From the NCBI GenBank assembly GCA_054772095.1, contig BAAGAE010000030.1, forward strand, positions 87,335 to 151,334: a stretch of 64,000 nucleotides of DNA, given 5' to 3'. Of the stretch, positions 1 through 64,000 are shown in pieces. Numbering within the stretch: position 1 is the stretch's first letter; every line of letters begins with the position of its first letter. The notes beneath the pieces are model-generated. The model worked only from the letters and a program-made list of their open reading frames with translations. It was not told the origin of the DNA and made no database searches. The position numbers were made by a program, and so were the translations under genes. The stretch is from Chamberlinius hualienensis. Taxonomy: Eukaryota.

Positions 1-1526
1 CTTAACGGATTTTCTGTCAGCTTTTTTTTACACACATTATTTTGTAAGTTTACGTGAGAGGGTCACTCAGAAAGTTACTATGCTTCTTTTCTTTCTGTCG
101 GAGTCATGAATAATATTGAAAAGGACGATTTGTATGAGTGACATCAAACTATGTCTCTCTAACCTCTCCCCCTCTCCTATTTAATAAAAAAAATGTACAT
201 ATAAAGACTTCAATTGGGGATGGTTGGGATTGGGGGAATATATATATACATAATGGATGCACTAGATGGGGGGAGGGAAGAATAGGAGGAGTGGAGATGA
301 TAGGAGAGTTATATTTGCGCTACCAAGTATTCATATCAATGCACTTTTTATGTCGATAAAAGTTTTTACAACTCAGGTCAAACATCAGGTCACTCGACAA
401 GTTTTACCTTGGCTGGATATTCTTAATAAGAAGTTTTCTTTGTAGGCTTTTTTTTTAAGGTTAGATTTTAATTTAAATGCGCGACAGGTGCTAAAATTAT
501 TGTAGTTAATTTACTTCGTATTATTATTTTAAATCTGTACAAGCGAGTAGATGTTCGGGAAGAACTTTCGTGACGTTGTGGTGACGCGACATGCAAGTTT
601 AATGCAACGTATATTTTTTGATCCTATTGCGATTGTCACTTTCAGTCAACAATAAGAGAGATATGGTTCTCACCCATTTAATCATGATGTTCGTCATTTG
701 AGTGTTTATTTATGGCAGTGACCATCTTGTGGTCAGCTTAGCTGGATACTTGCCAGCTGGCATTTAACAATTATTATTATAAGCTTTATTTATTTTTAGC
801 GACATTTGCGGTATTATATGAGCAAAAGACTCGTTTGTTTCAATTTGCCTAAACTCTTAAAGGCAAGATATTAGCATATCTTAGCAAGCTTAATCCTGTC
901 GTGGAGTGAATTTGTGTGGTCGCCATTTTGTTAAAGAAGTTTCGTGTGAAAATGCGTGTTTAGACACTAAAAGTGAGGTCAAAAGGTGGTACTGTTTTAT
1001 TTTTTTATATGTATTTGTTATACCCGATTATTGCGCTGTAAAAATAAAAAACTAGAAATGGGAAAAGACAAAAAAAAAATTAAAATGCAAAAATAAAATA
1101 AAAAGTTTGGTGATAAAAAAATATACGAGCAAAGATAATAAATAAAATAAAAAAGCACAATGATGAGTTTAAAAAATGCATTTAAAACAAAAAGTAGGTG
1201 TATAAAGATATTAGGATAATGGTTTGAGAGATAGTCGAATTGTGGGATGTAAAGAAAGTGCTGGTGGTGGTTGTAAAATGCTTTAATTGGTGCTAATAGG
1301 CCGGCCATTTAAAAGATATTTAGAAACATTTTATTGTTATGTTTTCTTTAACCAGTAAACGCCATATTTACATTTATTATGGCGGTGCATTGTACATGTA
1401 CACGCAAGCAAGCAAGCCATTTTTTTTGATACCATTCATTTTTATGCTCTTATATTTTGTCTGTCTTTTTAACGCTTTTTACACCATTTTTATTATTACC
1501 CGCCATATAAAAGAACGTTTTTATGG

Positions 1527-1546
1527 CTCTCTCTCTCTCTCTCTCT
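1527..1546. repeat. (CT)10 microsatellite immediately followed by a CRE palindrome
   Basis: Direct reading: ctctctctctctctctctct followed by gacgtca. Confidence 0.95.
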
Positions 1547-1553
1547 GACGTCA
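1546..1553. promoter_or_regulatory. Perfect CRE palindrome TGACGTCA
   Basis: Direct reading. It abuts the (CT)10 repeat. Confidence 0.5.
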
Positions 1554-2259
1554 TTATACGACATCAATATTTAGCCTTTGTTAAATTTGAAAAGTAATTG
1601 AATAATTATTATTGGTCAGTTATTACATGACTTTTTATTGATATATTTTTTTGCTACAGTTTGTGGTAATGATCAAATTGTTATAAACTTTACATGATAC
1701 AAGTAGGTGTGACTTAAGCATATGTGTGTTTGTGTCGGCAAAACAGAAAGGAAAGGGGTGTTTGGGGTGGTAGAGGGAGGAGAACGTCACTGTTATGTGT
1801 TTATAGTATGTAATTTTGTTTTTCACCTGTTGTTACATAGTTTTTCTATACTTTTTCCCCTCCCAGCATAAATACTGTGTTTATTCTGTGTCGCTCTGTG
1901 GCCCCTCATTATTTCCAATTAAAGGCCTCCGCGTCTCAAAATGGCGGGTTGTTTAAAGGTGAAAAGAGCGCGAAAAAGGAAAAAGTGGGAGTGGTGGGGG
2001 ATTGAGTATATGTTGGCATCGATTATGGCTGCCCTCGCTACAAATATATAGGGTCTCGGCAGGGGATTGTTAAGCCTATAATTTGACAAATGAAAACGCC
2101 TACACTTCATAATTTTCCATTTTTTTCCATCCTTCGTACTATCTCCCACAATCACTCGGGGGGCTATTTTACCTTACAGGAAAATGTCTTATCAAAATAC
2201 CATGGTCTATCTTTTTTTTTAATATGTGGTGGTGTAAATTGCAAGTTGCAGATGCAACA

Positions 2260-2267
2260 TGACGTCA
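2260..2267. promoter_or_regulatory. Perfect CRE palindrome TGACGTCA (aTGACGTCAt)
   Basis: Direct reading. Confidence 0.5.
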
Positions 2268-4623
2268 TCAATTTGTAATGAGCATGTGTATGGTGTGTTT
2301 AGCCGTTTTCCATAATGTCTTAGTATACACGTATGAAGCTCACTAGACGTGTAATTGCAAATTTATTACCCGGTAAATTGAATGAGTTAATTAGCAGACG
2401 ATGTTAATAATGATCCGCCACGTATTTTATGTCTTTACATGTGGGGGTTATAAACTATAGCAAAGGGGTTGATTGGTGGAGGTGTTTAGCAGGGCATTGT
2501 TATTTCTTTTAAGTATACGAAACCTGCTGTAAATCATTCTTATAAATACATTATTAGGAAGAATAAATGGTCCAACTAAAACGTGTACAGTATTAACATT
2601 GCAACACAAATAAAAAAACAAATTGGATATACAGTATAAACGACTCATGCGCAGAAGTGCTGTCTAGTCGTATGACGTAGTGCGTATTGTTAGTTCAGCT
2701 GGCTTTATAAAAGAAACCAACGTGGCTATGTTACTCTTCGCAACTTGTGTTTTGAATATATTGTAATTAAGCAATATAGCTGCGAATTTGTTATGCTGAT
2801 ATACATTTCGAGAATTATTTATTTTATGGTACGGTGGTATCAAATCTATTTATCCGAAATTTGCAGTTGAGCAAACACTGTTTTGAAAGCAGGTTCGTAT
2901 ATGTAAGATACAATTTTAATGGCTGCGCAAATTGTTTACATTTCTCTCTTTTTTGATGAAACACTGTTAATGTTAGCACCGAACTTACAACACACTTTTA
3001 AGAAATAGCAAGGAAGTTAATCATCGTTAATTACGTCATCGATAGCATCTGGTTTTTTCAAAGGCATAAATTGACGTGCAAAATTTGAAGGTGGATCGAT
3101 AAGTAGCAAAACGAAGAATGGGATTTGTAGCGATTTAGGGTGTAGAAAAAAATTAGCTGAAACTGTTAGCAAGATTTAATTATATACAAGGTGATTAATG
3201 ATCAACTTGTCAAATTAAACTCTTTGCATCCGGTCTGTATAGAGGGAAATATTAAGGTGTCAGAATAATTTTTATATAATTATGAACCTTACAGAAGCTA
3301 CTCGGAAGGGCTACATGTCGGTGTTTATTTGGGATATTGTAACGTATGTTAAATTTTCAAATTTGTAGCAGTTTTAAATGTTATACAAAATTGTTTTTAA
3401 AATTAAATTAGCGTTTGATATCTTATGCTATTAGAGGCTTCTAAATTATCTCGGTGACCATGAGTTTCTATAATACAGTAGGTCTCGTGTATTTGGTCAT
3501 GAATCGCTCTGTGTTAAAATTTTGATGTAAAATGTTTGTGTGTGGGCAAATGCGGCGTAATTATAGCGTGTAATTGCACTAAAACTGCATTCTACTCTCT
3601 CTATAATAAAAAGTGGCAATAAACAAAAGACAAATTTTTTTATGTGGATTAAAAAAAAAATATAAATGGCAATTTGCTTTGGTGTTTTTTAGTTGTGCTT
3701 GAGCGGCTTCTGTTACTTGGGCGTCAAAATGTGATAACGGTTTTTTTTTTTTGGAGTATTATTTAGTTTTTTTTTTGTTTAAACGCACTGTAAAGTTTTT
3801 TAATGCTCGGTTGGATTTTACAGAAATTTAATATTATTAATTTTTTAAAAGTTGTTTTCATTATAGCTTGAATTAGTTATTAGTGTATTCAGTTGCAAAC
3901 TGCAGCCGAACAAGCGACACCTGCTTTTACGAATACAAATCTGCAATGCAAATTAATTTCAAAATATAAATTACGGGGATGTGAAGTCATGCCAACTCGA
4001 CGAGTTAATTTGCGTATACGTGAAACTATTTTATTTAATCTATCTCTTCCCTCGAGGCTTCCGTAATTAAAAGTTTATGTCGGACTGCGGTTTTTTTACT
4101 CAACGGTTGTTAGAAACCGTCGCCATTTTAAGTTAACAAGCAAAATACTATGTCTGACGGATGCGGAAATGAGTACAAAAGTAAGAATCAAATTGCGCGT
4201 TATTAGAAAATTAATTTTCAAAAATTGCCTCAGCCGAGAAAAATTCTGTAATTATTAGCTTAAATGTTAATTCAGCCGTACAGATATTTGTTTACAATTT
4301 GGGATCTTCATTTCACGCTGGTGATCCGATACCAATGTACTGTAATTATTTTTGTTTTTGCGTCCAGTAAATGAAGTGCTAATATGATCATTGTGTGTTT
4401 TAATGTGCGTGTGGTCTGCGTATAAATAAATGGGAGTGTCGTTTGGATGTGTTAATAAAAGCAAAAGCTGTAGCAAATTAATGACGCTTTAATAATTAAT
4501 GGATAATTAACATAGACCGCTAATGGACGTTGCTGATATGCAGTAAATTATCCATATTATATCTTTAAAATTTGTAATTACAAGCCAAAAAAAATTTTAT
4601 GTTTGAAGTTTGCTGTATGTTTA

Positions 4624-4661
4624 CAGGGTGATTCTTGGCCTCATTTTTTCATATAACCCTG
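4624..4661. mobile_element. 38-bp mini-element or excision footprint of the same CAGGGTG family (CAGGGTGATTCTTGGCC...ATAACCCTG) flanked by TA
   Basis: TA|CAGGGTGATT...AACCCTG|TA. The left terminus shares CAGGGTGATTC-T-GCC with the element at 21047. Confidence 0.3.
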
Positions 4662-6766
4662 TATTATAGAAAAATTGAATTTCGATTAAAACTTTTGATT
4701 CGAGTGCGGGGAAGTGTAACCCAGACAGTCTCCTAGCGTAAAAATGTTCAAATTGAAATGCAAACAATATAATTGGGTGGAGGTATCAGATATAATTAAA
4801 ATAATTACAACAATTTTTTTTTTCTCTCTCTTTTCCAATGAGTGGTCGTTATGTAGTTAACCTAATGCTATTTATGCGGTTCTTTCTCTTTTAAATAATT
4901 TTTGTTATCAATTTGCTTCAATTATCTCTGCAGAGGGCTCTTTCATCTATTCCCCCCCTCCCCCAACTCCCTCGTCTCCTCGTTAAAACCAGTTTATATA
5001 CACGTATAAAAGTCACTTGTCCCTCTAATTATCATTCTAATCGTTTTTGTCTTTTACCACCACCTCAATTGTTATGACTATTGTTGCTGTTGTACTTGTT
5101 GTCGTGATGTTTTTTAATGATTATTTTGTTATTGTGGGTGGTTGGTTGGTTGGTAGATGATTTAATTTGATGGGGTGAAGGGTGGAGAGGAAGGAAGGCC
5201 GCCTCGTAAATTAGTTACAAGTTTTTTTTATCATTTTGTTTTTGTTTTTATTATTATTTTTTGTTGTTTGGGCGTTGTACTTGGCTTTCTGACGCCAGTG
5301 TTATGCCCCTTGTTCGACTGATATGACACTTATTTTGGGCTCATCTTTTTTATTTTATCGGTTTCGCATTAATTTTAAAGACATTAAACGATGATAACGA
5401 CGTTTTCAGATATCTTTATTATTATTATTATTTAGATTATTTCGCCACTCGTTTTGGTTTTTTTTTAGACTCTCTCTTGACTCATTTATTAGCTGTATAT
5501 ATACACAGTATGTTTTTAACCGTCCGGAATATAAATGTTGGTTATCTTAGCTATAATTTTTTTTTTGAACTTTTAATTATCAAGATATTTTTTTTTGATT
5601 ATTATTATTACGAATATACAGAGAAAAGAGAGAGGGGAAATTTAAAAAAAATAGTAGTTTGGCCTCTGTAAATTGATATCTTAACATGACAACTTGTTTA
5701 TACAAAACATTATAAATTGACATCAAGATTAATGAGTATCGTTTTTTTATTGATGGTTTGTAGTAGAAAGAAAAATGTTACTTTTTTTTTTATTTTTTAA
5801 ATTGAATGATTGAATTGCTAGATTTTGTTATGTTAATGAAAAGTCATTCAAATTTTCTGTTTCCTTGAACATATCAATTGAACTCTAGAGAAACGACGAG
5901 GCTAAAATCGATGAACATCTCATTTTCATTCACTGAAAAAGACTACAATCGCTGTTTAATATTAAACGAAATTACTGTATATTACGAAAAATGGAGGTGC
6001 CGTAATTTGTTTCGTTAAAAAAATACTGAAGAATTAGTTTTAAGTGGCACGTAGGACGTTGAGACGATTTATGATGATTTTTAAAAGTGGTATTATATTT
6101 TAGCTTTTTGAAGTTGATTTAGCTCGACTGTGGTTTTCCATATAAACTCATTCGCGCTGCTGGCGTTCAACTTAATGACGGGGACGGAAAAAAAATAAAT
6201 TTTAAACATCTGTTGTCGTTTGTGTTGTTTTATTACTATAATTATGATCATCACACCACCATTTATAATTTTTTATTATTTTTTTACGTCTGCTGTTGTG
6301 GTATTGTTATAATAGATGCTTTTACTTTTTTTTTTTAAATATACATTTATTTTATTTTATTATTACAATTCAGTATTGAGTCGAGGGGAGTGCCCCCTGG
6401 CGAGCGATTAAATGGGTGGTTGAGTGAAGCTGTTATTATTATTAGCAGTGTTATTATGTTCATTTAAAAGTCGTGGGTTTCGTTTATTATCCTTTAATGT
6501 TGCTTTACCATATTTCCCACGCGCCTTCCTGTCTTTATATGTACGTATGGCGGTGTCACGTGATATGTACGGTTACGCGCCGTCATCACTTAACGCGGGA
6601 AATTAATTCCCACGCATAGGAAATGGATTGTCGATTACGATTGTTGTTGTGATGTAGCGTGCGTTTTCTGCTATTTGTCTATCAGATATTGCATTGTTTT
6701 AGTCTTCTACTCCCTCCTTGACATACGCCCGACGTAATGTTACCGCAAAAGGTGTTTGTCTGTTTA

Positions 6767-6776
6767 GTGACGTCAC
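6767..6776. promoter_or_regulatory. Extended CRE palindrome GTGACGTCAC
   Basis: Direct reading. Confidence 0.5.
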
Positions 6777-9102
6777 TATTCCAGTTGAATTGTTTTGTAG
6801 ATGGTGGAAAATTGGGTTGGCGTGACTGCAAGTGATCCATCATTTCTCAAGCGTCACTAATAAGTGACGGTTGTTAATTTGAAGCGGATAAAAGTGCGGA
6901 CGCAGAGAGTGAAAGTAAAAAATAAGCGTATCGTTTTTATCGTGGAAATTAACTCTTTCGTTTAGTATGCAAATTTAGTTAATTGATGTCGCATTTTGTA
7001 TTTTGCCAAACACTTCATTTGCATATCTTCACTTTTTTTAATTGGCTTATTAATTTCCATTTGGCGAATTATACCTGCTATTACGCCGTCTGCCACTTGG
7101 CAAGATAATCAAAAATGGCAGAAGTACTTATTTGATGGCCTCGCATTTAGCAACTCGTATTAGGTTTTTATTTAGTTAGTCATTTTGAAAACTTTTAATA
7201 AGGGACGTGTCGATTTTAATAATTATTAGAGGGTAATTAAGTGGCGCTGTATAGGTACTTATATATTCGGTTTTAAAAAAAATCTTCATTCGTATGCCAA
7301 TTAATTTGGTATCTATTAAAGGACAGCTGATTAAAATTAAAGTGGATGGTTGTAAAACGTTTGAACTATTTCAATTCTGTTTTTTCTTAATTGATCGGTA
7401 TGATTTTCCACATAAATTTTCGCATTTCACTTAACCGGTCTTTCACCTGATGTAATTACAGAATTTGGAATTCTTAGAATGTTCAAGTTTTTTTTTTATC
7501 AATTATTTTCAATTTAACAATTTTTTTATTTAATATTTATTTTGTTGTAGATTTGAAGTTAAATTTCGCATTTAAAGCATTGATATAATTAATCCTAATT
7601 CTTTTTTTTAAATTTTTTTAACGATTTAATTTCCACACATGAATTTATACTTCACATGGTCTACGAGATTTAGAATGTGGGATTTTTTTTGGTTACGCAT
7701 CCTAGGGTTAAACTTTCCTAACGACTTCATCATTAATAAGGGTTAGAAAAACAGCGGTTTCACCATGAACACTCGTGTTAGAAGAAAATTCCATTTAGGT
7801 GAAATGTCTGAGGGTAAACTGCATAATATTAAGCTGCTTGGGAAATTATTGTTGTGGCTAATACCCTGGCAGTATGACGCCTTATTAGAAAGCTTATTAT
7901 TTTTCTGGCTGTTTTCGTAAAATCAATTTGCATGGAAATGTTTCTCAACTTAATTTTTTATTTTTTTTTGCTGTGCCAAACTTCATTTGTACGAACTACG
8001 GTATGCGTACAAATTAGTATCCACTCTTTGAAGTATCACAATTAATATCAACTATTAAATTAGAAGGAAAATCAAATTTGTTAGTTGATATTTTCGTTGC
8101 TATAATGAACGTTAATGAATGCGAATGCTTTAACTGGGATATTAACTGGGTTTAAGAGACTCGACAGTGTATATCATCGAAGAGAATATAACCTTCAGTC
8201 ATTAATCTTTTTTAAATGGAGGATTTATTTTTGAAGGATATATTGTAAGATAATTTAGCAAGTATTAGCCAAATGATCTACAGATTAACAATCATACAAT
8301 GAAATTGGCGTGTATAGAACAAAGCATGATGAAATGTCATTGAAATGCAGCGCTTCTTTTTACCTGGCATTACGCCACTTGTAGAGTTACTTACTCAAGT
8401 GAATAGGTGTCCTTGTGCCAGCCAGATTGCTGCTGCGTCGTATTGTTATGGTCACTTAACACGCGCAACTTAAAGTTGATATTATCACGAAAGAAAGTAG
8501 AAAAAAATACATTCCTAGTCTCAACAGTGCCATATTGTTTGAGCGTTTATCAAACATGGCGACGACTTTTATAGTTGTTTAAGTAGTCAGCTACATCTTT
8601 CTGCTCCCCTTTTTCCACTGCTCAAAATAATCTTAAAAGATATGCGAGAGTTGATTCATTATCGCGAAAGCGTCTAGTATTTTTTTTTTACTGTTTTCTT
8701 CTGCATTTACGTAATTTATTAGCAGATAGATTTTTCAAGTCTTGTGTTGGTTGTCGTAGTTGTTGGGCTTTCCTAATTTTAACTTGGTTTAATTTTAGCT
8801 TGTTCAAAAAGCTGTCGAAAAATTCTCCACAGTCTTCCCATTAACAACCATGTTGTCAACGGGTAAAATTTGTGTCTCGTAAATTTTTAAAAAGCCGCAA
8901 GCATTCTTCCGGAAGAAGCGTTTTTTATTACCAAAATTGTTAAGAATAGTTCCATCAACAACTAAAGCCAAACAGTTTTTTTTTTTGTTTTGAAATTTTT
9001 TTTGAAAATATTTGTTTAGTGTTGTCAAATGTTTATGCTTTTTTTTTTGTGGGTGTGAAAATTGATGGCGATAATAATAATACCGTAATTGTGTTTTTAC
9101 AG

Positions 9103-9234
9103 TTGGATGCAAATACTCAGGAGGACGTAGGTGGCGCTAGTGACGACAACGCTAGAACCGAGGACGAAATCTGCACGTTAAACGCTTTCAACGGGCCTCA
9201 GCTTAGCGATTCCAGGGAACGACTCAGTGACGAA
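9103..9234 (+). CDS. AUTS2: AUTS2/fibrosin-family protein, internal coding exon (phase 0-0), peptide LDANTQEDVGGASDDNARTEDEICTLNAFNGPQLSDSRERLSDE
   Basis: Acceptor ttttacag ends at 9102 and donor GTAAGT sits at 9235. The open frame ends ...SRERLSDE, matching human AUTS2 ...SSSRERLSDSS. Confidence 0.7.
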
Positions 9235-9569
9235 GTAAGTACATCGTGATTGCGTAAATTATTACCCAAACCACTCAATCTTTTACCGCTTTTTTTTCTT
9301 TCCCGCATTTATCTCTCGTTAATTACAAACTAAATACACACATTTGTAATTGATTGCGTTCTCAAATAAGATTATCGATCAACACCTTAATTAACGCCGG
9401 GTTAAGTTATCACTTTGCAGCTTCCTTTACTTTTGCGTGTATTAACGTCAACTGTGACGTCCGAAGGAACGCCATTTAGCACTTGTTTAACTTTACGCCG
9501 TGTACACATTTGCCATTATTAATGATTTTAACACCTTTGAATTCTAATTAATTTTATTTGAAAATTTAG

Positions 9570-9605
9570 GTAAGCAGTCGGCCCAGCTCAGGACGTGGTT
9601 ACATC
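9570..9605 (+). CDS. AUTS2: AUTS2-family micro-exon (36 nt), peptide VSSRPSSGRGYI
   Basis: Acceptor tttag ends at 9569 and donor gtaagt sits at 9606. In-frame peptide matches human AUTS2 SSAPSSLGTGYF, which sits directly between the RERLSD and CDSDSD segments. Confidence 0.65.
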
Positions 9606-9876
9606 GTAAGTGTTAAATAATTTATTAAATTTTTCTTTAAATAAATTAACCTATATTATTACTCGTTTGTTTTTAAGTTTTTTTTTTTTGTGTGTGTGAA
9701 AAATGTCGACACCAACGCCCATCACTTTTTTTCTTTCTTCGTATGTTTAGAATTTAATTTAATATCGATTTGCTGCTGTGAAAGTTGTACAATATTTTTG
9801 TTGATAAAAAAAAAAGACAGAAAATCGTGACATAAATAATGTCAAGCAAGCTGGGACCTGATTTTTTTTACATCCG

Positions 9877-9888
9877 GTGGCGCCACCT
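9877..9888. promoter_or_regulatory. 12-bp GC palindrome GGTGGCGCCACC (a CTCF-like GGTGGCGCC core on both strands)
   Basis: Direct reading. This is a rare GC-rich 12-mer in an AT-rich context. Confidence 0.4.
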
Positions 9889-11397
9889 CTTGTCACACGC
9901 GTTGCTCCGCCATTTTGCTCTTATCAAATTGAAATGTCAAACAATTCCCTCAGCACCAACATTTTCTTTTCTCTACGTTTTCTTCCATTTCTTCTAGTTT
10001 TTATCTGTACTTGTGTTTTTATTTTATTTTATGTTTTTTTTCTTCTTCCTATGGCAGGAGAGTGAATTGAAAAACAAACATGCAAGCAGACAGAAATGCA
10101 TGTCGTCAAATGTTTCCGCCATGTTGCTCACTACTTTCAGCCTATATCGATTAACAAATTAAATAACAAGAGTTTAAGGAGGGGAAAGTCATTACTGGGA
10201 TGTCATGCATAACATCATTTGAAGTAGTTTCACTCTTAATACTTCTAATAGAAAAATAGCTAGATTTATCAGCAGTAAACACGAACCTATTGACGTTCAG
10301 TTGAGTTTAGCCCAAATGAATTTTGAATTTTTTTTTTATTAGATTTTACATAATGACATGGGTATTAGCAGGCAGCATGGGCACTTGGCGTGTAACTTAA
10401 TTAAGAAGTTGTTTGTGTTTTTTAAAACTCTCTTACAAATCGTTTATTCTCCACTTATAAATTCCTTGTTTGTGTCCTTTTCTTTTATTTATGTTTACCA
10501 CCCTACATTACTTTCCTCCTCCCACATCACTATCTCTTAGACTCCACCTCCCCCCTTCGACATGTTTTATTTATTTAGCCAACTGTTTTCTTTTTCTAAC
10601 TTCCCCAACAACATCACTTCTTAGCAAATGTGAGCACGCGTCAAAAGTTGAATCGCTACAAGCACATTTTTAACTATTTTGACCGCGTTGGCAAGTGACA
10701 TAAAAGGAGAGAGGGACGTGGTGTGGGGATGGGGATGGGCTGAACCGGGTTTTAGTTGGGTGAGTGGGGGTAAAGTGAGTACTGTAGAGTGAAGTAGAGA
10801 AAAGTGGGGTTTTGAAAAATACTTCAATTCGATATAATGTTGAACAGTGAGTCGTCAACGCCACTGATGAACAAACGACATGTATATAAGTTAAGGAGTG
10901 TGGGGAGGAGAAGGGGGGGGGGAAGAGTAGACATTTTGTATATAGGGTTGGAAGTTTGAGGGGTGTGAGTAAGGAGAACGAGGGATTATATTTCTTTTTA
11001 ACTTCACACTACACCACTGAATCGTCTTTCTTTAAGGATGTAAACTTTTGACGCTTTTTGCTTTGCTCTCATATTTCTTTACTTGAGGTTTTTTTTTTCT
11101 TTTTCATTCCCTTCTCTCCCTCATTCCTCTTATTCTCTTTATTAATACACACTGAAAAAAATTTCGTGGTCTCTTCTCTTCCACCCATACCCCCGTCAGC
11201 CTATTTCCAACCCACACGACACACACTCAAATAACAAATGTAACAGCAGCAGCTGCCAAAGATAAACACAAGATTAATATACCCCACATTCTCAGCCTCC
11301 TCATTCACCCAAAACACAACTTTCAACCCCTCAACCAGTCTGATAACACCAGGCTTTATTTTTCTTCTGGCTTCAAATAATAAATACTCGTTTGTTG

Positions 11398-11405
11398 TGA
11401 CGTCA
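11398..11405. promoter_or_regulatory. Perfect CRE TGACGTCA
   Basis: Direct reading. Confidence 0.5.
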
Positions 11406-12897
11406 TAAGTGGTTTTTGACGCTAATTGCTCTGAACAAGTTTGTCAGTGTGTTTGATATTAATAGGTTGAATTTATTTACGATGTGACGAGAGATGTGAA
11501 TGCGCTGCGGTTGGATGAATTGAGGGCTGCGGAGAGGAGGAGGGGGTAGGGGAACAGCTATCGTATATTAATGCTAATATTAACAGGTGAATGACGTAAT
11601 TAAAGAGTGTAAATATTTATGGCTAACTAATAACGTGAAACAGATGCACTACATTTTTGCAGTAATTTGGAGCAGAGACAAGGTAAGGCCTTGTTTAACG
11701 CGTTAAATTCCCTCCAGAGAAATATCGTGTAATAAAATGCCAACTAACATTTACATGACATGGACAACAGAAAAACGAGGCCAATGTAATGTATTTATGC
11801 TGTGGGAAGTTCCTTCAGGTAGCTTATTAAAGTGACCTTAACAGGTTTTTGGATTAGTGGCGACTGTTAAAAGGTCTTTGTATGGTCATCTGGTGACAGT
11901 TTTAATGGTAATTGCCATTTTTAGTTTTGGTTTTTTGACTGACACGCAATTTGGATATCTGAACTTGCTAATTAACATTATGTTTGTGAAAAGATTATAA
12001 TTTTCTACTTCAACAGGTTGGTGTGATGCAATGCAATTGGCAGTAACATTTTGACATTGACAGAAGTTAAATTAGTTGAAAAAGTGGTTTAATTCGCGAG
12101 AAGGACGTTGATACTCTATATTCCAGTTTCATAAACATTAAACAAGTTATTAAATAGTAATTAAAATAAATGGCGCGATCGTGTAATTTAATTAGCGGCG
12201 TTAGCCAATTGCTTGTAATATTAGTCTTTGCTCCAGTATTACATAACTTTCTTGACGACATCCAACAATGTACAGTACTTATACGGTATAATGTACAAAA
12301 GCTCGACGAAATGATGTTTTTATAACCTTAATATAATATACTGGAGTAGTAAATCGTTCTATAGGTTTCCTTTTATAAAAGGCGATTCATAACTAAGTTG
12401 TCAAATGTTAGGGGAATATTATATACAGTAGAGTTGGTAAACGAATACGGATAAAAATGAAATTTTATATGAAAATTCAACGTTAATTTTCAATGCCATG
12501 TTTAGTGATGTTTTCACAAGAACTTCCACGTCTTATAGGTTTTATTTGCTGCCTGGTAACATGATATCGTGTCACAATAAAATGAAAATGTTGGTTTAAA
12601 ATAAAAAAATCAGGAATAATTACGGTGGATTTGTTATTTTACAGTAAGTTTGTTTGGCAGTAGAATGAACGAAATCTGACGGCTAGGGAATTGTTACAGT
12701 ATATGTCACGTTTCAATTAACCTTTCGTTTGAAAATTGAAAGGCAGAGGTCAACCTGTGTTAATTTGAATATTAAATTGAGGTCAACGTTAAGGGGTCAT
12801 AAGCAACACTTGTATCAAAGTTTACAGTAAAAGTCAACATAAACAAGCCGCTGAAGTACATTACCATAATATATCTGGGAATAAATACGCTCGCTAA

Positions 12898-12905
12898 TGA
12901 CGTCA
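12898..12905. promoter_or_regulatory. Perfect CRE TGACGTCA
   Basis: Direct reading. Confidence 0.5.
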
Positions 12906-13296
12906 ATTGGCGAGTCATCATTAGCAGATGTAGTTCAAATATTTTGTAATAAATCAGCGTTTGTATATTACATGGCAGAAACTTTTCGAGGTTAAGTTAC
13001 GAGAGAGGGGGAGGGGGAAATTAATTTAGAAATTCTTCAAACAGTATTCGAAGTTAATCTTTTGAAGTTTAATCTTTCTTTTCTTTTAAACTGTGTAATA
13101 GAAATACGTTTTGTTAGGTTACAGTTGTTTTGTGCCCTCTATTAAATCTCCATAGAAATTCAAATAAAAGCCCCAACGGTGGCCAAATAGATAATAAAAA
13201 CAACCACTCCTTTAAAAAATATAAACAGTATGAAAAAAAAAATTATTTTGTGTACTAAGCTGTTGTGTTATTTTAGTACAAGTCAAAGTTAACCAT

Positions 13297-13313
13297 CAGG
13301 CGCCACCTACCGG
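13297..13313. promoter_or_regulatory. CTCF-like motif on the minus strand (CCGGTAGGTGGCGCCTG)
   Basis: Matches the CCASYAGRKGGCRSY consensus. Confidence 0.4.
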
Positions 13314-13442
13314 TTGTTTAATGTGAAATTAAACGAAAAACCAGCTTGAAATAATGGGAAGGCAAGTCACGACCTCTGTTCTCGCAGTTGGGGAGATTTT
13401 TTTTTATTTAGCTTTTTTTTCGCTTTTGGGGAGGCAAATTTA

Positions 13443-13460
13443 ACGCCACCTAGTGGGCAG
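13443..13460. promoter_or_regulatory. CTCF-like motif on the minus strand (CCCACTAGGTGGCGT)
   Basis: Matches the CTCF consensus at about 13 of 15 positions. Confidence 0.4.
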
Positions 13461-14720
13461 AAGGAAATTACCCCTTCTTTTTGGTCATGTCTTTCGTCGG
13501 CCATTTTTATCTCAAACGTTTTCTTAAGGAAAAAAAATTTTTTTTTTTGTTGTAATGTTTAAATTGGACTGCAAACGTTGAAAAAGACAAAAAAGTGCCC
13601 TCCTGCGGTGAGCGTTGTTTGGGAACAAAAATGTTACTAATAATCGGACAACTTTCGTCACCTCCCAGTACAAGTTTTCTTATTTGGTTTCACGAAGTAT
13701 TTCCCCTTTTATTTCATCCACCCACTTTTTTTTTTCTCTCTCTCTATTTATTTATCTATTTTTTTCACTCTGTGGTTATAGTAACTTTGGCGTCAAAGAA
13801 AAACAACCTATAATTGGCACAGGAGAAAAATGTTAATAATGTAAGGTGGTTAGTCGTCACGTTTCTCTGTAATTTAGTAATTAAATATCAATCAAGAAAT
13901 TTAAGAAAAATTAAGGGAAGTTAAGAGGTTTTTTTAAAATATTTTATTTAATGGAGTATAACATGTTGTCTTATAATTTTTAATCATGGCTAATTATAGT
14001 TCTCGTCTGATGATGTTGAAGGAATTTTTTAATATTAATTTAATTAACTTTCAACGCTATAGCCTCGTGATCATTATGTTAGACTGTTTTTTTTACTTAT
14101 TTATTATAAAAAGCATCTTTTAAAGATAAATTGAAACTATTTGCTGTTATTTTTGGGCTGTACTTGTCGTTCTTGCAGCTAATTAAATGATATAATGACG
14201 TAGATTGACGTTGGGTGGCGCCATTAGCACACTCCCACTCTTTATTCCGCAAAGATTTTTTAATTTATTTGAATGTAAAGTAATAATAACTTCCGCTGGG
14301 TATTTATCCTCTTTCTACTCCTCCTCCCCATCCCACTTACAAGTCAAATTGCAAACAGATGAACTCGAGCGTTTAATTGCGTCCAATTTGTCGGTTAGAC
14401 AGCCGGAAGTTCAACCGTTAAGCGTATCAGCTGCCTTCTGGTGTGGGAATTACAAATGGTGGTCGAAAATTGATGTTGAAGTAATTTACAGACACATTAA
14501 ATGCGGTTAAATTAACGTATATATCGCCTTTTGTGTTTGGACGGAGGAGGGGAGAATTCGTATGAAAGGATTAGTTTTAACTAGACAATTAATATTTTTT
14601 TAATTTGTAGGAGGGATATTTTTACTAATGGTAGACTAAATCGATATTATTAACGTACAGGAAGTACGCCACTTTATTTAATTTTAATTCAGAAAGAAAA
14701 ATGCGATATACGTTTTTAAA

Positions 14721-14742
14721 ATATATATATATATATATATTT
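14721..14742. repeat. (AT)11 microsatellite
   Basis: Direct reading. Confidence 0.9.
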
Positions 14743-16890
14743 ATTTTTTTTAACTTTATTTCAGTACTATAGAAAATTTAGTACGGCGAAATTTCCTTTT
14801 ATAATCTTCCGGTAACATTATATTTTCCTCATGCGTGAATTTTCATTTTTTTCTTCTTTTTGCATAATTTTGAGAAAATAAATTTGTTGTTAAAGGCAAT
14901 TACTATATTTAAATAAAACATTATAAATTTGTTAACACTTGAACTCAGAATTTTTTTTAATTTGGCAATTTTTGGATGAAACCTATTGATGGCAATTAAA
15001 ATAATTACGTGATGACCATTAAGCGTATCTTTAATGTGTCTGTGTAAACTTGTAAAGTATATCAACGACGTTAGCTATTATACTAGTATTGCTTTTCCAA
15101 TAAAAAGTATATCAAGTTTTCGATGCTTACTTTACACATATCTAAAGGACTATGATAATATACCGCTAATGGTGAAGTTTAGGTTGATTACTCTTAACAT
15201 TTTCTTAAACTAAAGCAAACAGACACAGTTTTCTTGAAGTTAAAAAGTAAAATGTCTTGGTATAAATACACATGACATGCGTATTTTCTCATCAAAATAC
15301 TGTATTTAAAAATGTGAAGGAATTTAGATAGTTTATCGATATTGAAGCTACACTATTGCGAAATATGACCTAGCCCCCCCCCCCCCTCCAGCTTTAGATC
15401 CTTGCTACGCCAATGGGCGTGCAACTACTGTATACCATTTGGAATTTTTAATACAACAAACAACTTAGCTTTCAAACAATAGTTTTCTCTGGTAGTCAAA
15501 ATAGTTAAGTTCTGAGAAAAATTGTATTATATTTTCTATATAGTACTTTCTATGAAACTAATGTAAACTTCACTTTCTAGTGTGCGGCTCTATTATCCGT
15601 TATCAGCCTAAGTTATTGATTATGGTATCTTTCCAGTCGATTTCAATATTGTCAACTCGACTTTATTTGGTGTATTGATTATCACTAGTGATATATTTCT
15701 TGTATACTTGAATGTTTCACTGTGTAACATATAACAGTACTCTACGGAATGTTGACTGTTTCGCTCCAGGTGTACGTGAAACTATTTCAGAAGAGTCGTG
15801 TGGTTAATATACAGTACAAGTATCTGATTACTAGGGTCTGGATTTTTATGATTATATCTAACTGGCATACGTTGTAGTTATATATAATTGTCTAGTCGAT
15901 TATGATAACTATTAATATATTATTGTTGTTTTTTTTTTTATATACCATTTTACAAATTCATGCCCTACTTCTAACCAATTTGTGGTGCACTTAATGCATA
16001 GTTTGAAATATTAAGAAATACGATAGGAAATGTTTTTGTTCTGTACTAAAATGTTGCAAATGTGAGAAATATGTGAAGCGATTATAATGTCGATTACTTG
16101 AAGTGCGATCTTTGTCGAGGATTAGTTTACGGGCAAAACAAAGATCACTGTAAAGTAAGTTTGAATTTGATTACTTCTAGGTAGTTTAGTATGTATTTTA
16201 ACATTGAACTAATTGGCATGACATTCATACAGACATATCATAAATTTGATTATTTTTTATTATCTAAAATAAAATCGTGTGTCAACCACGCCGTCGCAGA
16301 CGTCACACGACGTCATCTTGAAACACTTCTAACATGTAAAATTAAATAGTTATAATTGAAATATAATTATGCAACTACAATTGTTGTACCGTACAAAGTC
16401 CTTTTTTTTTTGAACAGAAAAATAGGCATGACTCGTTTTGTTGCGAATTTTGACTTATTGCGGTGATCCATAATCCTATCCTATAATAACTTGAGGCATG
16501 TCGGTAGTCGTAAATGCTCAATTTCGTCATTATTACAGATTTAACGCAGTAATTGGCCATTTTATTGCAACAAATTCACCGAATCTAGTTATAAAACGTC
16601 AAATGGCTCATCCATTTCCAATGCTGATTATTGAATAAGCAGCACTAGCACTTCATTGTTAAGTTTAACAGCCAATTCTCCGGTGCTATTAAATTTGTAT
16701 AGATTTTTATTAATGGGATCCATTGTATACTATACAAATGTTCTTACTAGGTCACCATAGAACCCAGTTGTGTTTCTCTCTATACGTAAATATTGAATAA
16801 TGATATTTAGTATTTGCATTTAGCTTTAAAATGCTGCTTGTGAAGCTAATCAATATGTTTATTGTTGTTTCCAATCGAAGCTTTTATCTC

Positions 16891-16904
16891 GGCAGGTGGC
16901 GCTG
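16891..16904. promoter_or_regulatory. CTCF-like motif GGCAGGTGGCGCTG
   Basis: Matches the CTCF core. Confidence 0.4.
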
Positions 16905-17021
16905 AACCATTTCTATTCAACCCACGAGTATATCATGCGTTTAATTCGTTTGTTAGGGCGTTACCAAATAGGGGTGGGAGTTGAAAAGAGTGAAGACAGT
17001 TTACACCACCGCTACCAACAT

Positions 17022-17035
17022 CGATATATCGATAA
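17022..17035. promoter_or_regulatory. 14-bp palindrome ATCGATATATCGAT containing a DRE-type TATCGATA
   Basis: Direct reading. The motif is the DREF/BEAF-32 CGATA class. Confidence 0.4.
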
Positions 17036-19029
17036 ATAATTCATGCTTTACTACTCTCTGTCTCTCTTACCAACTCCCATCAAATTTCATCTAAGGGGAA
17101 ATAAAAAGTGGGGAAGAAGAGGTTTTCCAATTTGAGAGGTGGGGGAAGTATGACAGAAATGGGAGCTCTGTTTTAGCATTTCATCGCCAGGGGGTGTGCT
17201 TTTTGCTAGGAGTAATTTGTAAGGTAGCAAGTTAGACCGCAAATGTAAAATAAATGGATGTTGCCAGAGCAAAGTGAAGGGCCGGCTTGGTTTGGTTGAT
17301 TGGTTGGTTGAACCAGATGACTAAGGGCAGATATATAAATGTGGATTGACTGTTATATCTATGTATGCAGTTTGTGTGTTTTCTCGTACACGCTAAGCTC
17401 TCGTATTACAATATAGTTGAACGTTTACACAAAAGCCAGAAAATCCCTCGTCTTTGCTCTGTAAACATATTTACTGTACAGTATATCGATTTGAGTCGGA
17501 AATATGAAACATATTGCACCGAATGTCAGGCCGGATAATGTCCACTTTATGTGTACAAACGGAAACATCTAAACAACGAGTCAAGTGGTTGCTTAGTTTT
17601 AGACTGCCAATAGTTTAGATTTTATTTTATTTATTTTTTTACAAATTCTTATTTTGTTTAAATGAATACTATGGTGGAATGGTTGTACAGTATATCTTAA
17701 ATCCTATAGAACACTTACTGTAGTTTTAGGGCATGTCCTTTTCATAACATTAATCTTTTGCGTGATTAATACGTTCTGAAATAAGGTTGAGAAATAGTAG
17801 TACGGTAGGCGTTTACTTCATGTTCTGTCTCATCCACTATATTTTTACAAGGATCAATAACCACTTAATTGTATACAATGCTTCAATTGGAAATCAAATC
17901 AAAAACATTTGCGTGAATTAGAGCCGAAAATTCTACAAGAGCATGACACAAGATGCTCAACGAAATTGTGTCAGTCATCTTTGGTTCCATATTTCGAAAG
18001 GTTTTGCGATCCTCTTTTTAAAAGATCGAAATTAATTAAAATACGAAATGGCACAGAATGATTCATGACTTACAGTAGTTGTCTTATTTATGGGGCATAT
18101 TGAGATGTCTAATTGTTTCGAATATCTAGCACAATAATAATTAATTGGTGTGTTTTTTTTTTGTTTGACTGATACTAAGTTCAAACTTTTAACTCGGGAC
18201 ATTATTACAGTGTCAATTTTTCAGCTTTTGTAATTTGACCAAAAAGACCTGTAACATTTGTGAATAACATTGGAAACCGTGTCACCACATCATAAATGAA
18301 CTGCACTTAATTTTTACATCTCTATACATTTCAACTGGTCTTGGTTTTGTCATTTATATTTGATTGAAATACATCATAAGCTATGTTAAATCTTTTATAT
18401 ATCTTAACGATTTGTTAAACTTCTTAAAATATATTAATTATAATTTGTAGCCCGAATTTAATGAGAACGTTTCTTATTGTCCTATTGTAAGAAATAGCCA
18501 TGTGTGACTAAATACTATTCATACAGTTATAGATTTCAGGGGTATAAGCGAAATGAATTTATGACATATTAGATAGCCATTTTTTGTATATTTTACACGT
18601 TAATGATCATTAAATCTGACAAAGCAATATGCATTTTTTTATATTTGCCACAAAAAAATGTAAGCGGATAACTGGTTCATTGTTGTGATCAATAGTAAAG
18701 CGCATGATACATTCATTTTCTTACGAGCACGCTTAATGTGAAAAATATCCACTTTATTAGTCATAAAAATGTGAATACTAATTTTGGGATTACTCGAACG
18801 CTACCATCAGAGTATGAAATCCGCTGTAAAAGTCATTAATAGTCTGAAGTGGCACTAGAATGATGGCTTCTTTGTAATTAAATGAAATAAACTCAATTAA
18901 TATTAGTACGTGAGTAATGAACTATAATTCGATTAGTGATGGCGTTGTAAGTGTTGCTTTCAGTTATTTATAATCACTGTATATTAATTGACTTACAGAG
19001 TTTAATTATTTTCTTTTTTTTAATTTTAG

Positions 19030-19056
19030 TGTGATAGTGAAAGTGAAGACGATCAG
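19030..19056 (+). CDS. AUTS2: AUTS2-family micro-exon (27 nt), peptide CDSESEDDQ
   Basis: Acceptor ttttag ends at 19029 and donor GTAAGT sits at 19057. Matches human AUTS2 CDSDSDQEE, and the phase is compatible with the flanking exons. Confidence 0.7.
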
Positions 19057-21012
19057 GTAAGTCTTTTAATATTTTTTAATTAATTTTAAGTTTGTACGTC
19101 GGTTCGGTATCGCTGCGATTTATCTTTAGAAATTCGACAGCACTGCATCGACCTGGTTGTTTCTCTTATAAGTGTATGTCAAGAACGTCGAGATCATGAA
19201 TACAGTATATAACATTTGTACCATTGCCATTGGTTACAATTAATCAATGAAGTTATGGATTGACCCGATCTATCATTATTGTTTGATTTCTTATTTTCAC
19301 TCAATTTCTAGCTATTACTGTAGATCAACATTGCCTCGTGTGTACTTTGTAAATACAGTACTTCAATACAACGTGGGTTTTTTTAATATTAGATATACTG
19401 TATATATTTTAATCATTTTGATTTCGAACGAGGTGGTGACGAAGTATCGGGGGTACTTGAAAAATTGAGGGATTTATAAGAGGAAATTAATAGTAAGCCT
19501 TCAAAGATAAGAAAAAGAAACCTCTTATGTTGAAGGGATATCTGTTGACTATAATGACAGCAGGCGATATAGTTGAGTTTTTTCAAGTGCTTGATAAAAT
19601 ATTGGAATATACTGTATATTTCTATATTCTTGTTATTGTTTCGTCGTTTACTCTCGTAAATCGAGTTTGTTAGTTTGGGGTATGAAGGAAATGGGGAACT
19701 GTGGAGATAGGCGTATCTTCTCTTCAAAATTTGTTCAACTACCATCAATAAATACAATCGTAAAAATAAAAGCAATTTTTTAAATGATATTGTACTGAAT
19801 TCGGTATATCGTTAGAAGTTTTTATATTTATTTTAAGTTACAGTCCGCTAGACTAATGAGTTTGATACTTCTGGATTAGGCACTCAAATTGTCTCTTAAT
19901 AGGCATTTAATCTTAAAATGTAAAAAAAAAAAACAAGTGGGCAAATATTTATATTAACTGTAGGTGAAAATATTTATCATAATGGAAATAATTGAGAGAT
20001 ATAAAATATCGATGTTTTCGATATTCCTGTCTTTGAATTGTACGTTATAAAAATTAGAAATAGATTAATTTATACTGTGAAATGAAAAAAAAAATAATTA
20101 ATGGTTTTGTGGGAATTTATTAAAGAGGGAAAGAAGTTTCTGGTAGACATCGTAGTCGATTATTTTGCCGACAGAAGGAGCCACCGTTGTACGTTAGACG
20201 CCATTTTTATGTAAGAAGAAAAATCGATTGAGTTAATTTTTTATTCAGCCAGTCTACGCTTTACTTTTTCTTTCAGAGAGTGTGGGTTGGGAAAGGGAGG
20301 AAGTTGTGCATGGATAATGTGACGCATGCGCACATCATGTTTCATTTTATGCAATGTTAGATATATAAACGTCGTATATACGTCGCTTTATTTTTCAATC
20401 CGTTTTGATCCACGTCTTATTTTTTTAAGTTTCTCCCTGTTTGAAGACGATGTTTGTTGAAGAAAAAAAAAGTCTTGAATAAGTGTGGGTGGTGATGGTA
20501 GGGATGGAGGTAAATAAAAAGGAAATAGCGATGAGGGTGATGGGTGGGAGGGGGGTTGGCTGAGTTGGTTGGTTGGAAGATGACTGAAGAATTTCGTAGA
20601 AATTGAGTTTTTTAAGTTGGAGAAGAAGAAAAAATGGAAATGGATTTTTACGCGCTCGCATCTTCCGGTTGTTTATTTTCTAGGTTTAAAAAGTATACAC
20701 ATATATACAGTACTCAACTCACTCAGTTATGGAGCACTGGGAGTACAGAATTCTATACAGTACTAAGAGCAGGAATAAGAAAGATGAGGGATGTAGCGCA
20801 GTTAGTGCAAACTCTGGGTGCCTCGATAAACTTAAATTAAATTTCTTGAGCAAATAAACATCAAATTTATTATATATGATTAATTGATGAAAAAGTTTAT
20901 GGCTTTAAATAACTTTTCTAAAAGTGGCATTAATTCTATTTAATGTTTTATTTGACATTCACTCTTTTTTTTCTTGGCCTGTAGTAAACATTTTAAAAAT
21001 ATATAGCGATGC

Positions 21013-21020
21013 TGACGTCA
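21013..21020. promoter_or_regulatory. Perfect CRE TGACGTCA
   Basis: Direct reading. It lies about 25 bp upstream of the MITE insertion at 21047. Confidence 0.5.
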
Positions 21021-21046
21021 TTTTATGTCAGAATGGGTTATACGTA

Positions 21047-21461
21047 CAGGGTGATTCGTCAGCCAGTTGCCAAATTTAAAGGTTATATAGGGTCAAAATA
21101 AGAATCAATTTCAAATAGGTCGCCCAAGTGATACAAGACTTTGATAGTTTCAAACAGTGGTATTATTTTTAAAAAATTTTATAAACGTTATAAATACTGT
21201 ATATACCGTATCTATTAATTATGATCATATTAAGAAAAATTTAAAATCGGTTCTTCTAAACGGAAAAAATTTGGAAATTTTCACTATTATTCTATGCCCC
21301 AAATTATCAAATACCTGTAGCCCACTAGTGACGGGTTTCATGTATTAAATGTCAAGTTTTAAAGTTCTGGTAAGTCGATGGGAACTCATTGGCTCTACCG
21401 AACTTGTGTATAGTGAATTTGAACTTCTTGTGTAAATACTAACTACAATAGATTCACCCTG
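21047..21461. mobile_element. Non-autonomous Tc1/mariner-type MITE (415 bp) flanked by TA target-site duplications. The termini are CAGGGTGATTC... and ...GATTCACCCTG.
   Basis: Inverted termini CAGGGTGAWTC at 21047-21057 and 21451-21461, each abutted by TA (21045-46 and 21462-63). The AT-rich interior has no transposase ORF. Confidence 0.55.
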
Positions 21462-22473
21462 TACAAGGGAAATGTTTTATTTGTTGATGCTTTTATGCAT
21501 TTATTTTGTAAGGGGGAGGGGGTGAATCGATGGAAAATCTTTATTTGACAGAAAATAATTTTGATTTTTCTTGTGAGGAGAAGAAAAAAATACTACTTCA
21601 ATATTTCATGTTGAGATCGAGATTTATATGTAGACTAAAAATAAATATCTACACTCATTTTTTTTTAAAGTTTAAAGTAAGAAAAAATAACAGAATAGAG
21701 AGAGAAAAAAAACATAGTGATTGAAAGATTTTTCTTTTATGTTTACGATGCTGGTGGGTGAGCGGTTAAATTATTGCTCTGGCAGAAACCGTATTATTGG
21801 GTTTAGGAGGCGAAAACGTTTGTTAAACCAAATGAAGCATTTGGTTACTCTGCGCACAGATGCAAAGATCAACGACAGTTTTTAAATGGGGCGTAAAATA
21901 TTTTATACATATAAAAAAAAAAAACTAAACAAAAAAAAAATACAAAATGTGGCGCATGTAATAATAATAAGATGGAAAGGAAGAGGCGAATGGAGTTTAT
22001 CACTTCCTTTTATATTTCCATTAGTCGTGTTTTTATGCTTTTTAAATATTTGATAACCGAACCCAGCGTTTTTATTTAGCTTTTGATGTTTTGGATTGTG
22101 ATGAAAGGTTTGTTTCCAACTCTTTTAAACTCAACTTTCCTACATGAATATAAAATGATTTATTGAAGTCTTATGCCATCGTGGGTGCTATATCAATTTT
22201 TTTGTGGTTTTTAATATATTTTCAAGCAAAAAAAAAATTATATGTATATTATATAAAATTTTAAGATATTGCATTTTGCCCACCTCCTACTTCTATGACA
22301 TACAACTTATTCGTGCGTCGCAATCTTTCGTTTTTAGATGCAAGCACTTTTAACATTTTTTTCAATATCTCAGTCAGCATCGGATGAAAAATTAAAATAA
22401 ATTGATCATTCTGATTTTTTTTTCGTCGTCCGTATTTGCTAGCGTTTTTGATAAATTGAAAGTCAAATCATGC

Positions 22474-22481
22474 TGACGTCA
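22474..22481. promoter_or_regulatory. Perfect CRE TGACGTCA
   Basis: Direct reading. Confidence 0.5.
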
Positions 22482-25400
22482 TAATTGTAATTAAAATCAA
22501 CGTATAAACGATTTAGAACGAGATCTTGACGGTTGCTAATAACGTCGATTTGTACCGTAACAAAGTCAATTGGTATTACAAGCTAATCGTTTGTGCACTG
22601 TTTTTGGTGTTATAACTTATTTATCGATCTGTTAACTTAATACTGTTCATCCACTACAAAAAAGGAACCGGTTAAATTTTCAGGCGTCTACCTGTAGTCT
22701 TACTGTATTTTGCCTATAGTTAAGTTGTTTCAGTCCACTTTAGAATAACCGGGTGACCGTTTTAGCTAGGTTATTCCTAGAAAAGTTATCCTGCTAAAAT
22801 TCGGTTATCCTGTTAAATAAATGTAGTTGGGTATTTTGAAAGAGCAAACTAGGTAGCTACTTCTTCTAGCTCTATTTGAGCCGCTACGTAAAATTACGTC
22901 AATACCAAAGAGTTACCTAGCTATCTATTTAACTTTAACTCGATAGTGGACGGACAGCATTAAATATCTCAACAACAAAAATGCTCACTCCAATTTTCAC
23001 AGCTTATTAATTTTGTCTTAATTGCAACAGCTTCTCTGTTTATTATCGCTTATACTACGTGTCTGCTACACAAAGATCTAGATAGCTAGCATCCAGATCT
23101 TTATTTTCGAGCCCATTTTAGCGGTGTGTCCACCGCGAAGGAAAGAAACGGGTTTTATTCGACATTTCTTAAATTAGAGCCAGTTTATTAAGCAATTAGT
23201 TGTTACCAAGATATAAATTTACTAATAGATCGATGATATCAGTGCCAACGTTTTTCTTTGAATTTGATGTACTTGAAATTATTATGTACTCGTAGGCAAT
23301 TTGAGTTCAATAAGACGTGTATCTAAGAACTCTTCGCGTTTATCTTAATATTCATTGTATTGGCAATTCATCTTGAGTAGAGGAGGCTTTTCGACATTTA
23401 ATACCAGTTGACATACAATTCTTTTTGCGATAAACGCACTTTGGTATAGTAAGCACTTTGTAATTTGGTACTAAATAATTATTTCGAGTTGTTTACAATG
23501 GACACTTTAATATGATATACGAGAAATGAGGACGCGAGTAGAAACTCTTCTTAAGAATATGTCAAAAGTACTGTACTCGTAATTTGCTTTTCTATGCCTG
23601 TTCATTTAATAATGTTTGATGCGGATTGCATTAGACACAACAAAATGACGTGACATTTACATCAGCTGTTTGTAAATTTGTCACTTAAGCTAATTGTACG
23701 TAATTGGAAGCAGAAAACGAAAAAGAAATTTTTTTTCTTTCTCCCTTCCATTGTTGTTTGGCTCGGAGAATATGTTACCCATAATCCTCCACTTGATGGA
23801 GTCACGCTGATTTAATTATCCTCTCCTTTCGACACACTTGGCTGATTTCGCGGCGCCCTCTAGCTTCATTTCTTCCACCAGGCGCCCTCTATATAATATC
23901 ATTGTTAGCAGCTTCAGATAACAATCGTTGGATGTCACGTTTCCAAATGACCGCCATTTATTTTAAATTGATTGTTTAGTCGACTGACACGAAGAAACTC
24001 AATTGGAAACAATCTACCATACTATGGTGGCTCACGATGAATAACATTTTTTTATTATTATTATTTAATTCTCTTTCCAAATCGTTACAATTAAGGAAGA
24101 GAGAAAAAGAGAATTATTATAAATTATGTAAATGAACTAAATTGTGCAAATGGAAATGGAAATGGTGAATTTTAAATGAGTAAATAATGGAAGCTTAAAA
24201 TTATCAACGTAAGCTTACTATACGATGGCTTTGAAAGACCTTGTCTACGATTAAATGATACGAATGTGGATAAAGATGCTAAAATATAAATTTGATTATA
24301 TAAATAAATTAGATTAAGAATATGATCGCTGAGGTCTGAACATTTGTAATGTGATCTTGTTGACTTTTCAATGTGAAAACTATTATTCGCATCACTAGAC
24401 GACATTTTGAGAAGGATAATAGACCATTGTAAAGACGGTTGTGTCGTGTAATGCCGACTTGTAGAAGTTATTTGTCAAGGCTTTCGCTTTTGTTGTTATC
24501 GAGCCCCTGTGTGCACCGCTTTATTTGTATGTGTTTTTGGCTTGATCTATATATACACGTATGGTGTGCACTGATGCCATTGTGTGCAAACAAAAATATC
24601 GGATGGCAAAAGCGTTGCATTCACACTACTAAACGCAAATACACATACATAAAACGACGTGGGGAAGATGGTTAGAGAGAGAGAGAATGAAAGAAAAATA
24701 AAATGGAGGGGGGTGGGTGTTTTTATAATAAATGACAGTTTTATGCATGCTAGTGTCGTAGAGTGCACCACTAGAGACCCATTTGCTCTTACATATCACT
24801 TCATTATTATTCACGTTTACATATATTTATCGTTGATGGTTTTGTATACATCACTGATAGCATTAAATTAATAGCGATTAATTATCAAAAGAAGAGAGAG
24901 AAAAAAAATTATATACCGCAGAGAATCGTATATATACATACAGTATAAAATGAATTAAATACTAGATGTAATTTTTTTTTCTGTTAATATATAAAGGCCT
25001 ATGAAGCATGGCAATGGCGTCGGGCACCCGGTGTTTTGCCAACCTATTTATTGTTTTCTTAATGCCTCCCCTGGTGACGTTTTGGTTAGATTTACTCTTG
25101 TGAATATATCTATGTGTAAATGTACACTGTAGGTGTTTGGTCGGTTTACAGGGTTTTCTCTTAGTGGGCAGGTGGGGGGGAGAATATCATTGGCACAACA
25201 ACACAAAAGGCGTTTTGTGTTTACGCTTCGTTGGAAGCGGCTATAATAAAATCGCCTTTACCTAGCGTTTGCGATGAGGGTTAACGTCGTCTGCTGCTAC
25301 GCTTTTACTTCTGTTGATATGTATGTATATATATATATAAAACGTTAATTTGTGATGTCGCACTGCGTCGATTATCGCTTTCATTAAACCAACGCATCCA

Positions 25401-25807
25401 GTTTAGTCCGTGGCCATCAAAAGTCTTTTATTAAATACCTAACACCTCCCTTCCTTCCCCACACGTAATACGCCATTCCCCAGCGCTCGCACAATTTGGA
25501 ATTTCCGGTCTGCGTTTAATTAACTTCCTTTTGTTACAGTTCATCTTAATGTAAAGCCATATTAGTGTCGGTGCGAGTTAATTAATGACAAATTATTAAC
25601 GTTTTTACCGCTCTTATAAGAAAGTCATGGTCTTTTGAATGCAGTATCGGTTAATTGGGGTGAATTGATGAGGAAAGTGTTTTAATATGGTTTTTTTATA
25701 ACGAAAGAGAGAGTTCGATTTGAGTTGAATAGAAGCTATTTAACCGTCGGATCTCGCTGTTAAGAAATTTTATTTGAAATTATTTATTTATCCCAAATAT
25801 AAACTTG

Positions 25808-26009
25808 GCGCCATTTTGATAGCGTCTGGTCTCATTTTATTTTAGCATCTACTTCCGTTTATCTAATTTATAATTAATATTATAAGACGATCTCGATAGT
25901 TTTATGCATTTTCTTCTGGCGTTTTTTTTATTATTACTTTTAAATCTGTTGCGTTGTGGAAGCAAAGCGATACACAAGTATATATTTAGTATTACCGCCG
26001 CCATTTTGA
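25808..26009. promoter_or_regulatory. Pair of Pho/YY1-like sites (GGCGCCATTTTG at 25808 and CCGCCGCCATTTTG at 25996) about 190 bp apart
   Basis: GCCATNTT is the YY1/Pho core. Both copies carry the same extended CGCCATTTTGAT. Confidence 0.4.
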
Positions 26010-26641
26010 TTCCATTTTATCGCCTCTTGTCTTTTGTTTTGAAGGGGTGGTTTGAACGGGGTTGTGATAAACTGCGTCGACATCCCTAACAATAAATATA
26101 CCCAGTTTACGACTATGGACCCAAAGGGACTTTTTCAAAAACGGCTTCTTCTCTCAACTTCATTCTATTCCTCCCCCCACCTCTTTTCCTATACTGTATA
26201 AGAAAGTACAGCACATATTCAGCATCACACACTCCACCCATCTCTTATGTGTGAGGGTGAGATTTATGAGCCAATAGCAGACGAGAGCGCCAACGCTATA
26301 AGGAGAGGGTTTATGATACTTTTATGACATCCGATCTAATACGAAAGCATTAGAATCCATTACAGTTAGATGTGATTGACTGATGCAGGGGCCGCTATGT
26401 GCTAGTCTATGCTTTACATCACTTTTTATATATCTCCACACGTCCACCCCCATGCCTCCACAACGGATAGTTACTATGGGGAAAGAGTGGGGGGTTAATC
26501 CCTTATGAATATATGTGTGTAATGGTAGTACTGTTTGTGGCGTTTTATTATCTTTCTATTTTTTTTTGTCTGCGGCCATTTTTGTCTTAAATCAGAAAGT
26601 TGGTCGATTCGAGTTTGTTGCTGAAATATCTGTAATCCGTT

Positions 26642-26657
26642 CAGCAGGTGGCGCCAC
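26642..26657. promoter_or_regulatory. CTCF-like motif CAGCAGGTGGCGCCAC, followed 18 bp later by the CRE half-site GTGACGTCC
   Basis: Direct reading. Confidence 0.4.
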
Positions 26658-27297
26658 ATTCTCCGGGTGACGTCCAACCACCTACATCAAACACATCTGA
26701 AGTTAAACGCTGACCTTTTATTGACTTTTGAATAACGTGTCACGTGAATATAAAGCGCCTTCTGGTGACCATCAACCGTGTTGTTTGGATTTTATGGTTT
26801 TGTGTGTACATTTTTTTTGTTGGTTTTGATGTGACACGTGATAGTGGGCGTGTGTGTGTGTGCTGAGGGGTCGATTACAGCACGTCTCCCTCGGGGGTTT
26901 AGTCGTATTAGTGTTTGTGATGGGTGATGGGTAGGCGTGGCTTTGAAAATTGATTGCGATGCGCTATTGGATTGGCAACATCGCTTGTAAATCCAAAGCT
27001 TAATGAAAAGTGACAACACAGCTTTCATGCTCTCTGCAACGCATGATGGGATATATACACCTCTTTCCTTTTCCTCATCTCTTTACATCATATCTCTTCT
27101 CCCACACTCTATTCTCTCTTTTCGATTTGAGATGACTACATTAAATAAATTGAAAAGTGATTTAGCATTTACTTAAAGGTGGAGTGAGAGCGTTAAGTGA
27201 CGGGGAACGTTCCAAAAGTTAAATTTGTCTGACTATTCATTATTCAGAAGACGTATTAAGAGAGAGCGTGTATCGATTGCTTGGGTTTCTTTTATTG

Positions 27298-27305
27298 TGA
27301 CGTCA
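27298..27305. promoter_or_regulatory. Perfect CRE TGACGTCA
   Basis: Direct reading. Confidence 0.5.
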
Positions 27306-28096
27306 TCGCGGTGTTGATAGAGTAAGAAAGAAGGGGGGGGGGGTTTGGGAAAGTAGTGGAAAGAAGAAAAAAAAAGGTGTTGGTAGATGTGAAAATCTCA
27401 CTTTTCCGGTTTATTGATTATCTCTTTCTCCTCTACATCATTCTGGATCCATCTTTTATCTCTCTTCGCTCTTCTTCCCAGATTTTTTTTACATGTTTTT
27501 TTTTCCTCACTATCTCATTCGGTCTATTGTAAAAAAATTTTTTGACGGTTAACCTAGATTTCCATTTTGATTTGGTTTCTTTTTTTTATTATTATTATTA
27601 TTTCAACACTTTTTTTTCTTTTTCCATCTTCTCAACTTTTATTCGCGGTCGGAATTTATTTTTCTTTTATTTATCGTTTTTTAAAAGAAGAAATGTGTTT
27701 GAAAAGCTATCGGTTAATATTATGTGCTGATGTCGTCATCACTTTTGACAAGCAGAAATGACACTCAAACCGGAGATTAGTTTGAATTACAATTGAAAAT
27801 AGTTTGCACGCAGAAGCAAAATTGGCAGGGAAGAAAAACTTACAGTATTGATGTAGTACACGTTCCCTCTTTACTTTCCTGATTAACGGATTTTTCATTT
27901 TTAGAAGTAAATCGTTATCTTAAAACTTGTATGATAATTGTTATCATATTGATAATCATATAAATGTATATTTGCAATAATAATATAATCATCATCATCA
28001 TAAACGTAAATCTTTTATTATTAGAATGATAAATGATTATTATTAGCATTTATCCAAATTGATTAAAAGGTCAAAGTTGTCGTGAAAGCTACCAAG

Positions 28097-28104
28097 TGAC
28101 GTCA
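28097..28104. promoter_or_regulatory. Perfect CRE TGACGTCA
   Basis: Direct reading. Confidence 0.5.
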
Positions 28105-29046
28105 ACGTTGCTGGCTTTTAGTTCCTATTAATTTGTGAATATTTCTAGGATTAAAGACATATGAAATAATGTATAAAATATTGAAGCAGAGCATCAATAA
28201 TAAATATAGTGCGATTTACTTGTCAATTTAAACTCTTTGCTTGCCATTATTATTATTTTTTTCTTTGTTCGGGGGTTTTATTTTTCTTAGAAATTTTCTA
28301 CTGCACGTCTCTTATGAAGACGAGGGAAAAAATGAATTTTGATATGAAATATTTTATTCTGTTTTATGCATATTTAATGTACGCCATCTTGTATTATATG
28401 GCTGTTGTGTATTTTTTATGAACCTAGCAACGCAGCTATCACATCTACAAATAGAAAAATGGGGAGCAGGTTGAAAGGGGTGATTGGGGGAGAAGAGGAA
28501 GGAGGGCATGGAAGAAATGCAGAAATTGATTTGCTAGACAAATTGATTTTTAGCAATTTTACTTGCATTTGCTTTTTAAAATAAACTTCTTTACCCCATA
28601 ATATATTTTCTCTTCAATTGAAAATGTGCATTTTTTTTTATAGCTTTGCAACAACATTTCTTTCTAGCAGTTTTAATGTAAACATAAACATTTAATAAAA
28701 AAAAATTATTATAACGGTAAAGAATATTTTTTAGTTATTTCTTTTTTTTTAAATTAAAATTTACAATCAAAATAACTTCAAGTAAAATTGCATGGAAAAC
28801 TAAAAACATACTTGAAATCAATGGAAGGTTTTTAATTAAAATACCTACTATATATGCCAAGTGAAACAAAATACTAACTAAACTATACTGTACCTCCTCC
28901 CCCCAAAAAATATCCTTTTATTTCTTTGTAAATAACAGATGAGAGAAGATGAAAAATTGGCAGACAGACTTAATTAATTTTATATGAGATTGATCGGGAA
29001 TGTATGCGTCGGAGAATAAAAATCTTTACATATTCAAATTGTTTAT

Positions 29047-29054
29047 TGACGTCA
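29047..29054. promoter_or_regulatory. Perfect CRE TGACGTCA
   Basis: Direct reading. It lies about 55 bp upstream of the transposon at 29110. Confidence 0.5.
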
Positions 29055-29109
29055 TCGCCAATATAAAAAATTAAATGTGAAAGGAATTGAATTTACCAAG
29101 AACTTTATA

Positions 29110-30150
29110 CAGAGTGTTCGAAAAGGTCAAGTCAAAATGTAAGGTTGTCTTAGGACTTAGAAAATGTAACAAATCTGACATTTAGCATGCACCATTGATA
29201 TTGTAGCAGAGACGATGTAGTCAAAATGTAAACCAAAAAAATGAAAATGAATGTTTTATTTTTATAGATTGCCGTATAAGTTATATACTGTATATATAGA
29301 TTATAGTGATGTATTTATTATAGATGTCACGATATAGATTAGAAAATTTTCATTTTCTGGATTGCCATAGGTCGTTTGCTGTTTTTTTTTTTACATTCTA
29401 CGTTTTCGGTTACAGGCTGAGGTGGCGCAAACTATTAACACAACTAAAATGTACTATGCACGTGTCCGATGTGTAATTGTTTGAAATTAATGTGAGATTA
29501 AAAGATTTATAGTAGTTGTGTGTTTTTTTTTAATTTACATAACAGCACCGCCTAAAACTTTAATTTTGCAAAGTATTTGAAACCTCTGCCTTCGAGGTAT
29601 CTACCTTTAGTATCTTTTTAAAAATTAGTTAGAAAGAAAACCTGGAAATTGTTTTAATAGATTAGAAGAAATAATAAGTTTTTGGGAAAATTTTAAGAAT
29701 TTACTTTATTGAAGATCATATGTTTTCAAGATAAACTTTTTTTAATTTGTAACTTATGCGGTTTACTCAGTTTTGGTGGTGTCTAAATATATGGAACCAA
29801 GCTAATTGTGAACAAAAAAAAAACCATTTTAGATGATAGATTTATTTATATTTTTCTAGATCTGTAAAGGAAATCGTTTTTCTGAGAATTATTAAAATCG
29901 TTAGAGATGTATTGAAATTCTTTTCGAGACTCTATGAAAAAAAAAATTGATCGTGGGAGCAACACGGGGTCTGACATTTTGATCACCATATAGAGCGATC
30001 ACTAAATTGAGGTTCTACTATGCTGTAAAACCCCTGAAGAGTCTGATGGATGGTTCGGATATCATCGGTTCATAATGGACGTCGAATGGGTTTGAATTTC
30101 TACTCCGTATGACCGTCGTAAATGTTTTGTTGGCCTTTCCGAACACCCTG
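29110..30150. mobile_element. Non-autonomous Tc1/mariner-type DNA transposon (1041 bp) with roughly 22-bp terminal inverted repeats CAGRGTGTTCGRAAAGGYCAA and TA target-site duplications
   Basis: The left end reads TA|CAGAGTGTTCGAAAAGGTCAAG at 29108. The right end reads GGCCTTTCCGAACACCCTG|TA, ending at 30152. The two termini match at about 19 of 22 positions. No long ORF lies inside. Confidence 0.65.
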
Positions 30151-33100
30151 TATGTGGATTTGTTTTCATTTATTTATTTTTCTTTGGTATCGTGTGTGCA
30201 TGGAGACCGCTGCAGTGTCCCCATGACATTTTATATTTTCTTATCTAAATGTTTCTGTTTACTACCAACCGCGAAATAAAAATAATTCAAAGATGAGATA
30301 TTTTTTTTTTCTTCTTTCTCTCTCTTTTCTTTCTTGTTTTGCCGTTTGTTGTTGTTTTTTCTTTCAATTTATTATTTTCTTTTTGCTGTTGTTGGTCTTA
30401 TGTCGTGTGGGACTTTTAAGGATATATTCTACTATGTTGGTCGCCGCATTGGCTTTAAAAAATACACGAGGAAAAAAAATCGAAAAGTAGTTGGTTTGGG
30501 CAAGATAGAATTTTATTTATCCTGTTGACGATTGCAAGATGGGGAGATTTTTTTTATTCCTTGGAGAGCTATATTTTTGTTGCAATGTCTTGACAGAATG
30601 AATAACAGAAAATACGCAAACAGATTGACTACCCATACCGTAGAAAAGTAGAAAGGGACAGTGATTTTACATTTCATTTCCACTCGTAAACCGAGATATT
30701 GCTATTGGATTGAGATTTTTTTAATAAGATCGACTAACCAATGTTTTTCTATCGTTTGAGGATGCTATTAAAGTAATTACTGTCTATATAAGTCGATCTC
30801 AAGAATTGAAAGGCACCGTATTAACGATTAGTGGAAACCGAATTTGACAGCCATGTTATTATTAACTCAGATAAGTTTTAATGATATATCATTTTTGGTA
30901 ACAATCTTATAATAACATGCTATCAAATATTTGCTTACAACTGCAATTGGAAACATGACTGGTTGAGTTGTACTGCATTTTGATTAGTGATGGCTAAGTA
31001 TTGACTGTAAATAAAATTGAGTTGTTGACTGTATTTGAAGTTAACTGCTCTGCAAATTTTGTTCGGTTCTTCACTTAGCAGTTCTGGAATGAATGCATAG
31101 TTCTTCTGCATCTTTTTGGCAGGGACGCACAAGGCGCTTATCGTTTACCGCTAAAGTCGCTATAACCTTATAGCAGCAAAAAATCAGAATTCGTTATATT
31201 TACTTGCTTCTAATAATAACTATAGGAGGAAACTATAAACCAGAAATCTGCTATAATTCTCTATTTATTTACAGTATGTATTTGTCATCAAACTAAACAA
31301 ATGTTATTCAATCCGTGAATTTTCTGCTGAACTTACAGTGGTGAAAGTTCACGAGTCAACGTGTGCTGAAAAGTACTTGGGTATATTTAACAGTAAAAAA
31401 AATAACACTGCGGTAATTTTATTAGGAAACCAAAGAATTTCATCGTCAATTTAAAAAAAAAAGCAATCAAACTCTTAAAGATTGGTTTTTAAATTTATTA
31501 TTAGATTAGGCGTTCTCACGAAATATCTTAGATTGAGTGTAAAGTATACTCGATTATTTATTTGTAACCACATTTTGCGCTTTGACAAGTGGCCCATTTT
31601 CAATTACATTTTTATTACTTAAAGTGAAATTGTACTAAGTGCTCAATTACAGCTTCATTTCACATTGAACAGTCCTTTTTGAAATTTCAACTTGGAAAGC
31701 GTTAAAATATAGTCATTATTAACTTTTTAGCACTATATTATTGAGTGACATTATGTTTTTAATTATTTAAATTTTGCTTACTTATTATTTTGCCATATGC
31801 TGCGAATGGCAGCTGTAAACGTAGCTCATTTTTGCTGATTTTTTAGTTTTTTTAATTTTCGATTGTTAGGTTTTTGTTACTTTGAATTATAAATGTTCTC
31901 AAAAGTTATTCCCCCTTTAAAAAATGCTACTGTATGATTTTTTATGTCTACGATTTTAGCATGTAAGCTTTTATTTTTTGACTTATTATTCGCCATCTAG
32001 TGGTGATGATGTTTTGATAGTGGGATATAGTTGTGTTTTCATTAGTGTACGCATCCCTTAAATCACGTGAGTGACTTGTATTGATTAATATAGTAGCTCA
32101 CTTATTTGCCTTCAGCGCTTTTCCATCATTTTGATTAGTCAACTTTTTGGCTTGTTTACTTGCCTTTTTAATTTTTTTTCCCGGCATTTTTTTAGTGCTG
32201 GCTAATAAAAGCTTTTTCGAGATTTGCGAAATTAAACCTTCAAGATCAAATGTCAGATTATTTTCACCGCCTAACATTTTCACTTGTCATTTTTTAATGT
32301 AAAACCAACTTATTCCCCCTTTTTTATATTTTTTTAAGTCTACTTATGAATAAATAACTCGGTTGGGGAATTGCAATATGAAAGAAGGGAATATTAACTT
32401 TAAAAGGATTTTTTTTGTGGAGAAGAGAGAGAGAGATAAGAGATTTACAATACAAGATTTAACTGAAGATTCAGGTTTTTTATGTTTTACGTTTGAGACG
32501 CCGTAATAGATGCTGTTTTTTTTTTGCGTTGTGAAGTGATGTAACACTTGTTAAACATTAGTGGTGGGCGTGGCTTATCGTTTGACCCCTATAACCGGCA
32601 GTGTACTTAGTCGACAGTAGGTGTGACTCTCAGTAGGACAACAACCCTTTTTAGTCCTCTTGTTTTTATCTCAAGTGTGCCAGCTAATTGTCACAAATAA
32701 CGTCAAGTGCAGCTCAAGTGACGACAACTGCAGCAATGTGCAATACCCTGGCTTGATTTCTTTAAAAAAAAAAAACAAACGTGCAATTCGTTTTTCTGGA
32801 CGACTTTCCAGTGGTTGCCTAGAGACACTTTGCTTTACCTCGCGCCATTAACAATAAATTTTCGAAAACGAGCCGGCGTCACATTCCAGCCGGCGTAAAG
32901 TGGCTAAACAAATTTATATTTTATTATCAACTTAGAATGCAAAAAAAGAATAATTTAATTAACTTAATTATCGTTATAATAAATTTAAATATTTTAAATC
33001 AATATCGGTGTGATGATGTTAAACACAATTTTCGAATACTGCCAAGTAAAAATGACACAAAATATAGGGGAAAAAATTGATTTATACTTTTCAATTAATC

Positions 33101-34990
33101 ATTTATTTCACCATCTCTTTTACCTTTCAATTTCGTGTTTAAACTTCTCATGACTAATACGACCGATTTTTGTTTTAATTTGTGAAATAAATCTAAAAAA
33201 AAACACATTCTACGCATCCCTCCGCCCTTCCAGAAAAACTGTCTTTAATTTATTTATTTTTCTGTCAACATTGACATCACGCGTGCGTCATTATGTTGTA
33301 TTTTTCTGATGTGAAGTTGCTGAATTTAATCCTTCAGATTTTTGTCACACTGCGTAAAAGTATTATTTTACGGTTGACAGAAACTTAAAGAGCAGAGCCA
33401 GTCGTTTGTAAGAAAGCCGTGATGGGACCATCAATTGAATTCTGTCTCTCTCACCTCACCCTTTCCATCTCAATTTTTTTCTCTTCTTTCTTTTCTTAAC
33501 GTCTGCTAATAAATTATAAAAGTAAATATTTCAAATTGTTTAGCTACTGAATTTCAAAGATGACGCTTTCTATTGTTTATTTTATATCCTTTTTTTTTCT
33601 CATCCATTTGCGTTGTCGTCTCGTTTCTGTCCCACACACAAAAAAATACATTTTTTTTTCTGCTTCAATTATTTGATGACGATGTCGTTGTTTGTTTATT
33701 TTTATGCGTCCCCAAACTATCTTTTGCGCATGCGCGAGCAAGCCATTTCATTTTGACTCGAGCACACAGCGCATCTTACCAAAAAGATCCAATTTCTTTT
33801 ATTTTTTAATATAATAAGAAAATGAAACTATGAATTAAAGATGGCTGCGTAGAGGGATTTGAAATTTAATTAGGTTTGGGAGACATTGAATAGATCGAAT
33901 TCTACATTTGCAACTTCTTTTTTTTATTGTTGACTTCTTATATGATAAAGTAAATAAAAAAAAATGAAAGAATTTTTGCTTTTTTTTTTTTACTTTGATC
34001 AACTTAAGAAGCCGGCGTTTCAATGGATTAAATTTTTTTTATTTTTCTGGTTACTACACTTAATTTAAAATCAAAATGTCGATCGTTTTTATTATATATT
34101 TTTTATATAAAAATTACTGTGCTATGTTATACAATAACGGAAGCGTCGTTTTGCATCCGTTTCCGCTTGTTGATGCTGCGTGTAGCAGACAAAGTGAGAA
34201 GGAAAAAGCGGAAGTGGTGAGTTTGAACGATGGCTTCCAAATGGAATTATTTTTCCCGCATTTCCCTCCTCTTCTTCAAGTAATGTTTTGACGATGATTG
34301 GGTACTTTTGGTCGACAACGGAAGTGAAAGAAGTCGACGTCAGACGCCATTTTTCAACGCGATTTCCCGCTTATTTTCTTTTCTTTAGTTTTTTTTTTCC
34401 AACTTTTTCTTTACAAACCCACTTTTTCTCCCACCAGTTTCTCTATTATTATTATTCCTCTCATCTCATTCGGTTGCCATGGCGACGTTGCTTTTGTTCA
34501 GGGTTTTTCATCCACCCTCAACCTAATTTGAAAAGTTCTCTATCCTTATCACCCACCACCACCATCACTTAACCCAAACCCATAAGCTCTCTCCCTAGCT
34601 CTTCACTCTTTCAACCCAACACACACAAACACATTTGACTCAAACTTTTCCCGCCTTTAAAAAAATATTTTTTTTTTTGAAAAGCGTCTTAATTTGATGC
34701 TTAAAAGAAAAGGGAAAAAATGTTCCACTACTTCAAAAGCCCCATTCTCATGTTGACGATCTTGTTTTCCTATTTTTTTAATCATTAAAAAAAAAAACTA
34801 AGACGCCATCTCTTATATTTGGCGGGAAATCAATTTCTCACTTTCACACAGTCAACGTCTTTCTACCTATTTATCTTGCACTTTTCAATCCTTTCCCCCA
34901 TCCACTTTTTTATCTTCAGACCTGAATATAAGGATTTCAGGAGAAGGAGTGTGAGGAGGAAAAGCACTTCATTAAATCGAAAGTGGTTTT

Positions 34991-34992
<2 letters not shown>

Positions 34993-35023
<31 letters not shown>
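34993..35023. repeat. poly(T) homopolymer, about 31 nt
   Basis: Direct reading. The listed ORF 34819..35025 ends in FFFFFFFFFF. Confidence 0.95.
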
Positions 35024-35024
<1 letters not shown>

Positions 35025-35236
35025 AGTTATTTTTTTCTTCTTCTAAATGTCTGTTTAATTTCCCTTAGATAGAGGTCGCTGCAATAACAAAACTTTTTTA
35101 TTATTATTTTGCTTGGGGAAAAAATGTTGCGAACTACAGGGATGTCAACCTTTTTTTTTTTTAATTTTTTTTTTACTAAATAAAATTATTAAAAAATTGA
35201 CATCTTTTTGAAAGCCAGGCAGTTTTATTTGGAGAG

Positions 35237-35244
35237 TGACGTCA
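35237..35244. promoter_or_regulatory. Extended CRE GTGACGTCAC
   Basis: Direct reading. Confidence 0.5.
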
Positions 35245-37582
35245 CATTTATTATTGTTTGCATGAGCTCTTGTGCAGATATGAATTGTAAATATTTATTT
35301 AAAGTTTTCAATCGAATTGAATTGCACTATAGAGCTTTGTGGTAGTTTTCTAAAGAGGTTCAAATATTATAATGAAATAAAAAAATAAATAAAATGTTGA
35401 GATGCATACTTATAAGTACGAGTGCGGCCATTTTTAATGTTTGTAATGTCAATGCAGCGTAGTGAATTGAATTCGATGTATATCGATTATGTTAGAAAAT
35501 GAAAACAATTTAAATAATGCATTTCTCATGTCGACTTTAATGCTGTTTGTTGAAATGTTGCCTAAGCAGTGAGGAAAACTCTTTTGTTGTTTTGTGTTTG
35601 TATACGGCGACACCTAGTTAATGACATGCGCAGTCTCCAGGCAACGATTTACACGAAAAAGGTCACCTTAATAGAACTTGTATTAATATCCACCAGAGGG
35701 CCACAACAACCCAAACATTATAACGGTGCTATTTTTATAATATCAAGTTTCTTAATGGGAAAAAATTTTAATTAATTATATTTATTTTGATATTTCATCA
35801 GGTACTGTTACAGGTTTGTCATTAAAAATCTTTTAACCATTAATTTAATTAATTAGTAATGTGAGTAGTAATTACGTTAAATGGGTAATAGGTTTAGGCT
35901 TTTCTCTCTCTCTATATGTGTGTGTGCGTGTGGGTTGCTGGATTATTTTTCACCGTCTTATGCATTTAAAAAAAAACGCTGGAACTCCTTTTAATATTTA
36001 CGTAGAGAGAGAAATCCGTCGGATTTAATTAACATCGTCGCTAATTAGTTAATAATGAGCGACGCTCCGTTTAATTTCCTTTACAAAAATATCTTTTGAA
36101 AAGTTGACACTAAATTGCAATTAACTCTCAGCAGCAATTCAAACAACACAATTCTTTTCGCGTTTAAGAGATGAGGAGGAAGATGGAAGTGGGGAAGGAT
36201 TCATTTTGAAACTCAAACGCATGCGCAGTGTAATTTTGTTTCATCGATCTAGCATCGATGTCTACAGAAAATTTCAAGAATATTCTCCTCCCACTTTTAC
36301 CGTTGTCTCGCTCGCTCGAGTTAAGATTTGACATTAATTAACTACGGCGCCGTATTTTATGAAAATGGAGAAATTATTTGAAAAAGATGAAAGCGTAAAT
36401 TTTAATTAATTGTTATCGCTTTGAGTTAGTTGTTAAAACGTTAATCTTCTTGTACTCGTGTAAAATGTTTAAGATTGTCGGTGTGCTCTTTATACAAACA
36501 TTCTTAAGGTGTTGAGCTTAGATGTAAAAGAATATTTTTTTAACACGTTATTTTATAATCGTAATAACAACAACGATAAGTGAGAGATTGGGGAAAGAGA
36601 AGAAGGGTGTTAAGCGCTGGGGGTTACGTGTGACGACCTCCCTTCAAAAACTGACATTCCACTTTTCAATACTTTATTGTTCAATTTGATGACCATTTAA
36701 ACAGGGTTGGGGGATGGGTAGAAGGTGGGGAAGGGTATTTCGTTTTGCCTTGTGGCTATTACAAGGAGGTGAGCAAATGGGTGTTTACAAATTTACACAC
36801 TCTCAACACACGGTCGAATTTGAGCCTTGGGAGTCGGTTTTGGGAGGATTAAAAAAAACTGTCTTGATTCATAGTTTACTTAAAATTTATCAAGATTTCA
36901 TATCATTCACCGCCGGTTTTAAGGTTAAAAAAATTTTTTGTTGTTGAAAAAAGAGCTTTAATGAGGGTAATTGGAATACGCAAGGAGACTGTAATGGGAT
37001 TTGCGGATAGAGATTTTTGAGATTTAGACAGCGTGGGAGGGGGATAGGAGGGAGAATTTATTTGTTCAGTGATTATATTTAGTTTAGATTTTTTTTTTGT
37101 TTATTAAACGAGACAGATTTTTGAATACGAATGGGGTATTGCATCTGGTAGTGGTTTTTGAAGAGTGAGTCAGGCAGCTGAGAAAAATAAGGAGGATGTA
37201 TTGATAGAAATGAGGGAGGGAGAGAAGGCGGAACAAAATTCAATTGAAATGGAAATGTATAGGGTTGATGGTGGTTGAAGTGAAACGCCCTCTTGCTTCA
37301 AATTAAATCTCACTCTTTTACCATTATAAAAAGCCTGATATGTTGTAAAAAGGTTTTCAGGGGTAGGTTTTAACGGGTGGTATAGGGTGGAGACTACATA
37401 CGTGTGATGTCAAAGGTTAGTCAAAGGAGGGTCAATAAATTGCCGTGATTATCCCTCTCTCTCTCTCTTTTCCAAATTTAAGAGACGAGAAGTTTATTGT
37501 AATCAATTACAATTGGAGGGAACCGAATTCTCAAATAAAAAAGAACGTTTTTTTTCTTCTTTCTTATTCTATGTATACACAT

Positions 37583-37597
37583 CCGCTAGGTGGCGCG
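37583..37597. promoter_or_regulatory. CTCF-like motif CCGCTAGGTGGCGCG
   Basis: Matches the consensus at about 14 of 15 positions. Confidence 0.45.
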
Positions 37598-39347
37598 ACA
37601 ATATCTTTTGTATCTCGATACCAATTTTTTTTTTTTTTTTGGTCTCTCCATTTGTATAGGACCGATTGATTTCTAAAGGACCACTTTTATCTCTTCACGC
37701 AACTCTTATACACACACAAACGAAAACTAAAAGGGCGGTTTTTCATTTCAAAATGCCTGCCAATCGCCATCTTTCTATCAATTGAAGTATGTGTTGAGAT
37801 AACAAATTTGCCGTTGAATGCTATTTAAAGGTCAAGTTTAGTGCTGGGGAAATGGGAAAGGCGGAAGGGGGGGGGGGTTATTTTCTATGATAGACAAGCC
37901 AAGCCATTAAAATCCATTATTTTTAAAGGCTTAGTGTATTTTTTTATTTTGTCACATGAGAGAGAGAAGGGGGTTAAGATGCTTACAAATGAACATCGTA
38001 AATCTGAGATGTGGAAACATGGCTTAAGCTTGTCTAATAAAACATTAATAAATAGACGGAGAATAAGTTTATATATAGATATAGGACTATGTGTTTTCAG
38101 TGGAGTTTGACATCAAAGATGCGTTTTTTTATGAGTGTGGATGGGAGAGGAGGAGGAGGATGGAAAAAAATGTGATAAAATGGAGCGCTGTTTTTTTTCT
38201 TTCTTTCTATATATATAAATTTCTCTATGGGTATCCTCGTATATATCGGTATATACTGTATGTGGCGTGGGGGGAAGAATTGATGGCATTTCCTTTCGTC
38301 GTTTTCTTTTTCGACATCTTGAAGATAATCGATAAAGTGTGGCATCGTTGTCTTTTGTCCTTTCTCTCTCAGCCTTGTGACCAAAAATGTGACACAGGCG
38401 CTTATATATACGGGTATGTGTGTGTGAAAGAGATAGAAACTTGAGCTTATTTGTAGAGGTGGTGTAAAAAGCTTCCCACTAAGATTATCATCTGATGATA
38501 ATGATGTCGCTTCAGTCACTTTGATGGCGATGATGCTATTATTACGCCCTTAAGAAATCACGTGACTTGTTCTAAGTGGTTTCATCTGTTGTTTTCAATC
38601 GCTGTTAAGGGTTATCCCTGGCTGCGTTTTGGCTTTATATTCGGTATAGTACGAGTTAGTGTGCGATCTAATAATTGAAAGCCACAATGGTTTTACCTCA
38701 TGTCCTACTCATTAATCGGCAATTTTTTTTTGCTGCATTTTCTATGCCATATTAATAGCTAGCATCGAAACCAACTGTGAAAATTATTTGAATAAAATAC
38801 TGCATTTCATTTAGTTATGGGTTAGAATTGGGGAGAGAAAATTTTTCGCTGCTGTATAGATTTAAAGTGAATGCGATTTACATTGTGATTTGCGATTTAA
38901 ATATAAAAAGGTACAAGTAGGGTGAGAGATTGTTATTGGCTTTTGTTGTGGTTTTTGCGGTGAATAAGCCATCTTATTTCGCTCACCTAACGCTACGCGA
39001 AAAGTCTATTGGAAAGTTTGCCATTTGTGAGGTAACTGAAAGCGAGCGTAATAAAAGCCGCTTTACCACCGCTTTCTCTGGGGTCTACGACTGGTAACAC
39101 TGCTTTCCATTGTCAGTTTGATTCTGAAGGTGTTTGTTTATGCCGCGCGACGGTGTTGATTTTTCGTCATGTTGTTGCTATGAGATTACGTTATTTACTC
39201 AATCAATTATTCCGTTAATGCTTATCACCAGTGCTGCTTCTTTTTGAGAAATTATAGCCGTGGATTACTATTAAAACACCACCGAGGATTACTTTGTATT
39301 AACGAGAAGCTTAAAATTCAACTTTTTCGGTGCATCATGCGCCGTCG

Positions 39348-39521
39348 ATGTCGTCGAGCATTTTGGCGGATGACAGTGCATCGTTAACGGCCAGCAGCGC
39401 ATCCTGGTATTCTTCCTTCAACGGTTTAGCTAAAAGCAAAAAAGATTTTAGTGGAATTTCGTATGAAAACGCTTTCGATTCAGATTCCAAACAAAATCGA
39501 ATGCTGTACTTAGTATCAACG
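39348..39521 (+). CDS. Candidate alternative first coding exon (ATG...LYLVST, 58 codons) with a GTAAGA donor. It is in phase with the AUTS2-family exon at 57489, or could belong to a nested gene.
   Basis: This is the only non-low-complexity ORF in the 38-kb intron (listed ORF 39330..39578). It ends exactly at a consensus donor ACG|GTAAGA in phase 0. The sequence upstream (38950..39360) is CpG-enriched relative to its surroundings. Confidence 0.3.
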
Positions 39522-42500
39522 GTAAGAAAACATTTTGTATCTCGCGTTGAAATTTCAACGGTGAGGGATATGTTGTGACGTTAGAAAGGGAAAATTACGG
39601 ATAGCGTTTCGACACCACTGGCACTTTTATTGGTGGGTGTGGCGTAATGACGTCTAGCTCAAGCGGGGTTACCAGCTGCTATTGGGAAAAATCACATAAT
39701 TTGTGCTGTGGCATATAATTAGCCGATCATTTAACTAGCTAACACTTTTAGGAAAAAGCACAAGGTCGTTTATTATTTTCTTTTCACGTCAATACAATTG
39801 CTTTTTTGTGATCTGAACGCAGAGGCTTCTTTTATAGTTAAATAGTAATTATCACATTACCAAAAAAAATCTTTAATCGTCTATTATTAATATAGCAAGT
39901 AATTAACCGCAATAAATTCAAATCATGGTTATTGTATTTGTTATGAATATAGAGTGCGCATGCGTGGTTGAATAAGATGTACTGTAGTTGCCAGTTGTTA
40001 ATTATCTTTGAAGAAGTGAAATTGATGGTGTATTTTTGATCTCTTGACTTAGCGGATAATTAGGTTAAAGGCAATTTTGTTAGTTGGGGTCACAGGAGGG
40101 GGCCTTTCTAGCTCGCATTCACTCAATTGGTGATGGGAGTTGAAAGTATCACGTGATTATGAAGCTGGTAAAATTGATGAAACGCCTCCTTTCTGCTTTT
40201 TTCAACTGTTTACTTTCTCGTTTTCATTTTAGAAACACAAACAAAAAGCTTTAAATGTACTGTGTTTTATATACACCCACCTCTTGTTGTTCTTCTGTAC
40301 ATGTAAATATGGTAGGTGTTTTGGTACGCATGCGGCGTGCTGTGTCAAAACGACGCCATTAACATTCCAACCACATGGTGTCAATTAGCATATAATGATG
40401 GCTTGTTAAAATTACGCCACCCTACTTCAAACTCTCATTTTTCTATTTCAACTTCTTCCATCTCTCCCACAATCTTCCTCCTCCCAGTTATCCATCATCA
40501 TCGTCGTCTGTTCGCCATCTTTAAACGCCAACCAAATATCTCCCTAAGGAACGATTATTTACTTCAGTTTTACCTATATATACTGTATATACATAGACTT
40601 TAAACTCCCTCTCTCACTCAACTTGGTATGTGTGTATATGTAATTTTTTTTGTGGGGAGTATATATATAAATATTTGGAGGAAAAAAAAAGCAAGAGATG
40701 CGAAATAAGGAAAAGCAAATCGTATGCCATTTATATGAAGCGCGAAAATATATAATATGTATGTACATATCGATTTGGCGCCACATTTAGCGTTGAGTGA
40801 CGTAGAAGGGCGTCTGCATACAATCAGTGTTGGCGTCGTCAGTGTCGATTGTGTGTGTAGCATTTATAAAAATAGCCGAACAGCTGTCAACGCTTTACTT
40901 CATTGCCAACATCAACGTTTGTTTGATGGCTAAAATAACTTAAACTCTATTTAGACCTGTTGTTATTGTGTCATCTTTTGGAAAAGCGTATTATATACAT
41001 AACAACAGTTTTTGGTGAGAAAATTAGGTGGTAGAAAATCGATGTTAAAGTTAAGATTTGAGCAAAATGGGTAGATTTGAGAAGTATTGAATAAGATTTA
41101 AGAAGTAGTAAGAAGTATGATTTGATCTACAAGTTTGTGGTTATCGACGATTTTGAGTGGCTACTTTCAAATTGTATTTTTTATTTGATTTTGGCTAAAG
41201 TGATGGATACATTCAAATAACATCTGCCTAAAAATATTTTAAAAAATGAATTTGAAAATATTGAAAAGCTCCTGTCTTTGTTAGGACTTTAAAAACGAAT
41301 TATATTTAGTTGATTTTATCGAATTTTTCCGAATTGCGGAGTTGCTACGACATTTAGGTTTTATGCGAATTATATGATGGAGTTTGTGACTGTAAAGAGA
41401 AACGCGTTACTTTTCAATTAGTTAAATAAATCTTTTTTTTTTAGACGGTTAAAACTATTGCCAATGGTATTTATCGACATCGTTAAATGAAACTATCACG
41501 AAGTGTGAACGTGGCTTATGGAAAGGGCCCTTCGCTTTCTAATTAATTTATCTATCGGCACACATGATGGAATCCTTGCATTATACATCAGGCATGCGCA
41601 TTTAACGCTGAGGGGGATCAGTGTAGCATCATTTAATACATATAGAGGCTCATCTCTGCATGTCTCTCGCCTCTTCTAATTGAACAATTATTCGGTTTCA
41701 ACAGTTAATTACAAGTGTTAATTGAAATCGAGGATTTCCAACATTACCAACACTCCTTTCCATCTCTTCTCCACCCCAATTCATCGCTATTATTTTCCTC
41801 ACATCCCTTCTCACTCGTAGTCATAGCTGCGTCTAATTAATTTTCATCACAGCTTTTGGATGTATATTGTTGAAATTGATAAGTGAACAACGAACGTATT
41901 ATGTATAAATATATCCATCTTATGATGGCGCTGTATTAAGTACCGTAGACAAATTATTTTTTTATATATATTGTTTTTGGGAGTCTTTCCAAGGATGATG
42001 ATGATGGTATATACCGTATATATATATATATAAAAAAGACACGTAAGCCTCCACTTGTATATTAGATGCGTGTTTAATTGCGGTGCTAATTGGTTTCGCG
42101 CCAAGTGGAAAATAAACGCGCCGACAGCCCTCTTATTTTTCAATTTAAGCGCTAAATACATATGAAAGGGGGGGGGGGAAGTGTGGGTGTTTGAGAAGGA
42201 AAAGAAGGGGGTGGAAGAAGATTAATTTCGAGGTAGTCCAAATTAGGGATCAATTTAAAAGCTCTTCTTTACAATATAAAGAGATAGATAGATATGTACG
42301 TGGTGGGAATTAAACGAAAGGTGGCGAGAATCATTATTCTGATGACGTAAAAAAAGGCGGGGTTTAAGCAAATAATTAGCTTTTCTTTTTTTACGATGGG
42401 CGATAAAATCAGACATAAAATGGAAATCTTAAGAAATTTTAAAAAAATTAAGCTTTTTGTTATTATCGGAATTGTTGGTTAAGTAACCTTTTTTTTAAAT

Positions 42501-43746
42501 GTGATATATTGGAGTGTTCTTTTAATGGTATAAATCACAGTCAGTAGTTGCACTTGTTTAATAAATTGTTTAGTGTAAATATATTCTCTGGAGCTCAACT
42601 TTGGTGAAAGCAGGGTGTTTGATAAAATAATCTTCTAGTTTTTGATCCTCTCTCTCTCTTTTTCTTAATCCGTTTTTATTGTGTTGCTTTAGGCAATCCG
42701 ATTTAATCCTCGCAACGCTTTCGGCGGTGCGTCTACCGTTGATAAATGGCCGATAGATGGCGCATTTTCTCAGGAGGGGGATTTGTTGCCATCGTACAAA
42801 TTAGTCGCTTCCGAGGTAGCGCCACAACCGACACTTTTGAAACCATCGAGGGAATTTAGTTTTCGATATTTAATCCGATGTTTTTGAAAAACACAACACC
42901 TCTTCAGCTTAGCAATCTCAAAACACAAACACTATACCTATCACACATCTTTTTAATAGTATTAATAATGTCGGATGGAGACTAAGGGAAAAAAGAAGAT
43001 GATTGACAAAGCGTTTAAACGATCGTTGTCAATGGATCGACCATCTTATTTGACACATTTATACAGCTTCGTTGCATTGCGTTAAAGCGTTTTTTTATTG
43101 CCACTTGTGGTAATGGCGGAGAATATATATATTTTTTTCTTTTAATTTAATTATGAATGCCTTAAGATGTCCGCTTAAAACGATTAAGTGTACGTGTCGA
43201 GGCTGGCTATGATTTTGATTGCGTTATATTATTTATTTACCACTTACCGTCATCATTCACCGCTAGGAGCAGCGTCTTTTTTTAACCGTCACTTTTTGAA
43301 ATATTAATTTTAACCTTAAAATGGCTGCTGTTACTTTTATGCGGTAGAAATGTGCAGCCGTTTAAGTGTTATGTATTGTGTCTCGTAAATAAATGATAAA
43401 TTAATTCGCTGTACAGCAAACGCTTACAACTAATTAATATTTGATCAAGGTGCAACATTAATTATTTATGAATTAATTTGTTAGCCTATTTATCCATCTA
43501 AGCTTCCTTTAACGCACTACTGTTCTGCGAATGTCATTAAAATGTAGTCTTAGATTGAAAACTCATTTTCTTCCATTTAGTTTGACGTAATGTCAATATT
43601 TTTTAAGCAAATTTTTGTGTAAAGTGCCGCGGAAGCTTGATGTCTGTTAGGGATTTATATTTGTCAGCATATAAATCAGTTGCAAGTACATCGAAATCCC
43701 TCTCCTCTCTATCTGTCTATTGTTTCTGACGTTGACAGTTGGCTTG

Positions 43747-43754
43747 TGACGTCA
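43747..43754. promoter_or_regulatory. Extended CRE GTGACGTCAC
   Basis: Direct reading. Confidence 0.5.
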
Positions 43755-45071
43755 CTTTGCCGCAAACGTCAGCTGAATAATAAAGCACAAATCCATTTAC
43801 CAAATTATAAAAATAAATGTGATTACGGAATCGCATGTTTCTTTTCTCTTTTTTTTTTATCATTATTTTCTTTTTTTTTCTCTGTGTTTCTCCCCCCTCG
43901 CTCTCTCTTTCTGTCTATCTATTTATCCGCCATCTTAATGTTTCTCTACCCAATCGATTTTGGCGTTGTTGTTTTCGAGGGGTTCTGTGATTGTTAAAGC
44001 GCCATCATATCCACTAGGGACATTCCCACAATCCCAAAACAACAATCTTTTTTTTTTTTTTATCTTGCTACGTAATTCAAGATGGCGTCTCTCCCACCAC
44101 CACCCCCTCACGTCCACCAATCCCTGATCTTAAAAAAAAACACAAGGCAAGTTGAGCGTCTGACTGCGTGTGTGTACATTCCCATTTATTTTTGTTTGCT
44201 TTTTGATGGGGTTGGCGCGCGTATTTTATTTCATTATCGAATCGTGCCATATGACTTCTTATCTTTCACAAGGCTTTCTCCATCCCTCTACATAAACCCC
44301 ATATACTTATATATATATATATTTGTCCTGTCTATGTGTTTTCTTCACTTTCTGTACATATACTGTATATATATATAAACTTTTTTTTATAACGTTACCG
44401 TTCTGCATCGTGCATAGTTATTATGTTTCTTGGTATATTTGTAACGCTCAAACGGCTCTGCTTAGATGCTTAGTTGCTCGTACAATCGATTTTTTTAATA
44501 CAAGATTCAGGTTGGCGGTATTGGGCCACGCAAGAGTCGAAAGTGAAGTCGAAAAGAGAGATGACGAGTAGACGTTACGTAAGATGTGTTGGGTGACACG
44601 TAATAACTACAACAGTCAGTGTTCACCATAATTTGCTGTGCTATTTACGACTCCATCCATGTCATTTCCCCCATCAGACGCCCTAGCTAACATTCAACTC
44701 TAATATGATTGCTGAGTGTTGGATAATCGCCTAAAGGGAATATAACAAAAACCCAAAAGGGAGGCTGATGACTGACTTTGAATAGGGCGGTTGACAAAGG
44801 GGAAGGAACAACTCTCTTCATTATATTATTAGTATCGGCATACAGATGAATCTTTATAGCAATTTAGATATTTCTTTTTTTTGGTTGCTTTTGCTCTATT
44901 ATTTATACATCCATGCAGACTGAAGGAGACAGGGTATTTGATTTGGCTAACGTTGTGGGGGAGGAAAAAAAATCATCTGCTAGATATACACGTATATGAT
45001 AGATACACATGAAATGGTAACAAATGTTGTGCAAATAGAGTTGAATATTAATTGTGTCTAACATGCGTTAA

Positions 45072-45079
45072 TGACGTCA
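45072..45079. promoter_or_regulatory. Perfect CRE aTGACGTCAt
   Basis: Direct reading. Confidence 0.5.
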
Positions 45080-45148
45080 TAATATAAGCTAGCATCACTC
45101 GCCTCAGTAAAAATGAAATTTCACAGTTTATTTACGGGAGTTTTTACT

Positions 45149-45172
45149 ACAGGGTGATTATTGACCGAATTC
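45149..45172. mobile_element. Solo terminus of the CAGGGTGATT MITE family (TA|CAGGGTGATTATTGACCGAATTCC). No matching right end was found.
   Basis: The same 10-nt terminus preceded by TA. No inverted partner is present downstream, so this is a truncated or decayed copy. Confidence 0.3.
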
Positions 45173-46437
45173 CTAAAATGTCGATGTGTAAAAATATGGT
45201 GGAATCAATTTCGATAGGAATTACAGTACATATTATTCAGAAGTGTTATTGACTTTTTATAGTTTGATTTTGTATCGAATTATGACTACCCAAGCTAATT
45301 GAATTTCCAGACTATGAAAGGTCTATCGCACTTCTGATTAACTTCTGCGATTAATGGGTTTCCACATAAAATTTGCTTTGGCACCTCGATATGCACCTTA
45401 CAGTTGACATCCTAATGTACTATATATGAATCATCTAGTAGGTTGGATACTCCATTTTTAGTTAACTATCTGTGCAGACGTCTGTACTTGTGTATTTTTC
45501 AGGCATCTTCGAGTCACTTGATGAGTTTAAGTGGATCTATTTTAAGAGTTCTGTAGCTATATTTTTATTTATATAGAAGAGATGCGGTTTTTTTATGTGA
45601 TGTTTTGACTCGTGATAGTTGACATCATTGGTGTTGATGGGAGGTTAATGGGTCGGTTGCAGTTCACTTAACTGACAAAGCAGATTTTCTTTTATTTTTA
45701 TGTAATTTAAACTGACGCCTTATTTTGTCGTCATCCGCTTTTTCTGCTCTGAACTAGCTGGCCCCTAGTCTCATGGTACATTATTAGAGAGGAAACCCAT
45801 TCTACAATTTGCATTGAGACTTGTTTGACTTTAAACTGCGCAATCACGTGACGCTGCACGACATCAGTTTATAAAGATGTCTACATCATATATGTATACG
45901 CAGCTGCTTTCTGCTTCCTGTGCTGCTTCCGGTTTCCGTTTGAGCAGATATATAGTGGCGTTAGAGATATGAAGAGCGTGATGGTGTTTTCCACGCTGTG
46001 GAATTGTTAAATTTTTTGGTGCTTGTAGTGTTGTGGGGGGCTGAATAATGTAGTGAGGTTGTTGTGATGGGGAGGAGATGTGTATATATATATATATATG
46101 AAGTAGGAGCTGAAGAGAGTTTGAGAGAGAAAAAAAATATATAGTTTCCCGCCAAAATCGATATCGCGAGGGTTGTTGGCTTTTGTTGTTTTTCACTCAG
46201 TCGCTCTCTCTAGCGTACATTTTGCACGCTATCAAAAACGCAGCGGTAGCAAACTAGCAAAGCGCGACTGGCGTTTGAGAGCAGACAACTACAGCTCTTT
46301 ATCGCTATCTTTTGACGCTCCCTAGAGGGCGTCGCAATCGACGAGTACCTTTTTGACTCGCATATCAATTCCCAACACCACCCCATTTCCGGTTATTTAA
46401 CAGGAGCTCTTTTAGTTCCTACTCCGGCTTTTGATCG

Positions 46438-46438
46438 C

Positions 46439-46469
<31 letters not shown>

Positions 46470-46471
46470 AT
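46438..46471. repeat. C18 homopolymer followed by (AC)8
   Basis: Direct reading. It lies inside a CpG-enriched segment. Confidence 0.9.
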
Positions 46472-46527
46472 ACTTTTCTCTTTTTCCTGCTAATTCGTCT
46501 GCCACTTTTTTCAAAGTGGACGTGTAC

Positions 46528-46544
46528 GCGCACCAGGTGGCGCT
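46528..46544. promoter_or_regulatory. Near-consensus CTCF-like motif CGCACCAGGTGGCGCT, inside a CpG-rich segment
   Basis: CCACCAGGTGGCGCT matches the CCASYAGRKGGCRSY consensus. Confidence 0.5.
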
Positions 46545-47530
46545 TTTGCCTTGTAACTAGCCTTTTTAATTCGATACGCGATGCTCGTTACGCAACTTAA
46601 TCACGTAATAAAACCATTTCGCTTCTTTTCCGTTGGCAAAACAACGTTTCATTTACCGCCACTGGAAAAAAAAACTTAATTTCCACTACAATTTCATTGG
46701 GGGAACGCAAAAGGAAAAGTAACAAGGAAAAAAAAATTTGGGAAGTTTAGTGAGAAAAAATTTAATGGAAATTTAAAGGAGACAAAAAAAATTTGTTTGT
46801 GTTTACTGCGCAGGCGTAGTGAAGAATTTTATGACTGTTTTATCAGCTGTTTACAAAAAGAGAGAAGCGGTGTTGGTGGTCGTTTGACGCTGGATTAACG
46901 TTGTTAATTTGTACGCATGCATGACAACACTAGTAAAAGAAGGGGAAAATGTTATAAAAAATTGTTTTTGCGTGTAATAGTATGTGTGTGTTTATTTGCG
47001 TGAGGGATATATTCATTATAGATTAAAATAAAGATGGAAAGGGGGGAAGAAGGTTGGCATTATTTTAATATATGTACCTACAGTATATATCTATGAAGAT
47101 GGCGTTTATTTGTGTGTGTCTGTGGGAGGGGAAAGATGTGATGCGAGGGCAATGTAATAAGTTCGTTGATGCGTAAATGAAAATGATCCTTATTACATAT
47201 GTCACCACGCCAGCTAATCTCTTTTCGCTCATAAAAAAGGTACTTGATCGTCGACAGAAGGGCCATTTGGTTGATTATCTTAGGCGAGCATTATGCTATC
47301 TCACCCCCACTGCCATTTTTCTAATTCTCACATCATTTTTTTTTTCTTCTCCCTCTCATTTTTCTTACATATTTTTTATACACACAAAAAGATGTTGCTT
47401 CTATCAATACACAATTCCCTTAACTATGTGGCTAAACCGCTCTTAGCCTCTCTCACTCTCGCTCTTTTATGTGGCCTTACGTAATGTCCTTTGCCATTTT
47501 TACATTATTCATGAGTTCGGTAGTCACCGT

Positions 47531-47538
47531 TGACGTCA
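47531..47538. promoter_or_regulatory. Perfect CRE TGACGTCA
   Basis: Direct reading. Confidence 0.5.
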
Positions 47539-48001
47539 TTTAAGATTTTTTTTTAATACGGTGTAAACTGCAAAATATGGGGTAGAATGGAACATCAAAT
47601 TTTTTAGTGAATTATAACATACGTGTGCAACATTATGATGGCGTGTCTTATGGATATTTGTGGTTGCAGGTGTTGTAAATTGAAGCCAACAGAGGGCGGT
47701 ACAAAAGAGAAGGCGGGGAGGGGAAATATTTAACTTTTAATAAAGCACTAATATTATACGTCGGTTAGAAATGAGATCAAGTTGCAGGGTTTCAATATCA
47801 ATGGCAGCAGACGTTTTCTCTCTCTCTCTCTCTCTATCTTGCTCTTACTTTGCTTTTATTTACCTTTTAAAAAGCTAGCACGCGTGAGTATAGGCGTGGT
47901 TTATGGCGCCTTTATAGTCTATGTGGCTCCTAGTAACGCCATTCAACGACAACTTTACACGTTCAATCTAAATTGTTCATAAATAAATAAATATCGGCTT
48001 C

Positions 48002-48019
48002 CGATAAATCGATTTATCG
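48002..48019. promoter_or_regulatory. 18-bp perfect palindrome CGATAAATCGATTTATCG (CGATA motifs on both arms)
   Basis: Direct reading. The sequence is identical to its own reverse complement. Confidence 0.4.
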
Positions 48020-48757
48020 ATCTTTTTTTCGCTCTCTCTACCTTTTGTTAGGATGGTTATAGTTTTTTATTGTTTGGTTTAATGACCCAAGTGGTAGATG
48101 ATGATGGTCATATTCACTCTTGTCAGCGGTTCGCGTGGTCGGATGTGGATAAATGCAGGAAATGAAATTAGCACACATTTTATTTTAGTAATTGAAATAG
48201 CAAAAAAAAAAAAAAACTTAGACCAACTACGCATGCGTATACTGTGCGCATGTGCGGATGGTGAAGGGATTTGTTGATTTGTAAATGTTTGCTATGTCAT
48301 AATGTTGTTGTAAACTGTTATGAAAGGACATCAAAAAAAGTTTCAAATAGCTGCGTCATCGTTTGCGAAGCAACTTCATACTTAAGATTTAAGCTGCCAT
48401 CTTGGTTTTCTTTTCTTTTTTTTTTGGTGTGTTGTTTGTCTGTTGATGTGTGGTGTATTTGATTGGATTAAAGTGTTGAGGAGAGATGTGTGGAGTATAT
48501 GGTGAGCGTGTGAAAACGAAAAAGAAATTAACAGCGCCCTCGTGTGGTGCTAAATGTGTGTGTATAAAAAGAAAATGGCTTTCCCTAAGGGAATTATATA
48601 AAGTAGCCTCAAACTCACTCTCTCATGCTACCTCGTTATTTTCCTGGGGGTTTTTTTTCTACCCTTTTCCAAATATATGGATGTCCCTCGAAATTAGATA
48701 CAGGGCGGGTTGACTGGGGTATTTTTTTAATCTACTTTGCGTTGTCATGACGTCATG

Positions 48758-48765
48758 GCATTAGT
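48758..48765. promoter_or_regulatory. Perfect CRE within the 12-bp palindrome CATGACGTCATG. It is the first of a pair 91 bp apart, with a CTCF-like GGTGGCG element between them.
   Basis: Direct reading. Confidence 0.55.
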
Positions 48766-48772
48766 AGGTGGC

Positions 48773-48788
48773 GAATGGGTGGGGTTTA
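48773..48788. promoter_or_regulatory. CTCF-like motif AGTAGGTGGCGAATGG lying between the two CREs
   Basis: Direct reading. Confidence 0.35.
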
Positions 48789-48848
48789 GGACCCTATCTA
48801 GATAAAAGGATTTCTTCCCACTTCACTCGGCTTAATTCCCTCTACTTA

Positions 48849-48856
48849 TGACGTCA
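48849..48856. promoter_or_regulatory. Perfect CRE aTGACGTCAt, second of the pair
   Basis: Direct reading. Confidence 0.55.
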
Positions 48857-49829
48857 TTTGTTGTAGGCTATCAAAGTGGAAATGAAGCGCTTGGGCTTTT
48901 TATATTGAGAAACGTTGCATCGTATAAAAAGCAGTTTATTGCGTCGTAAAAAGCGCGGGAGAAAACGACTTTATCATTTTATTGTTAATTTCGGCGTTTT
49001 TATATTTTTGTTTTCACCCACACCGCCCCATTTAACCGCTAAGTTAACTGCCAAGCTCCACCCATGTTTGTTTACTGTAGGAAAAAGCCTTTCAATTACA
49101 CGTCTAATCTTGTGCAAATACAGACGCAAATTAATCAGCTGTTAATTAATACCATTTTTTTTTATTTTTTTTTGTAAGAAGGCAAAATGTGCCTTTTTTG
49201 ACGCTTTAAATCTTTCAAGATTTATCGAGATGTTTTTTTATTGGTTTTTTTACGAGTGGAAACCGAAGAGAAGTTGTACATATATGTTGGACGTAAAGCG
49301 CCCCCTGGTGCCTGTCGTTTGATGTATTAACGACATCTATTGGCAAAGCTTATGACGCCATCATAGCCACCATCTCACCCATTTATACATATATATCCTT
49401 CTATACCAAACATTTTCATCGCCAAAAGGGATTTATCTGCGTTGATGTTCTCATCTAGCAAAATCGTTGACGTTCTCCCTCACTCTTTTTTTCTTTCTTT
49501 TTTTTTTGGATTGCGCTGCATGAAAGATGTATAAAAAGACAGAACGATGAAAGAGAGAAACGTAAGAGTGGGATGAGGAGGGGATTCATACACGTGTATG
49601 TTGAAAGCAACAGTACAGAGCTGACTTTTTTTTTACTTCTTTTTTTTTTTTTATGCAACTTATCAATAGTTTCGATCGATATGTGAGCTGGGTAATCACC
49701 ACCAATCGTTAAACCTTTGATCGCCATCTTGTGGCCACTTTCCTTAACATTTTGAGGTCAAAAAATATACTAAAAAAATCAATGAAAAAGTGAGAAAGAG
49801 GAAAACGAAATGACGGGTATTTCATATCT

Positions 49830-49837
49830 TGACGTCA
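49830..49837. promoter_or_regulatory. CRE TGACGTCAC
   Basis: Direct reading. Confidence 0.5.
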
Positions 49838-50822
49838 CAACATACGTGTATTTTAAAGCTGATGATGGGAGGAAAAATGTGGAAATAAGAATGAACTAGA
49901 TGGAATAGTTCTTAAGATTTAAGACATTGAAAAAAAATATCTGTTAGATTTTAATTAGCTACTTAGGATTTTGGATAATATTAATTTTTTTCTGAATTTT
50001 TAAGTGCGTCTTCAGCTAATTAAATTGTAGTTAAATCTATCCGGATGGAATTTAATTCGAATTAAAATATCTTTTGAGATTGTAAGTGATTCTTTGTCGT
50101 TATTTTAGTGCATTTTTTAGTTTATTATTTTTGCCTGTAGTTAAAAGTTCTGTCTGTTACCATGGCGACCTTCCAAGTTCATTGGCGTCTCTTTATTCAG
50201 TTGGCTTTTAAAATATTTTTTCCACGAAATTTTCTGCCTTTTATAAGATAAACTATTAATATAAATCTGTCTCGTATTAGATTGGCGATTTAAATCTCTG
50301 TTGGCTTATTTTGAGAATGGACTTTAACTTTGTTCCTATAATTTTTTCCAGCAGATTGAAATAAAAAGTACTTAGCGTTTTATTGAGTTTGCGGCAAATT
50401 GTGGTCTTAGATCAATATTTACTAAATTGTTAGACAAGATATATGACAACTAACGCAGCAGACGACATCTTTATAAGAGTTGGATGTGGGGCGGTTGAAT
50501 ATAGGTGTATCGAAGCCATTTGTGAAATTGGTCATCATCGAAAGATGTTTATGTTTGTTTATATTGTTGTCGTCATTTCATTTGCCAACGACCATTGGAC
50601 AACAATAAAAAGAAGGGGAAAGGGTATGGGTGGTTGATCCGTAGCTTTGAATGGGTGGTTTGAGGTGGTTTATGTTTTCTTTTTTATGGTCGCCAGTTGG
50701 ACAATTACTGACCATGGCATCATCCACGACTGACCGAACTTTAATGCGGTTTTGGTTTTATATCTTTGTCTATATACAACTTTCTTATTGTATTTCGAAA
50801 AACCAAAATAAAAAAGAGAGAT

Positions 50823-50841
50823 GGGGGGGGGGGGGGGGGGG
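50823..50841. repeat. G19 homopolymer
   Basis: Direct reading. Confidence 0.9.
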
Positions 50842-51175
50842 AGAGGAAACTAACCTCCGGATGTGATATTTATTCTTTTCACATAGACACCCAAAAACAA
50901 AAACAAAATATATATATATAAATAACCTTAACGAATACATACATATCAAGTAAAGCTGGATGGCGCTGTCTATACATACAACAACAAAAAAACATACATC
51001 GACTTTTTACGACGAGCGGAAAGAGCTTTTTTACCGGAAATGATGTGACGAAGCGACTTTTCTTTTTGGCGCTGAAAGCGATTGGAGGGGGATTTGAGGG
51101 AGATTTATATCCAGAAATGCAACGAAGAGTGATTCAGGAATAAGGAGGGGGAAAAAAATTTAAAGGGATCTTATG

Positions 51176-51183
51176 TGACGTCA
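51176..51183. promoter_or_regulatory. Extended CRE GTGACGTCAC
   Basis: Direct reading. Confidence 0.5.
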
Positions 51184-51597
51184 CTTTATCATTTATTATT
51201 TTTCTTCCCCCAACTTAAAAGTTTGCTTTTATTTTTAAATGTAGTTAGTTTTGACGAGACTTTATAGCTAATTTTATATAAATTTTCATATATTGTCTGA
51301 ACATTTAACTAAAATTTGATATATTTTTGTATAGGGAAGGAAAAAACGTTTATTGTATTTTTATGTTATAAAATGAACTAAATTGGCCTTTTATATAGAA
51401 TAAGATGCTAGATAAAAACTTTTTTATTATTTTCGCCTGCATTTTTAGTTGCTGGAATTTTTTTTTAAAGTTGAGCTATTATTAAATGGAAAAAAATGTT
51501 TTATAGGTTGTTTCCATTCGCAATAACAATAATATGTAAACGTTGTATTGGTTAGCATATTTTATCATGTATTCGACTGAAATTGTTAATGCGTTTT

Positions 51598-51605
51598 TGA
51601 CGTCA
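51598..51605. promoter_or_regulatory. Perfect CRE TGACGTCA
   Basis: Direct reading. Confidence 0.5.
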
Positions 51606-54600
51606 TCAGTTTAAATTTAATATACTGTATAAAATATTTATGTTGGTTTACTCCCAAATTTCTGTAGAAATTGTTTAAAATGGATTGTAATAGATATTTT
51701 CTTGCTCTTTAAAGAATAGTAAATTAAAAGTACTAAGTTTAAATTAAGGGTATTAAATTGTTGACATTATCACATTATTAAATTAAACATTTTGATGACA
51801 CCGTGTATATAATATTATGTGTGGAATACAGCGCCATCACTTTTATCTTTTAGTTATAAATTTATTCAATGGTGCTGAAGCTAGAGCTTTTTTTTTATAC
51901 TGGATATATATATTTATATTCCCCACTCTTTTCATTCACCAGGGGGCGTTATCTGCATATTTTATTCTTTACATCCTCCCAACTAAAAAAAATACTATAT
52001 ACTTTATATACATGGAAGTAGTGATAGAAAAAGACATAAAAAGTGCGAGTATAACTGTGTATATATTGGAGAATTTTCTTTAGCGTCATTTTTATTCTGT
52101 GTTTCCTCCATCTAAACACTTAATCCCAGCCATTTTCAACACTTTCCACAGTCACCACCTTCTATAATATGGGGGTGGGTCGAGGTGAGTATGTGTGTGT
52201 CTGAGTGAGGGGTGGCATAAGCAGGGAGGAAAACGAGGGTTAAAGGATTTAGCAGTTGATTAGGAAAGTGAAGGGAAGAACATTTAAGATTTACTCGATC
52301 ATCATCATCCATTTTGAGCTTCCGTATCCATCGTTTTTTTATATACAGTATGCGAGCGTATTTTTTTCTAGCTTGATCCTTTTTTATGTTATCATCGAGC
52401 TATCTTAGAATTACTCTGTATATATTTATATGTATGTATAAAAAAAAACTTTGCCATTGTGTCGCTGTTACGATTTATATTGTCGTTTTTATATAAAGAG
52501 GATTTTAAATTTACTTGCTAGTTTATGAGCGACCCCAACCGGCTGCCATTTTAGATATTTTCTTTTACTTTCTCTCTCTGTTTCTTCGTCAATTTAATTT
52601 GAATGCAGCAGACCGTTTTCGCTGTTGTTCACTGTGGTGGGTTTATATGTTGGATGGGGAGGGGGGGGAACTGTGTAAGATGTATATAAGGGGGTGGTTC
52701 ATATTATTTTTGTGAAGATGGAAGAAAATGTACGGAAGCCACGAATGGATACATAAGATAATGTCATATTCCCTCGAGCTTTCGATGTGGGGTGGATATT
52801 TTTTTCAACAAGGACTTATGAGGCAACGTAAAAGTCAAAGGGAAATCCTTCTTATTTTTCACCCTTTCTTTCCCCCGCCACCTCATCTTCTCTTAGTCTT
52901 CCCTAGGGCGAAGGGGGAGGGGGAAATAAAGAAAAAAATAAATGGGTGCTGTATATGAAGACTTTTATTTTCTTGAAATGTGCGGTTGCTGAAATCCATC
53001 TTATTTTATGGTCTGGAAACGAAATGAAACGTGAAAGCACTCTTCCTCCTCTTTTCTATTTTTACCCCCCTCCACCGCCAACCTCACCCCTTAACAACAC
53101 TCAACCATTTTTTATAATATACTTTACCCTCACTCAGCCATCATCTTTACGCTATATTTATTCCCTTAAACAAGCTACTGAAACAATTCCGATAGATGGC
53201 GCTTCATTACAAACGCCAACTCACACTACATATACACTACTTTTTATGTTAAACTATACTAACATTATAATTATATTTTTCATCCAAACTTACTTAAACT
53301 GTTTTGTTTACATTCAACATTTCACTTAAAAATAGTTTTAAAGTATTAGTTGTCGCCATTTTGCTACATCTGCTTTTTAACGGTGGTGCAGAAACGACAG
53401 CTGAATCTTATAAAAACACATTTTCACTTTATAACAGTTAACTGAGAGGGAGTCAGTTGTAAATATAGTTCAACATTTTATATATCTACAGTATATGCAC
53501 TCGTATAAGTGTGCGGCGTTGAAATTGTACCGCAAATATAAAAAAAAAACAATTTGACGTTGGATGATAAAAAATGTGGATGTGAGTGTGTGAGAGACGA
53601 TTTCCTGTTAAAGTTTTAACTCTCATTTCAACAATAACAACACAGTGAAGAAAATATATATAAAAATGTTTAGGGAAAGCAAATATTTATAATTTATTTG
53701 ACTAAAAGTAACCTTACGTCTTCCTCCATTGACACAACCCACTTTATTTTTATTCTAAGGGGAGGTTGGGGGTGGGCCAAATGGAAATGTGATAGTTGTC
53801 GTTCATATTTTATTCAGAGACATATGTACGTGTGTATAAGAAATATAAAATACCAAATATATGTGTGTATATAGTATATATACACTATATGTGCGAGTGG
53901 GGATGGGGAGTAGGTGTTTTGTCAAATATTCTAACTTTGAAGAAAGAAAAATAAAATTGGGAGAGAGTCGGGAAAAAAATTGCATTAAAATATGATAATG
54001 CAAAATATATATATATATATATGCATATGACGTGATGCAAAGAATATAGATTGAGTTTTTTTTTTTTTGTGACATTGATATTTACATAGAAGAAAACCGA
54101 ATCCATAGAAAAATGTCATCTTTTTTTTTTCTCATCGTCAATACTAAAATTCCTTGCACCATCTTTTATTTTCGTTATCAATTTTTTTTATTTTATCGAA
54201 AATTTGGTAAAATAAAATTGGATTTTTTTTACCATATTCTTTCTACTTCTTTGAATGAAATATTTAAATAAGTTTAGTATACACGAGTACGGATCGATAA
54301 CATGTATTTACTTAACGTCAACAAATGTAGAAACTTTTTTTTTATGCAGTATATATATATTTTTAACATCGAACATAAGTTATATAATCAATTTTCCGCA
54401 CAATGCAAGCTTTCAAAGTTTTAATTAACAGTTTATACTAAATTTATATTAATGTGAGGATTGTACTGTAGTTACATTTGTTGATTTTGAAAAAAAATTT
54501 CATTTTTTTAAGAATACAGTATGTTTGCGGCTTTCAATAGAGTTTACTTTTTTGGGGGAAAAGTAATAATCTGTTCGAAATACTTTTTTTCCTGGAAATG

Positions 54601-55157
54601 AATTTTATTACTTAATAAATATGTCTAATGAATGAACCTGTCAAGAGTACAGTATATTAATTTAAAAGTATGAAGCCATCTTTTGCGATTTATCGTTTCG
54701 ATACTGCTTATATAAATTTCAATCTATTTGAAATGAATGTTTATTTACTTATTTACGCAGCACTTTTTATCTCTCACTCTCTCTATTTCTGCCTTGTTCT
54801 TTATATTTTTATTAGCGATTGAAAATCGATCGATCGTAAATTGTGTGGTGAGTAGAGTGTGAACGTGGCTTCTTTATAGGGCCAAGGGGGAAAGTAGGAG
54901 TGGAAATTGGAAAGTGTGGGGAAAACTGTTAGGTTGGTGATGGTTAGATTGAAGATGGTTGGTTGTTGGGGGGGAGTGGGGGATAGAGTGAGGGAGTAAG
55001 GCGTGTGTGTGAAAGAAGGGGGAGGGTGGCGAGAGTATGATTTATGTAGATGTTAGCAATAAAGATAAATTGCTCTCCACTATCGCATAGATTGGCTCAT
55101 AAATTCTCAGTTAACTGCTGTGTAGAGGGCGCTTCATTCATCTCGTGCGTCTGGGAG

Positions 55158-55347
55158 CCGCCATTTTCATCTCTCGTTTTTTTTTATCTCATTTTTTTTA
55201 AATACAAATATAAAGGTCGATGTTGGATGGATGAAGGTTTTTATTAGGATTTGATGCGCGATTAAAATGGAAGGAGGAGAGCTTTTATTCGTATTTGTAT
55301 ATAAATAAATAAATTACACGGTTTTTTTTAATTTATTGCATTTTTTT

Positions 55348-55389
<42 letters not shown>

Positions 55390-55471
55390 AATGTTTTGAT
55401 ACAGTTTTTGACGTTATTGTGTTTTTGTTTTGTGTACTTGATTTGTGTGTGTTGTATGGCGGCCATTTTGC
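55158..55471. promoter_or_regulatory. Pair of Pho/YY1-like sites (GCCGCCATTTTC at 55158 and GGCGGCCATTTTG at 55459) flanking the (TC)19 repeat
   Basis: Direct reading. The GA/TC repeat (a GAGA-factor-type element) sits between the two GCCAT sites. Confidence 0.4.
55349..55386. repeat. (TC)19 microsatellite
   Basis: Direct reading. Confidence 0.95.
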
Positions 55472-56689
55472 TATTAGGAGGTTTGGTTTGCTTTGGCGTT
55501 CTAGTTAATTGAGCGGTCGCACTGTTTTATGACCAATTAGGATGAAAGGCTGCCATTAACAGCGACAAAACCTCGACCATTTTTGCGCAGGCGCATTGAA
55601 GCAATTCGAGCGTGAAAATTGGCGATTTTGATACATAGCGTCAGCTAATAAATCAAAATACTTCTGGCCGAATTTTTGTCTCAAAAGAAGGAAAAGGAGA
55701 ATGTAGAAAATAATGGCGACCTGTATTTATATAACTGAAATCTATTTGTTGCATAATGCAGACGACAAGTTTGACATCTGTTCGTTTCTAAAACGCACTC
55801 TAATTAAAAAGGAATGTAATTAACTAGAAAACAAGGCTTGCGTGACCCCCCCCTCTCCCCCCATGCTGCGCATGCTCCCAAGTGTCAATTTACATAAAAC
55901 TACGAACGCCCATTGCTTCACTTCTCGTTTGTTGACACTTTTGTCAACGTTATCGAAGCGTATCGTCCCAATTGTTTTTCTTACGGCCAGTCAGTTGTAT
56001 GACGTGTTTATTATGCCGTATTTTTACGTCAGAACTGGCAAATTGTCAACGTTTTCACATCTAACATGATTGCTTTGGTCATTCTTAATTATCATTTTGA
56101 CGCTGAATGTTTTAAGCCACAAATATTAAATCGCAGTGGAGGAGGGATTAGCGTTTTGCGTTTATTGATTAGTCAAAAGAAATAAATTTTTGTCAACGTT
56201 TTATGACATTTATTTGGTGAAGCGTAAATGAAGTAGTAATAGCAGCGTCTAATTATTAATTAAGGATTTATCGGCGTTTCTACGTTGACGCTGAGCTTTT
56301 AATTGTTAATGTCGACAATTGCAAGAGCAAATAAAATCATTAATCAGCCGCTTAAAACGATTTTCCTTTTTCTATGCGTCCTCTGGCGGCAGTGTTGGTG
56401 GCTGCAAACAGCTCGTCAAGAGTCGTTTTGAGAAAAAGGGGGGGGGGGGGAGTCTAATTAAACTGTTTAATTAATCCATAGGAATTGATGGAGATGATGC
56501 TAATAAAAGGTCTTTCTCTATGGCGCGTAACTAGCAATTTTAATGAAAAGGATTAAAGCACAAGCCGTAAAAAAAAAAAAGATTGTGGCGTCCTCTGTTG
56601 ACGTTGAACTGGTGAAATGGTATAGAAACGATGAAGAGACGTTTAGGAACTAAATAAAACACGTTACTTTACTCTTGTAATTTGAAAAA

Positions 56690-56900
56690 TGGTTGACGAC
56701 GAATAGTGGGCGGTGGTATATAGTTGATGAAGAAATGTTTTTCGCGCGTCGTAAAAAACAAGATGGCGTCGATAGGAAATCGGGTCGCGACAAAAATGCA
56801 TCTCCATATTTCCACGCCACATTTTATGACTTTTATACGTCGTCGTCGAACATCGTTTAACGCTCGATTTTACACGATTTTCAACAGTCATCTCATTCCA
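56690..56900. promoter_or_regulatory. CpG-enriched segment with an AAGATGGCG (YY1-type) core, about 600 bp upstream of exon 57489. Candidate internal TSS region.
   Basis: cgcgcgtcgtaaaaaacaagatggcgtcgataggaaatcgggtcgcgac...cgtcgtcgtcgaacatcg. Confidence 0.3.
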
Positions 56901-57488
56901 TCTTTTTCTTCTAGCTATCTAACACGCATGCGTACTAAAATTTTAATATTTCTATTTACTTTTTTATTTGTTGGACGGTGGCAGCGATGATATTGAAGTT
57001 GATGGAAGTAAACGACTTTGTTTTGATTTGAAAAATAATCGAATGACAGTCAACGTCATCTATACTTCCCTTGAAGTGATTGAATTTCACTTTGACGTCT
57101 GCGTTAAAACATCCACGGATTTTCTCTTGACAACTGGCTGACAACTTCTTTCTTCCCTTTCTACTTGTTTTGATATGTGTAATCTATTAGTTTATATTGA
57201 TTACTTTGGATTCCATTGGAGTTGTATCAAATGTTGTATACTGTAGAGTTACTAATGGACTTCATGTCGAACGCTGTTTCTGCATGGCTAGGCCTAATAT
57301 TATGCGCCAATTTGGTTGTCGTTATTACTGTATATTGACCAAATTAGTTTCCATTTTACTTTTTGAATTTAGCTACTTTAAAACTTGGTGATGTGATTTT
57401 TGACAGTTTAAAATTAGTGAAAGATGTTTTTTTATTAACAACTTTATTATTTTGTATAATTATTCTAACTATCAACTTTTTTTTACAG

Positions 57489-57534
57489 GTGTCTGACACT
57501 GGGTCTGACCTTTTCACAACGGCAGCTCCAAAAC
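57489..57534 (+). CDS. AUTS2: AUTS2-family exon (46 nt, phase 0-1), peptide VSDTGSDLFTTAAPK(R)
   Basis: Acceptor ttttacag ends at 57488 and donor GTAAGT sits at 57535. Matches human KASDASSEKLFNT. The 1-nt carry-over completes CGT with the next exon, keeping the long Ser-rich frame open. Confidence 0.75.
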
Positions 57535-58270
57535 GTAAGTAACATTTTATTGTTGTTTTTTTTTAACGAATTTTATATGAACTTATACCTCATATAACTA
57601 TTTATACACTGTATAAGATCTACTCCATCTCGCTCTCTTTCTCTGTCAATTTGAGTTGTTGATGATAGCTTAAATGGTTCTGTTTTGAGATGGCGTTGCA
57701 TTCAATTAACTTGTATGTCATGAACATTGAATAGCGTTTTCTGGGGAGAGGGACAAAAAAAGTTAATGGGATGATTTCTTAAACGACGCCGTTCATAATT
57801 TTCTCGCTCGATTAGACGAGTCTAGATGTTGATGATGATGATAATGCAAAACATTTTCAACCCCTTTCTCTTTTCTTTTGAGGATCTGGATTTTTTTATT
57901 ATTATTTCCTGGAGGCATTGTTGGCGCGCGAAACCGACACTCGATTAGGCAATTTAATATTGTGAAAAATGCCCTGACATTAAATAAGATTTACGATTCA
58001 ACCAAACCCTCCTCAACTCTCGAATATTGTAGCGATTAGTTCAACCATCATTCTATAGGTATTTCTATAATTTATTACGACTGCTGTTCTAAATATACAC
58101 TATATAAGTTAGAAAATCTGCCGCTAAACAGGCGTCACTTTCCGTCTTCATTTGCACTCTGTTGCTTTTACGCACAGTTTATTTTTCTTGAAATAGAAGA
58201 AAACAAACTGTACACTTGTAGTTGTTTGCTAGAAAATCAGACAGCCTTTTTTTTTTTTTTACGTGGATCA

Positions 58271-58278
58271 TGACGTCA
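58271..58278. promoter_or_regulatory. Perfect CRE aTGACGTCAt, about 480 bp upstream of the large exon at 58755
   Basis: Direct reading. Confidence 0.5.
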
Positions 58279-58754
58279 TTAAACGCAGCTGTTAACTTAA
58301 ATCAACGCTGAAAATAATTTAACTTTTTCTAATAACGCTGAATTCTGCGTCTCTAATAGCTTTTAATTCGAATGCATATTCAATTTCTGTATTAATATTA
58401 TTTATTGTAGGCATCAACGTTATTTATGTTTTCATGATAGACGCGTTTGGTAATTTGCGTAACGGGTTGTGATGGTTTAAAATGATTTTAGTTTTGTTTG
58501 TTGGTAACTATGCCGAGTGTAAACAGAGGATGTTTTAGCTTATTTATAGATTTCAATAGACTTTGTGTTTGTTTGCTTTTGTTATATTGCCAGAGGAAGT
58601 TTAATTTATGATTCTCAGTTGGTAAACATTATCACTAAAACAATTTTTTATCTTAGCTCAGTCAACGGATTGCTCGGTTTATTTAATTAACATTGTTGTT
58701 TGTTTGTTTTTTTTTAAATTTAATTTTTTTTTAATTTTTTCATCTCATTTACAG

Positions 58755-59982
58755 GTGAAACCGCGAATCACAGCAACAACAGTTACACGCTTCATAGTGG
58801 AAGCAGTAGGAGTAATTCTCCTATTTTTCCGCTAAACCACACCGTTAACAACAGTAATAGTATCTGCAGCAACAGCAGCAGCAGTAGTAGTAGTAATAGC
58901 GGAAGTGGCAGTATTTGTAGTGTGACGCAGCAACGTCCTTCTTCGACGTCATCAATTCAAGTTATTCCTCGTCACGTTAACAACGTTACCTCTACAAACA
59001 ACGGAGTGGCCCCACCAGCGTCACCTCCCTCCTCCATACCACCGATCTACCACATAAATAGTAATAGTAATAGCAGTAGCAGCGTCACAACGACATCTAG
59101 CGGTGGATCCAGTGGCAATCACAACAATAATTGTGGTGGCGGTGGGGACGTTAGTGGCGTTTCCACCGCCATATTGGGAAATGCCAGCGTGACTGTTAAC
59201 GCAACGCCTGCCGCCACCACTACAATTTCAACGACAGTAACAACACCGTTAACGGCATCTCCTAGTCCTGGCTTAGGTTTAACGGTACAGTGTGTAACAG
59301 GAACTACTGCATCGACGCTGTCATTACGCAGCGTAACTCCACCTGTTTCAACTGACGGAAGTCCAACGAACGTTTTGGTTCAATCGCAAACCACACCAAC
59401 GCCGTTGTTATCGTCACCGTCGTCTTCTCCTGTTGTATTGAACGTTAGGCAGACCCCACCGCCTCCTCTACCTCCTGCTGCAGCCGTTACACCGGTTACT
59501 AGTACCACTGGAGTCACGTGTATTACACCGTCACCCAGGCCTCGCAGCCCCAGGACAAGTACTCCATCGTTTTATGAAAGGACTAACAATAACAATAGTA
59601 ATTCGTCAGCTGCATCAGTAGCCACACAACAGCGTCACACGCCGACTTCATTACCGCCTAATTATTCTTGTAACGCTTGCACAACTCCTCATTCTTATCA
59701 CCCACCTCCATTACCGGTTCCGCTTCATCCTCACCATCACTCCCTTCATCACCAGCATCATCAACTTCATCATTCTCATCATCTTCAACCAACTACTTCA
59801 CCCCCAACGCCGCCTGTATCAGCTGTGACCACAAGTCCAACAACCAGTTCAGCAGCCGTTACAACAAGTGTAACGAGCAGCACTTCGTCGTCCTCCTCTT
59901 CAGTAGGTAGAGCTGTGACACCAAATTTGCCTACTTTGAGAAATCACAGCCCGTCCACGAGTAGGGATACACAGAGTTACAG
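58755..59982 (+). CDS. AUTS2: AUTS2-family large Ser/Thr/Pro/His-rich exon (1228 nt), RETANHSNNSY...RDTQSY(R)
   Basis: Acceptor tttacag ends at 58754. The frame runs through the whole listed ORF 58922..59986 and is open upstream to the acceptor. Donor AG|GTGACT at 59983 joins in frame to the exon at 60772. The exon is low-complexity S/T/P-rich, as in the human PR1 region. Confidence 0.8.
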
Positions 59983-60771
59983 GTGACTAAATTATTTACT
60001 AATTAACTAAAATTACAGTTGTGTAAATGAGACTCAAATCTATACATGTAGGAAAATATTATTGTAGACAAACAACTCTATCCATCTATATATTTCGTGT
60101 TAAAATCAATTAAATTGTATGAATGTTTACTGAAGATTTAGTTTTTAAAATGCGGTTGAATTGCAGTTGCCAACTTTGTACGTGACTTCTGTGTTACATC
60201 TTAGGCCATTTAAAATCTCAAAAGACGTCATAAAAGCTTTTTAGTAGCTTAAGTGGCTATATCTGCCTTTCTTAAACTTGCATGACTGCATACTTAATTA
60301 ATGTTATAAATGACACATAGTTGCTTACTTTATGAAATCATAAACCTAGTTTTGATATAGTGTGAATAGTTTACGATTCGTTTGTGGTTATAAAAGCTGA
60401 CCGAAATCATTCATTGGACATACTTGAAGGAGTTTATAAACACAAGTTAAACGATTTAGTCGAGTCGTCCAAAGAAAAAAAAACGTTTAGGGATTAAAAT
60501 TGAAATGTTTAATATAAACAACTGCTTAATAACTAGGAAACTGTTTAAAAATAGACATTAAGGAAGTAATGTAATTGTTTATTTTGTTAAAATATGTACG
60601 GGCAGAGTACTATCAAGATTTCGGATTTATCTTACTTAACCAGGCGCTTCCTTTTCTTAATTGTAAATTGTTTGACATCTATAAATAGCGGACGATTATT
60701 ATCACTGACTTTATTTGAAACAAAACGGAATTAACAAACATTGTTTTGATTTGTTATCTTTACTGTTATAG

Positions 60772-60948
60772 TAGTAACGTGAGCAGTTTGAGTAGAAGTA
60801 GCGTGACGCCAAGCAGTGCTGGTGGAGGTAGCAATAGTTCTAGAGCTGAAAGTAACAGTAGCGCTAATACGAGTTTTACCGGGATCGCCTTTAATCCATC
60901 TGCGAATCTTCCTAGTCTGTCTTTTTCAAAGGCTTCTACTTGGGCTAG
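60772..60948 (+). CDS. AUTS2: AUTS2-family exon, (S)SNVSSLSRSSVTPSS...SKASTWA(S)
   Basis: Acceptor ttatag ends at 60771 and donor GTAAGT sits at 60949. The frame equals listed ORF 60746..60952 and is continuous with the previous exon via the split codon AG|T. Confidence 0.8.
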
Positions 60949-61017
60949 GTAAGTTTTAATGCAAATATATATGCCGCATGATAAATATCTAATGTTATTA
61001 TTGTTTAATTAATTCAG

Positions 61018-61367
61018 CTCGAATCCAGCGTTACATCCTGGTACTCACCTTCCGCCTGCTCCTAGACCAACACCACCTCCTCCCGGTCCTCCTCCGCCTC
61101 CCCCACCCCCTGGTCCAGCTGTATCTGGACCTACAACTCAGAACTTTACCATACCTGCACTTCATAATAGTCATCACTCATCGCCATTTACACTGCCTAC
61201 ATCTTCTAGTTCCGCCAACGTTTCCTTACATTCACATCACGGCATGTTTGCCCCGCCTATTCCGCCACCATCGGCTACTCTTTCGGCAGCCGCTGCCGCT
61301 AGTTTGGCTGGTCTCCCTGGAGCGTCACCGAATCCGTTTGGTGCTGATCTTTTACTACAGCAAGGGA
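61018..61367 (+). CDS. AUTS2: AUTS2-family proline-rich exon (PPPPGPPPPPPPPGP...GADLLLQQG)
   Basis: Acceptor aattcag ends at 61017 and donor GTAAGT sits at 61368. The frame is open across the whole exon, and it ends in phase 1, which fits the next exon. Confidence 0.8.
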
Positions 61368-61436
61368 GTAAGTGTAAATATAATTTTAAAAAATTTATCG
61401 CTTTAAGAAATTAATTTTTTTCAACTGATTTGGCAG

Positions 61437-61636
61437 ATCAAGCAGATTTACTTCGGAGAGAATTAGACAACCGGTTTTTGGCTTCTCAAGATCGTTCTAT
61501 GCCCATTCCTCCGCCTCCATACATGAGAACAGAGATGCACCAACATCAACATCAACATACTCATTTACATCAACACAGTCATCTAATACCGCCAACGTTA
61601 GGCGCTTCATTGGTTCCAACTCCTGCCACACATTTG
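61437..61636 (+). CDS. AUTS2: AUTS2-family exon carrying the PY motif (PPPPY) and His repeat ([15 protein letters not shown])
   Basis: Acceptor tttggcag ends at 61436 and donor GTAAAT sits at 61637. Peptide [49 protein letters not shown] matches human DILRQELNTRFLASQ...[26 protein letters not shown]. Confidence 0.9.
61540..61590 (+). repeat. Coding (CAT CAA)n His-Gln repeat, the hallmark AUTS2 His-rich repeat
   Basis: CACCAACATCAACATCAACATACTCATTTACATCAACACAGTCAT translates to [15 protein letters not shown]. Confidence 0.9.
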
Positions 61637-61714
61637 GTAAATTAAATTCCCATATTTATTGATCGAGTCTAACGATAGCATCTTTGGATTAATTATTTAT
61701 TGCAATTTTTACAG

Positions 61715-61759
61715 TTTGACAAATTGCCGAAACTTGATGCTCCATTTCATCGTCAAACG
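61715..61759 (+). CDS. AUTS2: AUTS2-family exon (45 nt), peptide FDKLPKLDAPFHRQT
   Basis: Acceptor ttttacag and donor GTAAAT. Matches human FDKYPTKVDPFYRHS. Confidence 0.9.
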
Positions 61760-61829
61760 GTAAATAATTTGTTTTTTGGTTTGATTTAAATAAGTTTAAA
61801 TTGCTATTTTTGCTATTAAATTTTTGCAG

Positions 61830-61943
61830 TTAAGCTTGCCAGGATTTGCTGGTCTGTCTCCTCTTCTACCCCACCAAGCCAGTCCAGTGGCATCATCAAC
61901 ACCTTTTGGACCGCCAAACATGGCTGCGGCTTTTCAACCGAAG
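61830..61943 (+). CDS. AUTS2: AUTS2-family exon, LSLPGFAGLSPLLPHQASPVASSTPFGPPNMAAAFQPK
   Basis: Acceptor tttttgcag and donor GTATTG. Matches human ...GPFGSLQGAFQPK. Confidence 0.85.
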
Positions 61944-62014
61944 GTATTGTTTAACTTCGGTTCTCCCATTACACATCACAGATTTTTTAATTTTTTTTTC
62001 TTTCGAATTTATAG

Positions 62015-62044
62015 TTGACCCCACTATCAAAAAACAAAACAGTT
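62015..62044 (+). CDS. AUTS2: AUTS2-family 30-nt in-frame micro-exon, peptide LTPLSKNKTV (possibly alternatively included)
   Basis: A strong polypyrimidine tract precedes acceptor ttatag, and the donor is GTAAGT at 62045. Length is a multiple of 3, and the flanking exons join in frame with or without it. Weak similarity to human HTLLQKD. Confidence 0.55.
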
Positions 62045-62107
62045 GTAAGTGTTGAGGTTGCAATTGAATTTATCAAATGTTCGCGTTTTTAATGGTCTGT
62101 CTATTAG

Positions 62108-62306
62108 AAATCTGGACGGTGGTGTGCAATGCATGTACGTATTGCGTGGGAGATATACAACCATCAACAGAAGCAACAGGCTGAAGCTCATAAGAGCAAC
62201 GCCTCAAAATCAGCAGATATGGGTCGATCACCTAGTCATTTATTTCCTTCCTTTCATCGGCCTCATCATGATCTTGCTGGATTAGCCAACTCTATCATAG
62301 GACCAG
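62108..62306 (+). CDS. AUTS2: AUTS2-family exon, [29 protein letters not shown]...HDLAGLANSIIGP
   Basis: Acceptor tattag ends at 62107 and donor GTATAC sits at 62307. Matches the most conserved AUTS2 block [22 protein letters not shown]. Confidence 0.9.
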
Positions 62307-62374
62307 GTATACTCGTTAAAACAAATATTTTTAGATATTTATGTCAATTAACCTTTATTGTAAAACTTAAGCAG

Positions 62375-62461
62375 GTTCCAGTCATCCACGAACACCATTT
62401 GAAGCGGCTGCGGCAGCTCAGCATCACAATAGCTTTTTAAGCACTGGTGCAAGTCATTTAG
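62375..62461 (+). CDS. AUTS2: AUTS2-family exon, (G)SSHPRTPFEAAAAAQHHNSFLSTGASHL
   Basis: Acceptor aagcag ends at 62374. The alternative AG at 62370 gives an immediate in-frame stop and was rejected. Donor GTTTGT at 62462. Matches human [24 protein letters not shown]. Confidence 0.75.
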
Positions 62462-62603
62462 GTTTGTATTGTTTTTAAATATTATAGCAGTTAGGAACTA
62501 GTTAATATTGTTTACGAGATGATTATGCAGTAGACATTAAACGTGTTTTGTTGTATGATTGATAAAGTTAAGGAATAATATTAAAACAATTTTTTATTTA
62601 TAG

Positions 62604-62687
62604 TTCCTGGCATGTCGCCGTTTGTGCGACCAGGGTACTCTGGTTTTGGCGCCTCAGTCAGTGCCTTTGGTGGCTTGGGTTCCTTAG
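62604..62687 (+). CDS. AUTS2: AUTS2-family exon, (V)PGMSPFVRPGYSGFGASVSAFGGLGSL
   Basis: Acceptor ttatag and donor GTAAAC. Matches human ...NNAFGGLGSPSL. Confidence 0.8.
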   Translation, partial: FLACRRLCDQGTLVLAPQSVPLVAWVP

Positions 62688-62757
62688 GTAAACTTATTGC
62701 TTTGTAAAAAAAAGTTTTTTTTGGAAATTTTCTATAACAATAATTTTGGGTAAACAG

Positions 62758-63193
62758 CTGCAGGTGGAGGTTTATTTGGCTCTGGGCGAGACCTACGAGA
62801 TCTTTCTGGAGTTGGTGGATTATCACCTTCTCCGGCTCATGAACAATGGAACCGTCTTCACCGTACTCCATCCTCATTTCCTACAGCTCCTGCTCCTGGA
62901 GGTCCATGGTCGCTGAAAGCGGAAGTTGAACGTGATAGGCATCACTGGGAAGAACAAGATAGAGATAACAGAGAAAGAGAACAGCGAGAGAGAGAACGGG
63001 AAAGGGAACGCGAACGCGAACGAGAACGGGAGAGGGAAAGGGAAATCGAAAAGGAAAAAGAAAGAGAACGAGAAAAAGAAAGGGAACAGCAGAAGAAAGC
63101 GGCCGCTGCTGCCGCGGCCGTAGCTGCAGCTGCTGCAGCAGAAGCAGAAAAACGAGGCAAAGAACAGTATGAAAAATCCAGGGAACTAGAAAG
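62758..63193 (+). CDS. AUTS2: AUTS2-family exon with [16 protein letters not shown] motif, an (RE)n dipeptide repeat and a 14-residue poly-Ala tract
   Basis: Acceptor aaacag ends at 62757 and donor GTAAAC sits at 63194. The frame is open for all 436 nt. Matches human [23 protein letters not shown]. The exon ends in phase 2 (AG), which joins in frame to G at 63369. Confidence 0.85.
62967..63140 (+). repeat. Coding imperfect hexamer repeat (GAR CGN)n giving (RE)11, then a mixed-codon GCN run giving A7-V-A6
   Basis: The translation of exon 62758..63193 reads REREQREREREREREREREREREREIEKEKEREREKEREQQKKAAAAAAAVAAAAAAEAE. The Ala codons are heterogeneous (GCG, GCC, GCT, GCA). Confidence 0.9.
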
Positions 63194-63267
63194 GTAAACC
63201 AGTTAACATTAACATTTTTCGTAAAATGTTATAACAATATGTGTTATTGGTGTTATGGACATATTAG

Positions 63268-63308
63268 GGAACGAGAACGGGATAGAGAACTTGATAAACA
63301 AAAGAAAG
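63268..63308 (+). CDS. Candidate 41-nt cassette or poison exon inside the last mapped intron, (R)ERERDRELDKQKK. Inclusion shifts the frame and produces a stop within about 10 codons of the next exon.
   Basis: Good acceptor atattag|G and donor AAAG|GTACAA. The segment continues the RE-repeat reading frame of the upstream exon, but 41 nt is not a multiple of 3. Confidence 0.25.
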
Positions 63309-63368
63309 GTACAAAATGATACTATTCCTTTTAAGTTTTATGCATTAATTGCGTTTTATTTGTGATAG

Positions 63369-64000
63369 GGATCGGGAAAACAGATCTCATAATAGAAGTT
63401 TAGCATATGATGGTCGGAACGGTGATGATGCAGGTAGCAGGACAAGAGATCGGTCGATGGACCGGTTAAAAGATAAACGTGATACAACACGATCTCCTCT
63501 AAGAAATATGGACTTGCCACGACGGGGTGAGTCGATGTCATCGCTATCAAAAAATGACAGTGCCTTCGACAATATCCTCAATTCCTCTTCATCCACTTCA
63601 TCAACCCCATCCTCTTCTTTGTCTTCTATGAAACCTGGCGGACATGGTGAATCAGCGCCTAGTACACCCTCCACAACAATTCGGATTAAAGATGAACCCA
63701 AAAAAGACGACGAACCACTTTTGCTGCGAGGAGGGGATCGTATTCAACCGCCGCCGCCTCCTCAAACTGTTGATTCGGTGAGAAATGACCATATCACATC
63801 AGCAATGTTAAGTGGCAGCTACCTCGCTCGTGCTCTACCGCCCCACGGTCTTGCTATGCTTGAGAGGACTCGATTGATGGGACCGTTCGGTCTACCACAT
63901 CCAATGGCGGGGATGGAAAGGCCTCCACCACCACTTACAATGTGGGGTGATTCGTTTCGTGATCCATACCGAACTTTAGACTACGCGCATAGAATGGAAT
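63369..64000 (+). CDS. AUTS2: AUTS2-family C-terminal region exon (continues beyond the window), ...LERTRLMGPFGLPHPMAGMERPPPPLTMWGDSFRDPYRTLDYAHRME
   Basis: Acceptor gtgatag ends at 63368. The frame is open to the end of the window with no stop. Matches the human C-terminal block [44 protein letters not shown]. Confidence 0.85.

Follow-up and report, generated by a model that had tools for sequence, protein, structure and literature searches.

Recurrent GCCAT-containing words in the window, the whole stretch of 64,000 nucleotides analysed here, raise the question of whether they are recognition sites for a protein of the Pho/YY1 type and, if so, whether they form a Polycomb response element (PRE), as the initial annotation proposed from their number, apparent pairing and proximity to a GAGA-type repeat. 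Using word statistics, substitution scans, motif association tests and comparison with characterized systems, we examined what the sites are, how they are arranged and which of several explanations accounts for them best.

The host gene

Nearly all motif sites are intronic in an AUTS2/tay-like gene transcribed on the plus strand, and most of them read in the sense direction (Table 1). The 3' end of the intron is marked at 58755/58756 by a polypyrimidine tract and an acceptor that reads ...tttcatctcatttacag before the junction and GTGAAACC after it, and the protein specified by the exons downstream carries an Auts2 domain (Pfam PF15336, E=2.9e-8) and has homologues among insect Auts2 proteins. 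The GC content of the window is 28-39%, without a CpG island, and skews of T over A and G over C run along the whole stretch, making the plus strand T- and G-rich. That AUTS2 is itself a component of PRC1 in vertebrates has no bearing on the cis-sequence.

Excess of a YY1/Pho-type word

The word GCCATTTT occurs in 25 copies (21 plus, 4 minus), as against 4.87 +/- 2.17 in dinucleotide shuffles counted on both strands (largest shuffle 12) and 9-12 under order-3/4 models; the earlier estimate that 2-3 would arise by chance was thus too low. On the plus strand the 21 copies compare with 5.5 (order 3) or 7.5 (order 4) expected, and the excess shrinks to 21 versus 13.4 under an order-5 model, for which the motif itself supplies most of the training. 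The broader GCCATNTT family has 48 members (37 plus, 11 minus) where order-3/4 Markov models predict 18-21, with the plus strand contributing 37 where order 3 predicts 10.5 and order 4 predicts 12.8, the simulated maximum being 24. Among all 840 permutations of the same composition, GCCATTTT is by far the commonest plus-strand word (21 versus a mean of 1.2), the runner-up, at 8 copies, being an overlapping shift of it; likewise, none of the 731 common 5-mers is as likely as GCCAT to have TTT next to it on the 3' side. Related forms behave similarly: AAGATGGCG is found 8 times against 0.29 expected, GCCGCCATNTTG is matched 33 times when 2 mismatches are allowed (7.7 +/- 3.0 expected), the 12-mer consensus GCCGCCATTTTG at up to 1 mismatch gives 13 sites, one of them perfect, and the bare core CGCCAT is over-represented on both strands (31 and 26). 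The excess of the YY1/Pho-type motif in this intron is therefore real, at about four times chance.

All 14 plus-strand positions listed in the initial annotation hold GCCATTTT, displaced by 1-4 nt, and the list lacked seven further sites (1416, 9909, 11914, 16556, 18576, 47493 and 52129). Its description of most sites as having the extended form CGCCATTTTG did not stand: of the 21 sites on the plus strand just 5 contain this 10-mer, with one more on the minus strand, and 9 of the 21 read CGCCATTTT. Among the sites described as reverse-oriented, AAGATGGCG is indeed read on the plus strand at 44079 (given as 44088), within 47096-47104 and at 56760; the site at 1937 is AAAATGGCG rather than AAGATGGCG, and five more AAGATGGCG sites, facing the other way, had been overlooked.

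Enrichment of the GCCATNTT type was not seen at the AUTS2 loci of four insects, which are short and consist mostly of the gene's 3' portion. AUTS2 loci of other insects likewise show a weak antisense deficit. Unrelated CpG-containing words, including the CRE TGACGTCA, the CTCF-like AGGTGGCGC and also GGTGGCGC, are over-represented at the locus studied here.

Specificity of the word

A single-substitution scan of GCCATTTT showed that any change at positions 1-5 leaves 0-7 copies on the plus strand in place of 21, about the expected level. Position 6 is free (A 5 versus 1.8, C 8 versus 0.8, G 3 versus 1.1, T 21 versus 3.8, all four bases being over-represented; GCCATCTT is the variant with 8 observed against 0.8 expected), T is required at position 7, and position 8 is loose. 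GCCAT is accordingly followed by a degenerate base and then T(T), in the form GCCATNTT (AANATGGC on the other strand). The 5' flank prefers G at -3 (13/25), C at -2 (13/25) and C at -1 (10/25) over a background of 16-19%, and a 3' G follows 11 of 31 CGCCATNTT-type cores. The scan and the flank preference together reproduce GCCGCCATNTTG, which with GCCGCCATTTTG is a high-affinity YY1 site (PMC4901126, Table 2), and so support the assignment to YY1/Pho made in the initial annotation; GCCGCCATNTTG also served as the consensus YY1 probe in PMC1904287, in the form CGCCATTTTG. Position by position, the specificity of these predicted sites equals the YY1/Pho consensus. The zinc fingers of Pho in non-fly insects are reported to be almost identical to those of vertebrate YY1 (PMC1904287).

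Spacing and orientation

The sites are dispersed singly, roughly one per 1.5-2.5 kb (mean spacing 2.3 kb over 56 kb), in a Poisson-like placement (gap CV 0.96) that shows no link with GC-richer patches. The reported pairing within 200-300 bp dissolves on this count, there being 2 gaps of up to 300 bp where 2.6 are expected (P=0.78). Functional transcription-factor sites usually cluster in modules, so that such a scatter weighs against functional binding sites.

Orientation is not uniform: the plus strand holds 84% (21/25) of GCCATTTT, 77% (37/48) of GCCATNTT and 77% (10/13) of the strongest sites. Enrichment is 2.7-5.6 fold on the plus strand and 0.9-1.8 fold on the minus strand, and the probability of finding 4 or fewer on the minus strand, given equal enrichment, is 0.001-0.008. 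Of 31 cores on the plus strand 17 are followed by the full consensus, but of 26 on the minus strand only 5 (Fisher p=0.007). In the wider GCCATNTT family the bias is moderate (37 versus 11), with about 60% plus expected from composition. The orientation bias thus exceeds what composition explains (p about 0.001-0.01). The sites first listed were mostly on the plus strand and nothing was made of this; the asymmetry is significant beyond composition.

Table 1. Candidate YY1/Pho-type sites and related features, with positions in the window (mismatches are to GCCGCCATNTTG)
Feature	Position	Strand	Remarks
Intron of AUTS2/tay-like gene	1..58755	+	at least 58.7 kb, open at window 5' end; carries nearly all motif sites
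YY1/Pho-type site GTCGCCATTTTG	919..930	+	1 mismatch
GCCATNTT variant (CGCCATATT)	1361..1368	+	within 1.3-1.55 kb spot with six GCCAT cores
GCCATTTT site	1416..1423	+	
YY1/Pho-type site CCCGCCATTTTG	1937..1948	-	1 mismatch; plus strand CAAAATGGCGGG
GCCATTTT site (GTCGCCATTTTA)	4122..4129	+	
GCCATTTT site	7112..7119	-	
GCCATNTT variant	8529..8536	+	
GCCATNTT variant (GTCGCCATGTTT)	8553..8560	-	
YY1/Pho-type site TCCGCCATTTTG	9906..9917	+	1 mismatch; ~20 bp downstream of palindromic CTCF-like GGTGGCGCCACC
YY1/Pho-type site TCCGCCATGTTG	10115..10126	+	1 mismatch
GCCATTTT site	11914..11921	+	
GCCATNTT variant	12495..12502	+	
GCCATTTT site	13500..13507	+	
GCCATTTT site	16556..16563	+	
GCCATTTT site	18576..18583	+	
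YY1/Pho-type site GACGCCATTTTT	20197..20208	+	ACGTyAGACGCCATTTTT in common with site 34343
GCCATNTT variant	25556..25563	+	
YY1/Pho-type site GGCGCCATTTTG	25807..25818	+	1 mismatch
Perfect 12-mer GCCGCCATTTTG	25997..26008	+	high-affinity YY1 consensus (PMC4901126, Table 2)
YY1/Pho-type site GCGGCCATTTTT	26572..26583	+	
YY1/Pho-type site TACGCCATCTTG	28380..28391	+	
GCCATNTT variant	30850..30857	+	
GCCATNTT variant (GCAGCCATCTTT)	33838..33845	-	
YY1/Pho-type site GACGCCATTTTT	34343..34354	+	
YY1/Pho-type site GCGGCCATTTTT	35424..35435	+	
GCCATCTT (CGCCATCTT)	37766..37773	+	
GCCATNTT variant	38016..38023	-	
GCCATNTT variant	38746..38753	+	
GCCATNTT variant	38968..38975	+	
GCCATCTT (CGCCATCTT)	40514..40521	+	
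GCCATTTT site	43318..43325	-	
YY1/Pho-type site TCCGCCATCTTA	43926..43937	+	
YY1/Pho-type site GACGCCATCTTG	44078..44089	-	1 mismatch; plus strand AAGATGGCG at 44079
CGCCATCTT	47096..47104	-	plus strand AAGATGGCG; in 47.0-48.1 kb spot, 8 GCCAT cores per kb
GCCATTTT site	47312..47319	+	
GCCATTTT site	47493..47500	+	31 bp upstream of a TGACGTCA
YY1/Pho-type site GCTGCCATCTTG	48393..48404	+	1 mismatch
GCCATTTT site	48572..48579	-	
YY1/Pho-type site ATCGCCATCTTG	49720..49731	+	
GCCATTTT site	52129..52136	+	
YY1/Pho-type site GCTGCCATTTTA	52542..52553	+	
YY1/Pho-type site GTCGCCATTTTG	53352..53363	+	1 mismatch
GCCATNTT variant	54675..54682	+	
YY1/Pho-type site GCCGCCATTTTC	55157..55168	+	1 mismatch; ~185 bp upstream of (TC)17 repeat
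(TC)17.5 microsatellite	55351..55385	.	potential GAGA-factor target; only long GA/CT run with a site on each side
YY1/Pho-type site GCGGCCATTTTG	55459..55470	+	1 mismatch; overlaps inverted second core ATGGCGGCCAT at 55456-55466
YY1/Pho-type site GACGCCATCTTG	56759..56770	-	1 mismatch; plus strand AAGATGGCG at 56760
ACCGCCATATTG	59165..59176	+	within coding exon, probably incidental
GCCATGTT variant	61917..61924	-	exon/short-intron part, probably incidental

Comparison with Polycomb response elements

Under the PRE proposal, PhoRC, PRC1 and PRC2 would be brought in by Pho clusters combined with GAGA repeats, at a minimum in the spots at 1.3-1.55, 47.0-48.1 and 55.1-55.5 kb. As in Drosophila PREs, Pho (GCCAT) sites are present, and a few spots join cores with CT/GA runs: the one at 1.3-1.55 kb combines six cores, a (CT)10 and a CRE within ~250 bp, that at 47.0-48.1 kb holds CT runs and cores at a density of 8 per kb, and at 55.1-55.5 kb two strong sites flank a (TC)17. 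The TC repeat between paired sites was thus correctly noticed (between sites 55160 and 55462), but as a sign of GAGA association it is a single instance: when GA/CT runs of at least 8 bp are counted within 150 bp of a site, 4 sites have one against 3.3 expected (P=0.41), and the raw excess of GAGAG near sites (46 versus 23) arises because of overlapping matches in two microsatellites. The peak density of GCCAT, 6 per 500 bp, matches the chance maximum (mean maximum 5.3 upon random placement of 136 cores), 18 cores lie within 150 bp of a site where 16.9 are expected, and pairs are no commoner than chance. Zeste, Dsp1, Sp/KLF, Grh and Cg (GT-repeat) motifs near sites all gave P >0.19 against random positions, and the EN1 motif has no occurrence at all. 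Drosophila PREs, in contrast, are defined by local clusters of cores, mostly sub-optimal, accompanied by sites for GAF/Psq, Zeste, Dsp1, Spps, Grh and Cg; here neither such clusters nor such associations rise above chance.

The form of the sites points the same way. In Drosophila, Kahn et al. 2014 (PMC4091789) found the extended, high-affinity motif at Pho/Phol sites of the promoter type, outside PREs, whereas the PREs themselves contain sub-optimal sites, GA repeats and several bare GCCAT cores. Orientation bias, moreover, is not a property of PREs. The PRE-like signature suggested at the outset therefore found no support in clustering, pairing or partner motifs, including the recommended check with GAF/GAGA, Zeste and Dsp1, and we consider canonical PREs at this locus improbable. 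Weak dispersed Pho sites do exist across Polycomb domains and can act as PREs (PMC4965088).

Word bias, RNA elements and repeats

The strongest competitor, which we regard as less likely but as a live alternative, is a species- or region-wide word bias: GCCATNTT, like TGACGTCA and GGTGGCGC, would be over-represented in an AT-rich, repeat-poor genome without locus-specific function, and the sense-strand excess would reflect a transcription-associated compositional or mutational asymmetry. The even, Poisson-like scatter over 56 kb without modules, the lack of a tie to GC-richer patches, the joint enrichment of several unrelated CpG-containing words, the T- and G-richness of the plus strand and the weak antisense deficit at other insects' AUTS2 loci are all consistent with such a bias, as is the reduction of the GCCATTTT excess under the order-5 model, though that model learns mostly from the motif itself. 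Against it, a 3-4 fold plus-strand excess survives both the strand-specific order-3/4 models and the same-composition permutations, and the allowed and forbidden substitutions and the flanks mirror YY1/Pho specificity, which mutational bias would not predict.

The same strand asymmetry might instead be read at the RNA level: an RNA-binding protein, or YY1 itself, would recognize GCCAUNUU in the sense pre-mRNA and influence how the long intron is processed. An excess limited to the sense strand, in an intron that is transcribed, fits this proposal, and an even spread would suit a co-transcriptional role; the profile, however, with its GCC flank and free position 6, is that of a YY1/Pho DNA site, the bare CGCCAT core is enriched on both strands, an Rfam search of the stretch returned no match, and no recursive splice sites are present. 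We know of no RNA-binding protein with a GCCAUNUU-type motif, and hold an RNA element to be very unlikely.

Orientation bias is frequent among intronic transposons, and YY1 boxes occur in the promoters of some retrotransposons, so that the sites could in principle be what is left of an old dispersed repeat or transposon fragment that contained such a box and entered the intron mostly in antisense. The 18 nt ACGTyAGACGCCATTTTT common to sites 20197 and 34343 would agree with this, but the repeat search finds only low-complexity families, flanks of up to 120 bp score 11.6 versus 12.0 in random controls (local alignment, p=0.99), and information content is ~0 beyond the -3 flank position. The sites, having unrelated flanks, are not a dispersed repeat. 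The single repeat consensus that the initial annotation named as a possible undoing of its reading is thereby excluded, and an origin from repeats or transposons, largely refuted by the unique flanks and the lack of repeat families, is highly implausible.

Candidate binding sites along the intron

The explanation we favor, with a probability of roughly 0.45, is that these are genuine candidate recognition sequences for the Pho/YY1 zinc-finger protein of this species, isolated, mostly high-affinity, sense-biased and spread intron-wide. Their form would be the extended (G-C-C)-GCCAT-N-T-T-(G), with about three quarters of the GCCATNTT sites on the sense strand. Pho/YY1 would bind each site directly through DNA recognition, probably in the non-PRE mode (Kahn et al. 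2014) and not in the cooperative PRE mode that needs Sfmbt/PRC1, clustered weak cores and GAF; that the sites are isolated and not clustered suits binding driven by motif quality (PMC4091789). Sites of this type in Drosophila and human share with ours the GCCAT core, the T two bases on, the free position 6 and the GCC 5' flank (GCCGCCATNTTG), but they lie next to the transcription start sites of active genes, whereas these occupy a 56 kb intron without evidence of a start site.

By analogy with Peg3, the array may then act on its host gene in an orientation-dependent, transcription-linked manner; at most, its sites might be weak dispersed Pho landing sites inside a large regulatory domain. In the first intron of Peg3, irregularly spaced YY1 sites in the same orientation constitute an orientation- and dose-dependent activator (PMC2615030), and this CSE2 array, from the mammalian Peg3 imprinting control region, resembles the present one in its multiple intronic YY1 consensus sites, irregular gaps and common orientation (PMC2615030). 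It differs in that its 6 or more sites share a single orientation and are packed into a 2.5 kb CpG island next to a promoter, in a methylation-imprinted mammal; here about 48 sites, about 77% in one orientation, extend over 56 kb without a CpG island in an arthropod. Genomic regulatory blocks, which surround developmental and neuronal genes with dense cis-regulatory landscapes, offer a further parallel in the unrelated over-represented transcription-factor words (CRE TGACGTCA, CTCF-like AGGTGGCGC and YY1), their unique contexts and the large intron of a neurodevelopmental gene, although conservation is the defining property of such blocks and the words here are not grouped into modules. A bolder proposal, that a sense-oriented, dispersed Pho/YY1 'track' along the long arthropod AUTS2 intron is a new regulatory layout, neither PRE nor promoter element, acting co-transcriptionally or architecturally and dependent on orientation, perhaps with the CTCF-like sites, strikes us as a long shot.

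If bound and conserved, the candidate sites would present a compact, repeat-free case of orientation-dependent YY1/Pho action within a gene body of a non-drosophilid arthropod, would extend an idea documented mainly at mammalian imprinted loci, and would test whether motif-quality-driven (non-PRE) Pho binding matters away from promoters. If they reflect only a genome-wide word bias, the case is an ordinary one and warns against inferring PREs from the number of GCCAT words, since motif composition is no indication of a PRE unless clustering and partner motifs accompany it. The CTCF-like sites at this locus are, like the YY1/Pho motifs, plus-biased.

Enrichment and identity of the motif

The YY1/Pho-type 8-mer GCCATTTT occurs 25 times in the window (21 copies on the plus strand and 4 on the minus), whereas dinucleotide shuffles average 4.87 ± 2.17 copies and never exceed 12. 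Strand-specific Markov simulations predict 5.5 (order 3) or 7.5 (order 4) copies of this word on the plus strand; for the wider family GCCATNTT, in which position 6 is free, they predict 10.5 or 12.8 and at most 24, against 37 observed. On the minus strand the same simulations show no significant enrichment of the family (11 copies versus ~7.8). The 840 words that share its base composition have a mean plus-strand count of 1.2, and GCCATTTT far outnumbers every other one of them; of all 731 common 5-mers, the core GCCAT is the likeliest to have TTT next. These concordant results from shuffles, simulations, same-composition words and 5-mers establish that the excess of YY1/Pho-type words is real. 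A further word, AAGATGGCG, is present 8 times (0.29 expected), three times in that form on the plus strand (44079, 47096 and 56760) and five times as CGCCATCTT. The initial annotation had located 14 of the plus-strand sites, all correctly to within 1-4 nt, and overlooked 7 further plus-strand copies of GCCATTTT. Three of its reverse-orientation sites correspond to the plus-strand AAGATGGCG copies (44079 having been given as 44088), and a fourth, at 1937, is in fact AAAATGGCG. The extended 10-mer CGCCATTTTG, which most sites were said to display, was counted only 6 times, so that this description is wrong.

A single-substitution scan revealed an obligatory GCCAT core, an obligatory T at position 7 and a loose position 8, with position 6 tolerating any base, each in excess (for GCCATCTT, 8 copies versus 0.8). 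The 5' flank of the sites favors G at -3 and C at both -2 and -1, and a G frequently follows on the 3' side. The scan and these flank preferences together yield the 12-mer consensus GCCGCCATNTTG, the long, high-affinity YY1 site (PMC4901126, Table 2). With up to two mismatches it has 33 matches in the window versus 7.7 ± 3.0 expected, and with up to one mismatch 13, of which the one at 25997-26008 is perfect. Likewise, CGCCATTTTG served as the consensus YY1 probe in another study, according to which the zinc fingers of Pho in non-fly insects are nearly identical to those of vertebrate YY1 (PMC1904287). This match to published YY1 sites supports, at the level of predicted sequence specificity, the YY1/Pho type originally assigned to the motif. 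A literature search using the raw word returned mostly primer sequences.

Orientation of the sites along an AUTS2 intron

The window is AT-rich (34% GC; CpG observed/expected 1.05), and its plus strand shows an excess of T over A and of G over C along the entire length. Plus-strand exons of an AUTS2/tay-like gene occupy its 3' end (58.76-64 kb); one of these matches the Pfam Auts2 domain (PF15336, E=2.9e-8). In a protein search the joined exon translations recovered distant insect Auts2 proteins only (Gryllus, Cryptotermes, Dendroctonus and Ranatra; 58-79% identity over short stretches), and a wobble-degenerate scan of metagenome contigs recovered no match to the Auts2 exon. Directly upstream of the first exon of this 3' group is a canonical polypyrimidine tract and acceptor, with the boundary falling between ...tttcatctcatttacag and GTGAAACC. 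This acceptor, the plus-strand exons and the T>A and G>C skew show that a long intron, transcribed in the plus direction, spans positions 1-58,755. No recursive splice sites were found in this intron, and the window had no Rfam matches to structured RNAs.

The sites are biased in orientation along this intron, a feature that the initial annotation had left undrawn. On the plus strand, which is the sense strand of the gene, lie 84% of the GCCATTTT copies, as against the ~55-62% expected given its T-richness (p=0.003-0.014); equal enrichment on the minus strand would have given 12-15 copies there instead of 4 (P=0.001-0.008). The two strands have similar numbers of the bare core CGCCAT (31 plus, 26 minus); it is extended to the full consensus in 17/31 cases on the plus strand versus 5/26 on the minus (Fisher p=0.007). 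The whole GCCATNTT family displays a milder bias (37 plus versus 11 minus). A precedent for oriented, irregularly spaced intronic YY1 sites is provided by the mammalian imprinted locus Peg3, whose first intron contains such sites, all in one orientation; this orientation is conserved across species, and the activating effect of the sites depends on both orientation and dose (PMC2615030). We also considered antisense small ORFs starting from the Kozak-like AAAATGGC, and rejected them: their median length of 13 codons is not clearly greater than the 10 codons of other minus-strand ATGs (p=0.05), and long ORFs are absent.

Arrangement of the sites

The sites are spaced as in a Poisson process (CV of the gaps 0.96), which rules out regular spacing, and they are not placed in module-like, GC-richer patches. 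The original description of the sites as often paired is not borne out, with 2 gaps of 300 bp or less versus 2.6 expected. At most 6 GCCAT cores fall within any 500 bp, in line with random placement of the 136 cores (mean maximum 5.3). Zeste and Dsp1 motifs, which had been singled out for checking as partners, lie no nearer to the sites than expected from random positions, as is also the case for Sp/KLF, Grh, GT-repeat, CRE and CTCF-like words; coupling to the latter two is absent both at 150 bp and at the nearest-neighbor scale. As to the reported association with GAGA repeats, the raw GAGAG count around the sites was elevated (46 versus 23, P=0.013), which proved to be an artefact of overlapping matches within two microsatellites; with each GA/CT run counted once, 4 sites have a run within 150 bp versus 3.3 expected (P=0.41). 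Three weak candidate spots for a PRE (Polycomb response element) or promoter (Table) occur within chance expectation.

Table. Exons, CTCF-like words and weak candidate regulatory spots in the window
Feature	Position	Strand	Remarks
AUTS2/tay-like coding exon	58756-59983	+	410 aa, Ser/Thr/Pro/His/Asn-rich
Conserved AUTS2/tay-like exons	61.4-62.3 kb	+	includes WCAMHVRIAWEIYNHQQK exon
(Arg-Glu/Lys-Glu) repeat exon	62.95-63.1 kb	+	AGAGAA-type tandem repeats per TRF
CTCF-like (A)GGTGGCGC words	9130, 9876-9887, 13300, 14214, 16895, 26647, 29421, 37589, 46536		
Weak PRE/promoter candidate	1.3-1.55 kb		six cores, (CT)10, CRE
Weak PRE/promoter candidate	47.0-48.1 kb		8 cores per kb, CT runs, DRE-like pair
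Weak PRE/promoter candidate	55.1-55.5 kb		two strong sites around (TC)17

The DRE-like pair (ccgataaatcgatttatcgatc) lies at 47985-48015, inside the 47-48 kb stretch that combines the top GCCAT density with CT runs and a CRE; this stretch could be an internal promoter or regulatory module. Two overlapping YY1 cores form an inverted repeat (ATGGCGGCCATTTTG) at 55456-55470, so that both strands have a site there; the (TC)17 repeat lies ~75 bp upstream. The YY1 sites at 20187-20208 and 34336-34354 have in common the 18-nt context ACGTyAGACGCCATTTTT, in which a half-CRE-like ACGTCA is joined to the YY1 site; this could be a composite element or a coincidence.

Possible explanations

Our tentative reading, to which we assign a probability of about 0.45, is that these are scattered, mostly high-affinity Pho/YY1 recognition sites, biased in orientation along the AUTS2 intron, which would act, if at all, in an orientation-dependent manner rather than as canonical PREs. 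Pho/YY1 would bind the predicted sites directly via motif recognition, and any action would be linked to transcription. In Drosophila, the extended motif typifies Pho/Phol sites at active promoters, where binding tracks motif quality, whereas in PREs the sites are only sub-optimal, and multiple bare cores with no favored flanks are accompanied by GA repeats (Kahn et al. 2014, PMC4091789). The sites studied here, being extended and isolated, resemble the former class. Thus, of the initial interpretation the YY1/Pho-type motif stands but not the PRE-like arrangement: Poisson gaps, chance-level core density and lack of partner motifs, together with extended, isolated sites, make canonical PREs improbable. 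An element acting at the RNA level, as GCCAUUUU in the sense RNA, is conceivable given the sense-strand location of the excess. Against it, the specificity profile matches the DNA site and both strands are enriched in the core; we regard it as still less probable. Least credible are decayed repeats. The flanks of the sites are visibly unrelated, with 120 bp flanks of different sites giving local alignment scores no higher than random controls (11.6 versus 12.0, p=0.99) and information content falling to zero past three flanking bases, and a repeat-family search found essentially no dispersed repeats in the window, only low-complexity families. The sites are hence not copies of a dispersed repeat consensus, an origin that the initial annotation had itself named as refuting; the enrichment persists as a non-repeat feature, shorn of the pairing and the predominant 10-mer.

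The main rival to oriented Pho/YY1 sites is a species-wide bias in favor of the word, which we consider unlikely, if less so than the preceding alternatives. 

A cross-species comparison covered the AUTS2 loci of Dendroctonus, Gryllus, Ranatra and one further insect (10 kb flanks, gene oriented plus). GCCATTTT is not enriched at these four loci (0-1.2 per 10 kb versus 3.9 in the window); the strong excess is therefore not shared generally among insect AUTS2 loci, as sampled by these short, mostly 3' stretches. The CRE and CTCF-word excesses are also absent from them. Their GCCATNTT matches are not enriched in the sense orientation (12 versus ~9 expected) and show a weak deficit in the antisense (2 versus ~7, p ~0.03), hinting that AANATGGC may be disfavored on the sense strand of the AUTS2 gene across insects.

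Other over-represented words

Among non-low-complexity word families of the window the YY1-type ranks about fourth, below TGACGTCA and TACTGTAT and level with the CTCF-like AGGTGGCGC. The CRE palindrome TGACGTCA is the most over-represented 8-mer of this kind (20 copies, 1546-58278, versus 0.7-4.2 expected depending on the model); all copies have unique flanks, often with a T next, and the six between 47531 and 51605 (4.2 kb) are not significantly clustered by themselves (P=0.09). TACTGTAT/ATACAGTA has 26 sites (2629-57326; 15 plus 11 versus ~1.8 per strand at order 3), frequently within a TATA-rich context (tataTACTGTATata). The CTCF-like words number 10 (8 plus, 2 minus) versus ~0.5-2 expected, and several reach the CCASYAGRKGGCRSY consensus, e.g. 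CACCAGGTGGCGCT at 46.5 kb; one of the ten is a palindrome, GGTGGCGCCACC, with the YY1 site at 9906 ~20 bp downstream, and another, GGTGGCGCCAT at 14214, overlaps a GCCAT core. GGGGGG/CCCCCC 6-mers occur 92 times versus 17.7 expected. Unusually long C18 and G19 homopolymers (46438-46455 and 50823-50841), 4.4 kb apart, flank the CRE-rich stretch, and six further G/C runs of 10-13 nt are located at 10913, 15374, 27333, 37867, 42168 and 56438.

Follow-up and report, generated by a model that had tools for sequence, protein, structure and literature searches.

Why should a single locus carry so many perfect copies of one regulatory word? The octamer TGACGTCA, the CREB/ATF word, occurs exactly 20 times in the window (the whole stretch of DNA analysed here, 64 kb), with the first copy at 1546-1553 and the last at 58271-58278. 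Dinucleotide-preserving shuffles of the window (n = 100) contain a mean of 0.65 copies and a maximum of 3, and a second-order Markov model expects 0.69 (Poisson p ~1e-22), an enrichment over chance of about 30-fold. Markov models of orders 3 to 5 expect 2.6, 4.3 and 11 copies, these models having been trained on the sites themselves. A sequence-only reading of this DNA had put the count at about 20 and the expectation at less than one in 64 kb, and both figures hold. That reading also reported that many sites are extended and that additional TGACG half-sites are present; the octamer is indeed found five times as ATGACGTCAT and four times as GTGACGTCAC, and half-sites (TGACG/CGTCA) number 162 against 74.8 expected, with 122 of the 162 lying outside full sites. 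The individual sites, none with a strand assigned, are as follows:

1546-1553, perfect CRE octamer TGACGTCA (cTGACGTCAt)
2260-2267, perfect CRE, 10-bp palindrome ATGACGTCAT
6768-6775, perfect CRE within the 14-bp perfect palindrome TAGTGACGTCACTA (6765-6778)
11398-11405, perfect CRE (GTGACGTCAT)
12898-12905, perfect CRE (ATGACGTCAA)
16299-16315, two 7/8 near-CREs (aGACGTCA and cGACGTCA), 10 bp apart
21013-21020, perfect CRE
22474-22481, perfect CRE
27298-27305, perfect CRE (GTGACGTCAT)
28097-28104, perfect CRE
29047-29054, perfect CRE
35237-35244, perfect CRE, GTGACGTCAC
43747-43754, perfect CRE, GTGACGTCAC, with TGACGT and ACGTCA half-sites at most 25 bp away, on both sides
45072-45079, perfect CRE, ATGACGTCAT
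47531-47538, perfect CRE
48748-48755, perfect CRE, 12-bp palindrome CATGACGTCATG; a AGGTGGCG word begins 11 bp downstream
48849-48856, perfect CRE, ATGACGTCAT, 101 bp from the 48748 site
49830-49837, perfect CRE
51176-51183, perfect CRE, GTGACGTCAC
51598-51605, perfect CRE
58271-58278, perfect CRE, ATGACGTCAT; the splice acceptor at 58754 is about 480 bp downstream

Two tandem pairs had been singled out earlier. The pair given as 48758 and 48849 is real, except that its first member lies at 48748. At about 16.3 kb, GACGTCA does occur twice (16299-16305 and 16309-16315), but the two sites are 7/8 matches, AGACGTCA and CGACGTCA, and not full octamers.

Base composition was considered as the cause of the excess but does not account for it, as judged from the dinucleotide shuffles, the Markov models, the CpG ratio and the behaviour of related palindrome classes. 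The window has a GC content of 34% and a CpG observed/expected ratio of 1.05; the central CpG has therefore not been eroded, and the ratio shows the window to be apparently free of historical germline methylation. Methylation-related CpG retention, raised in the sequence-only reading as a possible source of such sites, is disfavoured within the window by this ratio and by the other 63 CG-centred palindromic octamers, which together occur 51 times against 40.5 expected. These palindromes, all 63 tested in the window, are not enriched to a similar degree, arguing against a general palindrome bias as well as CpG retention. The 15 other NNACGTNN palindromes are likewise at expectation, with the exception of TCACGTGA (6 versus 1.0). 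The excess is also sharp, being 29-fold at zero mismatches, 2.6-fold at one and 1.2-fold at two. A non-functional bias in word frequency, caused by mutation, repair or another composition effect that happens to favour TGACGTCA, would agree with the ordinary GC content and with the even, unclustered scatter of the sites (see below). However, dinucleotide and trinucleotide composition predicts only the 0.65-0.69 copies given above, and without CpG depletion there is nothing for the word to have escaped from. The steep drop at a single mismatch is hard to obtain from context-dependent mutation bias, and the remaining enriched words of the window are recognisable factor consensus sequences too. 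A bias of this kind is improbable in our judgement.

The gene that houses the sites belongs to the AUTS2 / FBRSL1 / tay-bridge family and lies on the + strand, and arthropod homologues were found. Its earlier assignment to the AUTS2 family is borne out by a match to the Pfam Auts2 domain (PF15336) at 62129-62440 (E = 2.9e-8, 34.5 bits against a cut-off of 23). The parts of the gene that bear on the sites are the following:

19028-19054, + strand, conserved 27-nt microexon (cag, TGTGATAGTGAAAGTGAAGACGATCAG, gtaag), which parts the CRE-bearing region into two introns
58755-59983, + strand, large Ser/Thr/Pro/His-rich AUTS2-family coding exon, with its acceptor (...tttacag, then G) at 58754/58755 and an approximate 3' end
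61244-61645, + strand, conserved AUTS2-family coding exon or exons, with the stretch HQHQHQHTH
62108-62251, + strand, coding exon matching the Pfam Auts2 domain (PF15336)

The microexon is 84-85% identical to its counterparts at two orthologous loci, L007 and L013, and its AG/GT boundaries are conserved. Protein searches gave a best match of about 72-75% over the 61.4-kb exon, including 88% over 35 amino acids, and of 45% over the C-terminal exon, while those with the 354-aa exon returned no match; a metagenome scan found one locus at 61% identity. Exact-sequence look-ups had no hit, and DNA of the same species or of a close relative came up in none of these searches. The sequence-only reading had placed nearly all of the sites in introns or upstream of exons, and in fact all 20 are intronic, divided between two introns of at least 19 kb and of 39.7 kb. 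Their distances to the nearest exon range from 0.5 to 39 kb, and no start site was identified in the window.

The immediate flanks of the octamers point to the class of protein that may read them. Moving outward, position +1 is a pyrimidine in 31 of 40 half-sites and position +3 is an A in 23 of 40, giving the consensus T-N-R-TGACGTCA-Y-N-A. The form R-TGACGTCA-Y is the usual flank preference of CREB/ATF. None of the words of other bZIP classes that were counted is enriched in the window, whether AP-1 (3 versus 7.3 expected), C/EBP (0 versus 1.2), PAR (3 versus 2.1), ATF4-type (TGACGCAA, 0 versus 1.8) or TGACGTGG (0 versus 1.2). The earlier attribution to a CREB/ATF-type factor is thereby strengthened, in that word and flanks together fit this class and no other bZIP class.

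Past 3 bp on either side of the octamer, the position-specific composition of the 20 sites is random. This bears on the idea that a dispersed repeat or MITE family carries the sites, a known route to multiplied factor sites, for example in plants (PMC5950925). An all-against-all blastn of the 200 bp on either side of the 20 sites, with the core masked, turned up nothing beyond the sequence that the neighbouring 48748 and 48849 stretches physically have in common, upholding the earlier statement that the flanks differ everywhere and that the sites are not repeat copies. A repeat search of the window did reveal one weak 30-nt family (D11) close to two sites, but its copies are only 70-73% identical over those 30 nt and are out of register with the CREs. 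Apart from the two coding frames on the sense strand, the window has 17 open reading frames of 90 aa or longer; none gave a real Pfam match, and no transposon protein remnants were seen among them. Scanning the window against Rfam revealed no known RNA family. A repeat origin is scarcely credible on this evidence from the window.

The sites are spread along the introns at about one per 3 kb with Poisson-like spacing (gap CV 0.92, KS p = 0.40). Scan statistics for spans of 2, 4 and 8 kb give p = 0.93, 0.40 and 0.10, and thus no significant clustering, and there is no local rise in GC around the sites in the window. Moreover, TGACGTCA has company. Other exact factor-like words, namely AGGTGGCGC, GCCATTTT, CGCATGCG, ATCGAT and TACWGTA, show a similar excess in the window; they are spread across the CRE-bearing introns and are missing from the exon-bearing part between 60 and 64 kb. 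They show no tendency to co-cluster with the TGACGTCA sites of the window. By resemblance, AGGTGGCGC is CTCF-like, GCCAT(T/C)TT is Pho/YY1-like, CGCATGCG is NRF1/Ewg-like and ATCGAT is Cut-like, and no factor for TACWGTA was found in the literature. Several of these words are palindromes or nearly so; others are oriented and non-palindromic.

These results bear most directly on the proposal that the locus is a gene-specific CREB landscape, with many cAMP-, calcium- or stress-responsive intronic enhancers serving a neuronal AUTS2-family gene that is strongly CREB-dependent, and with a density of sites that is exceptional in the genome. The CREB/ATF character of the word and its flanks and the very long introns of this AUTS2-family gene both favour the proposal, and the lack of an excess at the AUTS2-family loci of other taxa (see below) leaves room for a lineage-specific regulatory gain. 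The stretch from 43.7 to 51.6 kb, which holds about 8-9 of the 20 sites, might also be taken in its favour, but the largest count per 8-kb span is 8, which is not significant (p = 0.10). In addition, several unrelated factor-like words exceed their expectation by a similar fold across this DNA, and CRE is therefore not singled out. The sequence-only reading had suggested a dense CREB landscape of a neuronal gene; the kept word, its CREB/ATF class and its intronic setting survive, whereas the link to a gene-specific CREB programme is disfavoured by the Poisson-like scatter, the lack of clusters or of a GC rise, and the equal excess of several other words. We regard a gene-specific landscape as unlikely, although it deserves serious consideration.

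The word might also have some other reader. This could be a DNA-binding protein or an architectural one, specific to the lineage, or else the pre-mRNA. Because UGACGUCA is self-complementary, each copy is able to pair with every other, and a long intron could be folded in this way. All of the sites lie within transcribed introns of a + strand gene, several more of the enriched words are palindromic or nearly so, and the flanks show a mild strand asymmetry (TGACGTCAT 13 versus ATGACGTCA 6). This asymmetry is not significant, however (Fisher p = 0.056), an 8-bp duplex is weak, and this DNA is also enriched in DNA-factor words that are oriented and non-palindromic, which argues for reading at the DNA level. 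We know of no precedent for such an alternative reader, and consider it very doubtful here.

The direct observations that call for an explanation are the excess of the word, its sharpness and specificity, its intronic location and the lack of repeats. We suggest that the 20 octamers are independent instances of a high-affinity site for a CREB/ATF-class bZIP factor, at near-random positions in two long introns. The word itself would have been kept, the likeliest cause being selection for sites at which a CREB/ATF-type dimer binds unmethylated DNA, and the sites would belong to noncoding DNA that is broadly loaded with exact factor-like consensus words. We infer protein binding, selection and the scope of the phenomenon, with selection deduced purely from word statistics, and we give this explanation a little less than an even chance of being correct. 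Several features count against it: the even scatter without co-clustering is unlike classical enhancers, 20 high-affinity sites for one factor are an unusually heavy load for the introns of one gene, and other taxa have no such excess and much shorter counterparts of these introns (see below). In view of the even, unclustered scatter, we lean toward the view that the density is a property of the noncoding DNA of a chromatin domain, or of the genome of this lineage, rather than of discrete gene-specific CREB enhancers; the pattern fits such a property at least as well.

Other taxa give some indication of age. The AUTS2-family loci of other arthropod-like taxa, about 107 kb in all, contain TGACGTCA twice against about one expected, and the excess is thus no general arthropod trait. 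The orthologous loci compared (L001-L014), which show no CRE excess, consist mainly of 3' exons and downstream genes, without counterparts of the long introns. Given the lack of an excess at these loci, the keeping of the sites is probably not ancient at the locus. In L007 and L013 the counterparts of the CRE-bearing introns are only about 2 kb. A more radical scenario is that introns of about 2 kb in other arthropods have here expanded to 20-40 kb of unique sequence that is free of transposons and bears an even carpet of CREs and other factor words, each site independent. An unrecognised process would then make, or strongly retain, exact bZIP sites every 3 kb or so over a transcribed domain, for example for domain-wide loading of CREB/ATF-2 or for a function in chromatin state, and not as enhancers. 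We allow this scenario an outside chance.

For now, the result amounts to a solid lead and falls short of a discovery. If the density is locus-specific, this array of perfect CREs would rank among the most extreme homotypic ones so far described, and an invertebrate would offer a direct test of whether a neuronal gene of the AUTS2 family depends on CREB/ATF. If the density is genome-wide, an unusually large part of this lineage's noncoding DNA would consist of exact bZIP, CTCF-like and Pho-like words, which would bear on the evolution of binding-site abundance across insect lineages. A search of the literature found no report of a genome-wide TGACGTCA excess in an insect, and a CrebB DamID paper does not mention tay or AUTS2 (PMC10289670).

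The closest known counterpart is the full palindromic CRE bound by CREB/ATF bZIP dimers, with the same 8-bp palindrome, the same purine/pyrimidine flanks and, here, a CpG that is apparently uneroded; methylation of the central CpG blocks CREB binding. Classical functional CREs, which make transcription inducible by cAMP, calcium or stress, are single or paired and lie near the promoter, whereas the 20 perfect copies of this locus extend over about 58 kb of intronic sequence with no identified start site nearby, and their binding and cAMP response are putative. Homotypic clusters of the enhancer type resemble the locus in having far more sites for one factor than chance allows; these clusters are confined to stretches of hundreds of bp up to a few kb and are built from degenerate sites, unlike the exact, evenly scattered and not significantly clustered sites described here. 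The M26/CRE recombination hotspots of fission yeast, where ATGACGT is bound by Atf1-Pcr1 in a fungal meiotic function, share the core word and its dispersed chromosomal positions away from promoters, although nothing here bears on recombination. Transposon-borne amplification of motifs, for example by MITEs, similarly produces dispersed noncoding copies of one factor word, but the sites here have no common flanks (PMC5950925). Simola et al. 2013 (PMC3730098) found CREB-site abundance to differ markedly and systematically among insect lineages, which corresponds to the genome-wide peculiarity that the sequence-only reading had envisaged; that study used position weight matrices over 2-kb promoters, whereas exact octamers in introns are at issue here. 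Finally, among the 8-mers found upstream of genes, TGACGTCA belongs to the most conserved in flies, in worms and in mammals (PMC551538). The FastCompare lexicon from that work (CRE, CGCATGCG, ETS, E-box) is defined by conservation in upstream regions, while the words here are intronic and come from word statistics, yet TGACGTCA, CGCATGCG, CGGAAG and TCACGTGA are enriched here as well.

The perfect cAMP response element octamer TGACGTCA (CRE), the word of CREB/ATF-class bZIP proteins, occurs exactly 20 times between 1546 and 58278 (pattern search of the whole 64-kb window). The sequence-only reading had counted about 20 with fewer than one expected and had proposed a dinucleotide-matched control; across 100 dinucleotide-preserving shuffles the mean is 0.65 and the maximum 3, and a second-order Markov model predicts 0.69 (Poisson p ~1e-22). 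The octamer tops the significance ranking of the window's non-low-complexity 8-mers, and the excess is confirmed as statistically very strong. It is concentrated in the exact word, at 29-fold for zero mismatches, 2.6-fold for the 24 one-mismatch words pooled (44 versus 17.2 expected) and 1.2-fold for two mismatches. The extended forms already reported were recovered (ATGACGTCAT five times, GTGACGTCAC four times), and half-sites total 162 versus 74.8 expected, about a 2-fold excess. Two details needed correction: a site placed at 48758 lies ten nucleotides away at 48748, and a supposed pair near 16.3 kb consists of two 7/8 matches 10 bp apart.

The host gene, an AUTS2-family gene on the + strand, provides the frame for these sites. 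Its homologues are arthropod fragments, the sole named one coming from the stick insect Dryococelus australis. The following features define its layout (L007 and L013 are AUTS2-family loci of two other taxa):

19028-19054, 27-nt microexon TGTGATAGTGAAAGTGAAGACGATCAG (L007 94-120; L013 ~2299-2325; 84-85% identity)
58754/58755, + strand, clear splice acceptor (tttacag/G) of the large low-complexity exon
62129-62440, + strand, Pfam Auts2 match (PF15336)

The AG and GT boundaries of the microexon are conserved in L007 and L013 (nucleotide comparison), and its frame 1 would read as an acidic CDSESEDDQ-like peptide. Two introns, one of at least 19 kb before the microexon and one of 39.7 kb after it, thus precede the 3' exons in the window. 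The first intron contains 5 CREs and the second 15, and the 5.2-kb exon-rich end is free of them; that all 20 are intronic bears out the earlier placement of nearly all sites in introns or upstream of exons. The next conserved exon follows the microexon after ~2 kb in L013 and L007 versus 39.7 kb here, and the long introns are therefore lineage-specific. The + strand carries G>C and T>A skews over most of the window (1-56000), consistent with transcription through the introns (transcription-coupled asymmetry); the skew is gone at 56-64 kb and negative at 32-36 kb. At 62976-63100 on the + strand, a C-terminal exon encodes a repeat of Arg-Glu dipeptides, REREREREREREREREREIEKEKEREREKERE, and then poly-Ala; this stretch surfaces as direct-repeat family D2.

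Repeats are scarcely credible as carriers of the CREs. All-against-all blastn of the ±200 bp flanks, with the core masked, matched nothing except two adjacent stretches that physically overlap, in agreement with the earlier statement that the sites are not copies of one repeat. A repeat search of the window returned low-complexity families only. Apart from the two sense-strand coding ORFs, 17 ORFs reach 90 aa or more, and none has a real Pfam match that would suggest transposon remnants. Separately, the window contains mutually complementary C18 (46438-46455) and G19 (50823-50841) runs 4.4 kb apart, further C13 (15374-15386) and G13 (56438-56450) runs, and strand-biased (CT)n tracts (CTCTCTCT 47 versus AGAGAGAG 14).

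CpG retention had been raised as a way in which the excess might be trivial. At 34% GC, however, CpG is not depleted (observed/expected 1.05), and 51 occurrences of the 63 other CG-centred palindromic octamers compare with 40.5 expected, so that neither a CpG effect nor a palindrome effect accounts for the CREs. Among the 16 NNACGTNN palindromes, only TGACGTCA (20 versus 0.69) and TCACGTGA (6 versus 1.0) stand out. Composition, mutation bias or repeats would not easily yield such CRE statistics, and a neutral word bias is improbable.

Other bZIP words do not share the excess: in the window, the AP-1 word TGAGTCA is found 3 times versus 7.3 expected, the C/EBP word TTGCGCAA 0 versus 1.2, the PAR word TTACGTAA 3 versus 2.1, TGACGCAA 0 versus 1.8 and TGACGTGG 0 versus 1.2. 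The excess is class-specific to CRE. With both half-sites pooled, the outward +1 position is a pyrimidine in 31 of 40 (chi-square p = 0.006) and +3 is A in 23 of 40 (p = 0.004), giving the consensus T-N-R-TGACGTCA-Y-N-A; beyond ±3 bp base composition is random. CREB/ATF proteins usually prefer such an R/Y flank. Nine CREs form a 10-bp palindrome, and one (6765-6778) a perfect 14-bp palindrome.

The CREs are scattered homogeneously rather than gathered in a handful of enhancers. Their gaps have a CV of 0.92, their positions fit a uniform distribution over 1-58.9 kb (KS p = 0.40), and even the fullest 2-, 4- and 8-kb spans hold no significant surplus of sites (p = 0.93, 0.40 and 0.10). GC around the sites (±25 to ±250 bp) matches that of the whole window, and a CRE lies no nearer than a random position to the other enriched words. 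Those words spread over the same introns, with none at 60-64 kb:

TACWGTA, 51 versus 7.7 expected, orientations equal (TACAGTA 25, TACTGTA 26)
AGGTGGCG, 12 versus 0.5, 8 of 12 extending to AGGTGGCGC
AGGTGGCGC, 8 versus ~0.13, at 9129, 9881, 13301, 16894, 26646, 29420, 37588 and 46535 (6 on +, 2 on -)
AGATGGCG, 13 versus 0.85
GCCATTTT, Pho/YY1-like, 25 versus 6 (+ strand 21 versus 3.8; - strand 4 versus 2.2)
CGCATGCG, NRF1/Ewg-like perfect palindromes, 7 versus 0.27, at 20323, 33727, 36218, 39957, 40327, 48230 and 56925, all in the second intron
ATCGAT, Cut-like, 33 versus 12.5
CGGAAG, ETS-like, 23 versus 7.7
TCACGTGA, 6 versus 1.0
CAGCTG, 21 versus 6.6

The near-palindrome TACWGTA, often TATACWGTATA, has unrelated flanks at its 51 sites (2586-57332), which are scattered through both introns and densest at 12-20 kb; the literature yielded no factor for it. 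AGGTGGCGC resembles the insect CTCF core. The Pho/YY1-like GCCAT(T/C)TT has 37 sites (922-56767), 29 on the + (sense) strand versus 8 on the - strand. Overall, then, the introns abound in exact factor-like consensus words, CRE being the extreme case.

AUTS2-family loci of some nine other taxa (L001-L014, ~107 kb after redundancy removal) contain TGACGTCA twice, where ~1.0 is expected, and none of the other enriched words is in excess there; the CRE excess is thus not general to arthropod DNA or to the locus's 3' part, although this set lacks equivalents of the long introns and does not discriminate between a property of the locus and one of the lineage's genome. Searches for DNA of the same or a closely related species yielded none: a protein search with the 354-aa exon gave no match, the C-terminal exon gave one (45%), a metagenome scan one locus (61% identity), and exact-sequence look-ups nothing. 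The D. australis locus (L001, CM056997.1:86445946-86467197; CpG observed/expected 0.52) has an approximately 2-fold excess of TGACG/CGTCA around its AUTS2-family exon (32 versus 16.7) and one full CRE versus 0.14 expected. In two JGI metagenome contigs, the AUTS2-family gene is followed downstream by a gene on the opposite strand (L005 9420-11090; L006 7359-9292) that encodes an NADH-ubiquinone oxidoreductase 20-kDa subunit (Pfam Oxidored_q6).

Selection on a high-affinity site for a bZIP homodimer would produce CRE statistics of this kind. In flies, worms and mammals, TGACGTCA ranks with the best-conserved 8-mers of the regions upstream of genes (PMC551538), and CREB-site abundance is reported to vary systematically between insect lineages (PMC3730098). 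On these grounds the 20 sites are taken as probably genuine CREB/ATF-class binding words; some other reader of the word, RNA-level pairing included, is quite improbable. Of the sequence-only interpretation, a CREB landscape of a neuronal gene, the bZIP-type word stands, given the class-specific excess and the R/Y flanks. Because the scatter is even and unrelated factor words are enriched in parallel, a domain- or genome-wide property is tentatively favoured as the source of the CRE density over a CREB programme specific to this gene, which is the next most likely reading. An excess of factor sites in a large gene's regulatory DNA is known in kind; the degree and evenness of the CRE excess are unusual.

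Follow-up and report, generated by a model that had tools for sequence, protein, structure and literature searches.

The 64,000-nt stretch of Chamberlinius hualienensis DNA analysed here (hereafter the window) almost certainly carries most of a presumably single-copy invertebrate orthologue of the AUTS2/FBRSL1/fibrosin/Tay-bridge family, of the protostome type named 'aAUTS2p' in the literature (PMC7732068). The family, its protostome orthologues and the order of their motifs are already published, and the gene is an added member. The portion of this AUTS2-family gene within the window spans ~55 kb (9103-64000, plus strand) and consists of 15 constitutive exons and one 30-nt cassette exon; the sixteen exons of the original prediction are reached if the cassette is counted and not otherwise. 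The plus-strand exons do splice into one open frame, as had been proposed, with 1,264 codons, or 1,274 when the cassette is included, and no stop. All splice sites are canonical, with an AG acceptor at every exon and a GT donor wherever a downstream intron exists (GTAAGT in 7 of 15 donors), and the GC content is 49% in exons versus 34% in introns. Introns of 335, 9,424, 38,432 and 1,220 nt come first, and twelve exons then lie within 5.2 kb. Junctions are crossed in transcript L001 by sequence comparison; the use of the predicted exons, and of the 30-nt cassette above all, we infer from homology only.

The part seen begins with the equivalent of human AUTS2 exon 3 and reaches the last exon. 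Both ends of the gene, with the start codon and 5' exons on one side and the stop codon on the other, are beyond the window, in agreement with the earlier statement that they lay outside it or had not been detected. Further 5' exons had been considered possible either in positions 1-9100 or upstream. A motif search of 1-9102 revealed no conserved Regions 1-2 (an N-terminal basic stretch and the EEDVIDGFA..SF..LE block), and all matches of the Limulus, Mytilus, whale and pigeon N-termini to 1-9102 in tblastn had E > 1; these regions presumably lie upstream of the window.

The 5' half of the part seen comprises the following features.

9103-9234, plus strand: 132-nt exon in phase 0/0, first of the exons found, encoding ...NAFNGPQLSDSRERLSDE; equivalent of human AUTS2 exon 3
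9570-9605, plus strand: 36-nt micro-exon, phase 0/0, encoding VSSRPSSGRGYI
19030-19056, plus strand: 27-nt micro-exon, phase 0/0, encoding CDSESEDDQ
19057-57488, plus strand: intron of 38,432 nt
57489-57534, plus strand: 46-nt micro-exon, phase 0 in and 1 out, encoding VSDTGSDLFTTAAPK plus 1 nt

The first of these exons, flanked by the acceptor tttacag and the donor gtaagt, aligns with residues 63-86 of the Lingula homologue P0054. The peptide read across the three micro-exon junctions aligns with the Lingula homologue without a gap (E = 9e-14), and the N-terminal block aligns with that of Mytilus with one 3-residue gap (E = 5e-11); CDSESEDDQ corresponds to CDSESGDER in Lingula and CDSESGDDR in Mytilus. 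As a control for chance, AG/GT-flanked segments of the given length in the window were scored against the Lingula peptide, with 30 shuffles and the minus strand as comparison sets. Among all such segments of equal length in the window, each micro-exon ranks first; the scores are 33, 35 and 32 for 36, 27 and 46 nt, compared with shuffle maxima of 19, 13 and 14 (n = 30) and minus-strand maxima of 2, 8 and 10. The predicted micro-exons of 36, 27 and 46 nt stand far above the controls, and the intron of about 38 kb that was expected after the CDSESEDDQ exon measures 38,432 nt, with the 9,424-nt intron on the 5' side of the same micro-exon. No nested gene was detected in the 38,432-nt intron: it has neither Rfam nor tRNA matches, its longest open reading frames match no Pfam family, and long repeats are absent. 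Several short GC islands without an open frame are present in it, peaking at 46-54% in a 150-nt window, and the three with the highest GC content have stops in all six frames.

The 3' exon cluster comprises the following features.

58755-59982, plus strand: large Ser/Thr/Pro-rich exon, 1,228 nt, counterpart of the PR1 linker in exon 7 of vertebrate AUTS2
60772-60948, plus strand: exon of 177 nt, encoding SSNVSSLSRSSVTP...SFSKASTWA
61018-61367, plus strand: 350-nt exon containing proline-rich sequence and HHGMFAPPIPPP (conserved Region 4), matched by P0003, P0005 and P0054 in tblastn
61437-61636, plus strand: exon of 200 nt with the PPPPY (WW-binding type) motif and the HX repeat
61715-61759, plus strand: 45-nt micro-exon, phase 0/0, encoding FDKLPKLDAPFHRQT
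61830-61943, plus strand: exon of 114 nt, phase 0/0, ending in AAFQPK
62015-62044, plus strand: cassette micro-exon of 30 nt, phase 0/0, encoding LTPLSKNKTV
62108-62306, plus strand: 199-nt exon, where conservation is highest and the Pfam Auts2 domain begins
62375-62461, plus strand: 87-nt exon in phase 1/1 that encodes SSHPRTPFEAAAAAQHHNSFLSTGASHL
62604-62687, plus strand: 84-nt exon in phase 1/1 that encodes VPGMSPFVRPGYSGFGASVSAFGGLGSL
62758-63193, plus strand: exon of 436 nt, phase 1 in and 2 out, with an (RE)n/Ala-rich stretch and the end of the Pfam Auts2 domain
63268-63308, plus strand: 41-nt exon-like element that encodes (R)ERERDRELDKQKK, preceded by tattag and followed by gtacaa
63369-64000, plus strand: final exon within the window, entered in phase 2 and still open at position 64000, encoding ...SRSPLRN...NDSAFDNIL...LERTRLMGPF...RDPYRTLDYAHRME

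Both ends of the 1,228-nt exon (ETANHSNN at the start, SRDTQSY at the end) are kept in contig L005 from a related genome, and its end is also kept in transcript L001 and, at phase 2, in the beetle gene; L001 further crosses both junctions of the 177-nt exon without a gap.

The AUTS2 motif blocks that had been listed were all located on the plus strand, in the order and at the places given for them: RERLSD (9214-9231), GRGYI (from 9591), CDSESE (19030-19047), SDTGSDLF (from 57492), PPPY with the following 13 residues (61511-61560), FDKLPKLDAPFHR (from 61715), AFQPK (61929-61943), WNRLHRTP (62847-62870) and RDPYR (63958-63972). The PPPPY motif at 61508-61522 is the PPPY match at 61511-61522 with its preceding proline codon. 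Three spellings depart slightly from those listed, with RWCAMHV in place of KWCAMHV, HTHLHQH in place of HTHQH and DAPFHR in place of DPF-R.

Membership in the AUTS2/fibrosin/tay-bridge family, as originally proposed, is borne out by profile matches and by the names of the homologues. The proposed search of the joined exons against Pfam Auts2 (PF15336) gave E = 6e-37 at 128.2 bits, where the gathering cutoff is 23, and took in profile positions 1-211 of 218. Two separate exons match the profile alone (55.3 and 37.7 bits); the 199-nt exon by itself gives E = 1.2e-14, with tblastn identities of up to 62%. A total of 162 homologues were found. Among the best 120 of these 162, nearly all carry PF15336, those with an informative name are all AUTS2, FBRSL1 or fibrosin, and the best named matches come from horseshoe crab, beetles, termite and cricket. 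The platypus AUTS2 alignment takes in PPPY with the HQ repeat and KPGKWCAMHV (38% identity over 305 residues, E = 1e-32). In a word-index search, identity was 45% for the best match spanning most of the query (89% of it), and shorter stretches reached 54%. An exhaustive search with the last exon returned no close relative, the best identity being 59%, to P0121, which runs ~174 residues past HRME. A protein of the source species itself was not among the matches of either search.

The protostome 'aAUTS2p' proteins, found for instance in Camponotus floridanus and in molluscs, are encoded by a single copy in each protostome (Sellers et al. 2020, PMC7732068). The gene described here shares with them the PF15336 domain, a protein size class of ~1,250-1,550 residues, and Regions 3-11 in the same order, including PPxY followed by the HQ repeat, FDK...AFQPK and NSFL...FGGLG; PPxY is kept and Regions 5-7 are on three exons (61437-61636, 61715-61759 and 61830-61943). 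With vertebrate AUTS2, to which the core is 38% identical, it has in common PPPY with the HX repeat, KPGKWCAMHV...HQQK and the RDPYR tail. In both, micro-exons divide up the N-terminal block RERLSD...GYF/I-CDSxS...SD-SS--LF, and long introns in the 5' half are combined with a compact 3' exon cluster (PMC8750789), in which almost every intron agrees in position and phase. The human gene has 19 exons and extends over 1.2 Mb, whereas the part in the window takes up ~55 kb, and vertebrate AUTS2 differs in having an extra intron in the KPGKWCA... exon and a longer exon 12-13 region. FBRSL1 and FBRS (fibrosin) have the same domain and, judging from bat and dog isoforms, the same micro-exon boundaries, but lack the PPPY (PMC7732068) that is present here. 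FBRSL1 and FBRS are vertebrate-specific duplicates and the gene is therefore co-orthologous to all three vertebrate genes.

The exon structure was compared by mapping introns between this gene and the AUTS2 gene of cod (L003/P0101), Capitella (an annelid) and beetle genes, counting a slot as matched when it lay within 4 alignment columns and had the same phase. Judged from these alignments, intron positions and phases are conserved: 8 of the 10 slots between constitutive exons of the 3' cluster match cod AUTS2 or Capitella at the same phase, which agrees with the deep conservation of exon structure that had been proposed. At the tenth slot, in a low-complexity RERE stretch, phase 2 is in common and the position cannot be placed. 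With the cassette the stretch counts eleven introns, because the cassette splits the slot between AFQPK and K-G-WCA in two. The intron after FQPK is common to this gene, cod and Capitella, the single beetle intron between FQPK and K-G-W also falls there, and an intron before K-G-WCA is present in 4 of 4 genes mapped. The 45-nt micro-exon has as its cod counterpart a 54-nt exon (FDKYGPKLDNSF...) in the same place and phases, the 87-nt exon has same-phase counterparts of 78 nt in cod and 66 nt in Capitella, the 84-nt exon has a cod counterpart of also 84 nt and the same phases, and the counterparts of the 436-nt exon in cod and Capitella likewise go from phase 1 to phase 2.

At the N-terminal end, mammalian FBRSL1 isoforms imply micro-exon boundaries of 36 nt, of 36 and 30 nt together, and of 46 nt. 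Bat isoforms skip exactly SSAQAVSGRGYS with CDSESDGDDK (36 + 30 nt), or the exon ending ...RDQLSD; in the bat isoform P0111 the counterpart of the 36-nt exon begins at SSAQAVSGRGYS, likewise 12 residues, and in the dog isoform P0046 the boundary after ASVGSEKLFAPAADK gives 15 residues plus 1 nt, or 46 nt, as here. These boundaries agree with the claim that the micro-exon order mirrors the vertebrate gene; the middle micro-exon differs in length, with 27 nt here and in lophotrochozoan proteins and 30 nt for FBRSL1 of mammals. The corresponding block of 42 residues is spread over exons 3-6 of human AUTS2 (PMC7732068), whose first 6 exons are separated by long introns while the last 13 are compact (PMC8750789). 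The switch from the spread to the compact arrangement falls at the same exon in both genes.

Could this likeness be a coincidence of parallel intron gain rather than inheritance? Some lengths do differ (27 versus 30 nt, 45 versus 54 nt, and 199 nt versus 72 + 133 nt in cod) and the beetle gene is without six of the introns, for which intron loss in the beetle is the simpler reading. With eight slots of the 3' cluster agreeing in position and phase with cod or Capitella, four of them also with beetle, and three N-terminal boundaries agreeing with those of mammalian FBRSL1 isoforms, we consider coincidence very improbable. That slowly evolving invertebrate genes keep intron positions in common with vertebrate genes is a well-known general pattern. 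The chance that the locus is instead a decaying, non-functional copy of an AUTS2-family gene is likewise very slight. Compared with its in-frame 42-nt counterpart in L005, the 41-nt element (63268-63308) lacks one base, and it shifts the frame if included, and neither start nor stop codon is seen within the window; against this, skipping the element keeps the frame, 1,274 codons over 16 exons are free of stops with all splice sites canonical, the conserved blocks are all intact and in order, and exons and introns differ in GC content as given above. A counterpart of the element is also contained in transcript P0001.

Tay bridge (CG9056), the fly orthologue of the same ancestral gene, also belongs to the family and carries PF15336, which would allow a gene of this highly diverged dipteran type. 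Tay has ~2,486 residues, no PPPY and Regions 5-7 in one exon (PMC7732068), whereas PPPPY and three exons are found here, a conservative layout, and the best 120 of 162 matches include no dipteran protein, from Drosophila or otherwise. A Tay-bridge-type orthologue is accordingly extremely unlikely, and the Tay bridge subtype, defined by one exon for Regions 5-7, no PPPY and ~2,500 residues, was rejected in favour of the conservative protostome type.

The 30-nt cassette of this aAUTS2p gene is probably alternatively spliced. It is kept as a 30-nt exon encoding MTPLVKSKTM in L005 (5114-5143). Arthropod transcripts differ in this respect: P0001, P0002 and P0003 contain it, whereas Limulus P0004/P0122 and beetle P0005 do not. 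In cod AUTS2, a 30-nt exon of the same length and phase occupies the same slot before KPGKWCA. Protostome proteins have been described as having no counterpart of vertebrate exons 12-13 (PMC7732068); in contrast to this published pattern, the gene here has a conserved 30-nt cassette in the exon 12-13 slot. We tentatively suggest, while considering it rather doubtful, that the cassette corresponds, in arthropods, to the 'mTayD' subdomain, the region of exons 12-13 in vertebrates. If so, the subdomain would be ancestral to bilaterians and would correspond to an alternatively spliced micro-exon of a kind that annotation pipelines tend to miss.

Functional statements on the product are transferred from its vertebrate and fly relatives. 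By analogy, it would be a largely disordered nuclear protein that, alongside PCGF3/5 and RING1, forms the signature subunit of the variant Polycomb complex PRC1.3/5. Tay bridge is the defining subunit of the fly variant PRC1.3/5 (PMC9451159) and a negative regulator of EGFR/Erk signalling (PMC3861119), and mammalian AUTS2 is found with P300 and CK2 in PRC1.3/5, its HX repeat (aa 525-542) being required for P300 binding (bioRxiv 10.1101/2021.03.30.437620). An HX-type repeat is seen in the product, where it may bind the acetyltransferase P300/CBP, and such binding would turn the complex into a transcriptional activator of developmental, mainly neural, genes. The PPPPY motif is a putative WW-domain docking site, and the micro-exons (36, 27, 46, 45 and 30 nt) encode short conserved linear motifs, the 30-nt one probably as a cassette. 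No solved structure of a relative was found.

Beyond annotation, the locus matters little. It provides a hand-curated example in which micro-exons of 27-46 nt, 0.3 to 38 kb apart, were recovered via motif order alone, and the gene model could also help in asking which of the micro-exons undergo alternative splicing. For the Limulus orthologue, the RefSeq model does not contain the N-terminal micro-exon block, and the model presented here could therefore be a template for fixing arthropod AUTS2-family annotations.

The AUTS2/fibrosin/Tay-bridge family gene was rebuilt from the sequence of the window, which is AT-rich (about 34% GC), and comprises 15 constitutive exons and one 30-nt cassette exon. 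All exons carry an AG acceptor and, wherever an intron lies downstream, a GT donor, with GTAAGT at 7 of the 15 donors. The joined frame is free of stops over 1,264 codons, or 1,274 when the cassette is spliced in; the sixteen exons in one frame of the original prediction are reached if the cassette is counted, the constitutive exons numbering 15.

Exons of the gene, in window coordinates
9103-9234, plus strand, exon 1 (132 nt)
9570-9605, plus strand, exon 2 (36 nt)
19030-19056, plus strand, exon 3 (27 nt)
57489-57534, plus strand, exon 4 (46 nt)
58755-59982, plus strand, exon 5 (1,228 nt)
60772-60948, plus strand, exon 6 (177 nt)
61018-61367, plus strand, exon 7 (350 nt)
61437-61636, plus strand, exon 8 (200 nt)
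61715-61759, plus strand, exon 9 (45 nt)
61830-61943, plus strand, exon 10 (114 nt)
62015-62044, plus strand, cassette (30 nt)
62108-62306, plus strand, exon 11 (199 nt)
62375-62461, plus strand, exon 12 (87 nt)
62604-62687, plus strand, exon 13 (84 nt)
62758-63193, plus strand, exon 14 (436 nt)
63369-64000, plus strand, exon 15 (open at the window end)

Peptide motifs located by motif search
9214-9231, plus strand, RERLSD
19030-19047, plus strand, CDSESE
61511-61560, plus strand, PPPY and the 13 subsequent residues
61929-61943, plus strand, AFQPK
62847-62870, plus strand, WNRLHRTP
63958-63972, plus strand, RDPYR

The remaining motifs of the original prediction, GRGYI, SDTGSDLF and FDKLPKLDAPFHR, were likewise located, and all of them lie on the plus strand in the order claimed. 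The micro-exon lengths of 36, 27 and 46 nt proved exact, as did the 38-kb intron, which measures 38,432 nt. With the cassette omitted, the introns are, in order, 335, 9,424, 38,432, 1,220 and 789 nt long, followed by introns of 68-175 nt, while inclusion of the cassette splits a 164-nt intron into introns of 71 and 63 nt. The GC content is 49% in exons versus 34% in introns. The locus is a real and correctly read gene.

Membership in the AUTS2/fibrosin family, as originally proposed, is borne out by profile and homologue searches. Against Pfam Auts2 (PF15336), the C-terminal part of the spliced product scores 128 bits (cutoff 23; E = 6e-37), with profile positions 1-211 of 218 covered, and two exons match this family individually. 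Among 5.8 billion proteins searched, 162 matched; nearly all of the best 120 carry PF15336, and those with informative names are all AUTS2, FBRSL1 or fibrosin. The closest among the matches listed is a transcript-derived protein with 45% identity over 89% of the query, and further best matches among those listed come from horseshoe crab, beetles, termite and cricket. Platypus AUTS2 aligns with 38% identity across 305 residues (E = 1e-32), including PPPY, the HQ repeat and KPGKWCAMHV, and an exhaustive search with the last exon (exon 15) gave two matches, the best with 59% identity. No match was obtained for a 111-residue N-terminal peptide in a word-index homologue search, in which the index gave 2 candidates only, and the repeat-free 258-residue core returned none at E <= 1e-10 although homologues are known, a shortfall of the search method that carries no weight as evidence. 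Motifs common with the beetle gene and the ranking of the named matches suggest that the source is an arthropod.

The short N-terminal exons are supported well beyond chance. Translation through the three micro-exon junctions yields a peptide with a gap-free alignment to the AUTS2 homologue of Lingula (30/54 identical, E = 9e-14) and an alignment with one 3-residue gap to a homologue of Mytilus (E = 5e-11). As a control, the Lingula peptide was used to score all segments of the window that have AG/GT flanks and a length of 36, 27 or 46 nt; the proposed micro-exons were the top candidates with scores of 33, 35 and 32, respectively. The highest scores reached by 30 shuffles were 19, 13 and 14, and those of the minus strand were 2, 8 and 10. 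Downstream, tblastn with eight homologues gave matches on all constitutive exons 7-15 (61018 onward) save the 45-nt FDK micro-exon, which is covered by intron-spanning HSPs alone. L001, a transcript contig of a different species, is continuous across the ...DTQSY|SSNVSSLSR... and ...SKASTWA|SS... junctions.

To compare exon structures, three homologous proteins were mapped onto their own loci, namely those of a beetle (L002), cod AUTS2 (L003) and Capitella (L004), and a joint alignment with the gene described here showed which introns agree in both position and phase.

Introns shared with other animals
Before FDK, phase 0, common to all four genes
After the FDK micro-exon (45 nt here, 54 nt in cod), phase 0, common with cod
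After AFQPK, phase 0, common with cod and Capitella
Before K-G-WCA, phase 0, common to all four genes
At the end of the K-G-WCA exon, phase 1, common with cod and Capitella
Before ..SPF.RP, phase 1, common to all four genes
After FGGLG.., phase 1, common with cod and Capitella
Last intron, phase 2, common with cod and Capitella (low-complexity stretch, loosely aligned)

Cod AUTS2 also has one exon of 84 nt, as in the gene here, whereas the beetle has kept four of the common introns and lost the rest. For mammals, the boundaries of the N-terminal micro-exons were inferred from isoform differences and not from vertebrate genomic DNA. In bat FBRSL1, one isoform is missing precisely the exon with the ...RDQLSD end, so that SSAQAVSGRGYS (12 residues, 36 nt) opens the next exon, and a second is missing precisely SSAQAVSGRGYS plus CDSESDGDDK (36 + 30 nt). 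In a dog FBRSL1 isoform (P0046), ...EKLFAPAADK is joined straight to DHELLRQELN, which delimits a 46-nt exon, and the equivalents of exons 5-7 are skippable in frame. In the gene here, exons 4 and 8 share phase 1 and exons 5-7 (58755-61367) amount to 1,755 nt, or 585 whole codons, hence the frame survives their skipping as well. Region 3 of human AUTS2 (aa 199-240) is spread over exons 3-6 (PMC7732068), and the switch from a spread to a compact layout occurs at the same exon in the human gene (PMC8750789) as here; the Limulus orthologue spans 282 kb. The claim that the exon structure mirrors that of vertebrates is thus supported by the introns mapped in cod, the FBRSL1 isoform boundaries and the literature, with the limit that the middle micro-exon has 27 nt here (and by implication in Lingula and Mytilus) versus 30 nt in mammalian FBRSL1.

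Protostomes possess one 'ancestral AUTS2 progenitor' (aAUTS2p) gene each, with eleven conserved regions in a fixed order (Sellers et al., PMC7732068), and Regions 3-11 were all found here in that order. A reading as the diverged Tay type of dipterans was rejected, since the gene keeps PPPY and has Regions 5-7 on three exons; it is of the conservative protostome type. The possibilities that the locus is a pseudogene and that the resemblance in exon structure is coincidental were likewise considered and rejected. The gene adds a member to a family that is already well described, and the conservation of its exon structure is what a slowly evolving lineage would lead one to expect.

The cassette (62015-62044) encodes LTPLSKNKTV in phase 0/0 between the AFQPK exon and exon 11. 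It has a 30-nt counterpart, MTPLVKSKTM, at 5114-5143 of a related genomic contig (L005) and is found in three arthropod proteins (P0001-P0003) and not in the Limulus or beetle models. In cod AUTS2, this slot is occupied by an exon of identical phase that is likewise 30 nt long (L003 10533-10562). Protostomes have been said to be without a counterpart of vertebrate exons 12-13 (Sellers et al., PMC7732068). A stretch of the type H-x-x-Q-L-L-x-S-L-R-E-R lies between AFQPK and KPGKWCA in the lophotrochozoan homologues of Lingula, Mytilus, Octopus and Capitella (P0054, P0025, P0010 and P0070), for example HAQLLMSLRER in Lingula; the Capitella version, HHTQLLMSLDRQK, makes up a 138-nt exon. The resemblance of this stretch to vertebrate exon 12 (...PHTLLQKDPR) suggests that the exon 12 region is perhaps no innovation of vertebrates.

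An exon-like 41-nt element at 63268-63308, bounded by tattag and gtacaa, encodes (R)ERERDRELDKQKK. Its copy in L005 has 42 nt and is in frame, and the element is also present in the transcript-derived homologue P0001. The window copy is one A short in an A-run at about 63298-63304 (CAAAAG versus CAAAAAG in L005), and its inclusion would shift the frame, so that the last exon would run into a stop after 11 codons; the element reflects either a homopolymer error of the assembly or a poison, frameshifting or decayed exon. No counterpart of the 46-nt micro-exon was found within 1.5 kb upstream of the large exon of L005. The Limulus RefSeq model (P0122, XP_022245698.1) has the EEDVIDGFAILSF block and lacks the RERLSD/GRGY/CDSES/SD-SS-LF block; the Limulus micro-exons were probably missed by automatic annotation.

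Mammalian AUTS2, together with P300 and CK2, turns PRC1.3/5 into a transcriptional activator, and P300 binding depends on its HX repeat (aa 525-542), whereas its entry into the complex does not (bioRxiv 10.1101/2021.03.30.437620). Fly Tay is the defining subunit of variant PRC1.3/5 (PMC9451159). Given that the HX-type repeat, the PPPPY motif and the most conserved 20-residue block are all kept here, the simplest expectation would be that the gene product plays the same role in PRC1.3/5. No solved structures of relatives were found.

As originally predicted, the gene ends beyond the window at both sides, since neither Regions 1-2 nor upstream 5' exons were found within 1-9102, the frame is still open at 64000 and P0121, the 59%-identical relative of the last exon, runs about 174 residues past HRME. 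No nested genes, tRNA, Rfam families, long repeats or Pfam-bearing ORFs were detected in the introns or in 1-9102, and a bacterial promoter scan, irrelevant for a eukaryotic locus, gave chance-level counts. Several short GC islands occur in these regions, with peaks of 46-54% GC per 150-nt window. Those at 46151-46600, 26751-27000, 54826-55100, 42676-42875, 10601-10825 and 1851-2075 peak at 49-54% versus a background of about 33%, and the three richest (the first three) have stops in all six frames. Internal promoters are known for vertebrate AUTS2, and one may speculate that the islands here are likewise internal promoters, or enhancers or other regulatory elements. The island at 46.1-46.6 kb contains CpG-rich stretches, a C14 run and a (CA)n repeat. 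The large intron also holds a (TC)17 microsatellite (55351-55385) and a T31 run (34993-35023), both ordinary low-complexity sequence.

Follow-up and report, generated by a model that had tools for sequence, protein, structure and literature searches.

CTCF-type motifs recur at high density through a large intron of an arthropod-type AUTS2 homologue

A large AT-rich intron in which the same GC-rich word keeps recurring raises two questions: whether the word is a recognition sequence for the zinc-finger protein CTCF and, if so, whether its copies act as insulators or loop anchors that partition the regulatory domain around them. The window analyzed here is the whole 64-kb stretch of DNA (64,000 nucleotides). 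Pfam (Auts2) places its host gene in the AUTS2 family. The gene is AUTS2/tay-like, with its best named match in a stick insect and nothing near-identical turning up in protein searches, and its sequence marks it as an arthropod-type AUTS2 homologue in an AT-rich, insect-like genome. The intron had earlier been put at 38 kb and is actually about 49.5 kb long; no convincing coding exon was found between its ends, although small exons are possible. The candidate acceptor at 58755 has a reading-frame offset that is at odds with the whole-codon end of the exon at 9103-9234. The gene is laid out as follows.

9103..9234 (+): small coding exon that borders the large intron on its 5′ side, with acceptor tttttacag and donor gtaagt following GAA
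9235..58754 (+): the large intron, about 49.5 kb and AT-rich, containing nearly all of the sites
58755..64000 (+): 3′ part of the AUTS2/tay-like gene, with exons at 58755-~59982, ~61316-61660 and 61827-61949, a region with no CTCF-type sites
62108-~62300, 62887-63193 and ~63.3 kb onwards (+): further 3′ exons

The recurrence of the word was measured against the bilaterian/vertebrate CTCF 15-mer, CCASYAGRKGGCRSY, and all mismatch scores refer to that consensus. No exact copy of the 15-mer occurs in the 64-kb window, where the best sites carry one mismatch, and 17 sites lie within two mismatches of it as opposed to about 1.1-1.2 expected, block-wise dinucleotide shuffles included. Shorter forms of the motif give the same picture: the core AGGTGGCGC was observed 8 times (expected 0.11) and its degenerate form AGRKGGCGC 14 times (expected 0.4) relative to dinucleotide shuffles in 200/500/1000-bp blocks, and the claim that a GC-rich word recurs far beyond chance in this AT-rich DNA is borne out by GGTGGCGC, with 10 copies in the window for an expectation of 0.34. 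Depending on the word chosen, over-representation is about 15- to 70-fold, and the excess over shuffled controls is retained with whole-window and 200/500/1000-bp block shuffles alike. As with any GC-rich word, a general caution applies, namely that such words can cluster in GC-rich patches, and the recurrence could then be an artifact of chance or local composition. That reading has next to no probability and is refuted by the controls, since no shuffle and none of 500 column-permuted consensus motifs (mean 1.3, maximum 8, compared with 17 for the real consensus) ever reached the observed counts, and the motif word stays above expectation under Markov models of order 1 to 4 as well.

Moreover, the signal is specific to one word. 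Once low-complexity words are set aside, AGGTGGCG(C) ranks among the top enriched 8- and 9-mers, and the consensus 9-mer occurs 8 times while each of its 27 single-substitution neighbors occurs 0-3 times. A second, weaker signal lies upstream of the core. The base four positions before the AG is a C in 6/8, 12/24 and 17/36 sites as the definition of the core is loosened (p = 5e-4, 2e-4 and 3e-5, respectively), a C at -2 is enriched as well, and a C at -5 is weakly so, as in the Drosophila logo. This upstream C played no part in choosing the sites, and its enrichment at -4 and -2 agrees with the CCASYAG half of the CTCF motif. The strong 3′ core AGGTGGCGC, or degenerate AGRKGGCGC, joined to a weaker upstream half is the combination that characterizes arthropod CTCF sites.

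Altogether, the large intron contains about 14-20 separate copies of the CTCF-type word, which are probably genuine CTCF sites, and 8 exact AGGTGGCGC cores occur in the window. They are given below with the weaker candidates.

9124..9138 (+): exact AGGTGGCGC core (9129), inside the coding exon at 9103-9234, where it encodes ..DVGGAS..; lacking a CTCF-like 5′ half, it may be incidental
9876..9887: palindrome GGTGGCGCCACC, within a candidate site at 9876..9893 (-); its minus strand reads the full AGGTGGCGCC core, and the 15-mer at 9879-9893 has 3 mismatches, all in the 5′ half
13299..13313 (-): CTCF-type site CCGGTAGGTGGCGCC, 1 mismatch to the 15-mer, exact AGGTGGCGC core
13442..13456 (-): CTCF-type site CCACTAGGTGGCGTT, 1 mismatch to the 15-mer, paired with the preceding site in the same orientation at 143 bp
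14213: weaker candidate
16889..16903 (+): CTCF-type site TCGGCAGGTGGCGCT, 2 mismatches, exact core, C at -4
23852..23895 (-): two AGAGGGCGCC cores at 29-bp spacing, whose 15-mers (23852-23866 and 23881-23895) have poor 5′ halves, with 3 and 4 mismatches
26641..26655 (+): CTCF-type site TCAGCAGGTGGCGCC, 1 mismatch, exact core
26754..26768 (-): weaker match TCACCAGAAGGCGCT with 2 mismatches, lying 113 bp from the 26641 site and adjoining an TCACGTGA E-box at 26740
29415..29429 (+): exact AGGTGGCGC core (29420) in GGCTGAGGTGGCGCA, without a CTCF-like 5′ half
31989..32003 (-): CCACTAGATGGCGAA, 2 mismatches, good 5′ half, core ending in GA
37583..37597 (+): CTCF-type site CCGCTAGGTGGCGCG, 2 mismatches to the bilaterian 15-mer, CC followed by an exact core
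42750..42764 (+): CCGATAGATGGCGCA (42755), first 14 bases the same as in the 53189 site
46530..46544 (+): CTCF-type site GCACCAGGTGGCGCT, 1 mismatch, exact core
47686..47700 (+): CCAACAGAGGGCGGT, 1 mismatch
48761..48775 (+): weak site, 4 mismatches to CCASYAGRKGGCRSY
49297..49311 (-): GCACCAGGGGGCGCT, 1 mismatch, the vertebrate-like GGGGGC variant
51936..51950 (+): TCACCAGGGGGCGTT, 2 mismatches
53189..53203 (+): CCGATAGATGGCGCT, 2 mismatches
55119..55133 (+): TGTGTAGAGGGCGCT (55124), core AGAGGGCGCT

The earlier note had counted about 8-9 motifs, and those it listed do exist, each lying 0-6 bases from where it was placed, but they match the CTCF consensus with mismatches and never exactly. Six of its seven main sites have 1-2 mismatches, and the seventh, at 48773, is weak, with four. 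The 12-bp palindrome reported at 9877 is one base off, and the weaker sites reported at 14211 and 23850-23890 are found at 14213 and 23853/23882. Sites at 9129, 29420, 31989, 42755, 47686, 49297, 51936, 53189 and 55124 had been overlooked, and several of these fall beyond the range of 9877-48788 that was then given.

A word repeated this often could be carried by a SINE, a tRNA-derived element or another dispersed repeat, and this candidate was rejected: the sites share no flank consensus, ARAGORN found no tRNA, and Rfam gave no matches. When 14 sites were aligned, the motif columns were conserved and nothing beyond them, with flanks that are mutually unalignable and have a GC content of 0.349, compared with 0.344 for the background. 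No repeat family covering the sites was found in the 64-kb window, upholding the view that their contexts differ and are ordinary AT-rich DNA. Among the AUTS2 loci of other arthropods (L001-L007), no orthologous intron was recovered, there being no DNA similarity and a different intron. A metagenome scan with the 13.3-kb site pair returned unrelated contigs only, in which the motif CCACTAGGTGGCGC sits inside short, 128-144-bp tandem units.

It is also conceivable that the word abounds across the genome for reasons unrelated to regulation, for example a k-mer bias, decayed copies of an ancient dispersed element, or an association with recombination or gene-conversion hotspots, in which case the sites here would not be individually selected. 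The high density could have such a cause, being several-fold above published insect values, and the tandem units just described indicate that motif-bearing repeats exist in other organisms. We nonetheless hold this to be very improbable, given that the 14 aligned sites show neither a common flank nor a repeat family, that flank composition equals background, and that the count peaks sharply on the consensus instead of spreading across decayed variants. The other enriched words of the window are classical transcription-factor motifs, which likewise fits selection on binding sites.

Another means of explaining the word is a different factor, such as another C2H2 zinc-finger protein, or YY1/Pho for part of the set, whose motif (AAGATGGCG / GCCAT) overlaps the CTCF core. 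YY1/Pho sites have the sub-word ATGGCG in common with the AGATGGCG variants and are enriched in the window too, and some loose matches (AAGATGGCG...) resemble them instead of CTCF sites. Several AGATGGCG sites at two mismatches suit both motifs (for example, CCACAAGATGGCGAT at 49720), the YY1/Pho-like CCGCCATTTTG adjoins the 9876 palindrome about 20 bp downstream, and AAGATGGCG[T/A/G] forms a separate subclass without the upstream C (8 copies versus 0.3 expected). Yet YY1/Pho sites lack both the GGTGGCGC word and the upstream C-N-C, which is enriched here at CTCF spacing, and the dominant word, AGGTGGCGC with its 8 copies, is neither a YY1 nor a Pho motif. Among the other insulator motifs described in insects (those of BEAF-32, Su(Hw), GAF, Pita and ZIPIC), none is known to resemble it, and we judge a different factor improbable. 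The looser matches of the earlier note could mix YY1/Pho and CTCF sites.

CTCF itself provides the closest precedent. For Drosophila CTCF, a "strong AGGTGGCGC consensus" preceded by a weak CC has been reported, along with paired intronic sites in Antp (PMC1904468), and the sites of the Drosophila reference (the Holohan et al. 2007 motif; JASPAR MA0531.1; the Fab-8, Mcp and Fab-6 boundaries and the Antp intron-1 sites) have the identical core word and an equally spaced, weak upstream CC. They too can lie within introns of large genes with developmental or neuronal roles, and can be paired at 100-180 bp (143 and 113 bp here, 179 bp at Antp). In a reporter, one motif with core AGAGGGCGCT is enough to block an enhancer (PMC7880997), and the same core in the 55119 site is that of the Drosophila fragment ATGTCAGAGGGCGCT, in which a 2-bp mutation abolished enhancer blocking. 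Beyond flies, CTCF motifs rank with the most occupied ones in the open chromatin of the honey bee (PMC9723623) and are found in that of a stick insect (bioRxiv 10.1101/2025.10.30.682900), and CTCF orthologues have been reported from all arthropod groups (PMC4208683). Because the gene is assigned to arthropods, the host genome would be expected to encode CTCF. With the AGGTGGCGC word equal to the Drosophila core, an upstream C at the right spacing and non-repetitive surroundings, identification of the motif as CTCF-type is well supported. We therefore favor, with moderate confidence, the prediction that the words are individually maintained CTCF recognition sites of arthropod type in unique AT-rich intron DNA, and most of them are predicted, with fair to good likelihood, to be truly bound by CTCF.

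This type of element is already known, and its unusual feature is a high density. Per 100 kb, the window holds 12.5 exact cores and about 22 AGRKGGCGC words, whereas the Drosophila BX-C and Adh regions have 4.7 and 1.7, respectively. Sites here are spread across about 50 kb of one intron as opposed to the few discrete boundaries of the fly, and they lie in the more AT-rich genome of a different species. The Antp-Ubx_BE of Junonia coenia, an intragenic boundary and proposed insulator with CRISPR support, has CTCF-type motifs, recognized with the Drosophila matrix, in a large intron (the last of Ubx) of a non-drosophilid insect, but two of its motifs have been conserved for about 300 Myr, and those here are dispersed. 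Vertebrate loop anchors, at which convergent CCASYAGRKGGCRSY sites stall cohesin, belong to the same motif family, and the density per kb here is comparable or higher. They differ in that the window has no exact vertebrate 15-mer, its T variant AGGTGGCGC outnumbers AGGGGGC, no significant convergent or divergent pattern is seen, and the insects studied so far need CTCF for few boundaries.

Whether such sites would insulate is a separate matter. Spacing of the 24 candidate sites is near-random and dispersed, at about one per 2-3 kb, with three gaps of <150 bp compared with 1.3 expected, an excess judged by estimate to be non-significant. Apart from these three tight pairs, no clustering within about 1-5 kb, as occurs at Fab-8 or Antp-Ubx_BE, was found. 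A runs test on the orientation of 17 sites gave 6 runs versus 9.5 expected (P = 0.07), and stricter or larger site sets showed no significant pattern. Fewer than 10% of Drosophila boundaries depend on CTCF, and in the ant Harpegnathos, CTCF motifs are not enriched at TAD (contact-domain) boundaries. Dispersed spacing, the lack of a significant orientation pattern and the fly and ant boundary data all count against the insulator or loop-anchor function first proposed, and insulation or domain partitioning as the main role of the sites is a tentative idea that falls somewhat short of probable.

These same observations favor a reading in which CTCF binds, and the sites are ordinary components of intronic enhancers or silencers, alternative promoters or tethering elements, or modulators of elongation or splicing, with CTCF being one motif class of several in a regulatory-dense intron. 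At least five motif words are enriched, that of CTCF among them, and CRE, NRF-1/Ewg-like, E-box and YY1/Pho-like words abound in the intron. The four others are equally or more enriched, with 20 sites for the palindromic CRE word TGACGTCA, whose enrichment exceeds that of CTCF, 7 for CGCATGCG, 8 for AAGATGGCG and 6 for the E-box TCACGTGA. Half of the E-boxes (three of six) have a CTCF-like site within 170 bp, and two CTCF sites of the fly BX-C are located in Abd-B introns near alternative promoters. Set against this, co-localization of CTCF-like sites with the other words gives no significant signal overall, and CTCF peaks in fly reporters block enhancers but neither activate nor repress, with an activity that scales with occupancy. 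A purely non-insulating role seems rather unlikely.

Under the favored interpretation as CTCF recognition sites, the core (AGGTGGCGC or AGRKGGCGC) and the weaker C-N-C before it would form the recognition word of zinc-finger CTCF, and the host's orthologue would bind it directionally through its zinc fingers. Bound CTCF could then recruit partners such as Cp190 or cohesin, as in Drosophila, and the sites might serve as enhancer-blocking or architectural elements that keep apart or tether the intron's many regulatory modules. Taken further, in this lineage or at least at this locus, CTCF at vertebrate-like or higher density for an insect genome, with one site per 3-5 kb across a single 50-kb intron, would be a main organizer that fences off the enhancer modules of a neuronal gene and not a minor boundary factor, an arrangement like that of the bithorax complex and about five times denser. 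This stronger version is decidedly unlikely.

At present, the set amounts to a good in silico prediction of a known element type, and its main practical value is in supplying candidate sites. If CTCF does occupy them, then the locus, with about 15-20 oriented sites over 50 kb of one intron, would offer a compact natural test and could reveal the role of CTCF in insects beyond Drosophila and the Hox clusters. Occupancy could also inform the question of whether CTCF carries more weight in lineages that have fewer accessory insulator proteins.

CTCF-like words recur in the window far beyond chance, as an earlier note had proposed from a first look at the sequence. On both strands together, GGTGGCGC occurs ten times, against 0.34 expected from dinucleotide-preserving shuffles. 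An exact search of the window for the bilaterian 15-mer CCASYAGRKGGCRSY returned no matches, and mismatch-tolerant and core-word searches took its place. Sites were scored by IUPAC-consensus and word statistics. With at most one mismatch, CCASYAGRKGGCRSY is found six times (~0.05 expected), and with at most two it is found 17 times, compared with 1.1 in the shuffles. When dinucleotide shuffles were confined to blocks of 200, 500 or 1000 bp, a control that takes out the effect of local GC patches, the expectation for these 17 matches was ~1.2, while eight copies of AGGTGGCGC stood against 0.11 expected and 14 of AGRKGGCGC, its degenerate form, against 0.4; the observed counts were attained in no block shuffle. 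When the columns of the consensus were permuted at random (500 times, with degeneracy and composition held the same), the real sequence yielded 1.3 matches on average and never more than 8. The excess is also present under Markov models of orders 1-4. Moreover, each of the 27 single-substitution neighbours of AGGTGGCGC occurs no more than three times, compared with eight for the word itself, so that its signal is a sharp peak rather than a spread of GC-rich words.

The enriched word AGGTGGCGC is exactly the 9-mer consensus reported by Holohan et al. for Drosophila CTCF (PMC1904468). Further evidence comes from the upstream half of the motif, where sites were picked by the core alone and their flanks looked at afterwards. 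A C at position -4 from the AG was found in 6/8, 12/24 and 17/36 sites as the core was loosened (background C 0.17; p = 5e-4 to 3e-5), and C is likewise enriched at -2. These positions correspond to C2 and S4 of CCASYAG, and their enrichment provides independent evidence for membership in the CTCF family. Taken on sequence, the identification of the sites as CTCF-type motifs, made in the earlier note, is well supported by the core word together with its upstream C residues. The host gene and the character of the sequence suggest an insect, and CTCF orthologues have been reported for all arthropod groups with genomes (PMC4208683). In the honey bee, motifs called with the Drosophila CTCF matrix rank with the most highly occupied ones of nucleosome-free regions (PMC9723623), and in stick-insect chromatin they mark open regions (bioRxiv 10.1101/2025.10.30.682900).

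Nearly all of the sites lie in one large intron, which is bounded by the following features:

9103-9234, + strand: exon with clean acceptor and donor
58755 onwards, + strand: 3' exons

When two 3' exons were concatenated, they matched Pfam Auts2 above the curated cut-off, identifying a + strand gene of the AUTS2 family. AUTS2-type ORFs were also matched, the best named being that of the stick insect Dryococelus. In protein searches, the best matches to the conserved AUTS2 exon, from contigs and the stick insect, were 71-88% identical, the last exon had one match (45%), and a 354-aa low-complexity exon had none. A search for splice signals and open frames inside the large intron found nothing convincing as a coding exon, though small exons are possible, and its length is therefore ~49.5 kb, not the 38 kb first estimated. 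On the + strand, G exceeds C and T exceeds A throughout 1-58000, and the cumulative GC skew climbs steadily to 58 kb, a pattern that one would expect of transcription-coupled strand asymmetry over a long intron. The window has 33% GC and a CpG observed/expected ratio of ~1.05. It also holds plentiful (CT)n/(GA)n microsatellites (e.g., 55342-55390) and an inverted pair (I12) formed by a run of ~18 C at ~46440 and one of ~19 G at ~50822, 4.4 kb apart.

Positions assigned to sites in the earlier note were correct to within a few bases. A palindrome placed at 9877 is present and occupies 9876-9887, while a site at 48773 exists as a weak one with four mismatches. All the sites listed there are real, although approximately nine more had been missed, several of them past the end of the range given (49297, 51936, 53189 and 55124). 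One exact core, at 9129, falls inside the small exon 9103-9234; no CTCF 5' half accompanies it, and its presence there may be incidental.

Could the sites have been spread by a repeat? The earlier note had judged their contexts to differ, and the alignment of 14 sites bears this out, with nothing common to the flanks outside the motif. Even the two sites that share an identical 14-mer, CCGATAGATGGCGC (42750-42763 and 53189-53202), have unrelated flanks. No dispersed repeat family covering the sites was found in the window, which also contains no tRNAs and no Rfam families. An origin from a repeat, a tRNA or an Rfam family, including the SINE or tRNA-derived source that the earlier note had raised as a possible refutation, is thus rejected within the window. 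Base composition is likewise excluded as an origin, the GC of +/-100 bp around the sites (0.349) matching the background (0.344). A separate 30-nt word, TACAGGGTGATT..GTTG.CAAA, has four copies (3185, 12376, 21045 and 45148; 70-73% identical to that at 21045, the reference) and may be the end of an old mobile element; it bears no relation to the CTCF sites.

A metagenome scan for the pair of sites at 13299 and 13442 returned five contigs of 36-45% GC, all unrelated, in which CCACTAGGTGGCGC lies within 128-144-bp tandem units:

L008, 1597-1754
L009, 459-618
L010, 2125-2494
L011, 6383-6693
L012, 3212-3364

Motif-bearing repeats therefore exist elsewhere. None of these contigs resembles the window, and orthology was rejected for all of them. 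In L008 and L011, CCACTAGGTGGCGC sits beside AAGATGGCG and GCGCATGCGC within ~40 bp, and the same three words are enriched in the window. The 3' regions of AUTS2 loci from other arthropods (L001-L007) were obtained as contigs through protein searches with queries P0007, P0011 and P0008. DNA similarity to the window was absent from the loci compared (L001-L003), which carry two AGGGGGCGC words apiece, and the AGRKGGCGC core is absent from L004-L007. At up to two mismatches, the 15-mer occurs 0-3 times in L001-L003 and L005-L007 and six times in L004, with the full core in none. No motif enrichment comparable to that of the window was seen in these seven loci, which carry little weight because the equivalent intron lies outside them.

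Other classical motif words besides CTCF are common in the intron too, in unique flanks; their positions in the window are listed here together with those of a YY1/Pho-like word:

1546, 2260, 6768, 11398, 12898, 21013, 22474, 27298, 28097, 29047, 35237, 43747, 45072, 47531, 48748, 48849, 49830, 51176, 51598, 58271: palindromic cAMP-response element TGACGTCA (20 vs ~0.6 expected)
20323, 33727, 36218, 39957, 40327, 48230, 56925: NRF-1/Ewg-like palindrome CGCATGCG, often as ACGCATGCG (7 vs 0.3 expected; unique flanks)
28382, 37765, 40513, 43928, 44079, 47096, 49722, 56760: YY1/Pho-like AAGATGGCG (8 vs 0.3 expected)
2629, 15297, 19200, 19395, 19609, 21194, 24938, 26191, 29285, 38253, 40580, 44360, 51622, 52343, 54514: near-palindrome ATACWGTAT (15 vs 0.8 expected)
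6556, 26740, 32063, 38558, 40149, 45844: palindromic E-box TCACGTGA (6)

The cAMP-response element, mostly in the form ATGACGTCA or TGACGTCAC and always in unique flanks, is enriched more strongly than the CTCF word, which suggests a heavy CREB/ATF-type input to the host gene. The subclass of AAGATGGCG followed by T, A or G overlaps the loose CTCF consensus without its upstream C; it fits YY1/Pho better and is not to be counted as CTCF. YY1/Pho-like CCGCCATTTTG occurs at ~9905, and GCCATHTT is present 42 times in the window, 34 of them on the + strand. ATACWGTAT is often followed by ATA, TACAGTA occurs 51 times (7.7 expected), and the excess of the near-palindrome may derive in part from TA-rich low complexity. 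Three E-boxes (6556, 26740 and 32063) lie within 170 bp of CTCF-like sites (6389, 26754 and 31989; nominal p estimated at ~0.03), and across the window CTCF-like sites showed no significant tendency to lie near CRE, NRF-1, E-box or YY1 words. This variety of motif words fits an intron dense in regulatory sequence, within a neuronal or developmental gene, and GC-containing binding sites are conspicuous against the AT-rich neutral sequence of such introns.

By analogy with Drosophila, the most likely mechanism would begin with directional binding of CTCF at the intron sites, which could then block enhancers or serve as architectural elements, keeping regulatory modules within the intron apart or tethering them. 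In Drosophila reporters, one CTCF motif suffices for enhancer blocking, a 2-bp mutation in the core of ATGTCAGAGGGCGCT removes it, and activity follows occupancy (PMC7880997). The insulator or loop-anchor reading offered in the earlier note is plausible, but the arrangement of the sites gives it no specific support. The 24 candidates are spaced near-randomly, with only three tight pairs (143, 113 and 29 bp), and neither orientation runs nor a convergent pattern among them reached significance (P = 0.07 at best). Moreover, CTCF is needed at <10% of fly boundaries (PMC7880997), and its motif is not enriched at ant TAD (contact-domain) boundaries. Antp-Ubx_BE of Junonia coenia, the one well-studied non-drosophilid example, also differs, with eight motifs grouped in 5 kb. 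Together, these observations count against reading the sites as plain boundaries or loop anchors.

The unusual feature of the sites is their density, which amounts to 12.5 exact cores, or ~22 AGRKGGCGC, per 100 kb of the window, whereas published Drosophila values are 4.7 (BX-C) and 1.7 (Adh region) per 100 kb, with thresholds that differ between studies. The sites are a new instance of an already known kind of element, and their significance would be greater if this density were specific to the locus and the sites were occupied.
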